A stretch of 64,000 nt of DNA from contig NW_027266297.1 in assembly GCF_022045235.1 (NCBI RefSeq), positions 53,258,001 through 53,322,000 of the forward strand, read 5' to 3'. This DNA comes from Haliotis cracherodii (taxonomy: Eukaryota). The notes under the pieces were generated by a model. The model had not been told where the DNA came from. It was given only the letters and a program-made list of their open reading frames with translations, and ran no database searches. The position numbers were made by a program, and so were the translations under genes. Shown piece after piece: positions 1 through 64,000 of this stretch (position 1 is the first letter of the stretch; each line of letters opens with the position of its first letter).

Positions 1-409
1 CAAAATGAACTACTCTGGAAATGTTTTAGTTTTAGCCTTCATAGAGTGTTATAATACCACGTATATCTCAACAGTACTGATGGGCACGGGTGGCCATGTG
101 GTCTGGGTTGTCGAACTTGTCTGGACATGGCAGCGTCCTAGTCACCATGTGAGGATCCGCTGATTGAGGTTTCGCATCTCTGGTTCTCATTGGTTAGCAT
201 CACCATGAGTTTCACCAAAGTGGAACATATCTTTTAAGTTTTGAACGTCCTCCTTCAATTAAGCTAACAAAGTAAACTAACATACACAATTATTTGTGCT
301 GTTTATTTTGCTATCATTTTAACTGGCGCCACATTGCAAAGTTTGAACAATATTATATATCGTTCTGATTTATCCCATTTCATGGATACGGCGGTTATTG
401 AACTACACA

Positions 410-580
410 TGACCCAGTGTGCTCGACGGCAATATGACAACTGTGTGGATGGTTACAAGGTGGGGAGGGATGCTGGGGAGAGACGTGTAACAGAACTGTG
501 AAGTCAGAACATGTTATCAAGGGACCGGTAATTGCATTGGTAACTGTAGGGCGAGATGGCACGGCCAGCGTCGTAGGAAA
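410..580 (+). pseudogene. Decayed EGF-exon relic upstream of R1
   Basis: Broken frames read TQCARRQYDNCVDGY and NCEVRTCYQGTGNCIGNCRARWHGQR, paralleling R1 PHCARWHSGQCVECY and NCKRGACIQQSGHCIGDCTHGWHGLH; there are frameshifts, deletions and lost Cys. Confidence 0.6.
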
Positions 581-698
581 TTTTTTTCAATTGATGTTCC
601 TTAATAAAATTGGTGAAACTATGTAAATTAGCATGGTATTAATATAGTTCAAGATACCAAAAATAATTTGTGAATTGATCTTGATCTTACCATTACAG

Positions 699-2030
699 GT
701 GCTTCCAAGATACACAATCCCCACTGTGCGAGGTGGCATAGTGGTCAATGTGTGGAATGTTACTACGGGTGGTTTGGACCTCAGTGTGAGAGAAAGTGTG
801 ACAGGAACTGCTGGACCACTGGGTGTTATAAGGGTACAGGGATCTGTGAACAATGTGTGCCGGGTAGATACGGAAGACATTGTAAAACAAGATGTCCTGA
901 CAACTGTAGATCGGGTAGAGACGGGACTGTGAACTGTGATCGGGTCGGCGGGAGATGCCAGGAGGGGTGTAAGGAAGATTGGTGGGGAGACACGTGTAGC
1001 AAGCGATGTAATAGTAACTGTAAGAGGGGGGCATGTATCCAGCAATCAGGACATTGTATCGGTGACTGCACACATGGCTGGCACGGATTGCACTGTGACA
1101 AACAGTGTTCAGTTGGGTGTCGTGGAAACCGCTGCAGTTGTGTGACAGGGGTATGTACGCATGGGTGTGGGAAAGGCTGGTCAGGTGAAACATGTGAAGA
1201 GCAAGAACAGCGAAGAGAATGTAGTGCCACGTGTAAAACGCATGAGTGTGATACGAATGGGAGGTGTTTGAAAGGATGTATACATGGATTCAGAGGCAGC
1301 TCCTGTAACGAAACATGTCCGGTGAATTGCCACATTTGTCAACAAGACACAACGTCATGCACGAGATGCGAACACGGATGGCAGGGACCTATCTGTACCA
1401 GCAGAACTATCACACATCATCATCATCGTCCGTCCAAAAAGGAACCGATATTCGACTCACTTGATTCCCCAGCTGTACCAAAAGGTATGTATATCACAAC
1501 CGATAGTGAAGCAGTCAGTCTAATCAAAATGAATGTTTCGGTCCAACTGCTTAACAAATGGATCCATCAAATCATTGTACTTTAATGGACCATCGGACAT
1601 TGAAGTAGTTTAGCTGAGGAATATATCCTGGTTAGTTGAATTCAATATATTGATGATGTATGTTCCTTTAACATAGAAATGAAAACCAAAGACGAAGAAT
1701 AATGCCTTTGCTTGTTAATGTTTTGGTATCATTCTCTTCCTTTCAGGTAGGGCGAACAGCAGGAATAATGGCAACGTGTTGCTGGTCCTGGTAGCTGTGA
1801 TTATCAGTGCAATGGGTCACATTGATCTGTCATGTTATGCCTATGAAACAGTCCGAATACAAGGAACCGTACGATACATCTTACAAAAGTTACGGCTACA
1901 CGTAAAACGGTTGTGTGTGCAGATTGCATGTCATGAGTGTACACTAGTTCATGCGTTTGTAAATTGGCGGTTCCAAAGGCCGTCAATATCAGATTGTATG
2001 TCCAGTGGTACGGTAATATTATCACCGTAG
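699..2030 (+). CDS. R1: multiple EGF-like-domain surface protein (MEGF10/SCARF-like), 5' partial
   Basis: EGF exon 699-1484 (ttacag|GT ... AAAG|gtatgt, phase 1-1, matches ORF 752-1585) with an HHHH stalk. Terminal exon from 1747 (tttcag|) reads GRANSRNNGNVLLVLVAVIISAMG and stays open to 2030. No signal exon was identified. Confidence 0.8.
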
Positions 2031-2619
2031 TTTTGTTCTCACGTGATGCTTCAATATAACCTGCATCGAATGCAATCTTTTATGCTAACTGAAAACATGA
2101 TTCAATTTCTATCGTTAGATTTCTTAACTATTTACAACCCAAACATCGAGTTGGTCTCACATTTAAGAATGTGTCAAGGGAAAGTAACTCCAACATACTT
2201 CACCGTCATAGTGACATTTGGTTTCATCATCTTTTACATTCTTCATACCATTACTTCGAGAACGTATCAACTCAAGCTCAAGTGTGTTGAGCATAGAATA
2301 GAAACACAGGAACTTATTGGCTATCAAAAGTGGTATTTCTTATGATGACAAATGTGCACCATTAACAAAGTAAAAATATTCATTTGTTTATTGTTTTCCT
2401 TAGAACTACGTGTGGGAGAATGAGGATTCGCCTGATTGGTCTCCTGATTTTGGCTACTGTTGTACAAAGAAATAATGTGCTGTCAAACTGTCTGTCTGTT
2501 TAATCCTGGACACTGAAAGTCCTGATGTATTTGATTTTAAATAAAAAAGCTATTTTTTAAAGCATGATGAGACCGAGTTTTTATGCTGTCATGGCTTGTA
2601 CATGTACAGGTTCGATTAC

Positions 2620-2822
2620 ATGTGTCTGTCATCGTGTGCAGAGTTGCGCCCCTTAGGTGGGCCAGAAATCTATGTCGTGGGTCTGAATTGCCCTTGTCAG
2701 CAACATGTTCGTGTTTGTGGGTTTCACCAACGTGGTAAATACCTAAAGCCTGCACCAAATGGAACTCGCCTGATATAACTGATATACTGTTCAAAGCGGA
2801 GTTAAAGTAAGACAACTCACTG
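2620..2822 (+). mobile_element. SINE family A, degenerate copy
   Basis: Matches 18645-18898 (tgtgcagagttgcgcccctt...gtggtaaa...ctgttcaaagcgg...caactcact). Confidence 0.65.
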
Positions 2823-3574
2823 ACATGAATAACAACCATGAAAGGGAAAAACCAAGACATATGATTTGGAATGGAAGTGAAAACTTTGTGATGTAAATAC
2901 TTCATTTTTTGTTGAGTATGGTATCTGAATGTGATGGTTTGATACGTCCGGTAGATTTCATTCGTACGAACACATACTGCTTTTCAGTATCTTCCTTAAT
3001 GTCCAGCTCGTTTAAGTTTCTGTGAACCTGTTACTTGTATACCACTACTATGAACGTATCAGCAATTTCACATTGAAATTCACCCTTTTCATTTAATTCA
3101 ATCGACTTAATGTTGTAGTCGCTGACTCAGCCAGGCATGGCTTTACACACACACACATATATGTTAGAGGAGGTCCAGACTAACGAGATTCCGCTTTGTT
3201 GCATCCAGCTATGAAGTTCTCGAAGTCTGATTCTGATATTGATACTATTGATATTATTTTGGACGAAAGCAGTATAGGATTATACCTCGTGTCACGGAAA
3301 TAAAATATTACTTAAAACTGAATTCATACAGATATCCATTTAAACTCACCTCAATCGGTCATTGTATTGTATGAAACAAATATTGAACTATGTTGCCTTG
3401 TGAATGCATCCCATTGTGATGCTGACATGGTTTATCTGTCTGTGATAGCCAACTATCTACATCTTCGACAATCCTCCTTGGTAGATATGTGACGCGAAGC
3501 ATTTAGCACTGCATACCTCCGTGTTAGATCTCGATGTTAACAGTGCAACCACGAACTGAATCATTTATCATATA

Positions 3575-3748
3575 CAGTCGAACTTCGTTATATCGAACCT
3601 AGCGGGTCCGTGTTGGAACTTTGTGATATCCGAACATTCGAGATAATGAAGCATGAACATTATATAATAAAGTGGCCAGGATTGGAGAATAGGTTTGAGA
3701 TATCAGTACGTTCGAGATATCTTGGTTCAAGACAACAAGGCTCGACTG
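3575..3748. mobile_element. Tigger/pogo-like MITE
   Basis: Terminal inverted repeats CAGTCGAAC.../...CTCGACTG flanked by TA, with internal TTCGAGATA subrepeats. Confidence 0.7.
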
Positions 3749-4057
3749 TATATGTTGGTTGCTAACATGGGGATCATGGAGGCATATACAAATGTATGTA
3801 TATGTAACAAAAGAATTTGACTCTATGCCTGTCGGTACATGAACTCTTAAAACAGCGACACCTGATCTTCACCCAAAGTATAGGGGATGTTGGATATCAA
3901 TACACTTTATCAAGCTTTTAAGGAACTCAGAATAGCTTATAACATTATGTGAAACTACACAGTGTCATTACAAGGCTGTCTGCCATAAATATTAAATAAA
4001 CAAGAGTTATCATTGCCGTAGTGGGAAATCACTTACCTGCAAAAAAGATAATGCTTG

Positions 4058-6070
4058 CAATTTGTAGATATGGGCAACACTGGGATTATGTTTGTAATTT
4101 GTAGATGTGGTCAACACTGGGATTATGCTTGTAATTTGTAGATGTGGGCAACATTAGGATTATGCAAGTAATTTGTAGATGTGGTCAACATTAGAATTAT
4201 GCAAGTAATTTGTAGACGTGGTCAACACTAGGATTATGCAAGTAATTTGTAGATGTGGTCAACACTAGGATTATGCAAGTCATTTGTAGATGTGGTCAAC
4301 ACTAGGATTATGCTTGTAATTTGTAGATGTGGTCAACACTAGGATTATGCAAGTCATTTGTAGATTTGGGCAACACTAGGATTATGTTTGTAATTTGTAG
4401 ATGTGGGCAATACTTGGATTATGCTTGTAATTTGTAGATGTGGTCAATACTGAGATTATGCTTCTAATTTGTAGATATGGGCAATACTTGGATTATGTTT
4501 GTAAGTTGTAGATGTGGTCAACACTAGGATTATGCAAGTAATTTGTAGATGTGGTCAACACTGAGATTATGCTTGTAATTTGTCGATGTGGGCAACACTG
4601 GGATTATGCAAGTAATTTGTAGATGTGGTCAACACTGGGATTATGCTTGTAATTTGTAAATGTGGGCAGGTAATTTATAGATGTGGTCAACACTGAGATT
4701 ATGCTTGTAATTTGTAGATGTGGGCAACACTGGGATTATGCAAGTAATTTGTAGATGTGGTCAACACTGGGATTATGCTTGTAATTTGTAAATGTGGGCA
4801 GGTAATTTGTAGATGTGGTCAACACTGAGATTATGCTTGTAATTTGTAGATGTGGGCAACACTGGGATTATGTTTGTAATTTGTAGATGTGGTCAACACT
4901 GAGATTATGCGAATAATTTGTAGATGTGGTCAACACTAGGATTATGCTCGTAATTTGTAGATGTGGGCAACACTGAGATTATGCTTGTAATTTGTAGATG
5001 TGGTCAACACTAGGATTATGCAAGTCATTTGTAGATGTGGGCAACACTAGGATTATGTTTGTAATTTGTAGATGTGGGCAATACTTGGATTATGCTTGTA
5101 ATTTGTAGATGTGGTCAATACTGAGATTATGCTTCTAATTTGTAGATATGGGCAATACTTGGATTATGTTTGTAAGTTGTAGATGTGGTCAACACTAGGA
5201 TTATGCAAGTAATTTGTAGATGTGGTCAACACTGAGATTATGCTTGTAATTTGTCGATGTGGGCAACACTGGGATTATGCAAGTAATTTGTAGATGTGGT
5301 CAACACTGGGATTATGCTTGTAATTTGTAAATGTCGGCAGGTAATTTGTAGATGTGGTCAACACTGGGATTATGTTTGTAATTTGTAGATGTGGGCAACA
5401 CTGGGATTATGTTTGTAATTTGTAGATGTGGTCAACACTGGGATTATGTTTGTAATTTGTAGATGTGGTCAACACTGAGATTATGCGAATAATTTGTAGA
5501 TGTGGTCAACACTAGGATTATGCTTGTAATTTGTAGATGTGGGCAACACTGAGATTATGCTTGTAATTTGTAGATGTGGTCAATACTGGGATTATGCGAA
5601 TAATTTGTAGATGTGGGCAACACTGAGATTATGTTTGTAATTTGTAGATGTGGGCAACACTGAGATTATGCTTGTAATTTGTAGATGTGGGCAACACTAG
5701 GATTATGCTTGTAATTTGTAGATGTGGTCAATACTGGGATTATGCGAATAATTTGTAGATGTGGGCAACACTGAGATTATGTTTGTAATTTGTAGATGTG
5801 GGCAACACTGAGATTATGTTTGTAATTTGTAGATGTGGGCAACACTAGGATTATGCTTGTAATTTGTAGATGTGGGCAACACTGAGATTATGTTTGTAAT
5901 TTGTAGATGTGGTCAACACTGGGATTATGCTTGTAATTTGTAGATGTGGTCAACACTGGGATTATGTTGTTGTTGTTGCATTAGGTGTTTAAGAGGTCGC
6001 CTTCTGCCTAGGCAATTTCGGCTGAACTGGGATTATGTTTGTAATTTGTAGATGTGGTCAACACTGAGAT
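4058..6070. repeat. 37-bp tandem repeat, about 50 copies
   Basis: Unit TAATTTGTAGATGTGG(T/G)CAACACTGGGATTATGCTTG; successive starts at 4095 and 4132. Confidence 0.97.
5969..6025 (-). mobile_element. 5'-truncated non-LTR retroelement end with (AAC)n tail, inside the satellite
   Basis: 14-bp TSD ACTGGGATTATGTT at 5955-5968 and 6026-6039; the minus strand ends ...cacctaatgcaacaacaac. Confidence 0.7.
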
Positions 6071-6171
6071 CAGTTGCGTTAAACCCAACTCACTCAAACT
6101 CTTTAAATTTCTATATTAGATATGTCAACACAAGTAGACAAAGGTTTCTTCAAGCGCATGTCAATATATAG

Positions 6172-6348
6172 AGTGAGTGAGTGAGTTGGATTTAACGCCA
6201 CTTTTAACAATATTCCAGTTATATCGCGGCGAGTGAGCTTAATGTTGGAGGAAAGCCCGAACTGATGCAGGTCTCAGACTCCATCGACTCCATCAGCTTA
6301 ACGAGCCAGACGAGTCAGTCCCTCAACCACCAGGCTACCCCACCGCCC
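6172..6348 (-). mobile_element. Chimeric SINE (family B head plus family A body/tail)
   Basis: The tail side matches family A (ggaaagcccga...tgatgcaggtctcagac); the head side matches family B (accaccaggctaccccaccgccc). Confidence 0.65.
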
Positions 6349-7092
6349 CTATAGTTTGGTTAAAGATGTTGAGTGTATTTATGAGCTTGGAACAACTCTA
6401 AAATAAGATCTTAATAATTCCCCCGACTTTTAATAGTAATTAACCATTTATTTCCTTTCTAGAAACATTTTCACGTAACCACTTCCGAAACATATGCATG
6501 TTGAAACATGACCCTGGATGGCTCGTCTTATATGTGTCTAAGGATTTATGAAGCATAGTAATTTACCTGACTTACCCGTCTGTTAGCACATGCTTTCATG
6601 ATTTAAGTCAATCAATACAGTTGTACTTGGTAGTTTGACATAATAGTATAACAATTTCACACAGGGGACGAATCATAAGTACAATGTCCTGTCTTCAAAT
6701 AGTAATCGTCGAAAGCCGCTTGTTAATATTGATCATGAAACTGGATCCTGACCATACTGAAACTAAAATTCATGCTTTCTAATTGATCTGTTTGCTAGTA
6801 ATCACCTTCTAATTTCACGTGACGCCATTCTACTTTACGACGAAATGTGAATGCCATGTCCTTGTATGTTTACATCGTTTCGCTCCGTCCTCAAAACATA
6901 CCTCATATATTTCAAATACTAGTTGTTGAAAATGTCAATACTATTTTAACGTATAAAGATGGATACACCCTAAAAAGTGTGCATTGATCTGTGGGTAACT
7001 GATATGCCAAAATATTGAATTAAAATTTGGTTTATGAAGGCAAACCATTTTGCGAAAATCAGTAATTGGATAGTCCCAGGTGCAGACGATTG

Positions 7093-7361
7093 TGAGTGAG
7101 TTAGGTTTAAAGCCGCTTTTAACATTATTCCATATATATCGCAGCGTGTCAGCTTAATGTGTGAGGAAAACCTGATGCAGGTCTCAGACGTTTACCACTT
7201 CGGTGAAACTCACGAACACGGGCATGGTGCTGACAAACTTAGAAACATAATTGGGGCGAACCGGGATTCTAACCCATATTCATAGGTTTCTGGTGTGCCC
7301 AAGGGACGCAACTCTGCACAGCGAATCTCGGCGCCCTTAGAAGACTGGGCCACCCGTGCCC
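7093..7361 (-). mobile_element. tRNA-derived SINE family A
   Basis: Reverse complement of 18645-18898, with a B-box-like GGTTAGAATCC and (ACTC)n tail. Confidence 0.85.
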
Positions 7362-7971
7362 CAGGGGAAAGACGAAGAAGCACACTTGAGAGGAAACATT
7401 TATCAAATCAGTGTAGGTTAGTAGGAAACAGATATAATGAAAAAGATTTCTTCCGCAATATTCCCTTAAAAACTGAGTCACTGCACTTTCTTAATTTCCT
7501 TTCTGAGCAGTTTCCCTCAATGAAATCAAACACTTTTCCAGTTGTCAAAGCAAGACGACACACGAGAACGCCTACAGAGGTAGAGTAGCCTTTACTTCTA
7601 GACAGATGTATATTGAATCATAAATGTAACTGAATAAATAAAGCCTGAATTGAACCTTGCTAACTCTAATTTCATTAAATGCATATAAAGGCTGGTTATA
7701 TTTAATTCCACATCAGAAGGAATTTCTATGTAGTATGTATCTTACTAACTATATTACTTAAGGGGCATATGGACACTGACGTGACCCCGACACACTTGGG
7801 TAGGCAGCGCATACAACTCGACGAGCTGGTGTCAGAGCATTCACTTTACAACGATTCATAGATGTAGGCTCATGATATACATAATAACTTCCACTAATTG
7901 GCAATATCGTATTAATAACTCTGGTTAATTCAATGTATATATACGTCATCATTGTTTTCAGCAGAGGAAAT

Positions 7972-10309
7972 ATGGATTTGACTTGGATATTGTTAATCTA
8001 TTCATCGCTTGATGTCGGAAGTTGGGGTACGTATACATATTACTAATATATATGTTATATATTCATTTGTCTAAATACATATTGTTCCTTTTAAATGCTA
8101 TGCATTCATATCAATAAATGACTTTCTCACAACCTGTTTACTTGGTACCAATTCACTTCCTGCATATGAAACAACATCATTCCTTGATTAAATCGTTTTT
8201 GTTTCAGGGGGCAATGATGTTTGCAAACATATTGAGGTGTGCTGTCTTAATAAAGACAAACAGTGTAAAAGGGAAGCGTCGTCAGATATTTGCAAAGTCG
8301 AATGCAGTAAATATCATGATTGTTCCACAAACGACGTTCGGCTTTCGAAAGAAGGGATTGCATGCAAAGCAAATTGTACAAATGACATTGGGGCATGCGA
8401 TGTCGAATGCATCCCTGGACATTACGGTACCAAATGTCAATTTGGATGTAATGGTAAATGTAGAATGCATAAGTGTTACAGAGATAATGGCTCGTGCGTT
8501 GACGGTTGTGAGGCAGGCCACTTTGGAGATAAATGTGAGTCGGCATGTAACAGTAATTGCAAGGACAAAAAATGTGACAGGAGTAACGGAAGCTGCATCA
8601 ATGGGTGTTCTCCTGGCTATTACGGTGAAGACTGTCTTAGTAAATGTGAAACATCATGCCGTTATCACGTTTGTATTGGGAAGACTGGCAACTGTCTTTT
8701 TGGATGCACTGAGGGTTTCTATGGGCTTCTGTGCAAAAAGACTTGCTCTGACGATTGCTTTCTATGCCATCCTGAATTTGGGGAATGCATCTTTGGTAGG
8801 TACATATTTGAAACATCTTTTGAAGTAAGAGCGAATTCAGAGCAATACGAGTATTGTGATACATAATCAATCAACATTACCATGTTATTTGGATAACAGA
8901 TTAAGAATACCTTTGTGGTTCAGACAATAGCTCATGGTAACCCTCTTGATTGTTCCAGATCATAGTCCTGAGCTCGAGCTCGAGGGTACTCCTTGCACCA
9001 CGAAGATACTCGTTGTCTTTTGGGGGTCAGCTGGAGTGCTCATCCTCCTTGCTGGAGCGGCAGTGTTGATGTGCAGGTAACTCAGATTATTGTTTAATGT
9101 TTATGTATATTCAAACGCCAGTGTACATGTTGCTGTACATATGTCAGATAAACATACATGAGGCCAATGGTCCAGATAATCAACCATTGTTTTAAAACTG
9201 TTGATAACAGTAATGTTCTATTTTTCAAAACCATTTTTTATCTTCTTTCATTTTCAATAACATGTCAAATATAAGCCCTGCTAACAAAATAAAATATCAA
9301 AATTTTAATCCGCTTTAAAATGATATAAAGCATGACTGTGGCATACCTTGTACACATAATTGTAATTATGGTGTGAAATTAGTCAGATCACCTTTTGACT
9401 GTTTATGACCTATCAGTGTAGTGATGAGTTGTAACTTGTTTCCTAGTCATGGCTTAGGATCATTCCTTTAGATCAACCATGATCAGCACCTTAGTCTTAT
9501 ATTAGTTAATTACCTTAGTTAATAAATCTAACAAATAGGCTGATAACCTGACGCGTTTATATAAATTTTGAAACTACGCGTTGTCAGTCTGTATTGGTAC
9601 AGTTAGGATAAAACAGCACAAAAAACGAATAATACATTTCGTGTTTATTCACCACAGGAGCCAAACTTGTAGTTTCATTCACAAGAAAAAGAAGAAAGGA
9701 TTAGACACGCTGTTCATAGATACTAGAGCTCCAATGGACTTACCCAGCGTGCCCAGTCAAGACACCAGATCAAGCCACTATGAGGAAATCATGTGTGGTG
9801 AAAAAGATCGTCACTTTCAGCATATTAGTAAAAGTACGGGTAGTATAAACCTGAGAACCTTAATCAACACCATGAAACATCCAAACCAATGCAACACCGC
9901 TAAACGTAAAAGAAACAGGGCAAACGTCGGGAGAAACGCAATGTCACTGGCGTCATCGGTGCACACAATAGACAATTTTCCAACGTGTTGGCTAGGATCG
10001 GCGACTGATTTTGATGAAATGTCGGAACATCCTGATAAGAAGGAAGCACCTCTGGTAAGACCCCTTCAAGCTTCCCAGAAGGAAGCCGTGCGTTTTTCAG
10101 ATGTCCCAAGGGATGAGGATGAAGCAGAAGATATGGATACATCCGTGAAGGAAAGAGAGGGAGAAACTAAGTCACAGGCTGACGATGTGCCAAGGGAAGA
10201 AGCTGGCAAGAGATCCTACATCTCCGCTGTTTTTAATGAAACGGATGAAGATACAATGATCGATGATTCATGTAAAGGAATATATCCGGGATTGAAAAAG
10301 GAAGACTAA
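7972..10309 (+). CDS. R2: type I EGF-repeat receptor with long Tyr-motif tail (470 aa)
   Basis: Exons 7972-8026 (MDLTWILLIYSSLDVGSWG), 8208-8795 (EGF array), 8959-9076 (TM PCTTKILVVFWGSAGVLILLAGAAVLMCR) and 9658-10309 (tail with SHYEEI, YISAV, YPGL). All junctions are GT-AG and the total is 1413 nt in frame. Confidence 0.9.
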
Positions 10310-12454
10310 ACAGCCTTGTTTAGGTAGTTTATTGTTTCTTTAAAAGGTTCAAAATAGTTTGTGGTAAAGAGTCTGAAGCAAAGTGCATGTATCTGTTGCA
10401 AGGGTGACTTCCAACTTCATATCTTACCTCCTCTTCTCGAAAGGTTGATCAAACACGTTGGACTTTCTAGACATTTAGCCTTTTCAGCGTTTCCATTACA
10501 TCTGGAACGTTCCCTCATTAAATGGTCACATAGAGTTCCACCAGGTGTTGACTGTAACATTGAAGACAGCACAGAGATTTTGCATATGTGGTCGCCCTTC
10601 TGTTTCCTGGACATTGTTGGTCGTACAATGTTTTGTGAACCATATATATTTTGACCTTGACTTGATGACATGATGACTTTAAGAGTAATTCTTGATGATT
10701 CCATTTTATTTGGTGATATTATATTATTAATTCAAAGGTCTTTTTACTCTAAGCATTATGAGTGCGAAAACGACGTGGGAACTTATTTGTATGATACAAA
10801 TGCTTGATTTCAATTATAGCTCAGCATTTGTGTCGATATAACATGAATATGAAGTTATTTCTGTTGAACCCAGTATGCGCTACATGCTATTTTATATCAA
10901 TAAAATTAGTCTATACTAGATTTCTCCTTCTGTACTTTTTATTTGTCATTTTACATGTTGAGAGTTTTCAAATGTGTAAATTGGTACTTGTTGTTTTATA
11001 TAAAACTATATATCTATTTTTTGCCGAGACTTATTCATACACTTAACGTGAATTCGAAGTATCTCCATGGCTGCATTAATCCCCCAGTCTCACCCATCAG
11101 TTGAGGCTCAAAGGAACTATTTTATGTATTGTCACGTTCGAAATGCAATACAGGCAAAAAGATAGATGCAAAGAGAGTTAGTATAAAATGTCACAATGTA
11201 AGTATGTAGGACTCTACATAATATACTTTCGTCACCTTGTAAACAAATTTATGTTTATTCATATAGTTTTATATATTATTGTTATTGTACAATAATATCT
11301 GCCAAAATAAGACGTCGAAGGAGCTACTTGCAGCTATATTCATTGTTGTCAGATTGGTAGCTTTTGTTACGAGTAAACATCATGCAATATGTATTAGCTT
11401 TCCTTCCAATAGCGTTGTGGGTGCTCGCATTATCCCTTACATTGCGTGATTTGTAATTTTGTACGTTTCAGTACACGTCTTCAAGTTATAAATTGATTTT
11501 TACTTTCGCTAGTGCCCATGTAGTATCGTAACGAGGAACTAAAAAGTACACAGCAAACAGTACATAAACAAGTTTGATTATATTTATACAACCATGGTGT
11601 CACTAACGAAACAGTTAAATTGTTGGTATGGAATAAACACACTCTTCAATGTCAAATCAAAATTGATCTCAAAGAACTCGGTGATTCGACTGATTCCGAA
11701 TCAGCACAAACTTATTACATCATGTTTGTTTCCTGTATTTATTACTCATGCTGTATATTTGTGAAACATCAACCAAATACCCTTGATCAGTTTATGACTA
11801 AGATTCGGTTTATGTTTCCCGTTGATAAGTCTCTGATGTCACACACACATACATACCAGATTATCATACCCGCCCGACCTTCCAGATACCCCACGCCACA
11901 AAAAAATTATATGTGGAGTCTTCGTCATGTTCAGTTCTTTCACCAACGAAACTAGGAGCTTGTTTACGACCTTTTAAATATTCATAATAGCAGTAAAGAT
12001 TTATCGAGTATTATGTGCGGTCAAAACCTACGTCAAGTGAACGAACATAAGCTAACAGACTTGGTCAATGAAACTGTGAAATTTGCGATATAACATCACT
12101 AGATATGATGCTTTACCATTTCAATTGTGTTTCCTGTTCAGGTAGGTGTTGTTTCATATGCAGAATTTACGATTACTGTGTGTATTAATCTCTTAAGATA
12201 AGCCGGAAATTGCAATCAGCTGTGCACACATTTTCTCCAATACTACCAGTGATTCAGTTTAAAAACATTTACATTCAGTTAACTCCTTTGCTTCGGGAAG
12301 ATGTACTTTCATACGTTGCCTGATGGCTTTACGCATGGAACAGTTAGAAGCTTGCCGCGGACTTGGATGACGAAAACATATTATAGTCGAACTACGACAA
12401 ATATGACTTTATTACAAGTCAAAGTATGGCATCTGAGATATTTTTCAGTCTCTA

Positions 12455-12552
12455 TATGTTTGTGCACCCCTCTATACAGCTGTATGTTTGTGCACCCCTC
12501 TATACAGCTGTATGTTTGTGCACCCCTCTATACAGCTGTATGCGTGTACACC
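12455..12552. repeat. 28-bp tandem repeat running into an assembly gap
   Basis: Unit TGTATGTTTGTGCACCCCTCTATACAGC, about 3.5 copies before the N run. Confidence 0.85.
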
Positions 12553-12815
12553 NNNNNNNNNNNNNNNNNNNNNNNNNNNNNNNNNNNNNNNNNNNNNNNN
12601 NNNNNNNNNNNNNNNNNNNNNNNNNNNNNNNNNNNNNNNNNNNNNNNNNNNNNNNNNNNNNNNNNNNNNNNNNNNNNNNNNNNNNNNNNNNNNNNNNNNN
12701 NNNNNNNNNNNNNNNNNNNNNNNNNNNNNNNNNNNNNNNNNNNNNNNNNNNNNNNNNNNNNNNNNNNNNNNNNNNNNNNNNNNNNNNNNNNNNNNNNNNN
12801 NNNNNNNNNNNNNNN
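12553..12815. other. Assembly gap
   Basis: Run of N. Confidence 0.99.
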
Positions 12816-13829
12816 GTTGTCATAAACTTATGATATGTAAATCCCGTCATGCAGAGAACGAATAACCAGAAAACGTACATGTATAAACTTGTATTGGGCC
12901 CACAGTGCGTCGTTCTTTATTTCTCAATATTTGACCTCGGACGACTGGAGTCTGCAGTAGAAATCTGCGTAATTAGAACATTCACCTGCTCCCCTGTGTC
13001 AGTTCACGTCGACAAAAGAATCGTTTAACGGGAAAGTAATTTTAACAATTGTGATGACTATCTTTATGAAGGATCGTTTGGTGGGTATCTGTTGGAGATC
13101 AACACCATCAAGGGAATTTGTCAGTGTCCCCATGTCACTAAAGGTCTTTGTTTTAAAGCCTCATAGCGCGTCCACGACTTAGCATATCACTATTTCCTTA
13201 CATAACAGAGTGTCACGTATACGCAGCCTCTAGTTTCATAATACATGTATGTCATCACCGTGAACTCCCAACATGCGTGTAGAGGATCCATCAACTGCAT
13301 TGATCAGCATAGCGGAAATGAAACTTAATGAGTTTCTGAATAAAATAATCAATATACGGCAAATACTGACGACAGTAATGAAAAAAGATAGATTTCCTCG
13401 GATTTGGGATACTATAAGTCAAATCCTGTAGGCAAGTTATCGATCGCCTGGGTATGTATCAATTCATTACAGGTTCAGTCAAAGCTCTTAAATGAAATAA
13501 AATTCACCTTATACGTTTGAAATTAATCTTATCATATAACTTCTGACATTCCTTTTGAATACCACAAATTGTGGGAGCCTATTATAAACGATAATCATCT
13601 TAGTAGATGATACTTAATTAAAGCAGGGGTTATATAAACTGACCCGGAACTATTGTCAATTTATGAAAGCATTCTAAAACGCAATATCATCTACGTATAT
13701 GATACTTATGCCTACATGATACTTCCATGTACATATAGGATATTATTATCTACACAGAAGAAAGGATGATCAACCATCGAATTATAGACTTCGGTAACAA
13801 TATTTTCGCGAGTAATTGACTATAGTTCC

Positions 13830-13910
13830 GGGTCCTTGTTTTAGCCCCTCAATGCCGAGCGCCAGACCGGGTAACAATAAGTACCATCTTTTAACGTCTT
13901 TTGGTATGCC
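13830..13910 (-). mobile_element. SINE family D fragment (Meta/MESC-like central domain)
   Basis: Reverse complement matches 20010-20070 (aaaagatggtactt...ggcgctcggcatt.aggggcta.aacaagga). Confidence 0.7.
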
Positions 13911-13959
13911 GCGCATCGCAATGGAATGTCTATCTTACATTGGATTTTGTTATAGCCAT

Positions 13960-14106
13960 NNNNNNNNNNNNNNNNNNNNNNNNNNNNNNNNNNNNNNNNN
14001 NNNNNNNNNNNNNNNNNNNNNNNNNNNNNNNNNNNNNNNNNNNNNNNNNNNNNNNNNNNNNNNNNNNNNNNNNNNNNNNNNNNNNNNNNNNNNNNNNNNN
14101 NNNNNN
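13960..14106. other. Assembly gap
   Basis: Run of N. Confidence 0.99.
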
Positions 14107-14349
14107 GGATAGTAACAGTACATCTTTGTACGTCTTTTCGCATCTGCCGCTCTCCTGGCACATTCACTAGACCACGGGGGCGGTACTTTAAATCTTTGAA
14201 TGTTTTGTGAAATTTGAATTTGAACGATGCGAACACTCTAACATCAAGAATCCCGGTGCTTAGAAATCTAGCAATAAAACTTTGTGAACATGATAATAGT
14301 TATAAGAAGATCTCGATTTGTGGAAATTTGAATTCTAAATACTTATACT

Positions 14350-14475
14350 GAGTTGGGTTTAACGCCGCTTTCAACGGTGTTCCATTTATTTACGGCATGT
14401 CAGTTTAATGTAGGGGGAACGTCGGAAGTGCACAGCGAATTGCGGCGCATCAGACGACTAGGATAGACGTGCCCG
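14350..14475 (-). mobile_element. SINE family A, internally deleted
   Basis: Keeps the tail (gagttgggtttaacgccgc) and head (gcacagcgaat...agacgactagg) only. Confidence 0.6.
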
Positions 14476-14539
14476 TAAATACGTTTTATTAAAAGTGACT
14501 TACATTAAATTCATATGATCATAAACAAAATATTTATTT

Positions 14540-14830
14540 GGACTAAATGGTGTAAGATTCTCTCGGAACAAGCTAATAAGCCCTTTCCCTGTAAGATCTA
14601 TAATGAGGAAGTTTGAACTGCCCATAAATAATTCATTTGAAATATTTGATAGGAAAATAGCCCCTATTTTAAAGTATGGAAGCGAGATATAGGGCTTTGT
14701 TTACAGAGAAAGTATGGAATGTATCTGTAGGAAAGTCTGTAAATTCCAATTAGGTGTGGGGTATAGCTTTTCGAATGCGGCCACCTATGGGGAGTGTGGG
14801 AGACTTTCGTTAAGTTCTAATTATTATTGT
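14540..14830 (+). mobile_element. Non-LTR retrotransposon ORF2 relic
   Basis: Translates FEIFDRKIAPILKYGSEI*GF...CKFQLGV...NAATYGECGRL, the PILxYGSEIWG...YGELGR region that follows the RT domain in LINEs. Confidence 0.75.
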
Positions 14831-16273
14831 TAAACTGCAAATGTTACATTAAAGTCAAAATATCAAATCTTGAAAATGAACAAGAGAATATACGGAAGTA
14901 GTTCCCATGCAACGTTCCATACAAAGTTTCAGAGCGAAGGACGTCTTTTGAGAGAGTTTTACAGCATATTCGAGGGTATCAAAGGGAGAAGGTAAGTACA
15001 TATATATTATCGAAAAATAACATGTGTTGAGCCCCGGCACTACTAACTTCGAACCTTTTGAAAAATGTCATGATCAGGTGTCATTATTGTTTTGAGAAGC
15101 AGTGTGAAGTTTGAGCTTCATTGTTCCGGTGGTTTCTGAAGAGAGGATGTTCACAAAACCTGGGATGCTTTTTTAGAGAAATAACAGCATGGTCAAGGTG
15201 CAAAGGTTAAATATAGGTCAAACTTAAAGGTCGAAAAAGAAACCCAGATTAGTATGTTGAGTAACACCACCAACTAAACACACAACGGATATCATTACTT
15301 TTGAAAAACATGGTAAGGGTTATATAGCTGACGAGGCGAATTTCGAATGTTTTGTAAGCACATTACACAAAACACATGTAGCGACAAGTTGTTTGTCGTT
15401 TGCAGTTTTAGGAGAAAGACCCTTCTTTAAAGCTGCATAGTCCGTATCATTTCAGAATTTCACAATCTCCAAAATCTAGTATATTTAAATGTTATTGACT
15501 CTCACGTCAGCACAATATATTTGGACGTTTATTATCATATAAACAAAATGCAGGTAGAGACATATCGCGTGACTGCATTTTACTGGAGCATGTAAAATGG
15601 AAATGATATTAACATTTGTCACGAACACGGCCCATGCCTTTTTACATTTTTCAATACTAATTCAAAAGAATTCACTTATTCTTTTAAAGGTCCTCTTCAT
15701 TCATTATACGACTTTTCATACATTATGTAGAAAACAATGGTCGTTATCTTGATCTATTAAAGAAATAGCACCATTGTTCATGAAAATCAATCAAACGATC
15801 ATAAAATGCACGCATAATATTATTGCCACGTAACTGAAATTCAGGCTGTAAAGTTTACGGATCAAGAAACAGATTACAAATGGAAATACAAACACATCTT
15901 GTTATTATATTGCAAAATTTATCCAGTATTTTCCGTAAAATGATACGATCATAAATTTCATGAACTGTTTCCTTTTGAGAACATTCAGTTTCCTTTAACA
16001 TATGAGTTAATAGCCAATGTTTTTTTATAGCAGGCACAGTTGGAGAAGAAGGAATGTGTCCTATATACATTTATGAATATGAGTTGTGTGGTATATGTAT
16101 CAGTGAATAGATAGAAGAAAAGAAGCATAACAAGTTTAAACATTGAATGTGTTTATGGATGTAAGATTATTCAACATATTCAGGCAATGTGTCGCCATAG
16201 TGGTAGTGTCTGTTTTTGTGTTCATCATTGTGTTCCCATTAATTGGGTTACTATCCTTTTCAACAGGGGAAAC

Positions 16274-17765
16274 ATGGACCTAATTTGGATTATGTACGTC
16301 TGTCTAACTCTTGTTCTTGCTCAAGGTGACAAAGTGACCGGAATGAAAGGTACGTAAGCATTTAACGCATGTCACTATACTTCAAATACACTTAAAAATA
16401 TTCATGTCTGCACGATTTCCTTTCAATGCTTTGACGAAGACATACACCAGTCACATTTTAATATTGCTTTGGTGGGTTGGGACGTCCAAGTGCCTTTTAG
16501 ACAGAGGCGAACTTATTCGGGGTCCTCCCGTCCTCCATGCGGCGGACGTGGCCGAGCCAGCGAAGACGGCGCTAGTGAAAGGCGTTGAAAATATTTTCTT
16601 GTCTGGAGAAGAGGGTCCAAAACTCGCTGTCGTACAGCAATTCGCTGACGTCACACATTCTCTTCGTCAATTTTGTGAGGACGGAAGACGCTTTGCCGAC
16701 CCGCCTGTTGATCTGAGCATCCACGGGCAGATTGTGTGCGACGGGGGAGCCGAGGTAGGTGAACTTATATTCAGTTGTGCCTTGACATAAATGTTCTGGC
16801 TTGGTATATTTCAGAACCCGAACCCGAACGTTCTTGCACAGCAGAGATACTCGCTGCTTTTTTGGGGTCAGTTGGAATGTTCATTCTACTTGCAGGAGCT
16901 GCAGTGGTCATGTATAGGTAAGTCAGGCCAGTGCACATTAACACTGGATGAAGAGATATACTTAAATGATGTAATTCAATTTTAATATCAATCCCATGAC
17001 TACCTGCAGTAACGCTCCTTTGCATATCAATTATGATGAAATTAAATGTATGAATATATGACTGTACTTGCATGTGTCGAAGCATGTGTGTGTAGTTGTG
17101 TATGTGTGCGCGCGTATACGCTTTACTTATCTTCCAATTATGATAAACATTGTTGTTCCCACAGGAATCGACTACTTACTTCCTTTGGGAAAAGGAGAAA
17201 AAAGGGATTAGATACACTGTTCGACGACACTTCCTCTCCTATGCGACCTCCGTCAAGGGCCCATCGCGAATCCATGTTAAATGGCTATGCTGACGTAATG
17301 AGCATCGACACTGCCTGTCACTATCGTCGTGTCAGCAGAAGTCTTGGCAGTATCAATTTTAGAACGTTCAGAGCGAGCACCGTGAAGGGTTCTACTCTGT
17401 ACAATACTAAAAGAAGTAAAATGAGCACAAACGCCGCAGTGGACATTACCATATCAGTGGAGCCCCCACAATTTAAAATATACGATCAGCAATCGTATTG
17501 GTTGGGCACGGAGACGGACTTTGAAGACGTGTACAAAAGTTCCCCAAAGAAAAGGGCAACTCTTCGCAGATACTATGCAGGTCTTCGGGAGGAAGCCGCC
17601 ATGTACCCCGACACCCGTACAGATAAAGATGAAGAGGATACAGCATCGGAGGAACCACGGGGAGCCACTGGGACGCAGACACATTGTGCATCAAGGGATG
17701 TACGAAGCAAATTTCTTTACATCTCCCCTGTGTTTAACGAAAAAAAAGCAGAATCAAAGACATGA
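16274..17765 (+). CDS. R3: ectodomain-less transmembrane paralog of R2, putative signalling adaptor (259 aa)
   Basis: Exons 16274-16349 (MDLIWIMYVCLTLVLAQGDKVTGMK, donor gtacgt), 16815-16917 (EPEPERSCTAEILAAFLGSVGMFILLAGAAVVMYR) and 17165-17765 (tail homologous to R2: KKGLDTLFxDT, GSINxRT, WLGxxTDF, YISxVFNE). Total 780 nt with no stop or frameshift, and no EGF exon in intron 1. Confidence 0.85.
16460..16770 (-). mobile_element. RTE-clade LINE relic in intron 1 of R3
   Basis: Minus strand reads KFTYLGSPVAHNLPVDAQINRRVGKASSVLTKL and RLRWLGHVRRMEDGRTP, both RTE ORF2 signatures; internally deleted. Confidence 0.85.
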
Positions 17766-18429
17766 AAACATTTCATTGATGATATCGGTAAATCAGGACA
17801 AAGTGTCGGCAGTCACTGAGTTTGAATATCTACATCTGTAAGTGTCAGAAAATCTTAACTATCAACTTATTGTGCATATACCTGGTGACTGGAAACATAC
17901 GTTACTGCCAAAATGACGAATTGTACTCTTTACGTCATCAAAGACCAAGACAACATGTGCGATCTGTTTCGATATCAAGTATGGTATGGACTGTAATAAT
18001 CTATTAGTGATCGTGGCACGCATGTGGTGTGATGTTATTGATTAGCGTAGTGCGTCGCCGTTCTAATATCACAGGCTAGAGAGAAATGACTCTTTTGCTA
18101 TCTCTTTAATGTCAGTATAGCACCCCCTCGTTAGTCTCCGAGTTATCTCAGAGAAAGTCAACCTTAACCTCTAAGTTTTTCATACATGTTTTCTCATGCG
18201 AACTACCAACTGTATGGAGCTATATTCTTAAAATGAGTATTTAGGATTATTGTATTAAATAAACTGTTCGTGTAAATACATATTCAGCTTACATAAAATG
18301 TTCTATTATTAATTATGTAACAAAGAACATATTTGTAAATAATTTATTCTATGGATTATACGATGAGCTAACATGTACAAGCCTCAGTGTATACATTAAA
18401 GTTTAGTAATTTATAGATATTGCACTTAT

Positions 18430-18560
18430 GTTGCGACGTGCATGTACATGTAATTACATGTATGTACGTGTGTCTGTCTGTGTGTGCGTGTGTGTGTATG
18501 TGTGTGCATGCGTGCGTGTGTGCGTGCATACCGGTGTGCGTGCGTTCGTACGCGCATGTG
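18430..18560. repeat. Degenerate (GT/GC)n microsatellite
   Basis: Alternating purine-pyrimidine run (tgtgtgcgtg...). Confidence 0.8.
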
Positions 18561-18644
18561 GCATCTTGAGATACCATGCCTCAGTTTAACATGGATACCC
18601 AACTCAGACACAGTATTCTGACTCCGCGGTGAGCTCAAGTAATT

Positions 18645-18898
18645 TAGAGTTGCCCAGTCGTCTAAGGCGCCGCGATTCGCTGTGCAGAGTTGTGTCCCTT
18701 GGTTCGAATCCCGGCTCGCCCCGATTATGTTTCTAGGTTTGTCAGCACCATACCCGTGCTTGTGGGCTTCCCCGAAGTGGTAAACGTCTGAGACCTGCAT
18801 CACTTCGGGCTTTCCTCCCACATTAAGCTGACACGCCGCGATATATATGGAATACTGTTCAAAGCGGCTCTAAACCCAACTCACTCACTCACCCACTC
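18645..18898 (+). mobile_element. tRNA-derived SINE family A
   Basis: A-box-like GTTGCCCAGTCGT, B box GGTTCGAATCC and (ACTC)n tail; about ten related copies occur in the window. Confidence 0.88.
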
Positions 18899-19579
18899 AA
18901 GTACTTGGTGTGATCATGACGAAACCAAGGAACTTCCGCGCTCCGGGCAGGCGGTATGGCTACTAAAGCACGAAGGCGGCGCTCTATACAATACATGAGC
19001 TAAATGTGTATTCTGTAATTGTCCTGACTTTACTTTGGTGTGTCCTGTTGAAGAGGAATATAGACATCGGTTTGTAAGCCAGGTTTTGATTATCATGGGT
19101 TCGAAATTCAAGATACTCTCTGATAATCTAAATCTTGGTTTCTAAGCACCATTCCGTGCTTACGGGTCTCACCAGTAGTGATCAGCGTCTACTCACTGTC
19201 ATCGCATATTGCATGCAGCTATTCATACATAATCCCTCTCCCTCGCTCTTTCGTAGAAAGCATCCTGCTGCATATATGCTCTTAAAATACCTTTCATCAC
19301 TGTACTCACTATCAACACTGGAAGGAATTACTTGAACGGGTGGTCAGGCTCAGTGACTTACTTAATTGCGTACCACCGTACCCTGACGGCGATTGTCAGA
19401 ATGGAGTATTGACAGATAGACGTCAAATAACTGGAATATTGCTGAATGCGGCCTTAAACCATTAGTGGAGACTTAGACTGGTTTAAACCGGTGTTACATC
19501 ATGTAAATTCGTCTAACAGTATATTTTATAGCTTTATAAGTTTATTATGTTAACATTTTTCTTCATTGGACTCTGACCC

Positions 19580-19635
19580 GCCGTGATATTGCTGGAATAT
19601 TGCTAAAAGCGGCGTAAAACCATACTCACTCACTC
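19580..19635 (+). mobile_element. SINE family B 3' fragment with TSD
   Basis: Family B tail flanked by TCATTGGACTCTGACCC at 19563-19579 and 19634-19650. Confidence 0.8.
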
Positions 19636-19645
19636 ATTGGACTCT

Positions 19646-19914
19646 GACCCGTGAAGATCCGGGGTAGAATAGGTCTTCAGCAACCCATGCATGACGTAAA
19701 AGACAACTATGCTTGTTGTAAGAGGCGACTAACGGGATCGCGTGGCCAGGCTTGCTGACTTGGTTGATGCATGTCATCGATCCCAATTGCGTGGATCACG
19801 CGATGCTCGTGATGTCAATCCCTGGATTGTCGGGTCCAGACTCGGTTATGTACAGACCGCCGTCATATAGCTGAAATATTGCTGAGTGCGGCGTTAAGCC
19901 AAAGGAAACAAAAC
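19646..19914 (+). mobile_element. SINE-like family C
   Basis: GACCCGTGAAGATCC...ctgaaatattgctgagtgcggcgttaa; related copies at 23560, 35313, 38830 and 49620. Confidence 0.85.
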
Positions 19915-19924
19915 ATCAAAGGAC

Positions 19925-20250
19925 TTGACCGCCTCCGCGGTCTAGTCGTAGAGCGTCCGCCCGGAGAGCGGAAGGTCCGGGGTTAGATTCTCGGCCGATA
20001 CGTACTAAAAAACGTTAAAAGATGGTACTTGCCTGTCCGGCGCTCGGCATTAAGGGGCTAGAACAAGGACTGGTCGACTAGGAGTCGGTCTTCTGTGTCT
20101 GAGTATTCATGTTAAACTGCGGCATGGTATAAAAGTAGCATTAGTCCGGACTAATACAAGCAGCCACACAAACATACACACATGTGCATGCACGTCGCGA
20201 TACAAGTGCAATAATTTTGGACGCGACGATAAACCTCATTTCACCTCTCC
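19925..20250 (+). mobile_element. tRNA-derived SINE family D (Meta/MESC-like domain)
   Basis: tRNA-like head (GGTCTAGTCGTAGAGCGTCCGCCC...GGTTAGATTC), central domain shared with 13830 and 32660, and a CA-rich segment. Confidence 0.75.
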
Positions 20251-20579
20251 TCACTTTCATAGGACTCTGGTTTCAATACGACATGCTTATACGCACATAA
20301 TACAAGTATGTCCTCCAAAACAGGCAGAATTTATTAAATGATCTAACTTAACGAAACCTATTGTAAAAACGCTACGCTATTTCTTACTGGTAAACATGCC
20401 ACTTTTTAAGTTCCTTGACGCTGATTTGTTAATAATCGCATAACAGGCGTACAACATTGTAAATCTGAATGTTTTGAAAATACTTTAATGCACTTTTTCA
20501 CATACGTCCAACTTTTCTATTATTGTTTTCGTAGGTTCTAATTTAAGGTGTCTTTCTGTAGGTCAATTATTCGGGTATA

Positions 20580-21981
20580 TATGCTGAACAACAAAAGTTC
20601 CTGTGACATTGAATAAGATTTAATGCAAAGTCATGTGTTTTACCAAATCTGAAACAATTACGGTTTGCAACAGATGAAAGACTCCTGTAAGTGTTCAAAT
20701 GGTTTAATTTGCCATACTGACTTCAGAAAATGCGTGATTTCATAAAAACATGAATATGCCAAAATATCAATTTACAAATCAATAGCGTGTGTGTCCACCT
20801 CATGGAACGGACCAGGCGTCGCACAAAGTCCTGTGGGATATCTGTCCATACTTGCTGGAGCATGTTTCGAAGTTCATGGAGTGTCTGTGGAACACGTGGT
20901 TTACGTCGGAGGCGCCGAACAATCTTATCCCACATGTGCTCGACTGGTGAGAGATCGGGGGAGCGAGCCGGCCAGGGGATGACATTCACGTTGTTTTGTT
21001 GACGAGAATCCTGAACAAGTCGAGCAATATGAGGCCGGGCGTTGTCATGTTGAAAGGTAATGCCTTGGCCACGACGACGCAAAAGCGGTAAAAACAGGGC
21101 CGATGATCTCGTCGCGGTAGCGCTGTCCATTGAGATTTCCCTCTACCACTATCAAACGGGTCCTCTGTCTTGCTGTAATCCCACCCGATACCATAACGCT
21201 GCCGCCCCCGAACCGATCTTCTTCAATGACACAATGATTGACGTAACGTTCATGTCGACGTCCATCGCTGTGGCTGAGGTGAAAACGAGACTGGCCAGTG
21301 AATGGAACTTGTCCCCACTGCATAGACGTGCTTGACGGGGGTTTCCTGTCAAAATGAGACGTCTGGCGGGTCTTCTGGCGACAATCCCTGCACATCTGAG
21401 GCGGCGACGTACGGTTTGTGAAGATATTCGTCGAAAGCCAGGGATACTTCTTGCAGTCACTGTTGCTGGCTGGAATCGATTTCGTAGGTGTGTTGTTCGA
21501 ATCCAGTTGTCTTGGTTACGCGTGGCCTGCCACTCCGAGGATCGTCTCTGACTGCATTCGTCTGTTGCCAACGTTGCCATAAACACCAAGTGGTGTTTCT
21601 GTGGACGTCAAATTGTCTTGCAACATCACGTTGACAAGATCCTGCTTCAAGCATACCAATGGCTCACAGACGCTCATTTACGGATAGGTGTGGCATTTCG
21701 TAATGTTGAATAATTGCGTAATATTGTTGTTTTTCTGAGTGGCTGTTTTCAGCACGATGCTAAACAATGCATATTGAATCCCGTAAACGCACATGTTTTT
21801 TATACCCATTCTTAGGTTGTGAAATGCATGGGGCTTGCATAAAAATCAACTCTTTTCTGTATCAGTTCCGTTTTTTGTGTCTTGATTCCATACATGTACT
21901 ACAATAATGAAAACCAAACTTTACTTGTTTGAAAAATGCACTAAAATATTGGTGTCACAGGAACTTTTATTGTTGAGTGTA
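20580..21981 (-). mobile_element. Tc1-family DNA transposon, defective copy 1
   Basis: Imperfect ~28-bp TIRs (TATGCTGAACAACAAAAGTTCCTGTGAC at the left end, inverse at 21954-21981). The transposase is split over several ORFs: RDVARQFDVH, GGGSVMV, FQHDNARPH, WPARSPDLSPVEHMWD. Confidence 0.93.
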
Positions 21982-23469
21982 TGTATTCTGTATTTGAACA
22001 ATGAGGACAATGATTAATGGCAGTGTATGTCCTGTTCCCAACAGCAGGATCAACTTTAGTACAGAATATCCCTGCATGCGCCTCATGCTATTCCAACTCA
22101 GGCACCTCCACACATGGAAACACTTCTATACTATGCCGGTGTTGTGCAATACATACCATGAAAAAACAAATATAGAGCCCGGCTTACTCATATCAAACAC
22201 ATGTACAAACACAAGATAATTTCAAAACAGTCAATTAATCAACACCTTAGCAATGATAACAATAACATCAATAATATTACTAAAAAAATAATACACTTCA
22301 GGACAAAAGAAAGTATACACTCATGTTTGATGGTGGCTTAAACTAAGACAAATAATAAATGGTTATTCGATGGTGATATTATTGATAAGTTTGCAGTATT
22401 TCGGCGACTGTTTTCATCCCAGTAATCTTTGGATGACATTCGTCATGTAATGCCCCGAATCCACCCACCGATTCATGCACTCAGAGCTACCTTATTATTT
22501 CCCTGGTAAAACACAGCTGGGGAGAAAACCACACAAGCTGCCTGAGGAGGTGCTAGAAGGTTTAAATCCAGATAACCATCTCATCCTACTGGGTAACCCT
22601 TCATTGCTTGGTGGATTGAGTGAACCAAGTCACTTAACTTACTTAGTGTGGGGCGTGACCGAAGCCTCATAAACCATCAGGAGTCCAGCTTGTCGAACAC
22701 GGCCACCACAACTCTACATCTCCACAACCAACGTTGCCTGATTTGCAACCTGTGCGCTGTCCACAGGACCCCATGCCACGTCCGTATATACGTTGTATAT
22801 ACACACGATTTACCATTTATTACTGTCCTATGACATTCAATGTTTCATGATGTTCACGGGCATTAACTGTTTGGGTAATATATCACCGGTTTCTCCCCTG
22901 AAAGATAACATACGTACATGGTCCTTGACATGACAAATTATGCAGGTCATATTCAGGCACTTTTACACGCGTTTTTACCTAAAACAGATTTTCTTAGTGC
23001 AGGTTAGTGCAGGTTATGTCAGCCTTTACATTTCAAACGCACAGAGTCACGACAATGAATACTGAGACATGGTGGTAGATATGCATACATGTATATATAT
23101 AACCTCTGCTCAGAAAACTGATCTAATTTTATACATGACTACATTCAATAGCTAGCAATGGCCGACACCAAGCCGATAACACCTGGACGTTAGACAACAC
23201 CTCCCGGCCTGTAAGTTTACAGTAGACAACTTGCTTTGTATCACACATTTCATACGGTATTTATTGTATCAACATAATGTATCCCCATAACCATCATCAT
23301 CATGAAAGTCAGGCTTGACTTGTATGGTGTCTGTATCTCCCCTTTCGGCACATGTCACAACAAGTAACATGCATACTATCGGCAACAAGTAAATGTCCCT
23401 GTGTGTTCTTAACGGTTAAGTTATTTTTTTATTTGTATTCCAAAGTACTTATTCTTATTTTCAGATGCC

Positions 23470-25556
23470 ATGAGGGGTCAATGTTGCATTCACGTACTTG
23501 GTGTGGTAAGTTAGGTATTTGTTTCTAATCTATACGATAGATATACATGTAAGTTTGTTGTCTGTACGTGTTTTTTTATAATGCTGCACTCGGCAATATT
23601 CCAGTTTTGTGACGGCGGTCTAAATAGTCGAATCTGGATCAGACAATCCAGTAAGCATGAATCTACGCAATTAGCTAGGACACGATGATATTCATCAACC
23701 ATGTCACCGAGTCACCCGATGTTTACTGAGGCAACAATTAAGTGGAGGTCGGATGACAATCGCGCATGTTTGCTGTTGTTTTTTCACTCTCGCAATGTTT
23801 TACTCTGCCATTCATCATGCTCTTACGTTTTTACTACTTTTGATGAAACAAATTATAATATACCTGATATGATGGGTTTTGCAGAGTGTAATGGTGGGAC
23901 TGGGATCTCTGTTGATACAAGGAAGTGAGTATTACATACTTATTATTGTCACTCATTGTATTCATTACGATCATGAATCACTGTAAAGCTTTCATTAACA
24001 CTCCTATGTGTATCACTGCTATATGATATTCAAAGAGTTCATTAAAGCTCCTAAATAACGACTATTAATGTCATGAAAACTATGTATGTTTCATAAATAA
24101 GTAAATGCTGTCGTTACAGGTGAGGTCTGCAACGAGAGATGTTCCTATTGTGTGGGGACGAAGTGTCGGGAATGCCTCTACGGCTGGTATGGACGCGATT
24201 GTAATGTAAAATGTAGTGAGTTTTGCTGGCATGGTGGTTGTGAGAGGATAACAGGACGGTGTCACCAGTGTGTTCCTGGGAGACACTCAAGCTACTGCAC
24301 CAAACTCTGCCCACAACACTGCAGGGAGAATAGCAAGGGTCGGGTCAACTGTGACCTATCAACTGGAAACTGTTTGGAGGACTGCGTAGAAGGAAGATGG
24401 GGTCCACGATGCCAGCACAGATGTCACGCAAACTGTAAAGATGAACTTTGCTACAAAGAAGATGGAGGGTGTCTGAAAGGCTGCCTTGATGGACTGTATG
24501 GCGTCAAATGTAAAAAGCAATGTTCAGAAGGTTGTTTGAGCAGCACGTGTGAATGGTTGACTGGTAAATGTAACCAAGGATGTAAGGTTGGTTTCCTTGG
24601 CTCCACGTGTTCGTACCCCATGACTAGACACTGTCTTAACCAGGCTTACTATGCAGAGCATCATACCATGGCGTGTACCGATGGATGTGAAGATGGTTAC
24701 ACTTCAGCAAGTTGCAACGAAACATGTAATACCAGATGTCTAAAATGTCATCAGTATTCACAGACATGTCAGTTATGTATGTCTGGATTTTATGGAGACA
24801 AATGCCAACTCGAATGCCATACGAACTGTCAGGAATTGAACTGTGACATGTCTGGTCGATGTGACAGAGGGTGTAAACGAGGTTTCCGTGGTGGATATTG
24901 TAATGAAACCTGCCCCTACAACTGTTTGGCATGTAGTCAGCATTACAAGACTTGTACTGAGTGTAAAGTAGGGTATACTGGAGCTACGTGTACAGAGGTG
25001 GAGTCATACAACGAGTTAGACGTCACAGGTAATGATGCTACATATCTATTCTAAAATACATTGGTAACAAACCTTGGTGAATGACGGCAAAGCTAAATTT
25101 GATTGATAACAATATTGTTAACTGAAAGAAGCGGAATTAGCGTCGATGTGCACAGATGGTGTTAATACATTTGACGTGATACCGTTGACTACCACAATAA
25201 ATACGGATTAACGAATCTTTGTCTCAGAGTATATCCTCTGTATACATTTAGATTTCCCCAATAGAAGCGTGTCTGGACAATCGGGGTCCGGCATAATGAG
25301 GTTTACTGTGTAATGCTCTTTCTTAACAGTTTAGTATTACTATGTAACCCATTAAATGTTCAAGAGTAGTTACATGTTCTTGATAGTTCTTAGATTATAT
25401 AAAAATCAAATATAGCTATGCTCAACACTTATAACGTTTGTTTAAGTCAAAGTGTCTTGCCTTGTTTCAGATACGGTGTCACACAGCAAGGCCTGCATCT
25501 GGTTAACACTAATAATGTGCACTGTAACGTATCAGTTGTCCTCGTGCATAACGTGA
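23470..25556 (+). CDS. R4: EGF-repeat protein with GPI-signal-like C-terminus (356 aa)
   Basis: Exons 23470-23505 (MRGQCCIHVLGV), 23885-23924 (SVMVGLGSLLIQG), 24120-25028 (EGF array) and 25471-25556 (DTVSHSKACIWLTLIMCTVTYQLSSCIT*). Total 1071 nt in frame; AATAAA near 25788. Confidence 0.88.
23560..23720 (-). mobile_element. SINE-like family C, degenerate, in an R4 intron
   Basis: gcactcggcaatattccag...ggcggtct...tctggatcagacaatccag. Confidence 0.7.
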
Positions 25557-25834
25557 AAGAACATTGGAACACGATCTTAGATGTTATATCAATCTTTGTG
25601 GACTCATCATCTTATGTGACGTTGGCAGGTCTTTTTGTTTACCAACTGGATGTCTTGTTTCTCGTTTTTAGTGGCAACGCTTTTCAATTTTCAATGACAT
25701 CCTCTGTTGAGTGACCACTAAATGGTAAAATGATATAACAGAATGAAATCGGACAACATGCTGCACACGCATTTATTACCACATTCCAATAAAATAGTTT
25801 CCACTTAACTGAAGTGTGTTGTTCCTTTGTTTCC

Positions 25835-27360
25835 TTCACCGCCTACGTACACTCAACTTCACCGCCTCCGTACACTCAACTTCACCGCCTCCGTACACTC
25901 AACTTCACCGCCTCCGTACACTCAACTTCACCGCCTCCGTACACTCAACTTCACCGCCTACGTACACTCAACTGCACCGCCTACGTACACTCAACTTCAC
26001 CGCCTCCGTACACTCAACTTCACCGCCTACGTACACTCAACTTCACCGCCTACGTACACTCAACTTCACCGCCTCCGTACACTCAACTTCACCGCCTACG
26101 TACACTCAACTTCACCGCCTACGTACACTCAACTTCACCGCCTACGTACACTCAACTTCACCGCCTCCGTACACTCAACTTCACCGCCTACGTACACTCA
26201 ACTTCACCGCCTACGTACACTCAACTTCACCGCCTACGTACACTCAACTTCACCGCCTACGTACACTCAACTTCACCGCCTACGTACACTCAACTTCACC
26301 GCCTACGTACACTCAACTTCACCGCCTCCGTACACTCAACTTCACCGCCTCCGTACACTCAACTTCACCGCCTACGTACACTCAACTTCACCGCCTCCGT
26401 ACACTCAACTTCACCGCCTCCGTACACTCAACTTCACCGCCTCCGTACACTCAACTTCACCGCCTACGTACACTCAACTTCACCGCCTCCGTACACTCAA
26501 CTTCACCGCCTCCGTACACTCAACTTCACCGCCTACGTACACTCAACTTCACCGCCTACGTACACTCAACTGCACCGCCTACGTACACTCAACTTCACCG
26601 CCTACGTACACTCAACTTCACCGCCTCCGTACACTCAACTTCACCGCCTCCGTACACTCAACTTCACCGCCTACGTACACTCAACTTCACCGCCTACGTA
26701 CACTCATCTTCACCGCCTCCGTACACTCAACTTCACCGCCTCCGTACACTCAACTTCACCGCCTCCGTACACTCAACTTCACCGCCTACGTACACTCAAC
26801 ATCACCGCCTCCGTACACTCAACTTCACCGCCTACGTACACTCAACTTCACCGCCTACGTACACTCAACTTCACCGCCTACGTACACTCAACTTCACCGC
26901 CTCCGTACACTCAACTTCACCGCCTACGTACACTCAACTTCACCGCCTCCGTACACTCAACTTCACCGCCTACGTACACTCAACTTCACCGCCTCCGTAC
27001 ACTCAACTTCACCGCCTACGTACACTCAACTTCACCGCCTACGTACACTCAACTTCACCGCCTACGTACACTCAACTTCACCGCCTACGTACACTCAGCT
27101 TCACCGCCTACGTACACTCAGCTTCACCGCCTACGTACACTCAGCTTCACCGCCTACGTACACTCAACTGCACCGCCTACGTACACTCAACTGCACCGCC
27201 TACGTACACTCAACTGCACCGCCTACGTACACTCAACTTCACCGCCTACGTACACTCAACTGCACCGCCTACGTACACTCAACTGCACCGCCTACGTACA
27301 CTCAACTTCACCGCCTACGTACACTCAACTTCACCGCCTACGTACACTCAACTTCACCGC
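25835..27360. repeat. 23-bp minisatellite, about 66 copies
   Basis: Unit CTTCACCGCCT(A/C)CGTACACTCAA; it accounts for the three overlapping ~525-aa ORFs. Confidence 0.97.
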
Positions 27361-27545
27361 ATTATTTTGCTCCGGCAAGAGTTCTCCATGAAGTAACTTG
27401 ATGGTGGCGTGACGGACAGGGAGAAACAATGAACCATTTATCACATTCTACTGCCTTCCTTCTATTCTTGATCAGCCATGAAGCAGTTAACATGTCAACG
27501 ATTTTGAAATGTACATAACACGTTTTAATCTTTTACTTTCATATG

Positions 27546-27813
27546 AGAGTGAGTGAGTGAGTTGGGGTTAACGCCTCTTTTAACATTATTCCAGTGTCAG
27601 GTTAATGTTTGAGGAAAGCCCGAAGTGATGCAGGTCTCAGACGTTTACCACTTCGGTGAAACCCACGACCACGGGTATGGTGCTGACAAACCTAGAAACA
27701 AAATCGGCGCGAACCGGGATTCGAACCCAGAATCATAGGTTTCTGGCGTGACAAAGGAAAGCAACTCTGCACAGCGAATCGTGGCGTCTTAGACGACTGG
27801 GACACCCGGGGAC
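27546..27813 (-). mobile_element. tRNA-derived SINE family A
   Basis: Near full length, with B box GGTTCGAATCC on the minus strand and (ACTC)n tail. Confidence 0.88.
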
Positions 27814-28291
27814 CCTTCATATCAGAAATTGTACTGAAAATAGAAGTATATAATTACATGTATGCATATTGTGTATGTTTCACTAGTTGAGTTAGGGCTG
27901 TATGTGTTGGGCTGAAATAATGCGCATGCAATAACTCCCCGATATCTAAGGGCTGATTGAGTAAACATCGATGATGTATGTCGAACCGCATGGTGCATAA
28001 GTGTATCTCATGTTACATTAGATCCAAGGTCCATTTCCATCCATATTCCACATTAATGTCTAAGTTCTCGTCACGATATGGCTGAAATATGGCCGATGTG
28101 ACGTTAATGTTTTACTCACTCACTCACTCATTAAAAGGTCTAGTTGACAGGTGTTTGATGTGTACAAATCAGGTAGATGAACCATGTCCCTATTGCATTC
28201 ATGATTACTGCTATCGTTAATGCAGATCAGACATCATATCATTGTTTTATGTGATTAACACATATACATGTTTTCATAACAAAAGTACGCG

Positions 28292-28300
28292 ACAGTTAAC

Positions 28301-28338
<38 letters not shown>

Positions 28339-28347
28339 GTTAACTGT
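28292..28347. repeat. Perfect palindrome centred on (TA)n
   Basis: ACAGTTAACAAT-(TA)n-ATTGTTAACTGT. Confidence 0.9.
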
Positions 28348-29406
28348 ATTAACTGTTAATATATATCGAAGTGTTTATTCATGACACTCAAAGTAGTGAA
28401 TACGACAATACAACATGTACAGTTGCGTCCCTTAGATGACGATATGATGATATACTGGACGGGTGAAATGAGCGTCTTTACATGTGCTAGTAGTGTGTAG
28501 GGTAGTGCAGGGGTAAAAGCCTTCGCTCTTCGCGATTCATTACATCGATACAAAGTGTGAAGTCCATTTCGGATGGTTGTCGCCTTGAAATTGCTGCAAT
28601 ATTGCTAAAAGCGGCATAAAAAAAACATATTCATTCACTCTGGAATTATGCCCCCAGGAGATAAACAAGAGCGAAGGAAGATGTGAATGCTGCATATGAA
28701 AATCGTCGCAAACTGTTAAATCCATAGAGATTGAGTAGGAAAGGTCCATACTCTTATGAAGTCACCGAAAACGAAAGTCTATTCGAATTCTGAATTGTTA
28801 AACACAAAACTCACTACTAAGTTCATTTTCTTTGGAAAGCAGATGACGATTCAGAAAGGTAGATCAGGTGCAACGGCTCTTTCATTTACAGGCCGTCGCC
28901 ATGTAAATAGAATATGGCTGAACAAAAAAAGGCGAAACATGAAACCCCACACTAGTGCAACATGTACCACGCACTCACAAACAAGTAATCTCTTTGCCTT
29001 CGATACAGGTCAATGCTGATGACACTTATCATTGAAGTTGTTGGAACGTTTCCAACATGTGCATCAGAGATATATATTGCCCTGAATATGTCAATAACAA
29101 GTGGACAAAGTTGATATGTGTGACTCACAAGACTTTAACTGTAGGACACGCTGACTCAGCTACAAGTGTACAATCTAGGTATACGCAAGTACTGTACTGT
29201 ACGTGTGGTCTATATTTAAACATGACTTCACGACTGTGAACTGTCGCCATTCTTTCAAGGCTGGGAGCAATACATACCCCTGCTTGGTTGACAATGTGAT
29301 ACTTTTGCCACGAATCAAACTTATAGAGTCTTTATTCCATCCATTTCAAGGTCGATGTTGTCCTGGATATATCTGTCTTACGAGCTTATTGTGCTTTTCA
29401 GATGCC

Positions 29407-31160
29407 ATGACGCTGCAACCCTGGCTTGTTGTCACAGTGGTAAGATCAACAAGTTATTGCTTTTCCATGAATGTTTCATATCGACAATGACACTCCAGTT
29501 AACCAACTCTGTTTACCTAATGCGTGTATGATTCTGATATATAATTCATATGCAAATGTTGAAAAACTAAAATGTGTCTTATGTTTGTAAAATAATATAA
29601 ATTTATACATTTTACATTTTAGTGTTTCAGTTCAGTGTTCGGATTTTCTTTGGTACATGGAAGTAAGTATATCTTCATTGTAATGTTTAAATAGCTCCAA
29701 CAAGTTATAGCTGTATATCATAGTAACAACACGTTTCTCTTTCGTAATAATATACTTGTATTAAATATACAATATATTTAATGAAATACAGTTAAATATC
29801 CGGAATTTCTGTACTCAAATACTCGTACATAGTATACACACATGGTATCATTACAGGTGAGGTTTGCCACGAGAGATGTTCCTATTGTGTGGAGACGAAG
29901 TGTCGGGAATGCCTCTACGGCTGGTATGGACGTGATTGTAATGAAAAATGTAGTGAGTTTTGCTGGCATGGTGGATGTGAGAGGATAACAGGACGGTGTC
30001 ACCAGTGTGTTCCTGGGAGACACTCAAGCTACTGTACCCAAAACTGCTCACAACACTGCAGGGAGAATAGCAAGGGTCAGGTCAACTGTGACTTATCAAC
30101 TGGAAACTGTTTGGAGGAATGTGCTAAAGGAAGATGGGGTCCACGATGCCAGCACAGATGTCATGCAAATTGCAAAGAAGGTCTTTGCTACAAAGAAGAT
30201 GGAGGATGTTTGAAGGGCTGCCTTGATGGATGGCACGGGGTCAAATGTAATAACCGCTGTTCAGTCAGATGTCTCAACATCACGTGTCACTGGTTAACTG
30301 GTAAATGCACACATGGATGTATAAAAGGTTTTACTGGCTCAAAATGTTCCCATCTACACACAAGACACTGTGTGGACCCTGAGGCATATCACACAGACGA
30401 TCAGTCCGTGGTGTGCGAGGGAGGATGTAAGCCTGGGTGGACCTCTGCCCTCTGTGAAAACAAATGTGAGGAGAGGTGTGAGACATGTCACCAGTTTGAC
30501 AAAACCTGTCAGTTGTGTCAGCCCGGATTTTATGGAGTAGCATGTCAACTTGAATGTGGCATGAACTGTAACCAAACACACTGTGACATGTCGGGTCGGT
30601 GTGACAAAGGGTGTATGAGCGGTTTCCATGGTGTGTATTGCAATGAAACCTGTCCATTTAACTGTTTAAGGTGCAGTCAATTTCAAAACACATGTACAGT
30701 CTGTAAAGCAGAATACAAGGGCGACCAGTGTCATGAGACCACCACTCCTAAAGTTGGCCACGCTACAGGTACCTCTCGTATTGATTATCTTTCATAACTG
30801 AAATGTTTCTTCCTATCAACAGCCAAGTGGCATGCCTCACACATTTCATTTACCATCATTAACGTCATCACACCGATAAGACCAATACCGTTATGTAAAC
30901 TGTCGATGTAATATGACAACAGTGATATCAGATCACAGTCACAATGTCATATCGGAAAAAGTTATCCATAAGATGTGTAAGAAATATATATAGTTCATAA
31001 TTCTTGATTATTCTTGAGAATTAAAACTTTTTACCCAAATATTTACACTGTTGCTAACTGTTGGTGTGGGCTGTCTTTTTCAGACGAGGGTGTACACAAA
31101 CAGGCGAGCATCTTGGCAGTAGTATTTCTTTATTCCGTAGCTCGTATTATTACAACCTGA
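29407..31160 (+). CDS. R5: EGF-repeat protein with GPI-signal-like C-terminus, paralog of R4 (353 aa)
   Basis: Exons 29407-29439 (MTLQPWLVVTV), 29623-29662 (CFSSVFGFSLVHG), 29857-30768 (EGF array) and 31084-31160 (DEGVHKQASILAVVFLYSVARIITT*). Total 1062 nt, with the same exon phases as R4. Confidence 0.88.
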
Positions 31161-31611
31161 CACATGTCAGCAAGTGTGTGAATTTGGAGTTCAGGATAGT
31201 ATTTCCGTCAAATTAGTCCCTACGTTTGAAACCCGGGACAGATCAAAGAAGGCTGTAAAAATGCAGCTCTCACCAGGGAACAGTAAGGAAGGCAGTTAAC
31301 AGTGTGAACCCGAAGTAATGGATATCTAAGATGGTTTAGCACTCTGGTGAAGCACACGAACATGGACATGATCAAGGGCGAGAATGAAGACAGTGCATTG
31401 TTGAGTCAGGGGTGATGGACGAAACATTTCAGGATTTGAGGTCAACGTCTCTGGATGAAGGAGGATGTCTATGTGAACATGTCTGTTTCTCTACGTGAAG
31501 TCGTGTCAAGCGAGTCTGCTTCTGGTGGTCAGTGCTTCATTAAGATTAAGTGACACTGCAGTGGTTCCAAGCGTTGTAAGTGCTTCAGGGCAAAGTATAG
31601 AGTAACTATAT

Positions 31612-31758
31612 TTGCGTCCCTTGGGCACGCCAGAAACCTATGATTTTGGGTTTCACTGAAGTGGTCAACGTCTGATATCTTCCCTCCCATATTAAGCTGA
31701 CACGCCGTGATATAACTGGAACACTGTTAAAAGCGGCGTTAAACCTAACTAACTCACT
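31612..31758 (+). mobile_element. SINE family A, internally deleted
   Basis: ttgcgtcccttgggcacgccagaaacctatg...aagctgacacgccg...aactcact. Confidence 0.75.
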
Positions 31759-31961
31759 ATTTTGTGTATGGAGATGTTGATAACAGTTGTTTCGGGCAGA
31801 ATAAAGAATTTGACTTGCATTTGTTTTCGTTATCCATTATTTGTTTATTCATGGTCATGTAGGGGATGAAGCGCACAAAATGTCTTTGAACATGTGTCAT
31901 AAGTAATTTCATGAGATCACTGACCGAAACGGGGTTTTATATGAAATTACTGAAATGTTCA

Positions 31962-31971
31962 GGGATTTCCC
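31962..31971. promoter_or_regulatory. NF-kappaB/Rel consensus match upstream of R6
   Basis: GGGATTTCCC fits GGGRNWYYCC; motif match only. Confidence 0.3.
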
Positions 31972-32139
31972 AAAATCACTAGTTCTGCTATCTTACTGTA
32001 ACATATTAATGACTAGGCGACTGTGCCATCCGTGTCTTTCAACCAGAAATGCACGAGAGCTGATATTTAGTTGACGCACAAATGATCGGGATATTATCCA
32101 GTCATTTAATGAGATAAAGAACTAAGAATGAGGTCGCCT

Positions 32140-32356
32140 TATGTCGTTGTTAAATGTGCTCAAATTTAAATATATTGATGTCTCTTAGATATCTTATGCG
32201 ATCATGTAACACGAATATATATATATATATATATATATATACATGCGAATTAAACATTTCGTCTAAAATGATCGCATAAAATATCTGTTAATATCAATAA
32301 AGTGTTCATTTCCGAATTTCCACTAAATTATATTTACTTACGCATCTGCGACATAC
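32140..32356. mobile_element. Inverted-repeat (MITE-like) element with central (TA)n
   Basis: Arms attgat...agatatcttatgcgatcat and atgatcgcataaaatatct...atcaat. Confidence 0.55.
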
Positions 32357-32659
32357 ATGTAAACATAATGTGCAAAAGCGTATTTTATCAAGTTTTGAAT
32401 TATTTACACGCCTTATTTACACATGTTTCGTTACTTGTTGGATTGACGGACGGGTAAAAACGATTACACCAAACTCAACACGTAATACAGGAAGACAAAA
32501 GTCATTAACAATGTTTACAACATCCTCTTCGCCATTTCGCAACCTAGCGACATGGCATGTATCACACATGAAGTAGCTTAGAAATGGGAAAAGCAATGCA
32601 ACTGCTGAACCCTTCCGGGTCCCGTTGATGGTTGTCACAATGCACGCCATTTACACATC

Positions 32660-33000
32660 AGACGGTTGGTGGGTTATCCCCGGCCGCTTCATACCAAGAA
32701 TACGTTAAAATATGGTACTAGTCGTTACCCTGCCCGGCGCTTGATATGAAGGGAATAAAACAAGGACTGTATCGGCCCGAATTCAGTATACTGTATCTGA
32801 GTTGGGTAGCCATGTTACACGGCAGCATGGTTTTCAACCGGCATTTGTCCGGACCAGTACAAGCATCCAAACGCACACTCATACACGCAAACGCACACTC
32901 ACATTCACATTCAAAGCACACACACGCACACGCATAAACACACACAGACGTGGTATATAAGTGCAAGGAACTTCAAGTTCAATTCACCTCACTTCACCTG
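32660..33000 (+). mobile_element. SINE family D copy
   Basis: cataccaagaatacgttaaaatatggtactag...cccggcgctt...aacaaggact...gtccggac...tacaagca followed by a CA run, as in 19925-20250. Confidence 0.7.
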
Positions 33001-33554
33001 TTACACATTTGTAATAACAAAAGAGGCTGTATTTACAGTAATTTACATCTTACGGGTTATATATTTGGGGGGGGGGGGGGGGGGGGTAATGTTTCAATTT
33101 TCTTTTCAAATATGTAATATTACACGTTATATTCGTGTGAATTAATTAACTCTGCCTTGTAGTCTTGATTACACAATGTCTACATTCATTGACACTACGT
33201 GAAACAATCAATCCCCCACAATAATATTTCCGTCTTCCTCACAAAAGGTTCCACTTTGCAGCGCTAAGGCAGCTTTTCGGGTAAGAGCAATAAACGCTAT
33301 TGTCGTATCGTGAGCGTAGTTAATGCTTTCCCGACAATACATTTTTTTAAAATAACTATAAACGGAAACATGATTTATGAATTTCAATTAGAATTTATCT
33401 TTCAGGTCACACCAACTGCTACGACCTTACACCGGAAGAATTTCACCGTTGACTGTGGTCGGAGGTTAAAGTACAGATGTTTTGTTCATTGTCCATATCT
33501 GTCATTTACAGTTACATTTTGTAGCTGGAAAGGTCCATCGCACCTTCACGAAAA

Positions 33555-36287
33555 ATGTTTATCAATGCATTTACTTGTTTAACACTCTTCATCTGTGGAT
33601 TTATCAATGGTAAGTAACAGGGTTGCAACAGTTTTATGATTTTTTTTGTTGAAGTTTATAAATGATCAGAAAGTTAAACTGAAAGTAACTCATATCACGA
33701 TCACAAAACGCACATTGTTTCTTGAGTATTTACTTGTATGCATATTCATTCCCGGTGACAATCAAAATATACAAATGTGAGTTACTTAGTAACTGAAAGC
33801 AATATTGTCTTGAATTTGTATGATTGTACAGGCTGTACAGGGGGCTGCAAAGATGGCTTCTACGGGCCCCAGTGTAGATATCGCTGCAATGGCAATTGTC
33901 GGAACAACCGCTGTAATACCTCTGCTTTTGGTGCAGCATCTTGCACAGATGGATGTAAAGACGGCTTCTGGGGTAACAGGTGTATCAGTAGATGTCCCCA
34001 CTTTTGTAAGCGATGCCATAATGACACTTCGTGCAGTGAATGTGATGGCTTCCATTTCGGACCAAACTGTACTACAAACTGCAGAGGAACATGTTCAGTG
34101 TCAGGTTGTAACAGTGACGGGACATGCAGGCAGGACAATCACACGGCTGATCCATGTGGCTCCAACTGCCTCCAGTGTAACGCCTCGACCGGCAGCTGCA
34201 ACCGCTGTAAAATAACTTACGCAGGAGTGAAATGTGAGGTCTATTGTGGAAACTGTAACGGAACTTGTTCAGTTGATGGCTGTATGGAAGGATGCTCGTC
34301 GGGATATCGGGGACCGTATTGTGAAGATGCATGTAGCAAATGGTGTTACGAAAATGTCTGTGATCAAGAGACCGGGAGTTGTTCAAAAGGGTGTCGTGGT
34401 GGATATACAGGGGACGTTTGTTCCAAAATATGCCCACATCACTGTCTACGGAACATCTGTCATCAACATTCAGGAAAATGCAAACACGGCTGTCAGAATG
34501 GATATTTCGGACCTTTGTGTAAATCTGTTTGTGAAAACTGTTTTGATGACGCCTGCAGCCGCAGCAACGGCCGGTGTGAGTACGGCTGTGTGGACGGCAA
34601 CTATGGGTTGGACTGTAACCAGGTGTGCAGTGAGCTGTGCAAGTCTGGAAGATGCCAGAGGGAAGATGGTGCGTGTTTAAAGGGAACGAGCGGAAGTAAG
34701 TTGTTTAATGTCACATCTATGTATCATGCGAAGTTTAGAAATGTTGGTCGCGGATAGCAAATGGATGGGTGACCATGTTCGACAGCGTTATTCCTGATAT
34801 TTTCTTAGGCTCCGATACTGCCTACCCTTATGCTAAACACTTTGTTCAAAATATGCCTTTGTTCACCCAGGATTAAATGGGCCAACTGAGAATGAAAACC
34901 GAGTGCACACTGGTTTATAGACATGGTTATAAGTGACATAAACATTCACTTGGTGAAACCTGGCGCATTGTATAAGGACTTCTTTTTCCTCTTCCTTTCC
35001 TCCATCTTAGTACATACATGTTGTCTTACTCCGTATTAATTATTGTGATACAATAACAGTAACTGTTGTATTATTAGTAAATACAAAAGATGTAATATGG
35101 AATTATCCAGGTTCAAGTTTGACATGTAGCTTTAAACAACGAATTTGAATAATTTTTCACAATACGCTTCTTTCGTTTGCAGAATCTACCCCAAAACCAT
35201 CCTTAGATGCAACAGTCAGTGCAAATGTGTATTTGATCCTTGCGTCAGTGGGAGTATTCTTGCTCTGTGTTGTTGCAGCAGGAATACTGATGATCAGGTA
35301 CATATGATAATGGTCCCGTGAAGATCTGGATTAGAATTGGTCTTCAGCAACCCATGCTTGTCGTAAGAGGTGATTAACGGGATCGGGTGGTCAGTCTCGC
35401 TGACTTGGTCAATGCATGTCATCGTATCCCAACTGCGTAGATCGATGCTCATGATGTCAATCACTGGATTGTCTGGTCCAGACTCGATTATTTACAGACC
35501 ACTGTCATATGGCTGGAGCAATGCTGAGCGCGCCGTTAAGCAACAAACAAACAAACAAAAGAAAACATATGACAATGAAGACAAATGATAGCAAGTGGAA
35601 AACACAAAGAGACTATGGCCCTTATGTAGAATGTCTCTTGATGATGAATTCCACTTTTCTATCACCGAAAACATGCAGTGATTTGCGAAATAATATTAAC
35701 CATTGATATATATGAAACTTATTCACAATATAAACTTAATTATAACAGTGGCTCTCTCTATTGTAACAATTAATTGTTGTGTCAAGTCAGTGGTGACCTT
35801 CACTAAACACCACTGTTATTCCTATTGCCACAGGTTCTGCCGGTCTCCCTGTCTTAACAGCCTGAACAGGAACAATCCTCCACCGTCAGGTCGATCACTA
35901 CCAGACCCGCCCCCACTACAGACCAGCAAGAACATGTACAGTGTTATATACGAAGACCAAATGGACCCGAGTGCCCAATCTCTAAGAAGCAACACCCTAA
36001 CTCCACCTTCGAGAACCCCTGGCCTCGATAGGCCAAACAGTTTGCCCCTGTCCAAAGACGATCCAGAAGAGGATGTGTTCTCAACCTCAGGTGAGGTGCT
36101 ACAAATGCGATCGCTTTGTGATACAACGCCATCAGAAGAACCTGAACTACACAGCCTGTGTGCCTCTCCTGACCCCGACGGTTCAACTTACGAGAGTCTC
36201 TCAAGTAGTGCACCGGGACACAAACAGACAACTGTTCCTCGTCCCTACATCACTCCAGTCACTGATGATCAACCCGAACAATCATAA
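33555..36287 (+). CDS. R6: type I EGF-repeat receptor with Pro-rich, ITIM-like tail (about 495 aa)
   Basis: Exons 33555-33609 (MFINAFTCLTLFICGFING), 33832-34695 (EGF array; an alternative in-frame acceptor lies 9 nt downstream), 35183-35297 (TM VYLILASVGVFLLCVVAAGILMIR) and 35834-36287 (RSLPDPP, MYSVI, STYESL, PYITPV). Total 1488 nt. Confidence 0.9.
35313..35560 (+). mobile_element. SINE-like family C in an R6 intron
   Basis: gtcccgtgaagatc...cttcagcaacccatgcttg...gcgccgttaagcaacaaacaaacaaac. Confidence 0.85.
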
Positions 36288-36453
36288 TGAGTGAGTGTGT
36301 TTGGTTTTACGCCGCTTTTAGCAATATTCCAGCAATAACACGGCGGGGGACACCAGAAATTGGCTTCGCACATTGAACCCATGTCGGGAATCGAACCCGG
36401 GTTTTCGGCATGACGAGCTAACGCTGTACCCACTAGGCTACCCAACCGCGCCC
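36288..36453 (-). mobile_element. tRNA-derived SINE family B directly after the R6 stop codon
   Basis: Minus strand GGTAGCCTAGTGG...CCCGGGTTCGATTCCCGAC (tRNA-Asp-like head) with (ACTC)n tail. Confidence 0.88.
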
Positions 36454-36558
36454 TGACCTTTCATAAATATGTTTTGAGTAAATGTTCCAGCTCGATCACG
36501 ACAGCCTGTAGATATATTGTTTGATAGGCATTTCTTAGAAGCTATCGGTTGACAAAGT

Positions 36559-36707
36559 AGACAAAAATGCTTTATGGACAACAACTTTATTATACTGTAA
36601 TTGCGACGTTTCGGTATAGACTGCTTGACAACAGTAAAAGAATCTCTACTGAAACGTCACAATTACTGTGTAATATAGAAGATGTTATCCACAAAACATT
36701 GTTGTCT
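36559..36707. repeat. Imperfect 150-bp hairpin, possibly a Penelope-like element end
   Basis: Outer arms agacaaaaatgctttatggacaaca / tgttatccacaaaacattgttgtct and inner gacgtttcggta / tactgaaacgtc. Confidence 0.55.
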
Positions 36708-37041
36708 TCTTGGGCCTGTAAATAATCGGTTCCAGATCAAACTAACGAGTGATTTATATTATTAGCAACGACTCTTGCCAACGAGGTGTGAAGTAACATG
36801 TTACCTTTGTTGCTGTCTTCTGCTGTCGACAAGGCAGATGTTGAATACAGGATCGAGACAAAATGAGCAAAATATCCTCGATAAATATTTAAATGTAAGA
36901 TAAGAATATTCTGAATATGCAGCCTTGGTGTAGACATTAAAACTGAATGCCTGGTGATTTTGGTGTCAATGATTTTACACTGTATCTAAAACACAGAGTT
37001 GTCAGAAAAAGTAAGTGATATTGCAATTGAAGTCAGAAATA

Positions 37042-37262
37042 AGTGAGTGAGTGAGGGAGTGAGGGAGGGAGGGAGATAGGGAGGCCCGAAGTGATGCAGG
37101 TCTCAAACGTGAACCACTTTGTTTAACTCCACGAGCACGGGTATGGTGCTTACAAACCTAGAATCATAATCGGTGCGAACCGGGATTCAAACCCAAAATC
37201 ATAAGGTTCTGGTTTGCCCAAGGGACTCAATTCTTCGTCGCCATTGGACGACTGGGCCACTG
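37042..37262 (-). mobile_element. SINE family A
   Basis: gcccgaagtgatgcaggtctc...cgaaccgggattcaaaccc...acgactgggccac. Confidence 0.8.
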
Positions 37263-38829
37263 GTGACTCAAAAATTAGGATGCGGCCTTTTTTGAATACA
37301 GTCAGTTCGACAGCTGTAATTGTGGTTAGGGGGTGTCCACTGGAGATGTGTTAGACTAACACTATGAAAATTGTAATTTTGTTTTTCAAACGAACCTTTC
37401 CTCCTCTGCTGCAGAATCAAGGAAACTAGCTAGACTTGGATTAGTTTGATCTAGACTTGCACGGGCATTTATATAATTCCACAGTCCACTGTACATGATG
37501 TTCGGATAAAGGTACAACAGTTGACGGGTTTGTTACAACATTCTATGGATATACAACTTCTGTACTTTTTATGCGTCGCATTCATTGTAATAAAGAAGTT
37601 GTATATCCATAGAATATCTCCCATGTTCATTATACCAACTTCTAAAAGCCACTTGAAGTATAACCTTTGTTTGAAAAATATCTATTCCTTCAAAATCATT
37701 CTTTAAATCCTATATTAAAATCGAGATCTATCAATGATAAATCATCAGTAGAAACCCCACCCTCACCGCCACCGCCACCCCCAACCCCAACCCCACCCCC
37801 AACCCCGCCCCAAACCCGACAACGAAAACAAATATGTTAAATGTTCAAGTCTCGATCTACACATTAAAGCAACTGTTGACTACCAACAAGTTAAGGACCT
37901 GAGAGATCTCACCAAAATGCCTTTACAATTAGTAAAAAGAAGTAATTTGTGAGATTGTTATAGCATTGCTGCCATGGTGTACATATCGTACATGTTGCTA
38001 CTTGCTATTTAGAATAATTAAGTTTACTTAAGTTGATGTAGGTTTCACGGAAACGGTCCGACTATAGTTCGCGTTGTTTCCCTTTGTTATTATTTACATT
38101 GTTTTAGTTTGATAGGAAACCGAAAAAACAATGTTGAGCAGTGGCCATGGATTTGTTTATCAACACATTAAGAGAATCGGTTTCAGCACATGTGTATAAG
38201 GAATAAGATCGCTCTAATACTCGAATGAAGGTGAAGGTCGCTCACTGACCCGTGCATGTTCCCGGGGAATGACGAGACACCTTGATCACCTCGAGCTCGG
38301 CAGTCATTGAAACTATGTACCCCCTTAGCGCTTATCACGTATGACCTAGTTTTGCACATTGACACGTGATCAACCATTTGTCATGTAATACATGACAGTG
38401 TCATTCCGACTGCCGGGTACCTTCACTTGAGTTAGTGCACGTTGTATTTAAAACGCATATGGATTTGTTTAATCTGAGATTTATCGATACCACAAAATAC
38501 TCCTCAAATGAAAATTAATACATGAATAGTAATCATAATTTTCTTAATTGTTTAGTCAGACGGTGAACCAACTATATCTATGACTTTTCCTTATACCCCA
38601 CGCCAGTATGTGAGGGTTCCAATTAAATTAGACCTGAATCCCACCGCTTTGTCAGGTTACATGTGTGTCTATTCATGTCACGTGACTACCTGCGTGGTGT
38701 AGTGGATAGAGTGAATGAGTGAGTGAGTATGGTTTTACGCCGCGTGGTACACCAGAATTGGACCTAACCATTGTCAAGGTTTCATTACTGGTAATGTGTT
38801 AAATTGAAAAAATATATTTATGAAATGTA

Positions 38830-39070
38830 TTTGTTTGTTTTTTTACGCCGCACTCAGCGGCGCACCCAGCTTTATGACGGCGGTCTGTAAACAATCGAAT
38901 CTGGACCAGACCGTCCGGTGATTGACAGCATGAGCATCGATCCACGCAGTTGGGATACTATGACATGCATCAATAATGTCTGCGAGTCTGATCAACCGAT
39001 CTCGTTAGTCGCCTTTTTACGACAAGCATGGGTTGCTGAAGACCTATTCACCCCTCATCTTCACGGGTCT
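38830..39070 (-). mobile_element. SINE-like family C
   Basis: Reverse complement of 35313-35560, ending cttcacgggtc. Confidence 0.85.
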
Positions 39071-40192
39071 GAAATGTATTTAATGGTACGTTTAATAGGA
39101 TAAAACATGGTACATATTCCACACTGTGTACATTTATGATCATATAGCATGATGTTTTGCAAAGAAATGCGCTTTTTCTTCCGATATAATTAAAAAAAGT
39201 TATTATTCAATTCAATTCTCTTACACCGAGCAAATTGCGAGTAAAGGGGAGTAACTCCTAAACTTAAACGTTTCATGGGGTGTGACCAACAAGAGCACCG
39301 TCCCCTCTTCAGTGAGTGATTAAGACTGGTTTAACGCCGCTCTATGCAGTATTTCAGTTATAGCATCATATGATGTTATGACATATCAATGAACCATTCA
39401 ACTGTATGTGTTAACATTCGCTTCAATCATGGCATGCATAATCTGTTCACTGAAATCAAACTGTGCAGTTTACCAACAATTGAGTTTTGATAAATCGACT
39501 TGTAAATGATTGGAACCACCTTGAGTATTAGGATACAGATGCGACACTGTTACAGTTCAATCTTAGTTCAGTTTTGGCAAAGATAGTGTCTTCATGGTAT
39601 TACATGTGTCTTGTTGAAGACACAAGTCACTATCTTTGATTTAAAAAATATATAATTATATCTCATATATTTTTTTCTAACAAACACTACGACGATAGTG
39701 ATAAAGGGAACTGATAAACTGCTTTATGTATCTAGTAACCCTCACTGGATGAGTCGAACCTTTTTGTTTGTCCTATCAACTCAACTGATCTTTACAGTAG
39801 GTGGAAAGATCTGTTAGATAAACAAAACCTTTGTTCCAATGACCTGTCGACGATGGATTGGGTAGATATCTAAACTCACAATGTTAGCATAGTGATAACG
39901 AGAGTGTAAGCAAATGCAGTTGATAAGATAGCGTCGTGGACTATGTCGCTTGGTCGAGTGTGAGTATTCCTATGGTAAACGATAGTCGACCATTTCTGAA
40001 AATATTGCCACAATGTTTGATATGTAAAAGCGTGGTGGAAGAGAATAGTGTTTTACTGTGGGAACGTTTATGCAAAACGAAGTAATCAATGCTTTGAGGT
40101 CTGATGTAACACCTCTTCCAGCCTACCTACGTTACAGAAGACAGAGACTCACCCACCGGCTCTCCTCGACCTCATGACATTATACAACAAAC

Positions 40193-42332
40193 ATGTCGTG
40201 GTGTTGCGCCGTGTTGGTGGTGTTGGCTGCCGTTGTTGGTAAGTAGTTACATGTTGTTGTATACAGTGAAAAAATATATATCAGTCGATGCTTATCAGAA
40301 CACGTTATTGTCCAAGACGAATCACAAATTCAAAGTCATGTCTGACTTAATTATTGTATGTGGACTGACTGTGTCTACTCGTTCATTTCAAATGTTATCA
40401 GCCCCTGTTTCTCCACTGTTAAGGAAGGAACGTATATTGTATGTAGCAATAGTTTACACGTCGTTTTAGGTTAAGATGATTCAAGAATTTTATGAGGTGA
40501 TCGATGAGATAGCTCAGTATGCATGTGAACACATGTAACTGGTATCAGAGATATATGGAATACGTCTGTTAATATGATTTTTAAAAGGAATTATCTCTTT
40601 TTCAGAGACGTCTCAATACGGCAGTCACTGCTTAAGATCAAGCGAACCCAAGCCGTGTATGTACTGTGTGAGGGGGTGGTTTGGCGAGGACTGTAGCCGA
40701 AATTGTCCATCATGTGATAATTCTGGTTGTGACAGAAATACAGGCATATGCGTCAACTGTGCAGATGGGTTATACTCAGAAAGCTGTTCCTTGAAATGCC
40801 CAGATCACTGCAAGACGAGAAATGACAGCCAGGTTCGCTGTGAAAGGATTACAGGACATTGTATGGAAGACTGTAAATCTGGATGGTGGGGAGACAAGTG
40901 CAACAAGCGTTGTAGTGACAACTGTCTCCGTTCAGACTGTTTCTTCTATGATGGTTCGTGCGCTTGGGGCTGCAAGGATGGTTGGACGGGAAGCATGTGC
41001 ACTGACAACTGTCCAGAAGAATGCGCCTTGAACAAATGCTCCCAACGTGGAAAATGTACTATTGGGTGTAAGAAAGGTTTCTATGGAGAAACATGTGAAA
41101 ATAAATGCAGTGACACGTGTAGGAATAACAACTGCTACTTTGACAACATCATCCATTACACGGTATGCCGAGATGGGTGTAGCGATGGATGGAAGGCTGC
41201 TTACTGTAATGAATCTTGTTCTACCGGTTGTAGAAAATGTAATCAACATAATGGTGAATGTTCCAAATGCATGGTTGGTCGCTGGGGTGTACAGTGTGAG
41301 AAACGCTGTTCAACCTGCAGCAACTCACTCTGTGATGTCACTGGGGAGTGCACAGAAGGCTGTCAGAGTGGTTATCATGGACACATGTGTGACCGAGTAT
41401 GTCAACCCGACTGCCTTGAGTGTCGCAAAAACGATAGCGAGTGCCTCGTATACAAACCTGGGAAGACGGATGAAAGTATTGACACTATTCTGGAAGATCT
41501 GGGTGATGGTGAAAACCCCAACGATAGAGGTATGCAGGTACAGCCACAGAATAGCGATACATTGATCCAATTAACTGACATCTCCCCAATCCAGGACAAG
41601 TAAAACATTCCAGATAACATTCTATTAGTTTTGTTTGAATTTTCTTCTGTCAAAGATACGTTATGTCTTTATTTGTGAGTTGAAAAATATAGAACAAATA
41701 TAGACCTATTATGATATAATACTCGACAAGTATCATTCCCCTCCATCTTACATATATCTATGCCACATAAAATGTATTTATTTGTTTGGTCTCTGGAGCA
41801 TGCATAATGACAGAACGTGTATAGGCATTTTAACCTGTATATACTTATGTACGTGCATATCTTTCAGGCGACGCTCACGTCCTAAGGATAGCAATACCGG
41901 TCTCCGTCGCAGTGGCATTTGTTGTCTTCATTATTGTATTGATTGCCATCTGCAGGTAATACTATAAAGAATTATTTCCATTGTGAACTTTCACCATTCT
42001 TGTCAAGGGAAAAGTGTATAGTGTTTCGTACTGACGATCTTTAATGTGTTAATCTGTAGCCAGCGACGAAAGCAGGGTAGATGATGTGTATTAAAGTAAA
42101 ATCAAATTTAAAGAATCATGTGTGGTTTCGGGGATAATTCATGAATCTATTAAGTGTGGGTGTACATGATGTCTTATGTGCTACAATATGTTGCAGGTGG
42201 AGAAAACTACATAAACGTGGACATGTTGAGGAACAGCGTGTTACAGAGACACCCTCGGACTCTGAGACAGAGTCGTTTGTTACCCCCGAGACACAAGTCA
42301 AACGAAAGGCAACATCCCTGGAGATGTTGTAG
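40193..42332 (+). CDS. R7: type I EGF-repeat receptor with short Tyr-free tail (397 aa)
   Basis: Exons 40193-40238 (MSWCCAVLVVLAAVV), 40606-41529 (EGF array), 41868-41955 (GDAHVLRIAIPVSVAVAFVVFIIVLIAICR) and 42197-42332 (WRKLHKRG...KATSLEML*). Total 1194 nt. Confidence 0.9.
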
Positions 42333-44720
42333 ACGTCGGGCGACACCAGCGAATGGCGTCCACTGCTCTAAGTAGCTCTAATACCATTGGTGACGCCATC
42401 CCAAGGATTCCATATCCGGTATCTAAAAGCACCAGTTTGTCTCTGAAATGACGGATAATGTGAAGTACCACTTGCATATTGTTTGAAATTCCTAAGAATT
42501 GTTAAGCCCACGGAGATTAGAAAGTGTTGTTTGGAAAAATGCAAAATAATTTGCTTAAAATTAATTATGTACATCACATACCTTATTTTAGTTTCATACA
42601 TTATCTTTTTCAAGAAATATTTTCAGAATTCCATAAGCGGAATTGATTACTCAATCACATCTCAAAGAAGAACTAAAATATAACAAGTAGATTTAATCAT
42701 TTAAAGCCAGTCTCCAGGGGAGATATATTTGACATCGCCAATCAAAATGCCACTGAATCCTGGTTACACTTACACGTTGGTTATTGCTGTCTGCAAACTG
42801 AAAATGTTGGAAGAATGATGTTCGGTGATAATCTTGCTATGAAATATATCAATGCTCGTCGATAAAAAGTATAAACTCCTGGGCAAGCCTCGTGGTTTTA
42901 AACTTAAGTTGACTCGTGTTGATATCAAAGACACAGGGGTGCGATTCTCTATACACCTCATCGTAACACCTTGAACATATATATTGTTGTTCGCAGGGCT
43001 TATTTGGCACCAGTTCAGGGTTGGGGTTTGTCATTTTGACCCACCTAGATTTAAGATTATCGAATTTCTTAATAAAAACTTCAGTTGTAAGACAATGTTG
43101 GTGCATACATAACTTCTTGTAGACGCTACATGAATGTTGGTTTCGTGACTAATGTGCCAATGTGTTGTGTCTATATCACACATCCAATTTCGATGTCTGT
43201 CGGTTCAAGGGAGGCAACTCCTTTCGTGATAATAACCAGTAATCACATCCGTTAACGTTCGTCAGATGTTCTTGATCAATGTTATGTGCCATTTGTGAAA
43301 TACATCTACTGAATACGTGCCCGTACGTGTTGTTTATGTGTAGTTTGTAGCAGATCGACACCTACCGGATCAATATGTTTAGAATGAAAGCCTCACGTAT
43401 CTGTATGGCTCGAACACATACAAGTGTAGTTGGATTTCAAATTTCTATTTTTGATATCTTTTAATAACAAAACAATATTTCACGAAATTATGCTTTCCTC
43501 AACACCAGGAGAACAGTGACAACACTCAATAGAATTATGCATGCTGGCAGTGTTCGTGTATTGAATACCATATGAGTATGTTTGTGTATGACATGGCACT
43601 GGTAACATGTACATTGACGCGAAATTTGCTTACCTTCTTTAATACTGCCAATCAGGCTGTCAGTGCATATAATGCATGAAGTATAGACACGTTTTGTATC
43701 ATCTTATAAACAATAAACATATGTGTCTTGTCTGTTTCAACCAACGTGCGTGTGGAGACTTTTAAATGTTGTTTCTTTTGCAATTCGAGAGCTCATCTGT
43801 CCACTTAGAAAGTTTGTCAAACCTACGTGCACAGAGTGGCTAATGTACCTATAATATATATTCCACACACCTACAACATATAGTTTGACCCTAAGCGATG
43901 TAATATAACAACACGAACAGATAATAGTATATTTTGGTCATATGTCCTTCATTTGCAATTTGAATGCCTTTATACAATAATCACGTGGCAACACTGACAT
44001 TGTATTTGTGAATTGTGGAATCCAGGTGGTAATGTGGGTGCATAAAGAATGGTACCGCACCTATCGATAGTCCAATCAGAGAACGTTTCACAAAATCAAC
44101 ATCCCGGGTTCCGAAAATGTGGTCGCTGCTTTGGCCATATTTATCGCCGAGGGAATTTGGGTTGACGTTATTCCAAGAATTAAGCAAAGACAAATATTTT
44201 CGAAGCTGTTCAAAGTTTTCAATCAACTCAGCTAGATCTTTTATGTATTTGAGTACATAATTCTGACTGAACGTTTATCGCAGTGACTGAGATGCAGTGC
44301 TATATCAAGACGACCCCTGCTGACCCATGTGATGTGCAGCTTTACTTGATACAATGTAGTCTGTATTCCGATATTATTTCAAGAGGGAAATCTAATACGT
44401 ATATTTACTTGGGTAATCTGTCATTTTGTGTGTCTGTGAGGTATGACATCTCGAATATGCTTTCGTTATCTGATCAACCAAGTCGTCTTTGTGAAGACAT
44501 TCGAAATGAGAACAGCGATCTGACCGGATATCGCTTTTCATCACAATGGACACAACTCGTATTCTTCTCGGGGTGGCGCCACGATCGAGCCAAGACAAGT
44601 AAGGGTAGAAACTAGGCTTTAATATAGGCTAGTGGGTACTCTTTGCTCAGGAAGATAAGTACCAAGTAGGTATGGCCCCTATGGTTTAAGCTTCAGTTCA
44701 ATTCCATCTCTCAGAATTAT

Positions 44721-44869
44721 GAGTGAGTGAGTATGGTTTTACGCCACTTTTAGCAATATTCCAGCAATATCACGGCGGGGGACACCAGAAATGGGCTTCA
44801 CGCATTGTACCCATGTCGGGAATCGAACCCGGGTCTTCGGCTTTAACCACTAGGCTACCCGACCGCCCC
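44721..44869 (-). mobile_element. SINE family B with TSD
   Basis: Flanked by CTCAGAATTAT on both sides (44710-44720 and 44870-44880). Confidence 0.9.
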
Positions 44870-45939
44870 CTCAGAATTATAAGGTAGATAGCCTCGTTTA
44901 CACCATTCATTTTAGTTCCACGTTATTGGATCAATCTAAGTAGAGTATCAGGGCCTGCAACACTATTCGGATAACGCGTTTCATAAGCCAAGTGATCTGA
45001 GCTCTGTCTTTTCATATAACATATTGCTGTGTTCTGAAATCCCAACTTGACACTGTCAGTGGCTCGTCAGCGCTTCAAAGGTAATTGTATTTTAAAAGCA
45101 ATCAACCAGATCAAGTATTGCCAGTGACGTGTATTGTGAAATGTAACTGAACCATAACCCAAATAATCAATGAAGTTTAAGCGACAAAACCCTGTCCATA
45201 TTCATAATAAATCTGTTAAAAGCAGAGTCGATTGTACGATTCCGACTATATGATGAGCATGCCTTTATGAATCACTATCAAATAGTGATAAAACCAGGTG
45301 TTCACGAAAAGGTGAGCGTATCCTGGCCCCACAGTGGCATCCGCCTCAAACACATGCAAAGGCCAATCAATTTTTCATCCTTAACACGTATGCGGCAGCA
45401 CAACTGTTGAGGCAATGCCCCAAAAGAAAAAGAAAATTTTGAATTTTGAATTTGGTCTGTTATGACAGTTACCATACAACATGGAAGATCGTAGTTTTGA
45501 TAGATTCGAGGGTGTTATTAGAAGTACTCAATGTATTATTTTTGGAAAAGGCATAACCTGTATTATGACCGTGGTGAATAGCGCAAATTAATAGTTTCCT
45601 CCTTGTGCTATTGCTAATCACGACGCCTTTCTCATATGTGAGCAGGTTGAATGTGGATGTATGACTGGCGCGCACTGGCGTCATCATTGTAACCATTTCG
45701 TGTGGAGGTAAAAAAAAGGTCCAAGACACTGGTTACAGGGTGAGAACGTTTTATTCCCTTCACTTCACTTCACTCTATTCTCCAGAAAACCACGCATGGT
45801 GGTATTAGAGTACATTTTACATGTCAATCATTATATACAAGCGGTCAAAATGGCGGCGGACTAAAACAAAATATTGTAGGTAAACAGTGGTAGATATAAT
45901 AAGCATGTCTATTATCTAAGTTTTGATATTGCAGAGAAG

Positions 45940-46380
45940 ATAACATTTATAAACTTTGCTAAGTTTCTTAAAACAGTGAAATCCGACGATGTAAACAGAT
46001 GTCTATAAGATGCCATATTTGAAAATTTGGTTAGTTTTGTTGAAATAAATCTTTTTTCTATTTTCATCAAAAGCAGGACAACGACATATATAATGAAACT
46101 TGTCTGCAATTGTCGGAGAGTCACACAATTTACAAGTTCTAAATTCCCTTGGATTATTATACCAACGCCCTGTCTCAATAGGTAAACAATGATTGGATGT
46201 TCTAAATTTTAATTTATAATATTGTCCCTTAGGGCTTACTTCTATTGCAGTGTCTGATAACACATCCTGAAACAATATATCATTCAATAAATACAGCGTC
46301 ATACAATATACTTGAGGCTTAAAACAGTCCATTACACAAATTAAGTGAAACATGAATGACGGATTATATGACAATTAACA
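45940..46380 (-). mobile_element. Non-LTR retrotransposon ORF2 3' relic (Cys/His finger)
   Basis: KFRTSNHCLPIETGRWYNNPREFRTCKLCD...DKFHYICRCP is a typical LINE ORF2 C-terminus. Confidence 0.8.
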
Positions 46381-46844
46381 ATAAGGGGCGATAACTCCTT
46401 GATTAACTCATACATTCAAATGAAATATGTGTTTCTTCAATAATCTTCAGATGGCATTTGCCTTCATTTTTTACATCTTGTCGGGCATCTTTTAAGATAC
46501 AGATATAACTATATCTATGGTCACCTCGTTTAGTGACCAATGACCCATGGATCGAAGAATGACGTTTGTCGTGTGGGAAAGTGGTGTACAGGGAGGAAAA
46601 TTAAATGTTTTGACAAACTCTAACTTGGTTCTTTGTTTAGCTCACAAATGAGCCAAGCAAATACTTTTGAGGTTTTGAGAATTACTAACCTCTTTTCTAT
46701 CTCCTGTCTCTCTTAATCCCCTTGGCAAGCAAGGGGTCATTTGTAAATAAACATTTACAGTGGGTAATAACACTAATTTATTCATGGCAGGCATTAGATA
46801 TTGCAACTGACTAAACAATCACCCTAATTAGTTGCGTATCTAGT

Positions 46845-48916
46845 TTACTGTTTTAAATTCAAACTGAAAACAACTACTGTAACCACAACCAGTGTCTCAT
46901 CCCCAGGCCTGTATGATCCACCTGCAGGAGAATATTTGTATTGCATTAATGCATTTGTATGTACATGAATATGTTTATGATGATGTGCCGAAGTACAAAC
47001 ACACTGTCTTTTTAAAACAAAAACTGATTCAATTGATGGAAAGCACTACATATATGGCAATGCATGTATCCACTGTTATATTGTGTTACATGACTTTCAT
47101 GAAAAATGTGAATGAAAACTAACTTCATAGAATGTTTAAAAAATAACCAACGTTGACTTTATTATGCAAAGAGGTTTTAGACTGAATGTGCTAGTTGCTT
47201 ACTTGTATTTACGTCGTCCTCATCTGGACACTCCCGGGAGTCATGTGTGATGGGCAGACATGTGACGTCGCATTTATCTTTACATCGACATGGCTCATGC
47301 GTCTCAAGGCATCCGTCACAAGCAGTGCCACAACGGTTCTCACAGTTGTCTCCATGGTAACCGAGTTGGCAACTCCTGCATCTTCCATCTCTGTCACATG
47401 TCTTGTTAAAACACGTGGCACTACATGTTCTAGTGCAGTCACTTCCCCAGTAGCCTTGCTTGCATCTGGAACATTCCCCAGTCTCTTGAGAACATGCCTC
47501 ACAGTTACCAGGACACTTCAGCTTACAGTCGAGTGACATCCAGCCGTCCACACAGCCCTGTCTGCAGACCGTAGACTTCATACTGTGGTCATAGAAACAA
47601 TCCTGATCTCTACAGTGTCTGTTACACTGCTTATTGCAGTGATGCCCGTGAACACCGTGTTTACATCCTTGTGTACACTTATGGCTCCCGTACTGTTCGC
47701 ATGTGTCACCGTGACATCCCCCTGGACACCTGGTGTCACAACTGTCACCGGCCCAACCGTTCCTGCAGCCTCTAGCACACGACCCGTCCCAGAAGTAGCA
47801 GGAGTTGTCTTCACATCCACCACTGCACTTGTTTTCACACTTCTTTCCCCACCAACCGCCTTGACAGTTTTCCAGACAGTTTCCTGTCTCCCGGTTACAG
47901 TAGGGCTTGTCACCGTGACTGTATCTACAGTTGGGAGGACATGTCTCTGTACAGTTGGTGGCATGGTACCCAGCCCCACACTGTATACACCTCCCTGTGT
48001 CACTGTCACAGCCGCCGACGTCGCAGAAGCCGAAACATTTGTAGTTGCAACTGTCACCATGCCAGCCTCTCTTGCAGTCAGTGCAACGACCGTCGTCTGA
48101 TGGCCAGAGACAGTTGGAATCAGCTGACGATTGATGCATAAAGAATACTGAAACAGATATACTAGTCTTGACTTTGGTTAGACGCATGAATTATATAATT
48201 TCAAAGTGGCCTTCGGGTGATCAAAAGATAACATTGGAGGCAATGGAGGCAATCAAATCGGGGTTAATGAACACATGCACGTGTACATTTCAGGTAGCGT
48301 TTTGTCAGAAAGGGTTCTGATAAACAACGAAGCAGGGTTCCGTTCCACAAAGCTACCGTAGCGCTAAGGTGATCGTAACTCCCATACATTAACATAGAAT
48401 TACGACTTTCATTGTGCTACGATCGCTTTGTGGAACGGTTTCTCAAATTTCGATGCATTGTATACTCGTATCATCATTTGGTTGACACATCACGAACACA
48501 CGTATTGTTTATACACGTGCATAAGTACACACTTATAACCAAATAAATTATTCGTGCTTGTGTTCAGGCAAACCAACTACAGAATAATTTCGTTAAATCG
48601 AATATGTTACAATAATTGGAACATAGTATTAGAATTAAATTCCATAGATATACACATGACAAATATCCAAATGTAGTTTTTCAAATAATTTTCATGGCGA
48701 CTCATTGTAGATATACTGCGCTCAGTGAGTACACTGTAGCCGTTCGTACTTCAAGCCAGGGTCGCCTGACAGTAATCATCCAGACAAGAAAGGCGGACAA
48801 TGTATCAATCATTTCAAACTTCATGGAAACGTTCTTGTTCTTGTTTTAACCAGTATCCAACCGGACAGTGTCTTGGACTTACACACTAACAACAGCGGGC
48901 TTCTAGTCATATCCAT
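46845..48916 (-). CDS. R8: EGF-repeat protein with GPI-signal-like C-terminus (351 aa)
   Basis: Exons 48916-48883 and 48147-47203 give MDMTRSPLLLVLFFMHQSSA|DSNCLWP plus the EGF array; exon 46921-46845 reads SGSYRPGDETLVVVTVVVFSLNLKQ*. Total 1056 nt. Confidence 0.88.
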
Positions 48917-49619
48917 CTTGATACAAGCACCAACTGAAACGGAATATATGAAATATGATAAACGACTTACCATCACAAATGGATCAACTACATTACCCAC
49001 TGGACGTTGTTGGAGAAAATTCAATACCGGTGATGCAAACTATTTTAATATCTACCATCAACCCGTATTACCGTGAAAGAAGCTATAATTGAATGTCGTC
49101 GCCAAATTGTTAAACTATTACCGACATGGCTTTAATAATAATATATTAAGTGTAACGCTAATACCACATACTGTGACAAAGCGCTGGCGAATATTACCGG
49201 TGCGTATAGAATTTGAATTGTGAGGTGTCTGAGTAGCTGCGTTTCAGGCGATACAATAAGAGGTTCTCCGATCACACTTCCACTTGATCCAAGCGGATAT
49301 TTAAGTCTCAAAGAAACACCATACGTAAATTACCCGTGTTTCAGTTTGGTGCAGGTCATAAAGCCCTCGTGGAGGTCAGTGGGTCAAGCTTGCAGAATGC
49401 TGCCACCTACTACTCTCCGTCGCCACCGTACGTTTAACGTAAGTTTAATTGTATTGTGGCCCTGTACAATGTTATATATAATATTTCGATTCACCCACTC
49501 ACTGCTAAAGAAACAGCAGTACATGAACCTCTACTGCTGTGTTCTGGAATGTATAGTAACTCTTTCATATACCGATAAAACATGTTACACATACATCATA
49601 CAATAGCAGTCACATACTG

Positions 49620-49810
49620 TGCTGATAGCACGTCGTCACGTCTTAACTGCGTGGCTAGACTGAACTGCGCACTCATGATGTCAATTACTTGGTGTCTGGA
49701 TCAGACTCTAGATTACTTACAGACCGACGTCATACATGTATCTGGAATATCGTTGTGTGTGGTTGTAAACAACAAACAAGCAAACAAATAACCAAACAAA
49801 CGAACAAACG
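49620..49810 (+). mobile_element. SINE-like family C, degenerate
   Basis: ctcatgatgtcaat...tcagactc...acagaccg.cgtcata...ctggaatat with (AAAC)n tail. Confidence 0.6.
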
Positions 49811-51646
49811 ACTTACGTCTACTTGGAGTATTTAAGCTAGGGGGTGTACAAATACACTAAACATTGTTATCAAGCGTCATTGACACGAACAGTGTTGTTT
49901 CAGTGATATCAGCGTTGATCAAAAACAACAAAATCAGACAAGATATATCTGCCCTTGTGGAAATCCATATGTATGGAATCGTTAAAACGTGTTTATATGT
50001 TAACGGCCACCATCTAGTCTTTTCGTGTTAAAATGTGATGGCAACGGCAGCAACATTTGAGGTCAATTCCTCGTATGATGTATACACTAGCCTAACTGTT
50101 AAAATTATGGGTATTCTGAAATTTTCACACGACGAACACTCACGGACATTTAAATGATAATCTGTGATAAAACAATTACCGCCAAAAGTGGGAGGACTTC
50201 ATTTACACGTTTTAACGACAGAACGAACATTTAATCACCTCAAAACAGACAAAGACCACTATATGTCCATCTGAATATCGACTTTTTTTCAGAAAGATGA
50301 TGGTGTCAATTTGTAATGAAATCGAAGTTTCCAATAAAAGAATGCTGGAACGAACTCGGATAAGTTCATTAATTGTCGGGTGTTTCTGGAATAGCGTGAA
50401 AATACTTAACGGGCCATGAATATAATCAGTCATTGCACATTTATAGTATAACATATTATCGCTGGAAGCTTTAAGGTGAATTGTTAATATTTACATGTGT
50501 AACTCACCGCCTTGGCTTGGGAGGAATTGCAAGCACTTTCATCAGTTCAAATCGTCAACGCCAAAGAATAATCAGGACTACGTCCCGAAACAGATTCCAT
50601 AGAGCGTAAAAGGCAAAATAGTTAAGGAAAATATGTACATGGATCACTGAAAATCAGTGATTGCACCAGGTGTTAGCGAAAAGGGGTAAGCATGTTCCGC
50701 TCTACCGGTAGCAACTACACTCACACAAGTTTCATGCTATACAACTGTAATGCATTGTGTTATGTTGTGTTATGTTTAGGCGAAGTCACCATTCACCTCT
50801 GACTGAATCGTGACAGAATGTTAGTCATGGAATATATATATAGGAATTGTAAAGCCGGGTAGGGGTGGGCTGTCTGTTTATGTTATATCCAGTGCATTAT
50901 GAATGTGATCACTTTTTACTGTTCGGTGTTGGCTGCGTAATATGTATATTAATTGAGATTTGCTCGCGTGATTTTTTTGGAGTCGAAAAATGTATATTGA
51001 GACAAACCGATTGCGTTAAGGCGCACTGACAAAGATCAACCAACTGAAGTTTAAAGATTTATTAACACTAGACAAGAACAACGAAGCTAAAGCATTAAGG
51101 CTATAGGGGCAAGAAAAGTGAAACACAATAATTTCTTGTGATTTTGTTGCGAATATTAATTTTCCAAGAAACATTTGTCAAATATTCATGATATTCGTAG
51201 AAATTATTTACATGTCCAACTGGTTTCATCGGCTGATATGCTTGACGCGTTTAACTATCTTGTTTTTTAAGGCGTTATACATGAGGTACTGTTTTGCTAT
51301 TTCTGTTAATCCTACAAAAAAAAATAACATTGCATACATTGTTGGAGGTGTGAAGCGAGCTTTGATCCGTGACATTGTGAATAATAAAAATAACAATCGG
51401 TTACAAGCGTCTTAATTGTATTTTTTCAACAAGCGCTTTATTACTGAGACCGTGTTTGGGTAGTAAAACACCAGCTGCCCTCGGCCATATTCCACACAAT
51501 GCGTCCACTGAGTAAACAACTGAAGGCATCGTGTTGTCACCAAGCTGACAAAAGTTGTGGACACGGTGATCAACGGACATAGGTCTGATCGTCGTGATTG
51601 TTGAAATTGCGCACCGGAATAAACGCACCCGTTTTAACCCCAGTAA

Positions 51647-51657
51647 GGGGAATCCCC
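51647..51657. promoter_or_regulatory. NF-kappaB/Rel consensus match upstream of R8
   Basis: GGGGAATCCCC, with two GGGAAATTT half-matches within 35 bp; motif match only. Confidence 0.3.
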
Positions 51658-51766
51658 TCAGTGGCGGGAAATTTACGTTTGGGGGAAATTTTGAATTCGG
51701 CTATCGTGTTGTATCGTCTGTTATACGCTATTTCCGTTTTTCAAATTGAATTTTGTTCAAGCATAT

Positions 51767-52000
51767 GTGAGTGAGTGAGTTTAACGCCGCTTTTAAGAGT
51801 ATTCCAGTTATATCACGGCGTGTCAGCTTAGTGTGGGAGGAAAGCCCGAAGTGGTGCAGGTCTCAGACGTTTACCACTTCGGTGAAACCCACGAGCACGG
51901 GTATGGTGCTGACAAACCTAGAAACATAATCGGGGCGAACCGGGATACGAACCCACAATCATAGGTTTCTGGCGTGCCCAAGGGGCGCAACTCTGCCCCC
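51767..52000 (-). mobile_element. SINE family A
   Basis: High similarity to 27546-27813; the head is truncated. Confidence 0.88.
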
Positions 52001-52254
52001 CAAACATTTGTGATTAAGTATGCCCTAGAGTATTAAAATCTGCAAAGTTGCAATGTTAACTTTACTTGTCCTTTAAGGAGCAATTGGAAGTTTGACTCAC
52101 ACAGCTAGCGTGAGTACGTCCAAACAGGCGAATAAACACTACTTAGCAGCACTGATGTTAGCTTGCCAGTTCTGATATCGAGCTGACCCGATCTAAATAC
52201 ACAGAGGGTATTACTAGTCTACACACGTATACGTTGCCACGACGTCCGTCTAAA

Positions 52255-53761
52255 TATACTGAACAACAAAAGTTCCTGTGATATTGAATAAGATTTAATG
52301 CAAAGTTATGTTTTTTACCAAATCTGAAACAATTTCGGTTTGCAACAGATAAGAGACTCCTGTAAGTGTTCAAATGGTTTAATTTGTCATACTGACTTCA
52401 GAAAATGCGTGATTTCATTAAAAAAACCCATTAACATGCCAAAATGTCAATTTACAAATCAATAGCGTGTGTGTCCACCTCTGGTTGTGATGCAAGCAAC
52501 ACACCCTCGTCCCAGGCGTCGCACAAAGTCCTGTGGGATATCTGTCCATATCTGCTGGAGCATGTTTCAAAGTTCCTGGAGTGTCTGTGGAACGTCGGTT
52601 GACGTCGAAGGCGCCTATCCATCTCATCCCACATGTGCTCGATTGGTTAGAGATCAGGCGAGCCACCCGGCCAGGGGATGACATTCACGTTGTTTTGTTG
52701 AAGAGAATCCTGAACAAGTCGAGCAATATGAGGCCGGGCGTTGTCATGTTGAAAGGTAATGCCTGGGCCATGAAGACTAAAAAAACGGTAGAACAACAGG
52801 GCCGATGATCTCGTCGCGTAGCGCTGTCCATTGAGATTTCCCTCTACCACTATCAAACGGGTCCTCTGTCTTGCTGTAATCCCACCCCATACCATAACGC
52901 TGCCGCCCCCGAACCGATCTTTCCCTATGACACAATGATAGACGAAACGTTCGCCTCGACGTCGGTACACTCGAATCCGTCCATCTCTGTGGCTGAGGTG
53001 AAAACGAGACTCGTCAGTGAATAGAACTTGTCCCCACTGCATGGCCGTCCAGCGTAGACGCTGTCTGCACCACTGTAGACGTGCTTGGCGGTGGTTTCCT
53101 GTCAAAATGGGACGTCTGGTGGGTCTTCTGGCGACAATCCCTGCACATCTGAGGTGACGACATACGGTTTGTGAAGATATTCCTCGAAGGCCAGGGATGC
53201 TTCTTGCAGTCACTGTTGCTGGCTGGAATAGATTTCGTAGGTGTGTTGTTCGAATCCAGTTGTCTTGTCGATTATTGGTAACGTGTGGCCTGCCACTCCG
53301 AGGATGGTCTCTGACTGCATTCGTCTGTTGCCAACGTTGCCATAAACACCAAATGGTGTTTCCGTGGACGTTAAATTGTCTTGCAACATCACGTTGACTC
53401 GATTCTGCTTCAAGCATACCAATGGCTCGTAAACGCTCGTTTTCGCACACGCGTGGCATTTCGTTATAATGTTGTATAATTGCGTAATTTTGTTTTTTTT
53501 CTGAGTGGTTGTTGTCAGCACGATGCTAAACAATGCATATGGAATCCCGTTAACGCATATGTTTTATACCCATTCTTGGGTAGTGAAATGCATGGGGCTT
53601 GCATAAAAGTCAACTTTTGCATGGAATGCATGCTTTTCTGTAGCAGTTGCGTTTTTGTGACTTGATTCCACACATGTACTATAATAATGAAAACCAAACT
53701 TGACTTGTTTGAAAAATACACTAAAATATTGGTGTCACATGAACTTTTGTTGTTGAGTGTA
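52255..53761 (-). mobile_element. Tc1-family DNA transposon, defective copy 2 (near full length)
   Basis: Same TIRs as copy 1. ORF 52647-53459 has an HTH region, VLFTDESRF, FQHDNARPH and SPDL*PIEHMWD, with a nonsense codon just before the catalytic E and a short compensated frameshift. Confidence 0.95.
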
Positions 53762-54332
53762 GATTAGTATATATCGGATCAAACGACCTTCTTCTTCTGT
53801 TATGTAACCAACTTCTGCATGCACAGCTGAACAGCGACTTCGGTCTTTCAACTTCCATCTTGATACCGACGCGACCGTACAAACTGGTGTCCAGTTCGGG
53901 AATTTCTCCCAGCGTATATTTAACATTATCTACCAGAAGGCGAACAACATGCGGACGTCGGAGATGAAAAACTCGGATAGTCTTTCACCCCAAGCGGCTA
54001 GCCAAGGCAAAAGAGTGTGTTTTTCATTTGCATTTTAATTTACATTAGTATCAAGAAAATTATGCTAATGTGCAGCGTTTGCACTTTACATAGATGTTTT
54101 ATATACAATAAAGGTCCAAGTGGTTTATTAGTTACCGCCCACAAGGTCACTAAAACACAGGGGGATTTAACATTTCATATACAGGAAGCAGTAAAAATAC
54201 TAGGGAACCTCGTCACCCCACCACCCCATCTCCCTCCTCAAAGTGGTATTTCCATTTTTTAGTTTGTCAGGCTGTAACAGCAAGCTCCACCACACAATAC
54301 CAATCACCGTAGTAAAACAAATGTGTCAGTGT

Positions 54333-55763
54333 TTATGCCGTGGGTAATACCAGGTCATAGAGATGTTCCATATCAACGGCTTTCTTAACATACGTACCGT
54401 CAGAACCTAATACTGTTAAACATTTATCTGCATACATTAGCGTACTTCTAGAATCTGCACAGTAGTCCACGTCCAAACCTAATGTTTGAATTCGTCTTGA
54501 CAGATGTAAACCAGCACGTGAATCGGATGGCGCATAATCTTCAACTTCAGACAAACTGTTTAACTCAGCAGAACATACATCTTCGTACATCTAGTATTTT
54601 CCAAGATTTGTTGCCATTGGTAGCTTATCTGCATCTTCTGAATCAAAGAGTTCTTTGGTCTGTTTACTGGATGAAACCGATAGTCTTCACGTCGCCTCTC
54701 CGGAATATCTAGTTTGGGAAGATACTTCGTCCTATTCCATCCTCCCTCCAGGTTTTCATATTGGACAGATGAAATTAAGTGCGGCACTGAGTCAAGGTCA
54801 GTATCATGAATATCCCAATATTTATGAGGGGAATCATAATCTGTGGATTTAGTATCCTGCGTTCCATTTCTACCCACCACGTCCAAGGCTGAAGCATTCT
54901 GGTTATGAGTTGTTGGATTCGTCTCCGATCTAAATGGAAGGTTAAGATTACTGTACACAGATCTTCATTTCACTGATTTAAACACTTAGATTTGTTTGAG
55001 TCACAATCCTATAAAGTAGACGTTTCCACCTTTAATTCATTACAAAGTTGATAATAACGTTACTGGGCTGATATTCTGGCACGATGTTCTTAGAGTTTAC
55101 GTCCTCTGATGTCTGTATTTGTAGGTGCATATTTTGTAGAAGAACTCCTCCAAGAAGGACAACTCCCAGGGTTGAACAGGTAATCAGGACGGCGTTGGGG
55201 TCCAATTTCTGCAAATACTCGTCACCTAAATAAATAATCGAGTAGATATGTTTCACAAACATGTAGTGACGAATGGCATGAGGAAAGTGGTGACCACAAG
55301 GTACAATTCAATATTGTGTATATCGATACACGGACCCGTAGTGGTTCAGAACATGTCTTGGTTGCATTCCCGCATCGACGACAGTTACCATCTGCATGTA
55401 GGTGCTCACAGTTGTCACAGCATGGAGTCAGGAGCACTGCAAGTTGTAACATTATACCACAGATTGTTGTCTGAATATCATTGTGCCACGTCGGAAAGTT
55501 TGCTGGGGAGCTGAGTTTACTATACGTCCCCATGAACAAGTTCAAAGTGAAACATGTCAACATGAATTTTATGCTTCAAATATCTACACGCATTTATACA
55601 TTCATATAAAACAGATTACATAGTTATACAACATTATTGTTGTTGTTTTTCACACTTTCTTTTAATGGTTATCACCCATCATCCTATTTTATCATCAAAA
55701 TAGACGTACCTTTTGTAGGTCTGACACAAAGAACAGCACCACCAACATGTACGCCACATCCAT
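54333..55763 (-). pseudogene. R9: disabled transmembrane receptor with a very small Cys-rich ectodomain and Tyr-rich tail
   Basis: Signal exon 55763-55710 (MDVAYMLVVLFFVSDLQK), Cys exon about 55470-55330 (PCCDNCEHLHADGNCRRCGNATKTC), TM exon from 55225 (AVLITCSTLGVVLLGGV) and tail exon 54929-54333 (VQYENL, MYEDV, HLYDLV). The tail has an apparent frameshift, with stops at 54732, 54687 and 54591 in the frame of the final motifs. Confidence 0.7.
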
Positions 55764-55817
55764 TTCTGGGAAGCCGATGTCGCAAATGTAAATAAACGTA
55801 AAGTTGTTTCAATATCT

Positions 55818-56060
55818 GTGAGTGAGTTGGGTGTAACGTGTCGGTGAACAGTATTTCAGTATTTCAGCTTTATCGTGGTGGCACAATGTGGGACGAAACC
55901 CCAAAGTGATGCAGGCCTTAGATGGTTGTCCCTTTAGTGATAACTTAGGATCATTATTATTGCGAATCCATGATGAATCCACGATTACTGTATCCTTCCA
56001 CTACTGGGGGATTTATCAAAACCAACTGTGATGCATTAAACGATTGGGCAACTCGTGCTC
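55818..56060 (-). mobile_element. SINE family A, highly degenerate
   Basis: gtgagtgagttgggtgtaacg...aagtgatgcagg...acgattgggcaac. Confidence 0.5.
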
Positions 56061-56265
56061 CATTTGAGGACGTTGTGTGACCACGCTACAAATGAATTGC
56101 GCTGTGTTACCTCCACAAATATGAAGCTCAAGTGATACAGGTCTTAGAAGTTTCGATTGTAATAAGGTTGTTAGTCAGTTGTACATAAGTATCGTTATCA
56201 CCTCCACCTGAATGACATTGAAATGGACAAATGATTGTACTTACCTCGAGCGTTTGTTTATACCA

Positions 56266-56431
56266 GTGAGTGAGTGAGTTTGGTTTTACGCCGCTTTTAG
56301 CAATATTCCAGCAATATCACGGCGGGGGACACCAGAAATGGGCTTCATACATTGTACCCATGTCGGGATTCGAACCCGGATCTTCGGCGTGACGATCGAA
56401 CGCTTTAACCACTAGGCTACCCGACCGCCCC
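56266..56431 (-). mobile_element. SINE family B, full length with 12-bp TSD
   Basis: TSD TTGTTTATACCA at 56254-56265 and 56432-56443; tRNA-Asp-like head (GTCAC GCCGAAGATCCGGGTTCGAATCCCGAC). Confidence 0.92.
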
Positions 56432-59400
56432 TTGTTTATACCACCGATGCTCACACGATGTATGGTAGCAAAAAAAGACGTGATACTTCAAACAACTGAA
56501 ACCGGGCGGCAAGACATTTCAATTAACATACTAGATTACATTTATTGTAAAAAGGAAGTATTTAGGTGATATTCACAAATTCAATAAGTGACACAGATAC
56601 ATTTGTGTAATTCCATATACCAGTAGTTGCCAGTAAGACCAAGTTGGTTTCTTGTGATGTAGATATAGAATAATTATCCCTCGTGATCAGAAATTTAACT
56701 GCATTGTTTCTAAACTGAGGAATTGAGGTATTCATCTGAAATATATTTATATGTACATTTGATGTGTTTTTTTGTCATGTGTATGAACTGCTATGTAGAA
56801 CATATTCATCCAGTACAAGTTAACGTAACAGTTACCAAAGCTAATGGTGCTGGCATGTTAACACTGTTATAGTACAGGATAATGAATTTAGTTGATGCAC
56901 TGTTTCGTATCAAGGCATCAGCAACATTTAACACGAACATTTACTTATTGCAAATGCAGTTTCAACTGTAATGTATCGTTGTTCCTACTGGGAGATATTT
57001 CCACTCTGTTATGCATTACGTATTACGGCGTGTCGGCTCACATGAATATTCTTAGCGGAAACAAAACCTTTTGATATCAGTTCGTTCCTTCATTTTCGCA
57101 AGTCCTAAAACAGTATTTGCTACGAGAACAGAGTTAAATCTGAATAATCAATCAAACACAGCTCCAGTCAGGTTAAACATATCCACATGATCATTTAAGA
57201 GACATGACTTCAATGTAACATTAGAGCAGTACGCTCTACAGTAAATTATATCTTACTCCGGACATATATGCATTCACATATGCCACAGTATTATTCAAAA
57301 CCGATATAGACATGTTTTATGTAATAGCCGTCATTTAGCCACTGGTTAGTCAAGTGACAATATCTTATTATTTCAGAGGACCCGAGCGCGTATGTTGCCT
57401 AAGAATTTAATCCACACTGACAGAGCCTGAAGGACAATCTGATATGGTTTTTTTACAATTATGGATGCAAATATGCAGATTTTAAATACGAGTCAACTCA
57501 CGGTCTACTAGAAATGCAGATGTGATATGGAAATGTATAGTTCATCACACATATCATGTCATGCATCCTAATACACGTTAGTCAGGTCTGGAGTCTTGAT
57601 ATGACTTGGATGAGTCATGGCTCAATATTTATGACGTATCCCGCTTGCAATTACTCGCCGTCAAGCAACACCAATATATAGGATCAACCCAGGTTCACAG
57701 CAAAGGTTGCCTCGAGTGACAAGTGAGGATATGTTCAAAGCTCCAGTAAGTCCAAGGGAGGTTACTCATTTTAGGATCCTTCTATACTTGTATATGAGAT
57801 ATGTGTGTATTGTGAGTACACTTTTTATTTTGATGATGTGTCACTTTGTTCTTGATGTAGATTTACTCGCTGAACTTAAAGCACAAGCGTGTAATTCAAC
57901 ACCAATTCAAGGATGAAACACAAAAGGGCATCCCAAGAAACCTCCTCCAAACGTATGTCAGTGACAGTAATCGTTTCAGAGCGTAGGATTGCGGTTCAAT
58001 ACATGTGCATCCAACAACGCAGTACATATATCATATGTTTGTAGATAATATCTGAAGAACCGTGATGTGATGAGTGAAAAGTCAACCGAGAGTCATTTAA
58101 TGGCAATAACGGACATGTAGAAGCGCTTTCCGTGACAATGTGACATGAACATGCACTTGAAGGGGTTGAATATAAAATGTTGTGTGTATTAGATTACTGT
58201 AGATAACACACATCTTGTATCTTTGAGGTGGACATATTCATCGGTTGTCAACTTAAAGTAGGAGGAAAGCCCAAAGTGAACGTATCTGGCACTTTGGCGA
58301 AAGCAACAAGGACGTGCTCAAACAAGGAATCATAATAATAGTGAACATCTGAACCATGGATCTCGACCTTGCACGGCGAAGGGACGCAACACGTCACATC
58401 TTAGATGGCTTGTACAGCCCGCTCTTTTTTCTGTCTAGTTCAGTCATCTATCTGATTAACTTAATGGTGAAGCATTTGCAGCTACATAAGAGACAGATCA
58501 GAAATAATAGCTGAGATATTTTCGGGATTATTTTATATATTGTCTGCACAAGTACTGTCCTATCGGTAAAATGTGTGCAAGTCGTGACCACGTATGAGAA
58601 CATAGATAGAATTGCTGCCGTGTCGAAGATGAACCAAACAAGTAGCACAAACAAACTCTCTGAATCATTGTTCATGCCGGATGCATTGATGCATGCTATG
58701 TGTATGCATTGACCACCTGTGCAAGTGGTACATCAGCACAGTAGCATGCACACTATCTGACACTCTTTTATTGACTTTGGTTTATGGACACGTTCAGTAA
58801 AAGATATTGTACGAGTGACAGTACTTTACCCCAAAAGTCCTCTAACTGACTTCGAGGACAGCTATTTAGTCCACGAATAGCACATACGTGTATAAGGGAA
58901 CGGTTCGCGCAAACCACCACTCACGGCCCACGAAGCCACGGTCCCTGTGTCTGTGTGAATCTCCGTGTAAATGCAGTTTGAGTGAGTATAAAGTGTATTG
59001 GTTTGAGTACATCATTAGGGTACTGTTACTGCACGTTACTGCACCAGAGGCTCCTCTAGTTATCCTCTAGTTAAGAGAACAATACGCGGAATGCAGTTGT
59101 AGATTTCAGTGAGAGTACTGCACACGTTATCTGTGACGTCACACTATTGGTTGTTATGCTCGTCGCTAAAAATAGTTGACGTGCTCCAGATGTGACCTTA
59201 ATGTTAAACTGACTCACTCACTTTTCATTTGTTTGTATTACAGCACAACAAACTACGTCAAAACTCTTTATTCAAGACAATAAATAATGTCAATGAAAAT
59301 AATAATGGCAGTGGCTGTCAATGATACTTGTACATGAAAAACGCATTTATCTGGGAAATGTTTGAGCAGTCTCATATTGTTAATTATATCACTATGTATA

Positions 59401-59578
59401 GGCAACTTTGCAGGGAATATACACTACATTTAATTTCTTTATGAGATTCAGTAAGGTAACACACCTGATAAAAACAGCAGTCCTTTCCTACACGACAACA
59501 ACAATAACATATAAGTGTTTACGTGACGATGAATGTTTACATCATATTTTGTCTTATGTCCATCATGGGTTATTCTGG

Positions 59579-61159
59579 TTACAAATATGAATATCTCAAC
59601 ATGTAAGTTAACAAAACCACTAGGTTCAGGTAGGTCGATAAGTTGGATGTGTACCAGCTCGAGCCATTCCTCGAAGTGATTTCGTGGATGTTGTCACCTG
59701 AAAGTATATTTGTCCTACATCAGTACAAGTGTCACACACGATATAATTTACCCCAGGACTCTCTTTGTACGTGGACAGAGAGATGTGGAACACACACGAC
59801 GTACATCAGAATGCAGGGATAACATCAAATGATGATAACTGAAACGAGAGGGAAACTCAAACATTTTTTCTCAAATGTTGATCAAAGTGAACATAAAATC
59901 AATACCATATTCATTTCGCCATGATGTGAATCACATTTCGGGCTAATACAAAACATTTTAGTAATGTATTCTATCGCCGTGACGAGTGAATATGTCTGGC
60001 TCTTGAATCCCATTTGACCACGTTTTTCAACTTATTGGACACAAGAAATACGAAAAGGTCCAAATGCCTACCTGTGTGTCTTTTGTTCTCTTTTACATGG
60101 AGACATGTCAAGTCGGGTAGCATGTGATGCAGGCAGGACGAAGTGCACGTCTCTCCACATCTATAACCTCCCTTTGCCTCCAGGCATATGATACAGTCAG
60201 CATCACAGTATGTCCTACACGTGTCCCCGTGGTAACCGAGTTGACAACTACTGCATCGACCATCTCGATCACATGTCTGGTTAAAACACGTGGCACTACA
60301 TGGTCTAGTGCAGTCAGTTCCCCAGTAGCCTTGTGTGCATCTGGAACATTCCCCAGTCTCTTGAGAACATGCCTCACAGTTACCAGAACACTTCAGCTTA
60401 CAGTCGAGGGACATCCAGCCATCTACACAGCCCTGTCTGCAGACTGTAGAGTTCATTCTGTGGTCATAGAAACAATCCTGATCTCTACAGTGTCTATTAC
60501 ACTTCTTATTACAGTGACGCCCGTGAACACCGTGTTTACAACCTCGGGTACACGTATGGCTCCCGTTCTGTTCACATGTGTCACCGTGACATCCCCCTGG
60601 ACACCTAGTGTCACAACTGTCACCGGCCCAACCGTTCCTGCAGCCTCTAGCACACGACCCGTCATAGAAGTAGCAGGAGTTGTCTTGACATCTGTCACTG
60701 CACTTCCTCTCACACCAGTCTCCCCACCAGCCGCCTTTACAGTTTTGCAAGCACACCCCACTTTCACGGTCACAATACACCTTACCATCATCATTCTTTC
60801 TGCAGTTGGGAGGACATGTAACGTTACAGTTGTGAGAAAAGTAGCCTGCCCGGCACTGTTTACATATCCCAGTGTCCCTGACACAGACGCCGCTATCACA
60901 GAAGGAACAGTTAAAGTTACAGTCACCACCATACCATCCTCTCTCGCAGGCAGGGCAGGGGTCTGATGCAGATGGCCAGAGACAATGACGCGAGTGAGGT
61001 GCTCCGATAATACACGAAACTGCAAAAGTGTTCACAACATGTATTAATAAATACTCAGTGTTAGTGAAAAGCAATTTACTCACATAAAGCAGATTAACTT
61101 TACTTACCAGAACATAGCAACTGTACTAGTAGAACTGTTCTTGACATATTTGTATCCAT
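59579..61159 (-). CDS. R10: EGF-repeat protein with GPI-signal-like C-terminus, paralog of R8 (372 aa)
   Basis: Exons 61159-61108 (MDTNMSRTVLLVQLLCS), 61019-60072 (EGF array) and 59697-59579 (GDNIHEITSRNGSSWYTSNLSTYLNLVVLLTYMLRYSYL*). Total 1119 nt. Confidence 0.88.
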
Positions 61160-61659
61160 GTCGTCCTATAATGATAAAAATGTTTATTATCATCATCCCC
61201 GATATTACTTGAATTCTAAATCTAAAATAGAAAGGGTATTATATTTAGGGCAAAGGTTATTTCGAAGTAATAACTGATATAATGTTTCATTAATTTATAT
61301 AACCTAAACTAATATATTATACCTTAGCATGTAATTTCAAGAATTTGTTATGCCTTTCAATGCCTGTATTCTAACAATATCTTTGCAAATTACCTTCCTT
61401 GCCTTCCTTTGCTTCGTCCTAATTGTTCCCTTCATTATATAGGCAGTTAGAAAAGATAAAGGGAAATCACCACTTCGTCCCAACTACCTGTAATGTTAAG
61501 ATCAACTCCTGTGATTCATATTCTCTGGAAGTCATGGCCTTATCAGCGGAAATCTAGTCTCAATGGCTTACTGTGTCATTAGGTCACTTTATCTAAGCAC
61601 TTATTGGTTCACAATCTCCTGTCATCAACATAAGCTCCCCCAGTTGTTTCCGAGCAGAA

Positions 61660-61669
61660 GGGAAATCCC
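61660..61669. promoter_or_regulatory. NF-kappaB/Rel consensus match 0.5 kb upstream of the R10 ATG
   Basis: GGGAAATCCC; motif match only. Confidence 0.35.
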
Positions 61670-62414
61670 CTGATATGCATGTCCTGTCAAGTTGTCCCGG
61701 GGATAGGGCAAAGGGCGTAGAACAAACCTGGGACGTTTCTACACAATAGACAAAACAAATACAATGTTTTTTTAATTGATCACAAGTATCAAGTTACACC
61801 ATTTCAATGTAACTAATCAACCGACGACGGGATCGTGTTTAAACCCTGACTCATGTCTATTCAACCAATATTTTTAATCATAATATTATCTTCTACAGGA
61901 TCCCCTCCCATGTTCATGACATGGGAAATAAACAATAACAAAATACCTGTTTAAATGCCCTTTTTAATGAAACAATAATGTGATAATGATTTAATCAGGA
62001 CTGGCTGATGCTGACGTAATATAATGAACGTATGCGGCAGGGGGTTCACAATCTGTTCTCACCTCGAGTATTTCTAAGAAGACGTTTGGCCTCATTTCGT
62101 GTATATGTAAATCTGTTATCTCTTATTCCTCGGTAAGATAATTCAGTTCGCTTCCTTCTCCAGTCATGTTCGGTAAAGATATATAAGTGGGCCTATCTTG
62201 ATAACTTCCTGTTTACATCGGTGCATTTACACAGAGAAGCCATAACAAATGATAGTGAGCTTCTGTACAAAATCGACGCTTTGTCAGTGACACAAAGACA
62301 TATTTGCATATTAGTTCATGTAGAAATCAACCTGTATTTCCAACCAGGATGTACACAATGTATGTTGTGAGGTAAATATGCAGACAAAATATATTTGTTT
62401 TCCAACCAAACCAA

Positions 62415-62530
62415 ACATCTGGGATGCAAAGGGTGTGATCCTTGTTGATTGCTTAGAGAGTCAAAAGACGATTACTGGTGCCTACTATGCTGATTTGCTG
62501 CATCACCTGAGAGATTCTTTCAAAGAAAAT
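62415..62530 (+). mobile_element. Mariner transposase relic
   Basis: IWDAKGVILVDCLESQKTITGAYYADLLHHLRDSFKE matches the mariner catalytic-domain segment FWDxxGxxxxxxLxxGxTIxxxYY. Confidence 0.8.
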
Positions 62531-62824
62531 GGGTTTTTCAGGGTGGCATCAGAAAAATCCTTCCTGACTGGACATGAAAAACTTGACAAACTACACAATA
62601 TATTTATTCCAAGACGAATGCAAGTTACAAAAGTATGAATGTTCAGTATTTCAGCCACACAGGTGGTTGCGCGTGGGTTTGTGTCAAGTGCTCAAAAATC
62701 AGGGGAAATTAGGGAACGTTGATCACGGAGAGTAGTTGGAGGAGTGGCAGCAAGACTCCTGGTTGTTTCTAGGGCTTCCATCCTGCCCCACTCTGAAGCA
62801 CATGTAGCAGATGCAGCACATGTA

Positions 62825-62960
62825 GAGTTTCCTCAGGCAAGTGACATATCCGTCCGAAATATGCCATTGTTCACCCAGCAGTGAATGGGTATCCGGTTAG
62901 ATAAGATGGTGATGTGACGCTTAACCTTCTTTCCCCTCTCAGGCAGCTTTGGTTGTGTGT
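62825..62960 (+). mobile_element. Possible CORE-type SINE relic
   Basis: cctcaggcaagtgac...tgccattgttcacccagcagtgaatgggta resembles the CORE domain; recognition only. Confidence 0.4.
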
Positions 62961-63224
62961 AATGTCAGGACAATTTGTGTTTTGCACTGCACTTAATCTT
63001 ACAGGGAAACGTCCCTTGCTACGAGCGAGAATAAATCTATATAAGACTATATACAAGCATAACGTAATCAGCTATCCGTTCTTGTAAGCCAACAAAAAGC
63101 AACATTTCTATTACACAAAAATGTGTCACACTACTTGGAAGCTATATTTGTATGTAAATATTCTGAGGCTTACGGTGTTATTTAGAGCCATTTAGAATGT
63201 ACAATTAATGGATTTGGCCCATTC

Positions 63225-63425
63225 ATAGTATGCAGGTGAAGTTCGTAACAGTCGTAACATGTAGGTGAAAGTAAGTAACATTCGTAGTATGTAGGTGAAA
63301 GTTAGTAACATTCGTAGCATGTAGGTCAACGTTAGTAACATTTGTAGCATGTGGGTGAAAGTTAGTCACATTCGTAGCATGTAGGTGGAAGTTAGTAACA
63401 TTCGTAGCATGTAGGTGGAAGTAAC
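63225..63425. repeat. 30-bp tandem repeat, about 7 copies
   Basis: Unit GTTAGTAACATTCGTAGCATGTAGGTGAAA, starting at 63301, 63331, 63361 and 63391. Confidence 0.92.
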
Positions 63426-64000
63426 GTGCATATGGTATGAACTTCCATCGATTTTAGCCTGCGATATTATAATGATTATATATCCTTTAGGTTTATATCG
63501 ATAATACTTCCGTGAAATCAGCAGAGTCATACTCCTCACTACGTGTGTCTGTACCTGTACAGTATTTGCAATCCTTGTTTCCCAGTAGAGCACAAAAATC
63601 TAACCGATTGTCTCTTTATAAATGTCTGAATTGGTATATGGGCAGAACTGTTCTGTTCATACAAGAAAGAGTATCAAATTCACCACACTTTAGCCTCCTT
63701 AACATGCTCCAGTTCATAGTTTCAAATTAGCAATTGACTTCCCCAGCCTCCCGATACTGGATCCAGGTCCATGGTTTGAATACCAAGCATTCCAGTTCCC
63801 TCGGGGGCAAAACGTTGACTAATTCACGAGGAACATTCACCCCGTGTTTGGTCGATTTCAGGTCTTCTTTGAATGCTACAATAACCCATTAAGTCCCCCC
63901 TTTCCACAACGTCGTCTCTCTGCGGTTGGCTGTAATTGGTGGATTCAGGTTCAGACAGCGGGTCAGCGTCAGTTATATCCCAATATCTATGAGCGTTACT

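What the first reader, a model, noticed from the sequence alone, without database searches (positions are those of the whole stretch)
699..61159. Candidate invertebrate paired immune-receptor complex built on EGF repeats
Seen: ten clustered paralogs share one ectodomain family but differ in output module. R2 (SHYEEI) and R6 (STYESL) have long tails with SxYxxI/L ITIM-like motifs; R7 has a short Tyr-free tail with a TM-proximal Arg; R4, R5, R8 and R10 have tail-less hydrophobic ends; R3 has a tail but no ectodomain; R9 and 410-580 are dead copies. Known: vertebrate paired-receptor clusters (LILR/KIR, Ly49, CD300, Fc-gamma receptors) have this mix of inhibitory, adaptor-dependent activating and GPI/decoy forms, with birth-and-death turnover; CED-1/Draper/MEGF10 and SCARF1 are EGF-repeat phagocytic receptors. 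Inference: this is a convergent EGF-based recognition locus (pathogen, apoptotic-cell or allorecognition) in a mollusc-like animal.
Basis: partly seen in the sequence, partly recalled or inferred. Interest (0 to 1): 0.92.

Follow-up and report, generated by a model that had tools for sequence, protein, structure and literature searches.

The report
Abalone SCARF1/MEGF10-like EGF receptor gene array
This is a slice of a large tandem array of scavenger-receptor-like EGF-repeat genes in the black abalone, already annotated in RefSeq; the members do differ in their membrane and tail parts, but the features that would make it a vertebrate-style paired inhibitory/activating immune receptor locus were tested and mostly not met.

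Summary
The window is Haliotis cracherodii C34:53,258,001-53,322,000. Two RefSeq proteins match its exons at 100%.

Confirmed:
- Eight intact single-exon EGF arrays: R1, R2, R4-R8, R10.
- An ectodomain-less gene, R3.
- One EGF fragment at 458-571.
- R9 was not found.

Output modules do differ:
- R2 and R6 have a TM segment plus long Tyr-bearing tails.
- R7 has a 44-aa Tyr-free tail.
- R4, R5, R8 and R10 end in short hydrophobic peptides. Only R5 is supported by an orthologue; the other three are splice inferences.
- R3 lacks EGF in H. asinina too. The assembly gaps lie outside every gene model.

The paired-receptor reading fails its key tests:
- Members with different outputs share only 30-47% ectodomain identity. 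The close pairs (R4/R5, R8/R10) share the same output.
- R7's Arg flanks the hydrophobic core instead of sitting in it. Long-tailed relatives carry K or Q at that position.
- The ITIM-like pattern arises by chance in 9-16% of shuffled tails. YxxΦ motifs are common family-wide.
- One-to-one orthologues exist across Haliotis.

The closest known protein is SCARF1. The family has more than 100 copies genome-wide, and the local array holds about 20 EGF exons over roughly 200 kb.

No RNA evidence could be obtained. The scan's first readers flagged similar EGF clusters elsewhere in this genome (s1-829719, s1-836061, s1-829686); none has been checked.

The parts
458..571 (+).
   Evidence: Profile HMM of alignment A2 against the six-frame translation, E 1e-6. 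Reading frames are broken.
674..1484 (+). R1 EGF-array exon (upstream limit approximate; phase-1 donor GT at 1485). A hydrophobic exon candidate follows from 1747.
   Evidence: Nearest paralogue is at C34:53237148, 67% identical, with a homologous hydrophobic exon.
7972..10309 (+). R2 gene: SP 7972-8029, EGF 8208-8795, TM 8959-9076, tail 9658-10309. The tail is 216 aa and carries SHYEEI.
   Evidence: Exon-by-exon match to H. rufescens P0019, 'PEAR1-like', 468 aa. Splice sites read.
12553..14106 (.). Two assembly gaps (12553-12815 and 13960-14106) in the R2-R3 intergenic space. They are not part of any gene model.
16274..17765 (+). R3, the ectodomain-less paralogue of R2: SP-like exon 16274-16325, stalk+TM exon 16815-16917 (…RSCTAE + 22 hydrophobic residues), tail 17165-17765 (YADV-x8-YRRV).
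   Evidence: Phase-1 and phase-2 junctions read. Tail is 33% identical to R2's. H. asinina XP_067678730.1 (P0038, 251 aa) has TM plus tail and no EGF.
24113..25556 (+). R4: EGF exon about 24113-25028 plus an inferred terminal exon 25471-25556 ending in a short hydrophobic peptide.
   Evidence: The terminal exon is inferred from splice phase only.
29850..31160 (+). R5: EGF exon about 29850-30768 plus terminal exon 31084-31160 (…DEGVHKQASILAVVFLYSVARIITT*).
   Evidence: 76% identical to H. rubra P0001, a 366-aa model with the same kind of C-terminus.
33555..36287 (+). R6: SP 33555-33609, EGF to 34695, TM 35183-35297, Ser/Thr/Pro-rich tail 35834-36287 (YSVI, STYESL, PYITP).
   Evidence: H. asinina P0006 ('SCARF1-like', 514 aa) keeps all three tail motifs: YSVI, STYESL, PYITP. 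See also P0009 and P0039.
40193..42332 (+). R7: exons 40193-40238, 40606-41529, 41868-41955 and 42197-42332. It is 397 aa with a 44-aa acidic Ser/Thr tail and no Tyr.
   Evidence: The exons reproduce RefSeq XP_071117989.1 (P0015) exactly. Against H. asinina P0016: ectodomain 81%, TM 52%, tail 82%.
46845..48190 (-). R8: EGF exon (stop-free 48190-47203; phase-1 donor) plus inferred terminal exon 46921-46845 (SGSYRPGDE + LVVVTVVVFSL…*).
   Evidence: No orthologue model was retrieved.
59268..61159 (-). R10: SP candidate 61159-61108, EGF exon about 60995-60072, inferred terminal exon 59350-59268.
   Evidence: 73% identical to R8 in the EGF exon, with no homology outside it.

Best explanation
WHAT IT IS
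The stretch is the central 60 kb of a roughly 200-kb tandem array in the black abalone genome. The array holds about 20 EGF-array exons at C34:53.129-53.330 Mb. The genes are class-F-scavenger-receptor-like (SCARF1/MEGF10-like).

Each gene is assembled from a few exons:
- a signal peptide exon;
- one large symmetric phase-1 exon carrying the whole array of five to six six-Cys EGF-like units;
- a stalk+TM exon;
- a tail exon.

Because the junctions are phase-compatible, whole modules have been lost or replaced during old duplications. The result is:
- single-pass receptors with long Tyr-bearing tails (R2, R6);
- a receptor with a short acidic Ser/Thr tail (R7);
- forms that end in a short hydrophobic peptide and are probably lipid-anchored or secreted (R4, R5, R8, R10);
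- one form that kept only signal peptide, stalk, TM and tail (R3).

HOW IT PROBABLY WORKS (INFERRED)
- The rod-like EGF arrays bind polyanionic or multivalent ligands or other cells, as SCARF1, MEGF10 and Draper do.
- The transmembrane forms internalise or signal through YxxΦ/SH2-type tyrosine motifs.
- The tail-less forms act as soluble or surface-tethered binders.

SHOWN VERSUS INFERRED
- Shown: the gene anatomy and the homology.
- Inferred: ligand, tissue and direction of signalling.
For: Species and annotation
- P0015 and P0009 (H. cracherodii RefSeq) match window exons at 100%.

Family size and distribution
- Genome-wide, 106 of 130 scored candidates match; the first look gave 1276 candidates. 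They lie in many tandem clusters.
- The array extends beyond the window, with 10 more EGF exons upstream and 2 downstream.

Closest known protein
- The profile's best solved relative is human SCARF1 8hna, E 2.3e-9.
- The AF2 model (pLDDT 79) has 8hna as its top Foldseek hit, E 1.9e-7.
- NCBI names the orthologues 'SCARF1-like', 'MEGF10' or 'PEAR1-like'.

Gene structure
- Exon phases were read directly from the sequence.
- Orthologue models support R2, R3, R5, R6 and R7.

Tails
- YxxΦ motifs are common in the tails of other mollusc family members.
- R6's tail is 24% Ser/Thr and 16% Pro, which to my knowledge resembles SCARF1's tail.

Literature
- MEGF-domain paralogue clusters and haemocyte expression are reported in Biomphalaria (PMC12297450).
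- The Nimrod cluster in Drosophila holds 10 EGF-repeat genes (PMC6852320).
Against:
- The C-termini of R4, R8, R10 and R1 therefore rest on splice logic only.
- Pfam gives only sub-threshold EGF_TEN hits on the ectodomains and nothing on the tails.
- Ligand-binding and scavenger function are inferred from distant homologues, about 20-25% identical in fold alignments.
- R3's conserved ectodomain-less form, with Cys-x-x-Glu at the membrane and a YxxV-x8-YxxV/I motif, is not explained by a simple scavenger model.
Confidence: 0.7

Rival explanations
1. The cluster is a convergent paired immune-receptor complex. R2 and R6 are ITIM-bearing inhibitory receptors. R7 is an adaptor-dependent activating receptor that couples through a charged membrane residue. 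R3 is a DAP12/FcRγ-like ITAM adaptor. R4, R5, R8 and R10 are GPI-linked decoys.
For: - Output modules really do differ.
- SHYEEI and STYESL fit [SIVL]xYxx[IVL], and STYESL is kept in H. asinina.
- R3 has a signal peptide, a stalk of roughly 10 residues with a Cys, Glu at the membrane entry where R2 has Lys, and YADV-x8-YRRV, which appears as YAEV-x8-YRRI in H. asinina.
- R8 and R5 end in ω-like small residues, a spacer and a short hydrophobic stretch.
- Draper shows that an EGF-repeat receptor can carry either ITAM or ITIM isoforms (PMC4503800).
Against: - Ectodomains of members with different outputs are only 30-47% identical. The nearest paralogues genome-wide are 47% for R7, 44% for R6 and 48% for R2.
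- All subgroups above 60% identity share one output type.
- The Arg, Lys and Glu flank an uncharged 22-residue core. The same position is K in long-tailed P0014 and Q in P0010.
- R7's TM is its least conserved part, 52%, against 82% for the tail.
- The ITIM pattern arises in 9% of shuffled T2 tails and 16% of shuffled T6 tails.
- A close R3 relative (P0037) reads YADG at the first motif.
- One-to-one orthologues exist across Haliotis.
Confidence: 0.1
2. The architecture is the same, but the role is not immune. The array would encode cell-adhesion, developmental, neural or shell-matrix/mantle EGF proteins, and the tyrosine motifs would serve only as endocytic sorting signals.
For: - One-to-one orthologues are stable across Haliotis, and ectodomain and tail are conserved about equally: 71 vs 69% for R6 and 81 vs 82% for R7. 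This shows no sign of fast ectodomain diversification.
- The family is enormous and dispersed.
- Abalone papers mention MEGF in muscle-growth contexts (titles only, not read).
- To my knowledge, YxxΦ is the generic AP-2 sorting signal.
Against: - Relatives in snails and oysters are expressed in haemocytes, respond to infection, or lie in a schistosome-resistance locus (PMC12297450, PMC9892467).
- SCARF1, MEGF10, Draper and Nimrod are phagocytic or scavenger receptors.
Confidence: 0.15
3. The apparent diversity of outputs is partly a gene-model artefact. The symmetric phase-1 EGF exons would be spliced across gene borders, so the tail-less members borrow a neighbour's TM and tail.
For: - RefSeq XP_046327755.2 of H. 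rufescens (P0039, 891 aa) joins R6 and R7 into one model.
- XP_071118432.1 (P0009) reads part of R6's EGF exon out of frame.
- All EGF exons have phase-1 borders.
Against: - The P0039 fusion places an EGF array after a TM segment and a cytoplasmic tail, which is topologically implausible.
- R7 alone is modelled separately in two species (P0015, P0016).
- R5's short terminal exon is modelled in H. rubra (P0001).
- R8 and R10 lie on the opposite strand from R2-R7.
Confidence: 0.05

Closest known systems
SCARF1/SREC-I (class F scavenger receptor) and its relatives SCARF2, MEGF10/11 and PEAR1
   Same: - Signal peptide, then nothing but an array of six-Cys EGF-like units, one TM segment and a disordered tail.
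- SCARF1 is the best sequence-profile match and the best fold match among solved structures.
- R6's tail is Ser/Thr/Pro-rich.
- NCBI already names the orthologues this way.
   Different: - Only distant similarity, about 21% identity in the fold alignment.
- Tails are unrelated and unique to each gene.
- Many members lack a TM segment and tail.
- The family is expanded to more than 100 copies, against two SCARF genes in mammals.
- Ligand binding is untested.
CED-1 / Draper / MEGF10 engulfment receptors
   Same: - An EGF-repeat ectodomain, a single TM segment and tyrosine motifs in the tail.
- Draper isoforms carry ITAM or ITIM (PMC4503800). An EGF receptor with either signalling polarity therefore already has an invertebrate precedent.
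   Different: - No EMI domain.
- No NPxY in any tail examined here.
- Output diversity here comes from gene duplication and exon loss, not from alternative splicing of one gene.
Drosophila Nimrod gene cluster (NimA, NimB1-5, NimC1-4)
   Same: - A chromosomal cluster of about ten EGF-repeat genes encoding haemocyte phagocytosis receptors (PMC6852320).
- To my knowledge, the NimB members are secreted and the NimA and NimC members are transmembrane. That mix of anchored and non-anchored forms is what is seen here.
   Different: - The NIM repeat signature (CxPxCxxxCxNGxC) is absent from all eight arrays.
- The expansion here is independent and molluscan.
Biomphalaria sudanica SudRes1 MEGF-domain gene cluster
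   Same: - A gastropod locus where 10 of 23 genes are paralogous MEGF-domain genes with different intracellular parts.
- It is associated with parasite resistance, and MEGF proteins are reported in haemocytes (PMC12297450).
   Different: - SudRes1 members include galactose-binding domains and tandem PTP domains.
- The window's genes have neither. Similar lectin/PTP forms were noted by first readers elsewhere in this genome (s1-829686, s1-836061; unchecked).
Vertebrate paired receptors with ITAM adaptors (KIR, LILR, Ly49, CD300; DAP12, FcRγ)
   Same: - A clustered family with long-tail, short-tail, tail-less and (R3) ectodomain-less members.
- R3's short Cys-bearing stalk, acidic residue at the membrane entry and dual YxxV/I motif resemble an adaptor.
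   Different: - No near-identical ectodomain pairs.
- The charges are not inside the membrane core.
- The motifs are degenerate.
- Orthology is stable.
- No functional evidence exists.

Membership tests
Class F scavenger receptors (SCARF1/2-like) | Ectodomain consisting only of tandem EGF/EGF-like six-Cys units after a signal peptide | tested here: met
   Each array has 4-5 CxxG[WYFH]xGxxC units and 35-55 Cys. Pfam finds no other domain. Best PDB profile hit is SCARF1 8hna, E 2.3e-9. Top Foldseek hit is 8hna, E 1.9e-7.
Class F scavenger receptors (SCARF1/2-like) | Single transmembrane helix followed by a long Ser/Pro-rich cytoplasmic tail | tested here: inconclusive
   Met for R6 (150-aa tail, 24% S+T, 16% P). 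R2 has a long tail that is not Pro-rich. R7's tail is 44 aa. R4, R5, R8 and R10 have no TM helix or tail.
Class F scavenger receptors (SCARF1/2-like) | Binding of modified LDL, polyanionic ligands or apoptotic cells | not testable with these tools
   Needs recombinant ectodomains.
CED-1/Draper/MEGF10 | N-terminal EMI domain before the EGF repeats | tested here: not met
   No EMI hit in Pfam at E 0.01. In R2, R6 and R7 the EGF exon follows the signal-peptide exon directly.
CED-1/Draper/MEGF10 | NPxY (CED-6/GULP site) plus YxxL/ITAM in the tail | tested here: not met
   No NPxY in the R2, R3, R6 or R7 tails or their orthologues. YxxΦ is present.
Nimrod family | NIM repeat signature CxPxCxxxCxNGxC | tested here: not met
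   Zero strict matches in all eight arrays. CxPxC occurs at most once per array.
Paired immune receptors (KIR/LILR/Ly49/CD300 type) | Inhibitory and activating members share closely similar ectodomains | tested here: not met
   Identity is 30-47% between members with different outputs. The 68% (R4/R5) and 73% (R8/R10) pairs share the same output. The nearest genome-wide paralogues of R7, R6 and R2 are 47, 44 and 48% identical. The extended array shows the same picture.
Paired immune receptors (KIR/LILR/Ly49/CD300 type) | Inhibitory member with a functional ITIM that recruits SHP-type phosphatases | tested here: inconclusive
   The pattern is present in R2 and R6 and kept in their orthologues. 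It arises by chance in 9-16% of shuffled tails, and the -2 residue is not conserved across paralogues. Binding cannot be tested here.
Paired immune receptors (KIR/LILR/Ly49/CD300 type) | Activating member with a short tail and a basic residue inside the membrane core | tested here: not met
   R7's Arg precedes the uncharged 22-residue core IAIPVSVAVAFVVFIIVLIAIC. The same position holds K or Q in long-tailed relatives. The TM is only 52% conserved against H. asinina.
Paired immune receptors (KIR/LILR/Ly49/CD300 type) | Birth-and-death turnover | tested here: inconclusive
   Fragments or pseudogenes exist at 458-571, C34:53243024 and C34:53329579. However, R2, R3, R5, R6 and R7 have one-to-one orthologues in other Haliotis species. 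No population data were available.
ITAM adaptors (DAP12/FcRγ/CD3ζ type), for R3 | Very short ectodomain with a Cys, an acidic residue in the TM, an ITAM in the tail, and association with receptors | tested here: inconclusive
   Present: a short stalk with Cys, a Glu three residues after it, and YADV-x8-YRRV. These are conserved as YAEV-x8-YRRI in H. asinina. Against: the Glu is at the edge of the core, the +3 residues are V rather than L/I, and P0037 reads YADG. Association was not tested.
GPI-anchored proteins, for R4/R5/R8/R10 | C-terminal ω site of small residues, a polar spacer and a terminal hydrophobic stretch, with no cytoplasmic tail | tested here: inconclusive
   By eye, R8 (SGS + YRPGDE + LVVVTVVVFSL) and R5 fit. 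R4 and R10 fit less well. No GPI predictor or transcript evidence was available.

The most novel reading that the evidence does not exclude
R3 would be a protostome counterpart of DAP12/FcRγ: an ITAM-like signalling adaptor. On this reading it arose when a SCARF-like receptor lost its EGF exon, and it has been kept since before the split of the H. cracherodii and H. asinina lineages. Its juxtamembrane Glu would pair with the Lys or Arg of R2 or R7, or it would serve the tail-less members. The array would then work as an adaptor-coupled recognition system that arose independently of the immunoglobulin and lectin-based systems of vertebrates.
Probability: 0.08. Interest if true: 0.85.

Novelty: new member of a known kind. 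Interest (0 to 1): 0.38.

Why it matters
Molluscs rely on innate recognition, and black abalone is an endangered species devastated by withering syndrome. A catalogued, well-modelled array of scavenger-receptor-like genes is therefore a useful candidate list for haemocyte recognition studies.

The general lesson is structural. Putting a whole ectodomain on one symmetric exon lets a receptor family shed or swap its anchoring and signalling modules.

The conserved ectodomain-less R3 is the one element that could turn an ordinary expansion into something new, if it proves to be an adaptor. As it stands, the locus is an ordinary member of a known, very large molluscan family, not a demonstrated paired-receptor system.

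Tried and rejected
RNA and genomic context

R9
- Nothing was found between R8 and R10. I tried tblastn to E 10, a Cys-density scan and a profile HMM.
- The Cys-rich ORF 55225-55575(-) has no Pfam hit.

Tails
- Pfam finds nothing on T2, T3 or T6.
- In the genome, the T2/T3 tail exists only in R2 and R3, and T6 only in R6.
- A profile search of 1.8 billion representatives found only three Haliotis proteins.

R8 and R10 flanks
- They share no homology outside the EGF exon, so R10's terminal exon could not be confirmed by comparison.

R3 'no ectodomain' as a gap artefact
- Rejected. The signal-peptide and TM exons are 490 bp apart with no N between them, and the H. asinina orthologue also lacks EGF.

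Complex prediction
- Not sent. The report does not claim that R3 binds R7 or R2, and the tool asks not to be used on neighbourhood alone.

Spliced models
All searches were exon by exon by reference.
- Exons of R7 were joined only inside a local script, to test equality with P0015.


Full report
**Origin of the window.** The window is G000:C34:53,258,001-53,322,000 of a 1.18-Gb, 80-contig assembly. Two RefSeq proteins of Haliotis cracherodii match window exons at 100%. They are XP_071117989.1 (P0015, 'scavenger receptor class F member 1-like') and XP_071118432.1 (P0009). Their source contig has the same length as C34, 73,386,740. The animal is therefore the black abalone, and the genes are already annotated.

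**Assembly gaps (tested first, as asked).** N runs lie at 12553-12815 and 13960-14106.
- They sit between the stop codon of R2 (10309) and the first exon of R3 (16274).
- A profile HMM of the EGF array finds nothing in 10400-16250.
- Gap 1 abuts a perfect 28-bp tandem repeat at 12455-12542, which probably caused it.
- No gene model of the finding crosses a gap, so continuity or frame across them does not affect any claim.
- An exon or gene hidden inside a gap cannot be excluded, because gap lengths are only estimates. I made no attempt to fill them.

**What is there.** Eight long stop-free, Cys-rich exons are mutually homologous.
- These are R1 674-1484, R2 8208-8795, R4 about 24113-25028 and R5 about 29850-30768.
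- They continue with R6 to 34695, R7 40606-41529, R8 48190-47203(-) and R10 about 60995-60072(-).
- A degenerate single EGF unit lies at 458-571 (HMM E 1e-6).
- R9 could not be found by tblastn to E 10, by a Cys-density scan or by HMM.
- Each array has 4-5 CxxG[WYFH]xGxxC units and 35-55 cysteines.

**Gene models with orthologue support.**
- R7: the four exons 40193-40238, 40606-41529, 41868-41955 and 42197-42332 reproduce P0015 exactly. I joined them only in a local script for that equality test.
- R2 (7972-8029, 8208-8795, 8959-9076, 9658-10309) follows H. rufescens P0019.
- R6 follows H. asinina P0006 and H. rufescens P0039.
- R5's last exon, 31084-31160, follows H. rubra P0001.
- The SP|EGF and EGF|TM junctions are phase 1 and the TM|tail junction is phase 2.

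**Gene models resting on splice logic only.**
- R8, R10, R4 and R1 all have good phase-1 donors after the array.
- Phase-compatible terminal exons ending in short hydrophobic peptides can be proposed: R8 46921-46845, R10 59350-59268 and R4 25471-25556.
- These are inferences. R8 and R10 share no homology outside the EGF exon.

**R3.**
- It has a signal-peptide-like exon (16274-16325) homologous to R2's.
- That exon is in frame with a stalk+TM exon (16815-16917) only 490 bp downstream, followed by a tail exon (17165-17765) 33% identical to R2's tail.
- There is no room and no gap for an EGF exon between them.
- A profile search of 1.8 billion representatives found only three relatives: R2's orthologue, a 197-aa Logan fragment (P0037) and H. 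asinina XP_067678730.1 (P0038, 251 aa). P0038 has TM plus tail and no EGF.
- The ectodomain-less state is therefore real and older than the split of these two Haliotis lineages. This agrees with s1-837999.

**Context.**
- The family is huge. One EGF exon used as query gives 1276 first-look candidates, and 106 of the 130 scored match at E ≤ 1e-10, in many tandem clusters on several contigs.
- The local array extends well beyond the window. Ten more EGF exons lie upstream from C34:53,128,877 and two downstream. These include a degenerate copy at 53,243,024 and a broken R8/R10-like fragment at 53,329,579.
- In a crude scan of eight of the ten upstream genes, only one (53,208,204, the orthologue of P0021) shows a clear TM plus long tail.
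- First readers of the scan flagged similar EGF clusters on other pieces of this genome (s1-829719, s1-836061, s1-829686). I did not check those.

**What family it is.**
- Pfam gives only sub-threshold EGF_TEN hits.
- A profile of five arrays finds human SCARF1 (8hna) as the best solved relative, E 2.3e-9, ahead of Tie2 and Notch ligands.
- An AlphaFold2 model of P0015 has mean pLDDT 79, with the EGF region mostly above 85. It shows a rod of small β-hairpin units and one TM helix.
- Its top Foldseek hit is again SCARF1, E 1.9e-7.
- The CED-1/Draper/MEGF10 definition is not met: there is no EMI domain and no NPxY.
- The NIM repeat signature is also absent.
- The genes are best filed as SCARF1-like members of the MEGF/SREC kind.

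**Testing the paired-receptor reading: ectodomain similarity.**
- Paired receptors are defined by closely similar ectodomains on opposite signalling modules.
- Here, members with different outputs are 30-47% identical. The only close pairs, R4/R5 (68%) and R8/R10 (73%), share the same output.
- Genome-wide, the nearest paralogues of R7, R6 and R2 are 47, 44 and 48% identical.
- In the extended array, every subgroup above 60% identity is uniform in output as far as a crude scan shows.

**Testing the paired-receptor reading: membrane charge.**
- R7's Arg lies immediately before an uncharged 22-residue core.
- The same position is Lys in R7 of H. asinina, Lys in long-tailed P0014 and in R2, and Gln in P0010.
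- R7's TM is its least conserved part, 52% against 81% for the ectodomain and 82% for the tail. That is not what intramembrane pairing would predict.

**Testing the paired-receptor reading: the tyrosine motifs.**
- The ITIM pattern occurs in 9% of shuffled T2 tails and 16% of shuffled T6 tails.
- YxxΦ and SxY[DE]x[LIV]-like motifs are common in the tails of other mollusc family members, while the -2 residue varies.
- To my own knowledge, YEEI is the classical Src-SH2 optimum and YxxΦ the AP-2 sorting signal. The sign of signalling therefore cannot be read from the sequence.

**Testing the paired-receptor reading: turnover.**
- R2, R3, R5, R6 and R7 have one-to-one orthologues in H. rufescens, H. 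asinina or H. rubra at 64-97% identity.
- Ectodomains are not less conserved than tails.
- This speaks against fast birth-and-death, although some fragments exist.

**What remains intriguing.** R3 combines four features:
- a signal peptide;
- a stalk of about 10 residues with a Cys;
- a Glu three residues after that Cys, where R2 has Lys;
- YADV-x8-YRRV, kept as YAEV-x8-YRRI in H. asinina.

This resembles an ITAM adaptor. Against it, the Glu is at the edge of the core and the +3 residues are Val. A close relative (P0037) also reads YADG at the first motif. I put the adaptor-coupled reading at about 8-10%.

**Literature.**
- A cluster of ten EGF-repeat genes encoding haemocyte receptors is known in Drosophila as the Nimrod cluster (PMC6852320).
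- Draper has ITAM and ITIM isoforms (PMC4503800).
- A gastropod locus rich in paralogous MEGF-domain genes with different intracellular parts is associated with schistosome resistance, and 29 MEGF proteins are reported in Biomphalaria haemocytes (PMC12297450).
- MEGF10-family transcripts respond in infected oysters (PMC9892467).
- The general idea of clustered EGF-repeat recognition genes in molluscs is therefore already published.

**Limits.**
- The RefSeq models are imperfect. P0009 reads part of R6's EGF exon out of frame, and P0039 fuses R6 and R7.

**Verdict.** The locus is a real, modular SCARF1/MEGF10-like receptor array. The paired-receptor interpretation is not supported by the features that could be tested. 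The locus is a new member of a known kind.

Noticed in passing
window 52647-53459 (-) and 20723-21589 (-): Two Tc1/mariner-type transposase remnants lie inside the array. One is a 270-aa ORF with HTH_Tnp_Tc3_2 and DDE_3 hits. The other is a copy split across frames.
   Followed up: partly
window 25834-27360 and 4047-5970: Two large minisatellites. One has a 23-bp unit in 66 copies at 97% match; it has strong GC skew and is open in three frames, which produces spurious 525-aa ORFs just downstream of R4. The other has a 37-bp unit in about 52 copies, between R1 and R2.
   Followed up: partly
window 33820-34416 / RefSeq XP_071118432.1 (P0009); H. rufescens XP_046327755.2 (P0039): Two public gene models look faulty. 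P0009 translates part of R6's EGF exon in the wrong frame, although the exon is open in its proper frame. P0039 fuses R6 and R7 into an 891-aa protein with two TM segments.
   Followed up: yes
window 46006-46374 (-); L010:1091-1567 (C34:53202091-53202567): A reverse-transcriptase ORF (RVT_1, E 3e-9) lies in the upstream part of the array. By eye, the Cys/His-rich ORF just downstream of that reverse-transcriptase ORF (from about C34:53202851) is also present as a remnant downstream of R8 in the window. The window copy has no Pfam hit.
   Followed up: partly
window 42197-42332 (R7 tail): The 44-aa Tyr-free tail is 82% identical between H. cracherodii and H. asinina, more conserved than the TM (52%). 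It contains an acidic Ser/Thr cluster (SDSETES) and ends in …SLEML. These may be trafficking or PDZ-type signals and were not examined further.
   Followed up: no
tails of R2, R3, R6 and Haliotis relatives P0010, P0014, P0021: A C-terminal Y-[IL]-[ST]-[PA] motif recurs near the end of otherwise unrelated tails: YISAV, YISPV, YITPV, YISPT, YLSPI, YLSPV. It may be a family-wide YxxP-type docking site.
   Followed up: no
C34:53243024-53243437 and C34:53329579-53330037 (outside the window): Two degenerate family copies flank the window. One is an R1-like exon with a Cys-to-Trp change and truncation. The other is an R8/R10-like fragment, 87-89% identical, with two stop codons in the wider genome-search match at this place.
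   Followed up: partly

What the first reader, a model, noticed from the sequence alone, without database searches (positions are those of the whole stretch)
16274..17765. R3: a signalling-adaptor-like protein formed by loss of the whole EGF exon
Seen: R3 matches R2 exon for exon (MDLxWI signal, TM exon, tail blocks), but the signal exon splices in phase directly to the TM exon. The 465-bp intron holds only an RTE relic where R2 has its 588-bp EGF exon. The ORF is intact although the tail is strongly diverged from R2, which suggests purifying selection. The mature ectodomain is about 15 aa with one Cys. Known: transmembrane adaptors such as CD3-zeta, FcR-gamma, DAP12 and TRIM/SIT have tiny ectodomains, a dimerising Cys and multi-Tyr tails. 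Inference: an adaptor arose from a receptor inside the cluster it may serve.
Basis: partly seen in the sequence, partly recalled or inferred. Interest (0 to 1): 0.92.

Follow-up and report, generated by a model that had tools for sequence, protein, structure and literature searches.

The report
Abalone receptor paralog without EGF ectodomain
A small abalone membrane-protein gene really is a copy of its neighbouring multi-EGF receptor that has lost the whole EGF part; it is spliced in related species and has kept an open frame across the genus, but its proposed role as a signalling adaptor is untested.

Summary
The window is Haliotis cracherodii. R3 (exons 16274-16349, 16815-16917, 17165-17765) gives an intact 259-aa protein: signal peptide, about 15-18 aa outside with one Cys, one TM helix, and a 200-aa tail. 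It matches neighbour R2 (a PEAR1-like 470-aa receptor) exon for exon but lacks R2's 588-nt phase 1-1 EGF exon.

Transcript-like contigs from four relatives splice out intron 2. Two of them join exon 1 directly to exon 2. Two others, like H. rufescens LOC124111908, insert a 51-nt mini-exon that is absent from this genome.

EGF-less orthologs exist in H. rufescens and H. asinina. In a tree of the tails, R3 and R2 form separate clades (100/100), so the loss predates that species split. The frame is preserved: CDS indels are multiples of three, and conserved blocks remain.

Among close relatives, however, the substitution pattern cannot be told from neutral. The "ITAM-like" motif is non-canonical and is broken in one relative. 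No RNA of the window's own species was laid.

The adaptor idea remains inference. The strongest hint is a Cys-TM module 75% identical between the paralogs, with Glu fixed in R3 and Lys fixed in R2. This is a real and modestly interesting gene, already annotated as "uncharacterized".

The parts
16274..16349 (+). R3 exon 1: start codon and signal peptide (MDLIWI...LAQG|DKVTGMK). 76 nt, ends in phase 1.
   Evidence: The donor is used in contigs of four relatives. 89% identical to H. rufescens P0001 residues 1-27.
16187..16273 (+). In-frame upstream extension (MCRHSGSV...). It corresponds to the alternative start of H. rufescens isoform X1.
   Evidence: ORF 16187..16357. P0004, 301 aa, starts with the same peptide. 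Contigs run co-linear from 15921 or 16049 into exon 1.
16350..16814 (+). R3 intron 1, 465 bp. It holds no EGF exon and no copy of the relatives' mini-exon.
   Evidence: Skipped in contigs X3 and X5.
16467..16768 (-). Decayed relic of a non-LTR (LINE) retrotransposon, the part C-terminal to the RT core, antisense to R3. Bounds are approximate.
   Evidence: Minus-strand ORFs carry LINE motifs. Short copies about 80% identical occur elsewhere in G000. Atlas lead to DUF6451 / endonuclease-RT at 0.87-0.92. Pfam gave no hit.
16815..16917 (+). R3 exon 2: EPEPERSC stalk with the single Cys, Glu at the membrane entry, and the TM helix. 103 nt, phase 1 to 2.
   Evidence: 73% nt identity to the R2 TM exon. 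Covered by contigs in X1, X3 and X5.
16918..17164 (+). R3 intron 2, 247 bp.
   Evidence: Spliced out with GT..AG ends in contigs of X1, X3 and X5. Zero depth at 16938-17051 in all four runs.
17165..17765 (+). R3 exon 3: the 199-aa cytoplasmic tail and the stop codon. It carries KKGLDTLF, YADV-x8-YRRV, GSINFR, YWLGTETDF and FLYISPVFN.
   Evidence: AF2 mean pLDDT is 46, so no fold is predicted.
17766..18387 (+). R3 3' UTR, at least as far as relatives' contigs stay co-linear.
   Evidence: table 8 (X1 record 5 reaches 18387). It carries indels that are not multiples of three, unlike the CDS (table 4).
7972..10309 (+). R2, the EGF-bearing paralog used as comparator. Exons 7972-8026, 8208-8795 (EGF), 8959-9076 (TM) and 9658-10309 (tail).
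   Evidence: 100% tblastn match to XP_071117988.1 in four pieces. The H. rufescens ortholog is named PEAR1-like.

Best explanation
R3 is a genuine gene conserved across the genus Haliotis (ortholog of H. rufescens LOC124111908). It encodes a small type I membrane protein: signal peptide, a stub of about 15-18 aa outside the cell with one Cys, one TM helix, and a roughly 200-aa tail that appears disordered and is rich in Tyr.

Origin. R3 is a tandem paralog of the PEAR1/MEGF10-like receptor R2. It most likely arose when the Cys-rich interior of the phase 1-1 EGF exon was deleted. That left a 51-nt remnant exon, still used in H. rufescens, which was then lost altogether in the H. cracherodii lineage. 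This happened before H. asinina split from the NE-Pacific abalones.

Mechanism (inferred). R3 is a ligand-blind, tail-only signalling subunit. It keeps the Cys-plus-TM module of R2 (75% identical, against 34% for the tail). Through that module it self-associates or pairs with R2-type receptors, with Glu in R3 facing Lys in R2. It thereby brings a different set of phosphotyrosine and linear motifs to the complex, or competes for them.

My sub-confidences: real EGF-less gene 0.9; loss rather than gain of the EGF exon 0.75; association through the Cys-TM module 0.3; a DAP12-type adaptor in the strict sense 0.12-0.15. The overall figure of 0.6 weighs the well-supported gene and origin parts against the inferred mechanism.
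For: Gene model and paralogy:
- Intact three-exon model with canonical splice sites.
- Exon-for-exon match to R2.
- Only R2 and R3 carry this tail in the 1.18-Gb genome. In 1.8 billion representative proteins the tail profile hit only three clusters, all Haliotis as far as they carry a name.

Transcription in relatives:
- Contigs splice out intron 2 with GT..AG ends in three runs. Two runs join 16349|16815 directly. Two runs carry the mini-exon.
- G000 has no second copy of the tail that could be a retrocopy.

Orthologs and tree:
- EGF-less orthologs of 271/301 aa (H. rufescens) and 251 aa (H. asinina).
- R2 orthologs with the EGF part in H. rufescens and H. rubra.
- The tree of tails separates R2 and R3 clades at 100/100.
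- The R3 tail is 97% identical between cracherodii and rufescens, against 94% for the R2 tail. R3 to asinina is 62%, against 68-69% for R2 to rubra.

Frame preservation:
- The only listed CDS indel is 18 nt, while the 3' UTR shows six listed indels that are not multiples of three (Fisher p 0.03).
- Under simulated drift to 62% aa identity, the chance of no stop codon is about 0.02.

Cys-TM module and origin by loss:
- The Cys-TM module, the fixed E/K difference and the G(A/T)(V/M)(N/D)D start shared by the mini-exon and the R2 EGF exon are shown.
- Most EGF exons of the cluster start in phase 1.
- The R6 TM exon has the same phases and a weak similarity to R3's (E 0.001).
Against: - No RNA from H. 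cracherodii itself was laid. All four runs differ from the window by 3-4%.
- NCBI's own model for this species is 5'-partial and lacks exon 1.
- Listed N:S changes are 14:8 (against relatives B/C) and 5:4 (against rufescens), giving pN/pS of 0.51 and 0.36 with p about 0.1. At 3.4% divergence neutral drift would itself give 93% aa identity.
- The first YxxV is YADG in relatives B/C.
- No Pfam family matches R3.
- By language-model features the protein resembles generic short single-pass proteins such as gpUL132 and TMEM119, not known adaptors.
- Finding orthologs through protein databases favours intact ORFs.
- The similarity between the mini-exon and the EGF exon start covers only 4-5 residues.
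- R2 has its own long tail, so a receptor-adaptor division of labour is not needed.
Confidence: 0.6

Rival explanations
1. R3 is a transcribed but functionless relic. It would be a truncated duplicate of R2 that lost its ligand-binding part and is drifting, with the ORF still open by luck and by ascertainment.
For: - The N:S pattern among close relatives does not differ from neutral.
- 93% aa identity to relatives B/C is what neutral drift gives at that divergence.
- The remnant mini-exon was lost in this lineage.
- There is a 6-aa deletion in H. rufescens and a V>G change in the Tyr motif in B/C.
- Intron-1-retaining contigs occur at a third to a half of the exon depth.
Against: - The ORF is open in cracherodii, rufescens, B/C and asinina. 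At 62% aa identity the chance of no stop is about 0.02.
- CDS indels are all multiples of three, whereas the UTR indels are not.
- Long blocks are conserved with asinina.
- R3 diverges no faster than the tail of the intact receptor R2.
Confidence: 0.12
2. The polarity is reversed. A small R3-like membrane protein would be ancestral, and R2 gained its symmetric phase 1-1 EGF exon by exon shuffling from a neighbouring cluster gene.
For: - Symmetric phase 1-1 exons are the classic substrate of exon shuffling (my knowledge).
- The R2/R3 signal, TM and tail exons show no strong similarity to other cluster members.
- R2's EGF exon is shorter (588 nt) than its neighbours' (about 900-1000 nt).
Against: - R3 sits inside a tandem array of at least eight EGF-exon genes.
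- The R6 TM exon has the same phases and size and a weak similarity.
- The relatives' mini-exon occupies the EGF exon's position and begins with the same G-x-x-(N/D)-D residues.
- R2's EGF exon is only about 30-35% identical to any neighbour, so there is no recent donor.
Confidence: 0.15
3. Assembly or annotation artefact. An EGF exon would be hidden by a collapse in intron 1, or the R3 exons would really be alternative 3' exons of R2.
For: - NCBI's H. cracherodii model is partial.
- Two N gaps lie 2-4 kb upstream.
- Relatives B/C have extra sequence in intron 1, after 16466 and at 16570.
Against: - Contigs of two relatives join exon 1 directly to exon 2. In the other two, contigs overlapping in the mini-exon link R3's own exon 1, the mini-exon and exon 2.
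- The H. rufescens and H. asinina models lack EGF.
- There are no N's inside the gene.
Confidence: 0.03

Closest known systems
PEAR1 / MEGF10 / Jedi-1 / Draper / CED-1 multi-EGF engulfment receptors
   Same: R3's paralog R2 is a single-pass receptor with repeated C..G(F/Y/H)(Y/F)G..C EGF units, and NCBI names its ortholog PEAR1-like. Like Draper, the tails are rich in Tyr. Draper signals through an ITAM that binds the Syk-type kinase Shark after Src phosphorylation, and its non-ITAM Tyr residues also count (PMC6219719).
   Different: R3 has no EGF or EMI part at all. The R2/R3 tail has no detectable sequence similarity outside Haliotis. No NPxY motif is present. Pfam and PDB sequence searches do not recognise even R2's EGF array.
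Disulfide-linked ITAM adaptors (DAP12/TYROBP, FcR-gamma, CD3-zeta)
   Same: A tiny ectodomain with one juxtamembrane Cys, an acidic residue at the outer end of the TM helix, and two YxxV/I motifs 8 residues apart in the tail.
   Different: The tail is about 200 aa, against 20-110 aa. The Glu sits at the membrane entry rather than in the membrane core. The motif has Val where the classical ITAM (D/ExxYxxL/I-x6-12-YxxL/I; PMC6994640) has Leu/Ile, and it is YADG in one relative. There is no sequence homology. The origin from a multi-EGF receptor is different. The figures and residue positions for the vertebrate adaptors are from my knowledge.
Transmembrane adaptor proteins (LAT, PAG, NTAL, LIME, SIT, TRIM, LAX)
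   Same: A short ectodomain, a single TM helix and a long disordered multi-Tyr tail. SIT and TRIM are disulfide dimers (my knowledge). By language-model features R3 resembles generic short-ectodomain single-pass proteins.
   Different: R3 has no cytosolic juxtamembrane CxxC palmitoylation motif. There is no homology. These families are vertebrate-specific.
Ectodomain-truncated receptor variants (Draper-II/III isoforms; plant RLCKs derived from RLKs)
   Same: A receptor family produces a member without the ligand-binding part that modulates or relays signalling (my knowledge).
   Different: Here the variant is a separate duplicated gene, not a splice isoform. It has a diverged tail (34% identical) but a conserved TM module.
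Mollusc MEGF receptor clusters (Biomphalaria sudanica SudRes1)
   Same: Tandem paralogous single-pass MEGF-domain genes in a gastropod, proposed to act in immune recognition (PMC12297450).
   Different: Those genes carry PTP or GBD domains. No EGF-less tail-only member is described in the passages read.

Membership tests
DAP12/FcR-gamma/CD3-zeta type ITAM adaptors | Very short ectodomain with a Cys that forms an interchain disulfide | tested here: inconclusive
   A stub of about 15-18 aa with one Cys is present. That Cys is conserved in all R3 and R2 orthologs. Disulfide formation cannot be tested in silico.
DAP12/FcR-gamma/CD3-zeta type ITAM adaptors | Acidic residue within the TM helix that pairs with a basic TM residue of a receptor | tested here: inconclusive
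   Glu (CTAEIL) is fixed in the three named R3 orthologs, and Lys (CTTKIL/ML) is fixed at the same place in three R2 orthologs. The residue lies at the membrane entry, not in the core. The pairing itself was not tested, and the complex prediction gave no verdict.
DAP12/FcR-gamma/CD3-zeta type ITAM adaptors | Canonical ITAM YxxL/I-x6-12-YxxL/I (consensus as quoted in PMC6994640) | tested here: not met
   The window has YADV-x8-YRRV. H. asinina has YAEV-x8-YRRI. Relatives B/C have YADG-x8-YRRV. R2 has YEEI-x8-FQHI.
DAP12/FcR-gamma/CD3-zeta type ITAM adaptors | Sequence homology to the family | tested here: not met
   No Pfam family matches. The profile search finds three clusters only, the named ones all Haliotis. 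The atlas look-alikes are other kinds of small TM proteins.
PEAR1/MEGF10/Draper multi-EGF receptors | Ectodomain with multiple EGF-like repeats | tested here: not met
   R3 has none, neither in the model nor in its introns. R2 has a 196-codon EGF exon.
PEAR1/MEGF10/Draper multi-EGF receptors | Descent from a family member (paralogy) | tested here: met
   The tail matches R2 with E 1e-29. The TM exon is 73% identical at nucleotide level. Phases and exon order are the same. R2's ortholog is named PEAR1-like by NCBI. That name is an automatic annotation and was not verified here.
PEAR1/MEGF10/Draper multi-EGF receptors | Tail motifs NPxY and ITAM that recruit PTB-domain and Syk-type effectors | tested here: not met
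   No NPxY is present in the R3 or R2 tail, and only the non-canonical two-Tyr motif is found. Binding cannot be tested here.
Expressed protein-coding gene (as opposed to pseudogene) | Spliced transcripts and an ORF conserved across species | tested here: met
   Spliced contigs occur in four runs of relatives. The ORF is open in at least four taxa. No RNA of the window's own species was laid.

The most novel reading that the evidence does not exclude
R3 is a true invertebrate signalling adaptor that arose independently of the vertebrate DAP12/FcR-gamma/CD3-zeta families. It would have come from a Draper/PEAR1-type multi-EGF receptor that shed its ectodomain. It would form disulfide-linked dimers through its conserved juxtamembrane Cys, dock through its Glu onto Lys- or Arg-bearing TM helices of receptors in the same cluster (R2, possibly R7), and recruit a Syk/Shark-type kinase through its paired YxxV/I motif.
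Probability: 0.12. Interest if true: 0.75.

Novelty: new variant of a known kind. Interest (0 to 1): 0.4.

Why it matters
Where ectodomain-less signalling subunits come from is poorly documented. To my knowledge the origins of DAP12, FcR-gamma and CD3-zeta are obscure, and in molluscs ITAM signalling has so far been shown on the receptor itself (CgIgR-Syk in oyster, PMC6994640).

Here the parent receptor and its EGF-less derivative still lie side by side. An intermediate state, the 51-nt remnant exon, survives in a sister species. That gives a clear, datable example of how a tail-only membrane protein can be made from a receptor by loss of a single symmetric exon.

If R3 does pair with R2-type receptors, it would be a tractable entry into signalling by the large, lineage-specific multi-EGF receptor clusters of gastropods. 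Such clusters have been linked to parasite resistance in snails (PMC12297450).

If it does not, this is simply a correctly re-annotated small membrane-protein gene in an endangered abalone.

Tried and rejected
No orthologous genomic DNA could be fetched and no codon-based dN/dS could be run. Only the substitutions listed by read laying, together with the protein sequences, were used.
- Complex prediction on the R2 and R3 stalk/TM pieces of H. rufescens gave no verdict. It is not evidence either way.
- AF2 on the tail with a 5-row alignment gave pLDDT 46 and no fold. This fits disorder, but the shallow alignment makes it weak.
- Pfam found nothing for the R3 tail, the R2 tail, the R2 EGF exon, full-length R2, R3 or the R6 EGF exon. 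The PDB sequence search with the R2 EGF exon also found nothing.
- The atlas look-alikes are generic small TM proteins and serve as a lead only.
- The relatives' mini-exon was searched in the window and in the whole genome at up to 3 mismatches. There were no matches.
- The R6 tail against the R3 tail showed no significant similarity.
- blastn found no intron homology between R2 and R3.
- The LINE relic gave no Pfam hit. A protein search of the own genome returned only the relic itself, so the RTE clade stays unverified.
- A search for an EGF-bearing protein with an R3-type tail (P0004 as query, length range up to 527 aa) found none.
- The joined R3 protein of this window was translated only inside a script to check the frame. 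Searches used single exons by reference or database proteins.
- No N stretch was filled.
Full report
**Identity of the window.** The window is G000:C34:53258001-53322000 of a 1.18-Gb genome. NCBI protein XP_071117988.1 of Haliotis cracherodii (P0007) matches the R2 exons at 100%. XP_071118431.1 (P0005) is identical to the window's translation of the end of R3 intron 1 plus exons 2 and 3. The window is therefore black abalone. It holds a tandem array of at least eight genes, each with one long Cys-rich EGF-repeat exon.

**The observation.** R3 has three exons:
- Exon 1, 16274-16349 (76 nt).
- Exon 2, 16815-16917 (103 nt).
- Exon 3, 17165-17765 (601 nt).

All have canonical splice sites. Joined inside a script they give 259 codons and a stop. 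R2 has four exons: 7972-8026, 8208-8795 (588 nt, phase 1-1), 8959-9076 and 9658-10309, exactly as in NCBI's 470-aa model.

R3 matches R2 in its signal exon (MDLxWI). It matches in the TM exon at 64% aa and 73% nt identity. It matches over the whole tail at 33-35% aa identity (E 1e-29). R3 intron 1 is 465 bp and holds no EGF-like sequence, and none lies anywhere between 10310 and 24119.

What intron 1 does hold, on the minus strand, is a decayed piece of a LINE reverse transcriptase. It carries the motifs INRRVGKASS and RLRWLGHVRRMEDGR and has short copies about 80% identical elsewhere in the genome. An atlas lead points to DUF6451 / endonuclease-RT. Pfam does not score it, so "RTE" is unverified. 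The two N gaps lie upstream of the gene.

**Is it transcribed and spliced as proposed?** One search for sequencing runs returned no run on record as RNA, only transcriptome-sized runs guessed to be RNA. Contigs of four such runs (organisms A-D, four studies) were laid on 15000-18400.
- All four differ from the window by about 3-4%, so none is H. cracherodii itself.
- Intron 2 (16918-17164) is skipped with GT..AG ends in X1, X3 and X5, and 16938-17051 has no depth in any run. The runs therefore contain spliced RNA.
- In X3 and X5 the contigs run from exon 1 straight into exon 2. The table writes this as 16343 to 16813 with the four letters GTAA between. That equals the junction 16349|16815 with a TG>GT change (Met>Ser, as in H. 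rufescens).
- In X1 and X8, exon 1 is followed by loose letters. In X1, exon 2 is preceded by overlapping letters that complete the stretch. Together they spell a 51-nt mini-exon (T-V-N-D-N-L-I-A-P-A-Q-N-T-T-T-V).
- X1 also carries the 18-nt deletion seen in the H. rufescens protein, so I infer that organism A is H. rufescens.
- The mini-exon has no match in the window or in the whole assembly at up to 3 mismatches.
- Contigs that retain parts of intron 1 are also present at lower depth. In relatives B/C the intron differs from the window after 16466 and has 94 extra letters at 16570.
- A retrocopy as the source of the joined form is unlikely, because the genome has only two places with this tail, R3 and R2.

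**Orthologs.** The tail exon finds three proteins:
- H. rufescens LOC124111908, isoforms X2 (271 aa) and X1 (301 aa). X1 starts at an upstream in-frame ATG that also exists in the window at 16187.
- A Logan-derived 197-aa ORF (P0002), whose substitutions are those of runs X3 and X5.
- H. asinina XP_067678730.1 (251 aa, 58-62% identical).

None has EGF repeats. A profile of the tails, run against 1.8 billion representative proteins, hit only these clusters and R2. R2 orthologs with the EGF part exist in H. rufescens, where NCBI names the protein "PEAR1-like", and in H. rubra.

A maximum-likelihood tree of the tails splits an R2 clade (cracherodii, rufescens, rubra) from an R3 clade (cracherodii, rufescens, B/C, asinina) with 100/100 support. 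The duplication and the EGF-less state are therefore older than the split of H. asinina from the NE-Pacific species.

**Selection.**
- Among close relatives the evidence is weak. Of the listed substitutions in exon 3, 14 are non-synonymous and 8 synonymous against B/C, and 5 against 4 for rufescens. This gives pN/pS of 0.51 and 0.36, with p about 0.1. Some substitutions were not listed by the tool, so the synonymous counts are lower bounds.
- Simulated neutral drift at 3.4% divergence already gives 93% aa identity.
- The frame, however, is protected. The only listed CDS indel is 18 nt, while the adjacent 3' UTR has six listed indels of 1, 2 or 4 nt (Fisher p 0.03).
- Under drift to 62% aa identity, the frame stays free of stops in about 2% of simulations.
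- Long blocks are conserved with H. asinina.
- R3's tail diverges no faster than the tail of the intact receptor R2. The figures are 97% against 94% between cracherodii and rufescens, and 62% against 68-69% at the deeper level.

I read this as a fast-evolving but maintained gene.

**Loss or gain of the EGF exon?** Four observations favour loss:
- R3 lies inside the EGF-receptor array.
- Most EGF exons of the array start in phase 1, like the junction that R3 keeps.
- The TM exon of R6 (35183-35297) has the same phases and size and a weak similarity to R3's (E 0.001).
- The relatives' mini-exon sits where R2 has its EGF exon and begins with the same residues. R3 rufescens has G-T-V-N-D and R3 asinina has G-A-M-N-D. 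R2 has G-G-N-D and R2 rubra has G-A-V-D-D.

The simplest history has three steps: tandem duplication, an internal in-frame deletion of the Cys-rich part that left a 51-nt remnant exon, and then loss of the remnant in the cracherodii (and B/C) lineage. The intron there also carries the LINE relic. The residue match is short, so I give loss about 0.75.

**How it may work.** The shown facts are these. The protein has a signal peptide. By reading the sequence, the outside stub is DKVTGMKEPEPERSC. There is one TM helix followed by a basic stop-transfer stretch, and then a tail with no predicted fold (pLDDT 46 with a shallow alignment) and no Pfam family.

The best-conserved part is not the tail but the Cys-plus-TM module. 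It is 75% identical between R2 and R3 of H. rufescens, against 34% for the tails, and it is nearly unchanged in H. asinina and H. rubra. Within this module one position is fixed differently: Glu in the three named R3 orthologs and Lys in all three R2 orthologs.

The tail keeps motifs shared with R2 (KKGLDTLF, GSIN.R, WLG..DF, YIS.VFN). It also has motifs of its own, including YADV-x8-YRRV where R2 has YEEI-x8-FQHI.

From this I infer a ligand-blind membrane subunit that self-associates or pairs with R2-type receptors through the Cys-TM module. It would add or compete for phosphotyrosine-dependent effectors. ITAM-Syk signalling exists in molluscs (PMC6994640) and in Draper-type multi-EGF receptors (PMC6219719). 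The R3 motif, however, is not the classical consensus and is YADG in relatives B/C. A complex prediction for the R2 and R3 stalk/TM pieces gave no verdict and is not used as evidence.

**Comparison and novelty.** R3 works, at most, like a DAP12-, SIT- or TRIM-type transmembrane adaptor. It is not a member of those families, since there is no homology and no canonical ITAM. By descent it belongs to the PEAR1/MEGF10-like receptors of abalone, but it lacks their defining ectodomain.

The gene is already in RefSeq as "uncharacterized protein" for H. rufescens and H. asinina. No paper in the library mentions LOC124111908. Three things are new here: the exon-level history, the remnant exon, and the correction of the H. 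cracherodii model, which is 5'-partial, starts inside intron 1 and misses the signal exon.

I rate it a new variant of a known kind with interest about 0.4. It is a clean evolutionary case with an attractive but untested functional hypothesis.

**Limits.**
- No RNA of the window's own species was examined.
- Organisms in the runs are coded. Their identities (A = H. rufescens; P0002 = B/C) are inferred from shared changes.

Noticed in passing
window 16775-16917: NCBI's H. cracherodii model XP_071118431.1 (249 aa, 'partial') starts inside R3 intron 1 (IQLCLDINVLAWYIS...) and reads through the acceptor. It misses the signal exon at 16274-16349. The likely reason is that the H. rufescens template has a mini-exon absent here.
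   Followed up: partly
window 16187-16273 and 7945-7971: An in-frame ATG at 16187 gives a 29-aa N-terminal extension, as in H. rufescens isoform X1. The 20 nt before the ATG are nearly the same in R2 and R3 (ttttcaRcag..gaaaYATGGA) and look like a splice acceptor. Relatives' contigs nevertheless run co-linear upstream to 15921, so the transcription start and the true start codon remain open.
   Followed up: partly
window 16835-16845 and 8990-9005: There is a paralog-specific fixed charge three residues after the conserved stalk Cys. It is Glu in R3 (cracherodii, rufescens, asinina) and Lys in R2 (cracherodii, rufescens, rubra). The TM helix also carries small-xxx-small runs (GSxG, AGAA).
   Followed up: partly
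window 35183-35297: The TM exon of the EGF receptor R6 has the same phases (1 to 2) and a similar size (115 nt) to the R2 and R3 TM exons, and it shares SVG.F.L...AA. The R6 tail ends with PYITPV, reminiscent of the YIS(P/A)VF of R2 and R3, but the tails are not significantly similar overall.
   Followed up: partly
window 16466 and 16570 (runs X3 and X5): In relatives B/C, intron 1 continues after 16466 with at least 255 letters unlike the window and has 94 extra letters at 16570. The intron has been remodelled between species around the LINE relic.
   Followed up: no
window 25834-27360 and 4047-5970: Two large tandem arrays are present. One has 66 copies of a 23-bp unit (97% matches), open in three frames for about 525 codons, with GC 0.51 and strong negative GC skew. 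The other has about 50 copies of a 37-bp unit with strong positive GC skew.
   Followed up: no
window 52647-53459 (-) and 20723-21589 (-): These are Tc1/mariner-type transposase relics. The first scores Pfam HTH_Tnp_Tc3_2 and DDE_3. The second has the same peptide motifs in broken frames.
   Followed up: partly
window 8210-8794, 33777-34754: Pfam and a PDB sequence search find nothing in these clearly EGF-repeat-like exons (repeated C..G(F/Y)(Y/F)G..C units). Domain-based annotation would miss the whole family.
   Followed up: partly
window 18056-18151: Run X8 (organism D) lacks 94 nt of the R3 3' UTR (ends GC..CA, so not an intron). This is a species-specific deletion.
   Followed up: no

What the first reader, a model, noticed from the sequence alone, without database searches (positions are those of the whole stretch)
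17286..17333. ITAM-like YxxV-x8-YxxV in R3 aligns to a single-Tyr ITIM-like motif in R2
Seen: R3 has YADVMSIDTACHYRRV, while the aligned R2 segment is SHYEEIMCGEKDRHFQHI, with Phe at the second position and Ser at -2. Known: an ITAM is YxxL/I-x6-8-YxxL/I and binds tandem-SH2 Syk-family kinases (Draper signals through Shark); an ITIM is S/I/V/LxYxxI/V/L. Inference: one F/Y change may switch the paralogs between inhibitory and activating output. Val at +3 is non-canonical, so this is tentative.
Basis: partly seen in the sequence, partly recalled or inferred. Interest (0 to 1): 0.75.

Follow-up and report, generated by a model that had tools for sequence, protein, structure and literature searches.

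The report
ITAM-like tail motif in abalone receptor
A short membrane protein of abalone, a copy of a neighbouring EGF-repeat receptor that has lost its outer domain, carries two conserved tyrosines spaced like a vertebrate immune activation motif, but the motif is not the textbook form and nothing yet shows what it does.

Summary
Window 17286-17333 encodes YADV-x8-YRRV in the tail exon of R3, and an ungapped paralog alignment sets R2's YEEI-x8-FQHI (9779-9826) opposite it.

R3 is a real gene. Contigs from coded runs splice a signal-peptide exon directly to the TM exon and on to the tail exon, giving an EGF-less single-pass protein of about 259 residues. Public abalone proteins (H. rufescens, H. 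asinina) have the same layout.

It is not a canonical ITAM:
- Position +3 is Val; it is Gly in one abalone and Ile in another.
- Arg-Arg follows the second Tyr.
- The spacer is as conserved as the tyrosines.
- 7 of 10 R3 tail tyrosines are equally conserved.
- The relaxed pattern arises in 2-4% of shuffles.

R3 orthologs also fit the ITIM pattern at the first Tyr, so "ITIM versus ITAM" reduces to one Y/F position. The genome holds a SHP2 ortholog; no Syk ortholog was located (9 of 47 SH2 hits tested).

Verdict: ITAM-like, plausible, unproven. Earlier scan notes report ITAM-like tails in other abalone receptor families; I did not check them.

The parts
16274..16349 (+). R3 exon 1, coding part: ATG plus signal peptide (MDLIWIMYVCLTLVLAQ...), ends in phase 1 before donor GTACGT at 16350
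   Evidence: Sequence. tblastn of P0001 residues 1-27, 89% identity. Contigs X1 rec1, X3 rec3 and X5 rec7 run continuously from 15921/16049 into it, which gives its own 5' UTR.
16404..16790 (-). Reverse-transcriptase-like open frames (retroelement fragment) inside R3 intron 1 (intron 16350-16814)
   Evidence: Open frames. The reverse-transcriptase likeness is my recollection of LINE C-terminal motifs and was not tested. Other abalones carry different sequence between 16466 and 16569 (loose ends).
16815..16917 (+). R3 stalk + transmembrane exon (EPEPERSCTAEILAAFLGSVGMFILLAGAAVVMYR)
   Evidence: Spliced contigs X3 rec5 and X5 rec7 join exon 1 to it; X3 rec5 and X6 rec12 join it to the tail exon across a GT..AG intron. 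A helix at residues 51-83 is predicted in the ortholog P0001.
17165..17765 (+). R3 cytoplasmic tail exon, stop at 17763-17765
17286..17297 (+). First half-site YADV (Tyr invariant in all 7 R2/R3 sequences)
   Evidence: 17296 T>G (Val to Gly) in the run X3 contig and in P0002.
17322..17333 (+). Second half-site YRRV (Tyr in 4 of 4 R3 sequences; YRRI in H. asinina)
7972..8028 (+). R2 signal-peptide exon
   Evidence: tblastn of P0004 residues 1-19, 100% identity.
8207..8794 (+). R2 EGF-repeat exon (absent from R3)
   Evidence: 94% to P0004. One search finds no EGF-exon match between window 10300 and 16800.
8958..9077 (+). R2 stalk + transmembrane exon (..GTPCTTKILVVFWGSAGVLILLAGAAVLMCR)
9658..10309 (+). 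R2 cytoplasmic tail exon (start approximate; stop at 10307-10309)
9779..9826 (+). R2 segment YEEI-x8-FQHI, homologous to the R3 motif

Best explanation
The 48 bases encode a di-tyrosine segment in the disordered cytoplasmic tail of R3. R3 is a transcribed, spliced single-pass membrane protein without EGF repeats: a signal peptide, a stalk of about 20 residues with one Cys, a TM helix, and a tyrosine-rich tail of about 180 residues. It arose by tandem duplication of the neighbouring PEAR1/MEGF10-like receptor R2 and is kept in several abalones. The segment lies in one of four sequence blocks that both paralogs share. Its first tyrosine (S-x-Y-x-[D/E]-[V/I]) is invariant in both paralogs and is the most likely common phosphotyrosine docking site for an SH2 protein, such as a Src-family kinase or SHP2. 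The second aromatic residue is Tyr in every R3 and Phe in every R2. I read it as a paralog-specific second phospho-acceptor that turns a one-tyrosine site into a two-tyrosine site with ITAM spacing. That makes it ITAM-like, not a canonical ITAM, and its partner is unknown. Shown: the sequence, the homology of the positions, their conservation, the splicing and the loss of the EGF exon. Inferred: phosphorylation, SH2 binding, and any activating versus inhibitory output.
For: Motif and ungapped paralog alignment. Orthologs: the first Tyr is kept in 7 of 7 sequences; the second position is Tyr in 4 of 4 R3 (window, P0001 H. rufescens, P0002, P0003 H. asinina) and Phe in 3 of 3 R2 (window, P0004 H. 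rufescens, P0005 H. rubra). The run X6 contig also keeps both half-sites unchanged. The motif window is 13 of 16 identical between the window and H. asinina, against a mean of 9.4 of 16 over 186 windows and 57% for the whole tail. R3 is expressed as a spliced EGF-less mRNA: the exon 1 to TM exon joint is in X3 rec5 and X5 rec7, and the GT..AG joint from TM exon to tail exon is in X3 rec5 and X6 rec12. Public models of 271 and 251 aa also lack EGF. The tail is predicted with low confidence (pLDDT below 50 for residues 115-266 of P0001), as expected for a disordered region that carries short linear motifs. The R3 tail has 10 Tyr against 3 in R2. A SHP2 ortholog with tandem SH2 domains is in the genome, and 47 SH2 matches plus many SH2-kinase genes are present. 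Family precedent: Draper ITAM-Shark, Draper-II ITIM-Corkscrew, MEGF10/Jedi-1-Syk (PMC6219719, PMC4503800, PMC8092387; passages read); oyster ITAM receptor CgIgR-CgSyk (PMC6994640; passages read).
Against: Neither +3 residue is L/I in the window. One abalone has Gly at +3 of the first Tyr (P0002; X3 contig; these may come from the same source). The second Tyr is followed by Arg-Arg, which as I recall is unusual for Src/Syk substrates. The spacer (MSxDTACH) is as conserved as the tyrosines, unlike a typical ITAM spacer. 7 of 10 R3 tail tyrosines are conserved in H. asinina, so conservation of these two is not special. 40 of 186 windows are at least as conserved as the motif window. In R2 the block HFQHISKSTGSINLRT is identical in 3 of 3 sequences although it has Phe, so the block is kept for some reason other than phosphotyrosine. 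The relaxed pattern is expected by chance at 2-4% per tail. No Syk-family kinase was located in the genome. No outgroup exists to say whether Tyr or Phe is ancestral.
Confidence: 0.4

Rival explanations
1. Conservative aromatic swap in a motif that does not use phosphotyrosine. The shared block H-[Y/F]-x-x-[V/I]-S-[R/K]-S-x-G-S-I-N-x-R is a binding or serine-phosphorylation module. In R3, R-R-V-S fits a basophilic Ser-kinase site (consensus recalled). Tyr versus Phe at this position would then make no signalling difference, so there is no ITAM/ITIM switch.
For: H52, S57, S59, G61, S62, I63, N64 and R66 are invariant in 7 of 7 sequences. The R2 block around Phe is identical in 3 of 3 orthologs. 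Tyr/Phe is the most conservative aromatic exchange (general knowledge). A weak helix is predicted over P0001 residues 109-133 (low confidence).
Against: Tyr and Phe are each fixed within their own clade (4 of 4 and 3 of 3). The R3 tail has gained Tyr at several other positions where R2 has Cys, Asp or Ser, which suggests a general shift of R3 towards tyrosine-based signalling.
Confidence: 0.3
2. True ITAM. Both tyrosines are phosphorylated by a Src-family kinase and bind the tandem SH2 domains of a Syk/Shark-type kinase, which makes R3 activating. R2, with one tyrosine, recruits SHP2 and is inhibitory.
For: The spacing x8 fits YxxΦ-x6-8-YxxΦ. Both Tyr are conserved. The MEGF10/Draper family uses exactly this logic (PMC6219719, PMC4503800, PMC8092387). 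A mollusc ITAM-Syk pair is reported (PMC6994640). SYK is listed among annotated abalone transcripts (PMC8428104, passages). SHP2 is present.
Against: Val, and in one abalone Gly, at +3 instead of L/I. Arg-Arg follows the second Tyr. R3 orthologs fit the ITIM pattern too (S-G-Y-A-D-V, S-S-Y-A-E-V). No Syk was located among the 9 SH2 hits (of 47) and 1 kinase exon tested. R2's Y-E-E-I is, as I recall, the optimal ligand of Src-family SH2 domains rather than a typical SHP2 site.
Confidence: 0.15
3. The second tyrosine is a YxxΦ sorting signal (YRRV/YRRI) read by the AP-2 mu2 subunit. R3 would then be internalised or sorted differently from R2 (FQHI cannot bind), with no role for SH2 proteins at this position.
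For: Y-R-R-V and Y-R-R-I fit YxxΦ with Arg at +2 (pattern matches; the AP-2 preference is recalled, not tested). The basic residues fit a sorting signal better than a kinase site.
Against: The YxxΦ pattern is found in 88% of shuffles of the R3 tail, so the match carries almost no information. The flanks conserved with R2 are not explained.
Confidence: 0.1
4. No function: R3 is a truncated duplicate on its way to decay and the two tyrosines are there by chance.
For: The EGF exon is lost and a retroelement fragment sits in intron 1. The pattern is within chance expectation.
Against: The reading frame is open over all three exons. Splicing is correct in contigs of three coded runs of three organism codes. 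The same EGF-less layout and 57-94% tail identity are seen in H. rufescens and H. asinina.
Confidence: 0.05

Closest known systems
Drosophila Draper-I (ITAM, binds Shark) and Draper-II (ITIM, binds Corkscrew/SHP2)
   Same: A receptor line with multiple EGF repeats in which variants of one tail carry an activating two-tyrosine motif or an inhibitory one-tyrosine motif (PMC6219719, PMC4503800, PMC8092387; passages read).
   Different: In Draper the variants are splice isoforms and the ITAM is YxxI/L-x6-12-YxxI/L with an NPxY nearby. Here they are tandem paralogs that differ by Tyr/Phe, +3 is Val, there is no NPxY, and the Tyr-Tyr copy has lost its whole EGF ectodomain. The tails show no sequence similarity to any protein outside abalones (3 hits in 1.84 billion representatives).
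Mammalian MEGF10 and Jedi-1/PEAR1 (ITAM-Syk engulfment signalling)
   Same: NCBI names the R2 ortholog 'platelet endothelial aggregation receptor 1-like'. Both are single-pass EGF-repeat receptors with tyrosine motifs in the tail.
   Different: Pfam finds no domain in R2 orthologs at E up to 0.1. There is no NPxY and the tail is not homologous. Syk binding is untested.
DAP12 / FcR gamma / CD3 zeta signalling adaptors (features recalled, not from a call)
   Same: R3 has a very short ectodomain with one membrane-proximal Cys, an acidic residue (Glu) at the start of the TM helix, and a two-tyrosine motif with ITAM spacing. R2 has Lys at the same position.
   Different: There is no sequence relationship. 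The Glu is at the edge of the TM helix, not inside it. The tail is about 180 residues with 10 Tyr rather than a short ITAM tail. +3 is not L/I. Pairing with a receptor is not shown.
Oyster CgIgR-CgSyk pathway
   Same: A mollusc surface receptor with a cytoplasmic ITAM reported to recruit a Syk kinase with two SH2 domains (PMC6994640; passages read).
   Different: That receptor has Ig domains and what its authors call a classical ITAM. It is unrelated in sequence to R2/R3.

Membership tests
Canonical ITAM (YxxL/I-x6-8-YxxL/I) | Two tyrosines with 6-8 residues between the two four-residue half-sites | tested here: met
   YADV-MSIDTACH-YRRV has a spacer of 8.
Canonical ITAM (YxxL/I-x6-8-YxxL/I) | Leu or Ile at +3 of both tyrosines | tested here: not met
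   Window and P0001: Val/Val. P0002 and the X3 contig: Gly/Val. P0003: Val/Ile. The canonical pattern gives no match in R3.
Canonical ITAM (YxxL/I-x6-8-YxxL/I) | Cytoplasmic position in a membrane protein | tested here: met
   It lies downstream of the TM exon in the spliced transcript. A TM helix is predicted at residues 51-83 of P0001.
Canonical ITAM (YxxL/I-x6-8-YxxL/I) | Both tyrosines conserved in orthologs | tested here: met
   4 of 4 R3 sequences. However, 7 of 10 tail tyrosines are conserved as well.
Canonical ITAM (YxxL/I-x6-8-YxxL/I) | A Syk/ZAP-70/Shark-type kinase (two SH2 domains plus kinase) in the same genome | tested here: inconclusive
   There are 47 SH2 matches. 9 were compared with solved structures: 2 CSK-like, 2 SHP2, 2 PLC-gamma-like, 2 Grb2/SHP2-like, 1 Nck/PLC-gamma-like. 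One kinase exon was EGFR/JAK-like. None was best matched by SYK or ZAP-70. 38 SH2 hits were not examined.
Canonical ITAM (YxxL/I-x6-8-YxxL/I) | Phosphorylation-dependent binding of tandem SH2 domains | not testable with these tools
   This needs peptide binding or pull-down experiments.
ITIM ([S/I/V/L]xYxx[I/V/L]) in R2 | Match to the pattern | tested here: met
   SHYEEI matches in R2. The pattern is weak: 8.7% of R2 shuffles and 81 matches in 26,681 residues of window open frames. R3 orthologs match it as well (SGYADV in P0001, SSYAEV in P0003).
ITIM ([S/I/V/L]xYxx[I/V/L]) in R2 | SHP-type phosphatase with tandem SH2 domains in the genome | tested here: met
   Two SH2 exons at G000:C15:9.905-9.908 Mb match PTPN11 N- and C-SH2 at E 8e-31 and 6e-36.
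ITIM ([S/I/V/L]xYxx[I/V/L]) in R2 | Recruitment of the phosphatase and an inhibitory output | not testable with these tools
   This needs experiments.
Draper / MEGF10 / CED-1 engulfment receptors | Ectodomain of EMI plus multiple EGF-like repeats | tested here: inconclusive
   R2 has a Cys-rich EGF-like exon with 200 or more relatives in the genome, and NCBI names its ortholog PEAR1-like. Pfam reports no family in P0004 or P0005 at E up to 0.1. R3 has no such exon.
Draper / MEGF10 / CED-1 engulfment receptors | NPxY motif in the tail | tested here: not met
   No Asn-Pro occurs in either tail (read from the translations).
DAP12 / FcR gamma-type adaptor (features recalled) | Very short ectodomain with a membrane-proximal Cys | tested here: met
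   Exon 1 splices directly to the TM exon. The Cys in S-C-T-A-E is present in 3 of 3 R3 sequences that cover it (window, P0001, P0003).
DAP12 / FcR gamma-type adaptor (features recalled) | Charged residue inside the TM helix that pairs with an opposite charge in a receptor | tested here: inconclusive
   Glu in 3 of 3 R3 and Lys in 3 of 3 R2 at the same position. It is the residue just before the hydrophobic core, at the N-terminal edge of the predicted helix. Pairing is untested.
YxxΦ AP-2 sorting signal | Tyr-x-x-bulky hydrophobic residue in a cytoplasmic tail | tested here: met
   YRRV/YRRI fit, but the pattern occurs in 88% of shuffles. Binding cannot be tested here.

The most novel reading that the evidence does not exclude
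R3 is an invertebrate counterpart of DAP12/FcR gamma, made from a receptor rather than inherited. A tandem copy of a PEAR1/MEGF10-like receptor lost its EGF exon and kept the stalk Cys. It changed the Lys at the membrane entry to Glu, gained a second tyrosine at ITAM spacing and several more tyrosines, and now pairs through the Glu/Lys charges with its EGF-bearing neighbour R2 to deliver a Syk- or Src-dependent activating signal.
Probability: 0.1. Interest if true: 0.8.

Novelty: new variant of a known kind. Interest (0 to 1): 0.4.

Why it matters
Receptors of the Draper/MEGF10 line are the best-documented case of ITAM and ITIM signalling outside vertebrate adaptive immunity, and molluscs have expanded EGF-repeat receptors to hundreds of copies. 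A pair of neighbouring paralogs that differ by one Tyr/Phe at ITAM spacing, one of them stripped to a bare signalling chain, would be a compact natural experiment. It could show how activating/inhibitory receptor pairs and signalling adaptors arise. It is directly testable with peptides and chimeric receptors. If the tyrosine has no signalling role, the case is a reminder that loose tyrosine patterns in tyrosine-rich disordered tails are expected by chance.

Tried and rejected
1. Outgroup to polarise Tyr versus Phe: none found. The R3 tail exon matches only R2 and R3 in the whole genome (5 candidates scored, 2 matches). A profile of both tails found nothing else in the window or in the 32 loci then held or in the genome (tail and TM positions matched only R2 and R3, though 91 of 889 candidates were scored and most were EGF). 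The search of 1.84 billion representatives gave 3 hits, all abalone. The R2 tail exon alone gave no hit among proteins of 114-362 aa.

2. More R2 orthologs: the search with the tail region of P0004 gave only P0004 and P0005.

4. Syk ortholog: I looked for pairs of SH2 matches near kinase matches (139 of 820 candidates scored). I classified 9 SH2 pieces and 1 kinase piece against solved structures, and none was Syk-like. My own recollection-based guess that the C67:27.88 Mb gene was Syk-like was wrong.

5. Pfam on P0001, P0003, P0004 and P0005: no family, apart from a sub-threshold DUF4605 match in P0003.

6. Protein Atlas on P0001: only generic small single-pass membrane proteins (best 0.92, gpUL132; 1 of 10 best hits share a family). 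I treated this as uninformative.

7. The small extra exon seen in other abalones (T-V-N-D-N-L-I-A...) is not in the window at 3 mismatches or fewer or by tblastn.

8. Literature: no paper in the library links this gene or abalone MEGF/PEAR1-like genes to ITAMs. In one search the matches I opened (2 of 26) were the surname Itami, and the other listed titles looked unrelated. One search returned no title bearing on ITAMs. One search returned 1 irrelevant paper. Supplementary files were not consulted.

Exons were searched one at a time, and the fold used the public protein P0001.
Full report
WHAT IS THERE

The window is part of a 1.18-Gb animal genome. The proteins closest to the genes studied here are from abalones: Haliotis rufescens, H. 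asinina and H. rubra.

The bases 17286-17333 read TAT GCT GAC GTA ATG AGC ATC GAC ACT GCC TGT CAC TAT CGT CGT GTC, which is YADVMSIDTACHYRRV. They lie in an exon that starts behind the acceptor AG at 17163-17164 and ends at the stop at 17763-17765.

A second copy of the same tail lies at about 9658-10309. The two tails align at 35% identity without a gap over this stretch (E 5.6e-26). R2's YEEI (9779-9790) is therefore homologous to YADV, and R2's FQHI (9815-9826) to YRRV.

THE GENES

R2 has four exons:
- a signal-peptide exon (7972-8028);
- one large Cys-rich EGF-repeat exon (8207-8794);
- a stalk + TM exon (8958-9077);
- the tail exon.

It is 92-100% identical, exon by exon, to the H. rufescens protein P0004, which NCBI names 'platelet endothelial aggregation receptor 1-like'.

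R3 has a signal-peptide exon (ATG at 16274, donor GTACGT at 16350), a stalk + TM exon (16815-16917) and the tail exon. It has no EGF exon. The whole-genome search with R2's EGF exon finds 200 or more relatives, seven of them in the window, but none between window 10300 and 16800. The 465-base intron between R3's first two exons holds only reverse-transcriptase-like open frames on the other strand (that likeness is recalled, not tested).

IS R3 EXPRESSED?

I laid the contigs of four coded runs, each from a different study and organism code, on 15900-18300. The runs are only guessed to be RNA, but they contain spliced forms.

- X3 record 5 (1312 bases) and X5 record 7 join exon 1 to the TM exon.
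- X3 record 5 and X6 record 12 join the TM exon to the tail exon across an intron with GT..AG ends.

The tool reports the first joint as 16343 to 16813 with four extra letters, GTAA. Read, those letters plus the next two are the end of exon 1 with AGT in place of the window's ATG (Ser for Met, as in P0001). The true joint is therefore 16349|16815, with GT..AG ends and in frame. This reinterpretation is my inference.

X5 record 7 and the unspliced records X1 record 1 and X3 record 3 run continuously for 225-350 bases upstream of the ATG, so R3 has its own first exon and is not an alternative end of R2.

In X1 and X6 exon 1 continues into a different small exon (T-V-N-D-N-L-I-A...). This exon is also present in the H. 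rufescens model P0001 but absent from the window.

By exon lengths (76 + 103 + 598 bases) the direct form would encode 259 residues.

The public proteins P0001 (271 aa, H. rufescens, 94% identical in the tail) and P0003 (251 aa, H. asinina, 57-58%) have the same EGF-less layout. P0001 is called isoform X2. I did not see isoform X1, and the search could only return proteins of 110-348 aa.

CONSERVATION

In the seven-sequence alignment the first Tyr is invariant. The second position is Tyr in 4 of 4 R3 sequences (window, P0001, P0002, P0003) and Phe in 3 of 3 R2 sequences (window, P0004, P0005). The X6 contig also shows no change at either half-site.

Between the window and H. asinina the 16-residue motif window is 13 of 16 identical, against a mean of 9.4 over 186 windows. 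The best block (14 of 16) runs from the motif into S-R-S-x-G-S-I-N-F-R.

RESULTS THAT WEAKEN THE ITAM READING

(a) Position +3 is Val at both sites. It is Ile only at the second site of H. asinina. At the first site of P0002 and of the X3 contig it is Gly (17296 T>G), and the same sequence has Tyr for Cys two residues before the second Tyr (17317 G>A). P0002 and X3 may be one source.

(b) The spacer is as conserved as the tyrosines. As far as I recall, ITAM spacers are free to vary.

(c) 7 of the 10 tyrosines of the R3 tail are conserved in H. asinina, and 40 of 186 windows are at least as conserved as the motif window.

(d) In R2 the block H-F-Q-H-I-S-K-S-T-G-S-I-N-L-R-T is identical in 3 of 3 sequences although it holds Phe. 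Eight positions of the block are invariant in all seven sequences. So the block is maintained for a reason that does not need a phosphotyrosine there.

(e) The pattern alone is weak. It appears in 1.9% of shuffles (x6-8, L/I/V) and 4.2% (x6-12), and at 0.045 matches per 200 residues in the window's own open frames. About eight receptor tails in the window were available to be read.

(f) The first half-site of R3 orthologs is S-G-Y-A-D-V or S-S-Y-A-E-V. It fits the same ITIM pattern as R2's S-H-Y-E-E-I, and the Asn at -2 in this window is the exception. The contrast 'ITIM in R2, ITAM in R3' is really one shared tyrosine site plus one Tyr/Phe position.

EFFECTORS

The genome has 47 SH2 matches. 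Two adjacent ones on C15 are an SHP2/PTPN11 ortholog (E 8e-31 and 6e-36). The other adjacent pairs are CSK-like, PLC-gamma-like or Grb2-like. A candidate on C67 was not Syk-like. I therefore did not locate a Syk-family kinase; 38 of the 47 SH2 matches were not examined, so this is not evidence of absence.

From the literature (passages read):
- A Syk with two SH2 domains and an ITAM receptor are reported in oyster (PMC6994640).
- SYK is listed among annotated abalone transcripts (PMC8428104).
- Draper's ITAM is given as YxxI/L-x6-12-YxxI/L and binds Shark (PMC6219719).
- Draper-II carries an ITIM that recruits Corkscrew (PMC4503800, PMC8092387).
- MEGF10 and Jedi-1 signal through Syk (PMC8092387, citing Scheib et al. 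2012, which I did not read).

STRUCTURE AND FAMILY

AlphaFold on P0001 with a six-row alignment gives a signal helix, a TM helix at residues 51-83 (pLDDT 65-74), and a tail below pLDDT 50 from residue 115 on. A low-confidence helix lies over residues 109-133, which include the motif. This fits a disordered tail carrying short motifs.

Pfam finds nothing in R2 or R3 orthologs. Neither tail has an NPxY. The tail has no relative outside abalones.

READING

The best-supported account is a conserved tyrosine-based docking block shared by both paralogs. R3 has acquired, or R2 has lost, a second tyrosine at ITAM spacing. R3 as a whole is a tyrosine-rich signalling chain without an ectodomain. I put this at 0.4.

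Whether the second tyrosine is read by a tandem-SH2 kinase (0.15), by AP-2 as a sorting signal (0.1), or not at all because the aromatic residue is structural (0.3) cannot be decided from sequence.

The adaptor-like features deserve a bench test but are not shown to matter:
- a single stalk Cys;
- Glu in R3 opposite Lys in R2 at the membrane entry, each kept in 3 of 3 sequences.

Two earlier first-reader notes on this window made these points (s1-837999, s1-838009). I confirmed the EGF-less transcript and the conservation of the charges, but not their function.

Two earlier follow-up notes report ITAM-like tails in other abalone receptor families of this genome (s1-834033, s1-836061). I did not check them.

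VERDICT

If the motif is functional, it is a new variant of a known kind: Draper/MEGF10-type tyrosine-motif signalling, here split between tandem paralogs, one of which has lost its ectodomain. Interest is moderate.

Noticed in passing
window 16404-16790 (- strand) and 16466-16569: Reverse-transcriptase-like open frames sit in R3 intron 1. Contigs of runs X3, X5 and X6 leave the window sequence at 16466 and re-enter at 16569, so other abalones carry different sequence there (an insertion or replacement in this genome).
   Followed up: partly
window 16350 (exon 1 donor); not in window: In runs X1 and X6 and in the H. rufescens model P0001, exon 1 is followed by a small extra exon (T-V-N-D-N-L-I-A-P...). 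It has no match in the window at 3 mismatches or fewer. This genome may make only the direct signal-peptide-to-TM form.
   Followed up: partly
window 16835-16850 and 8988-9003 (approx.): At the membrane entry R3 has C-T-A-E and R2 has C-T-T-K. Glu is kept in 3 of 3 R3 sequences and Lys in 3 of 3 R2 sequences. The residue lies at the N-terminal edge of the predicted TM helix.
   Followed up: partly
window 17165-17762: The R3 tail has 10 tyrosines against 3 in R2. At five aligned positions R3 has Tyr in 4 of 4 sequences where R2 has Phe, Cys, Asp/Asn, Cys/Phe or Ser. The second motif overlaps R-R-V-S, which fits a basophilic Ser-kinase site (consensus recalled).
   Followed up: partly
window 25793-27398: A stretch of about 1.6 kb is open in three frames on the + strand and made of a repeated unit reading ...PPPYTQLHRLRTLNFTA.../...SVHSTSPP... 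It is a minisatellite downstream of the next EGF receptor gene.
   Followed up: no
window 20726-21607 (-) and 52650-53525 (-): Open frames contain ...ITFQHDNARPHIARLVQDS..., which recalls Tc1/mariner-type transposases (recalled, not tested).
   Followed up: no
G000, genome-wide; window 674-1440, 24101-25051, 29796-30794, 33759-34754, 40578-41600, 47180-48190 (-), 59974-61125 (-): Single-exon EGF-repeat arrays related to R2 number at least 200 matches in the genome (1717 first-look candidates, 150 scored). Many lie in clusters on C34, C26, C67, C78 and C1.
   Followed up: no
G000:C34:58.34-58.52 Mb: A tandem array of genes with an SH2 exon followed by tyrosine-kinase exons lies about 5 Mb from the window. 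Two adjacent CSK-like SH2 exons lie at C1:59.019 and 59.023 Mb.
   Followed up: no
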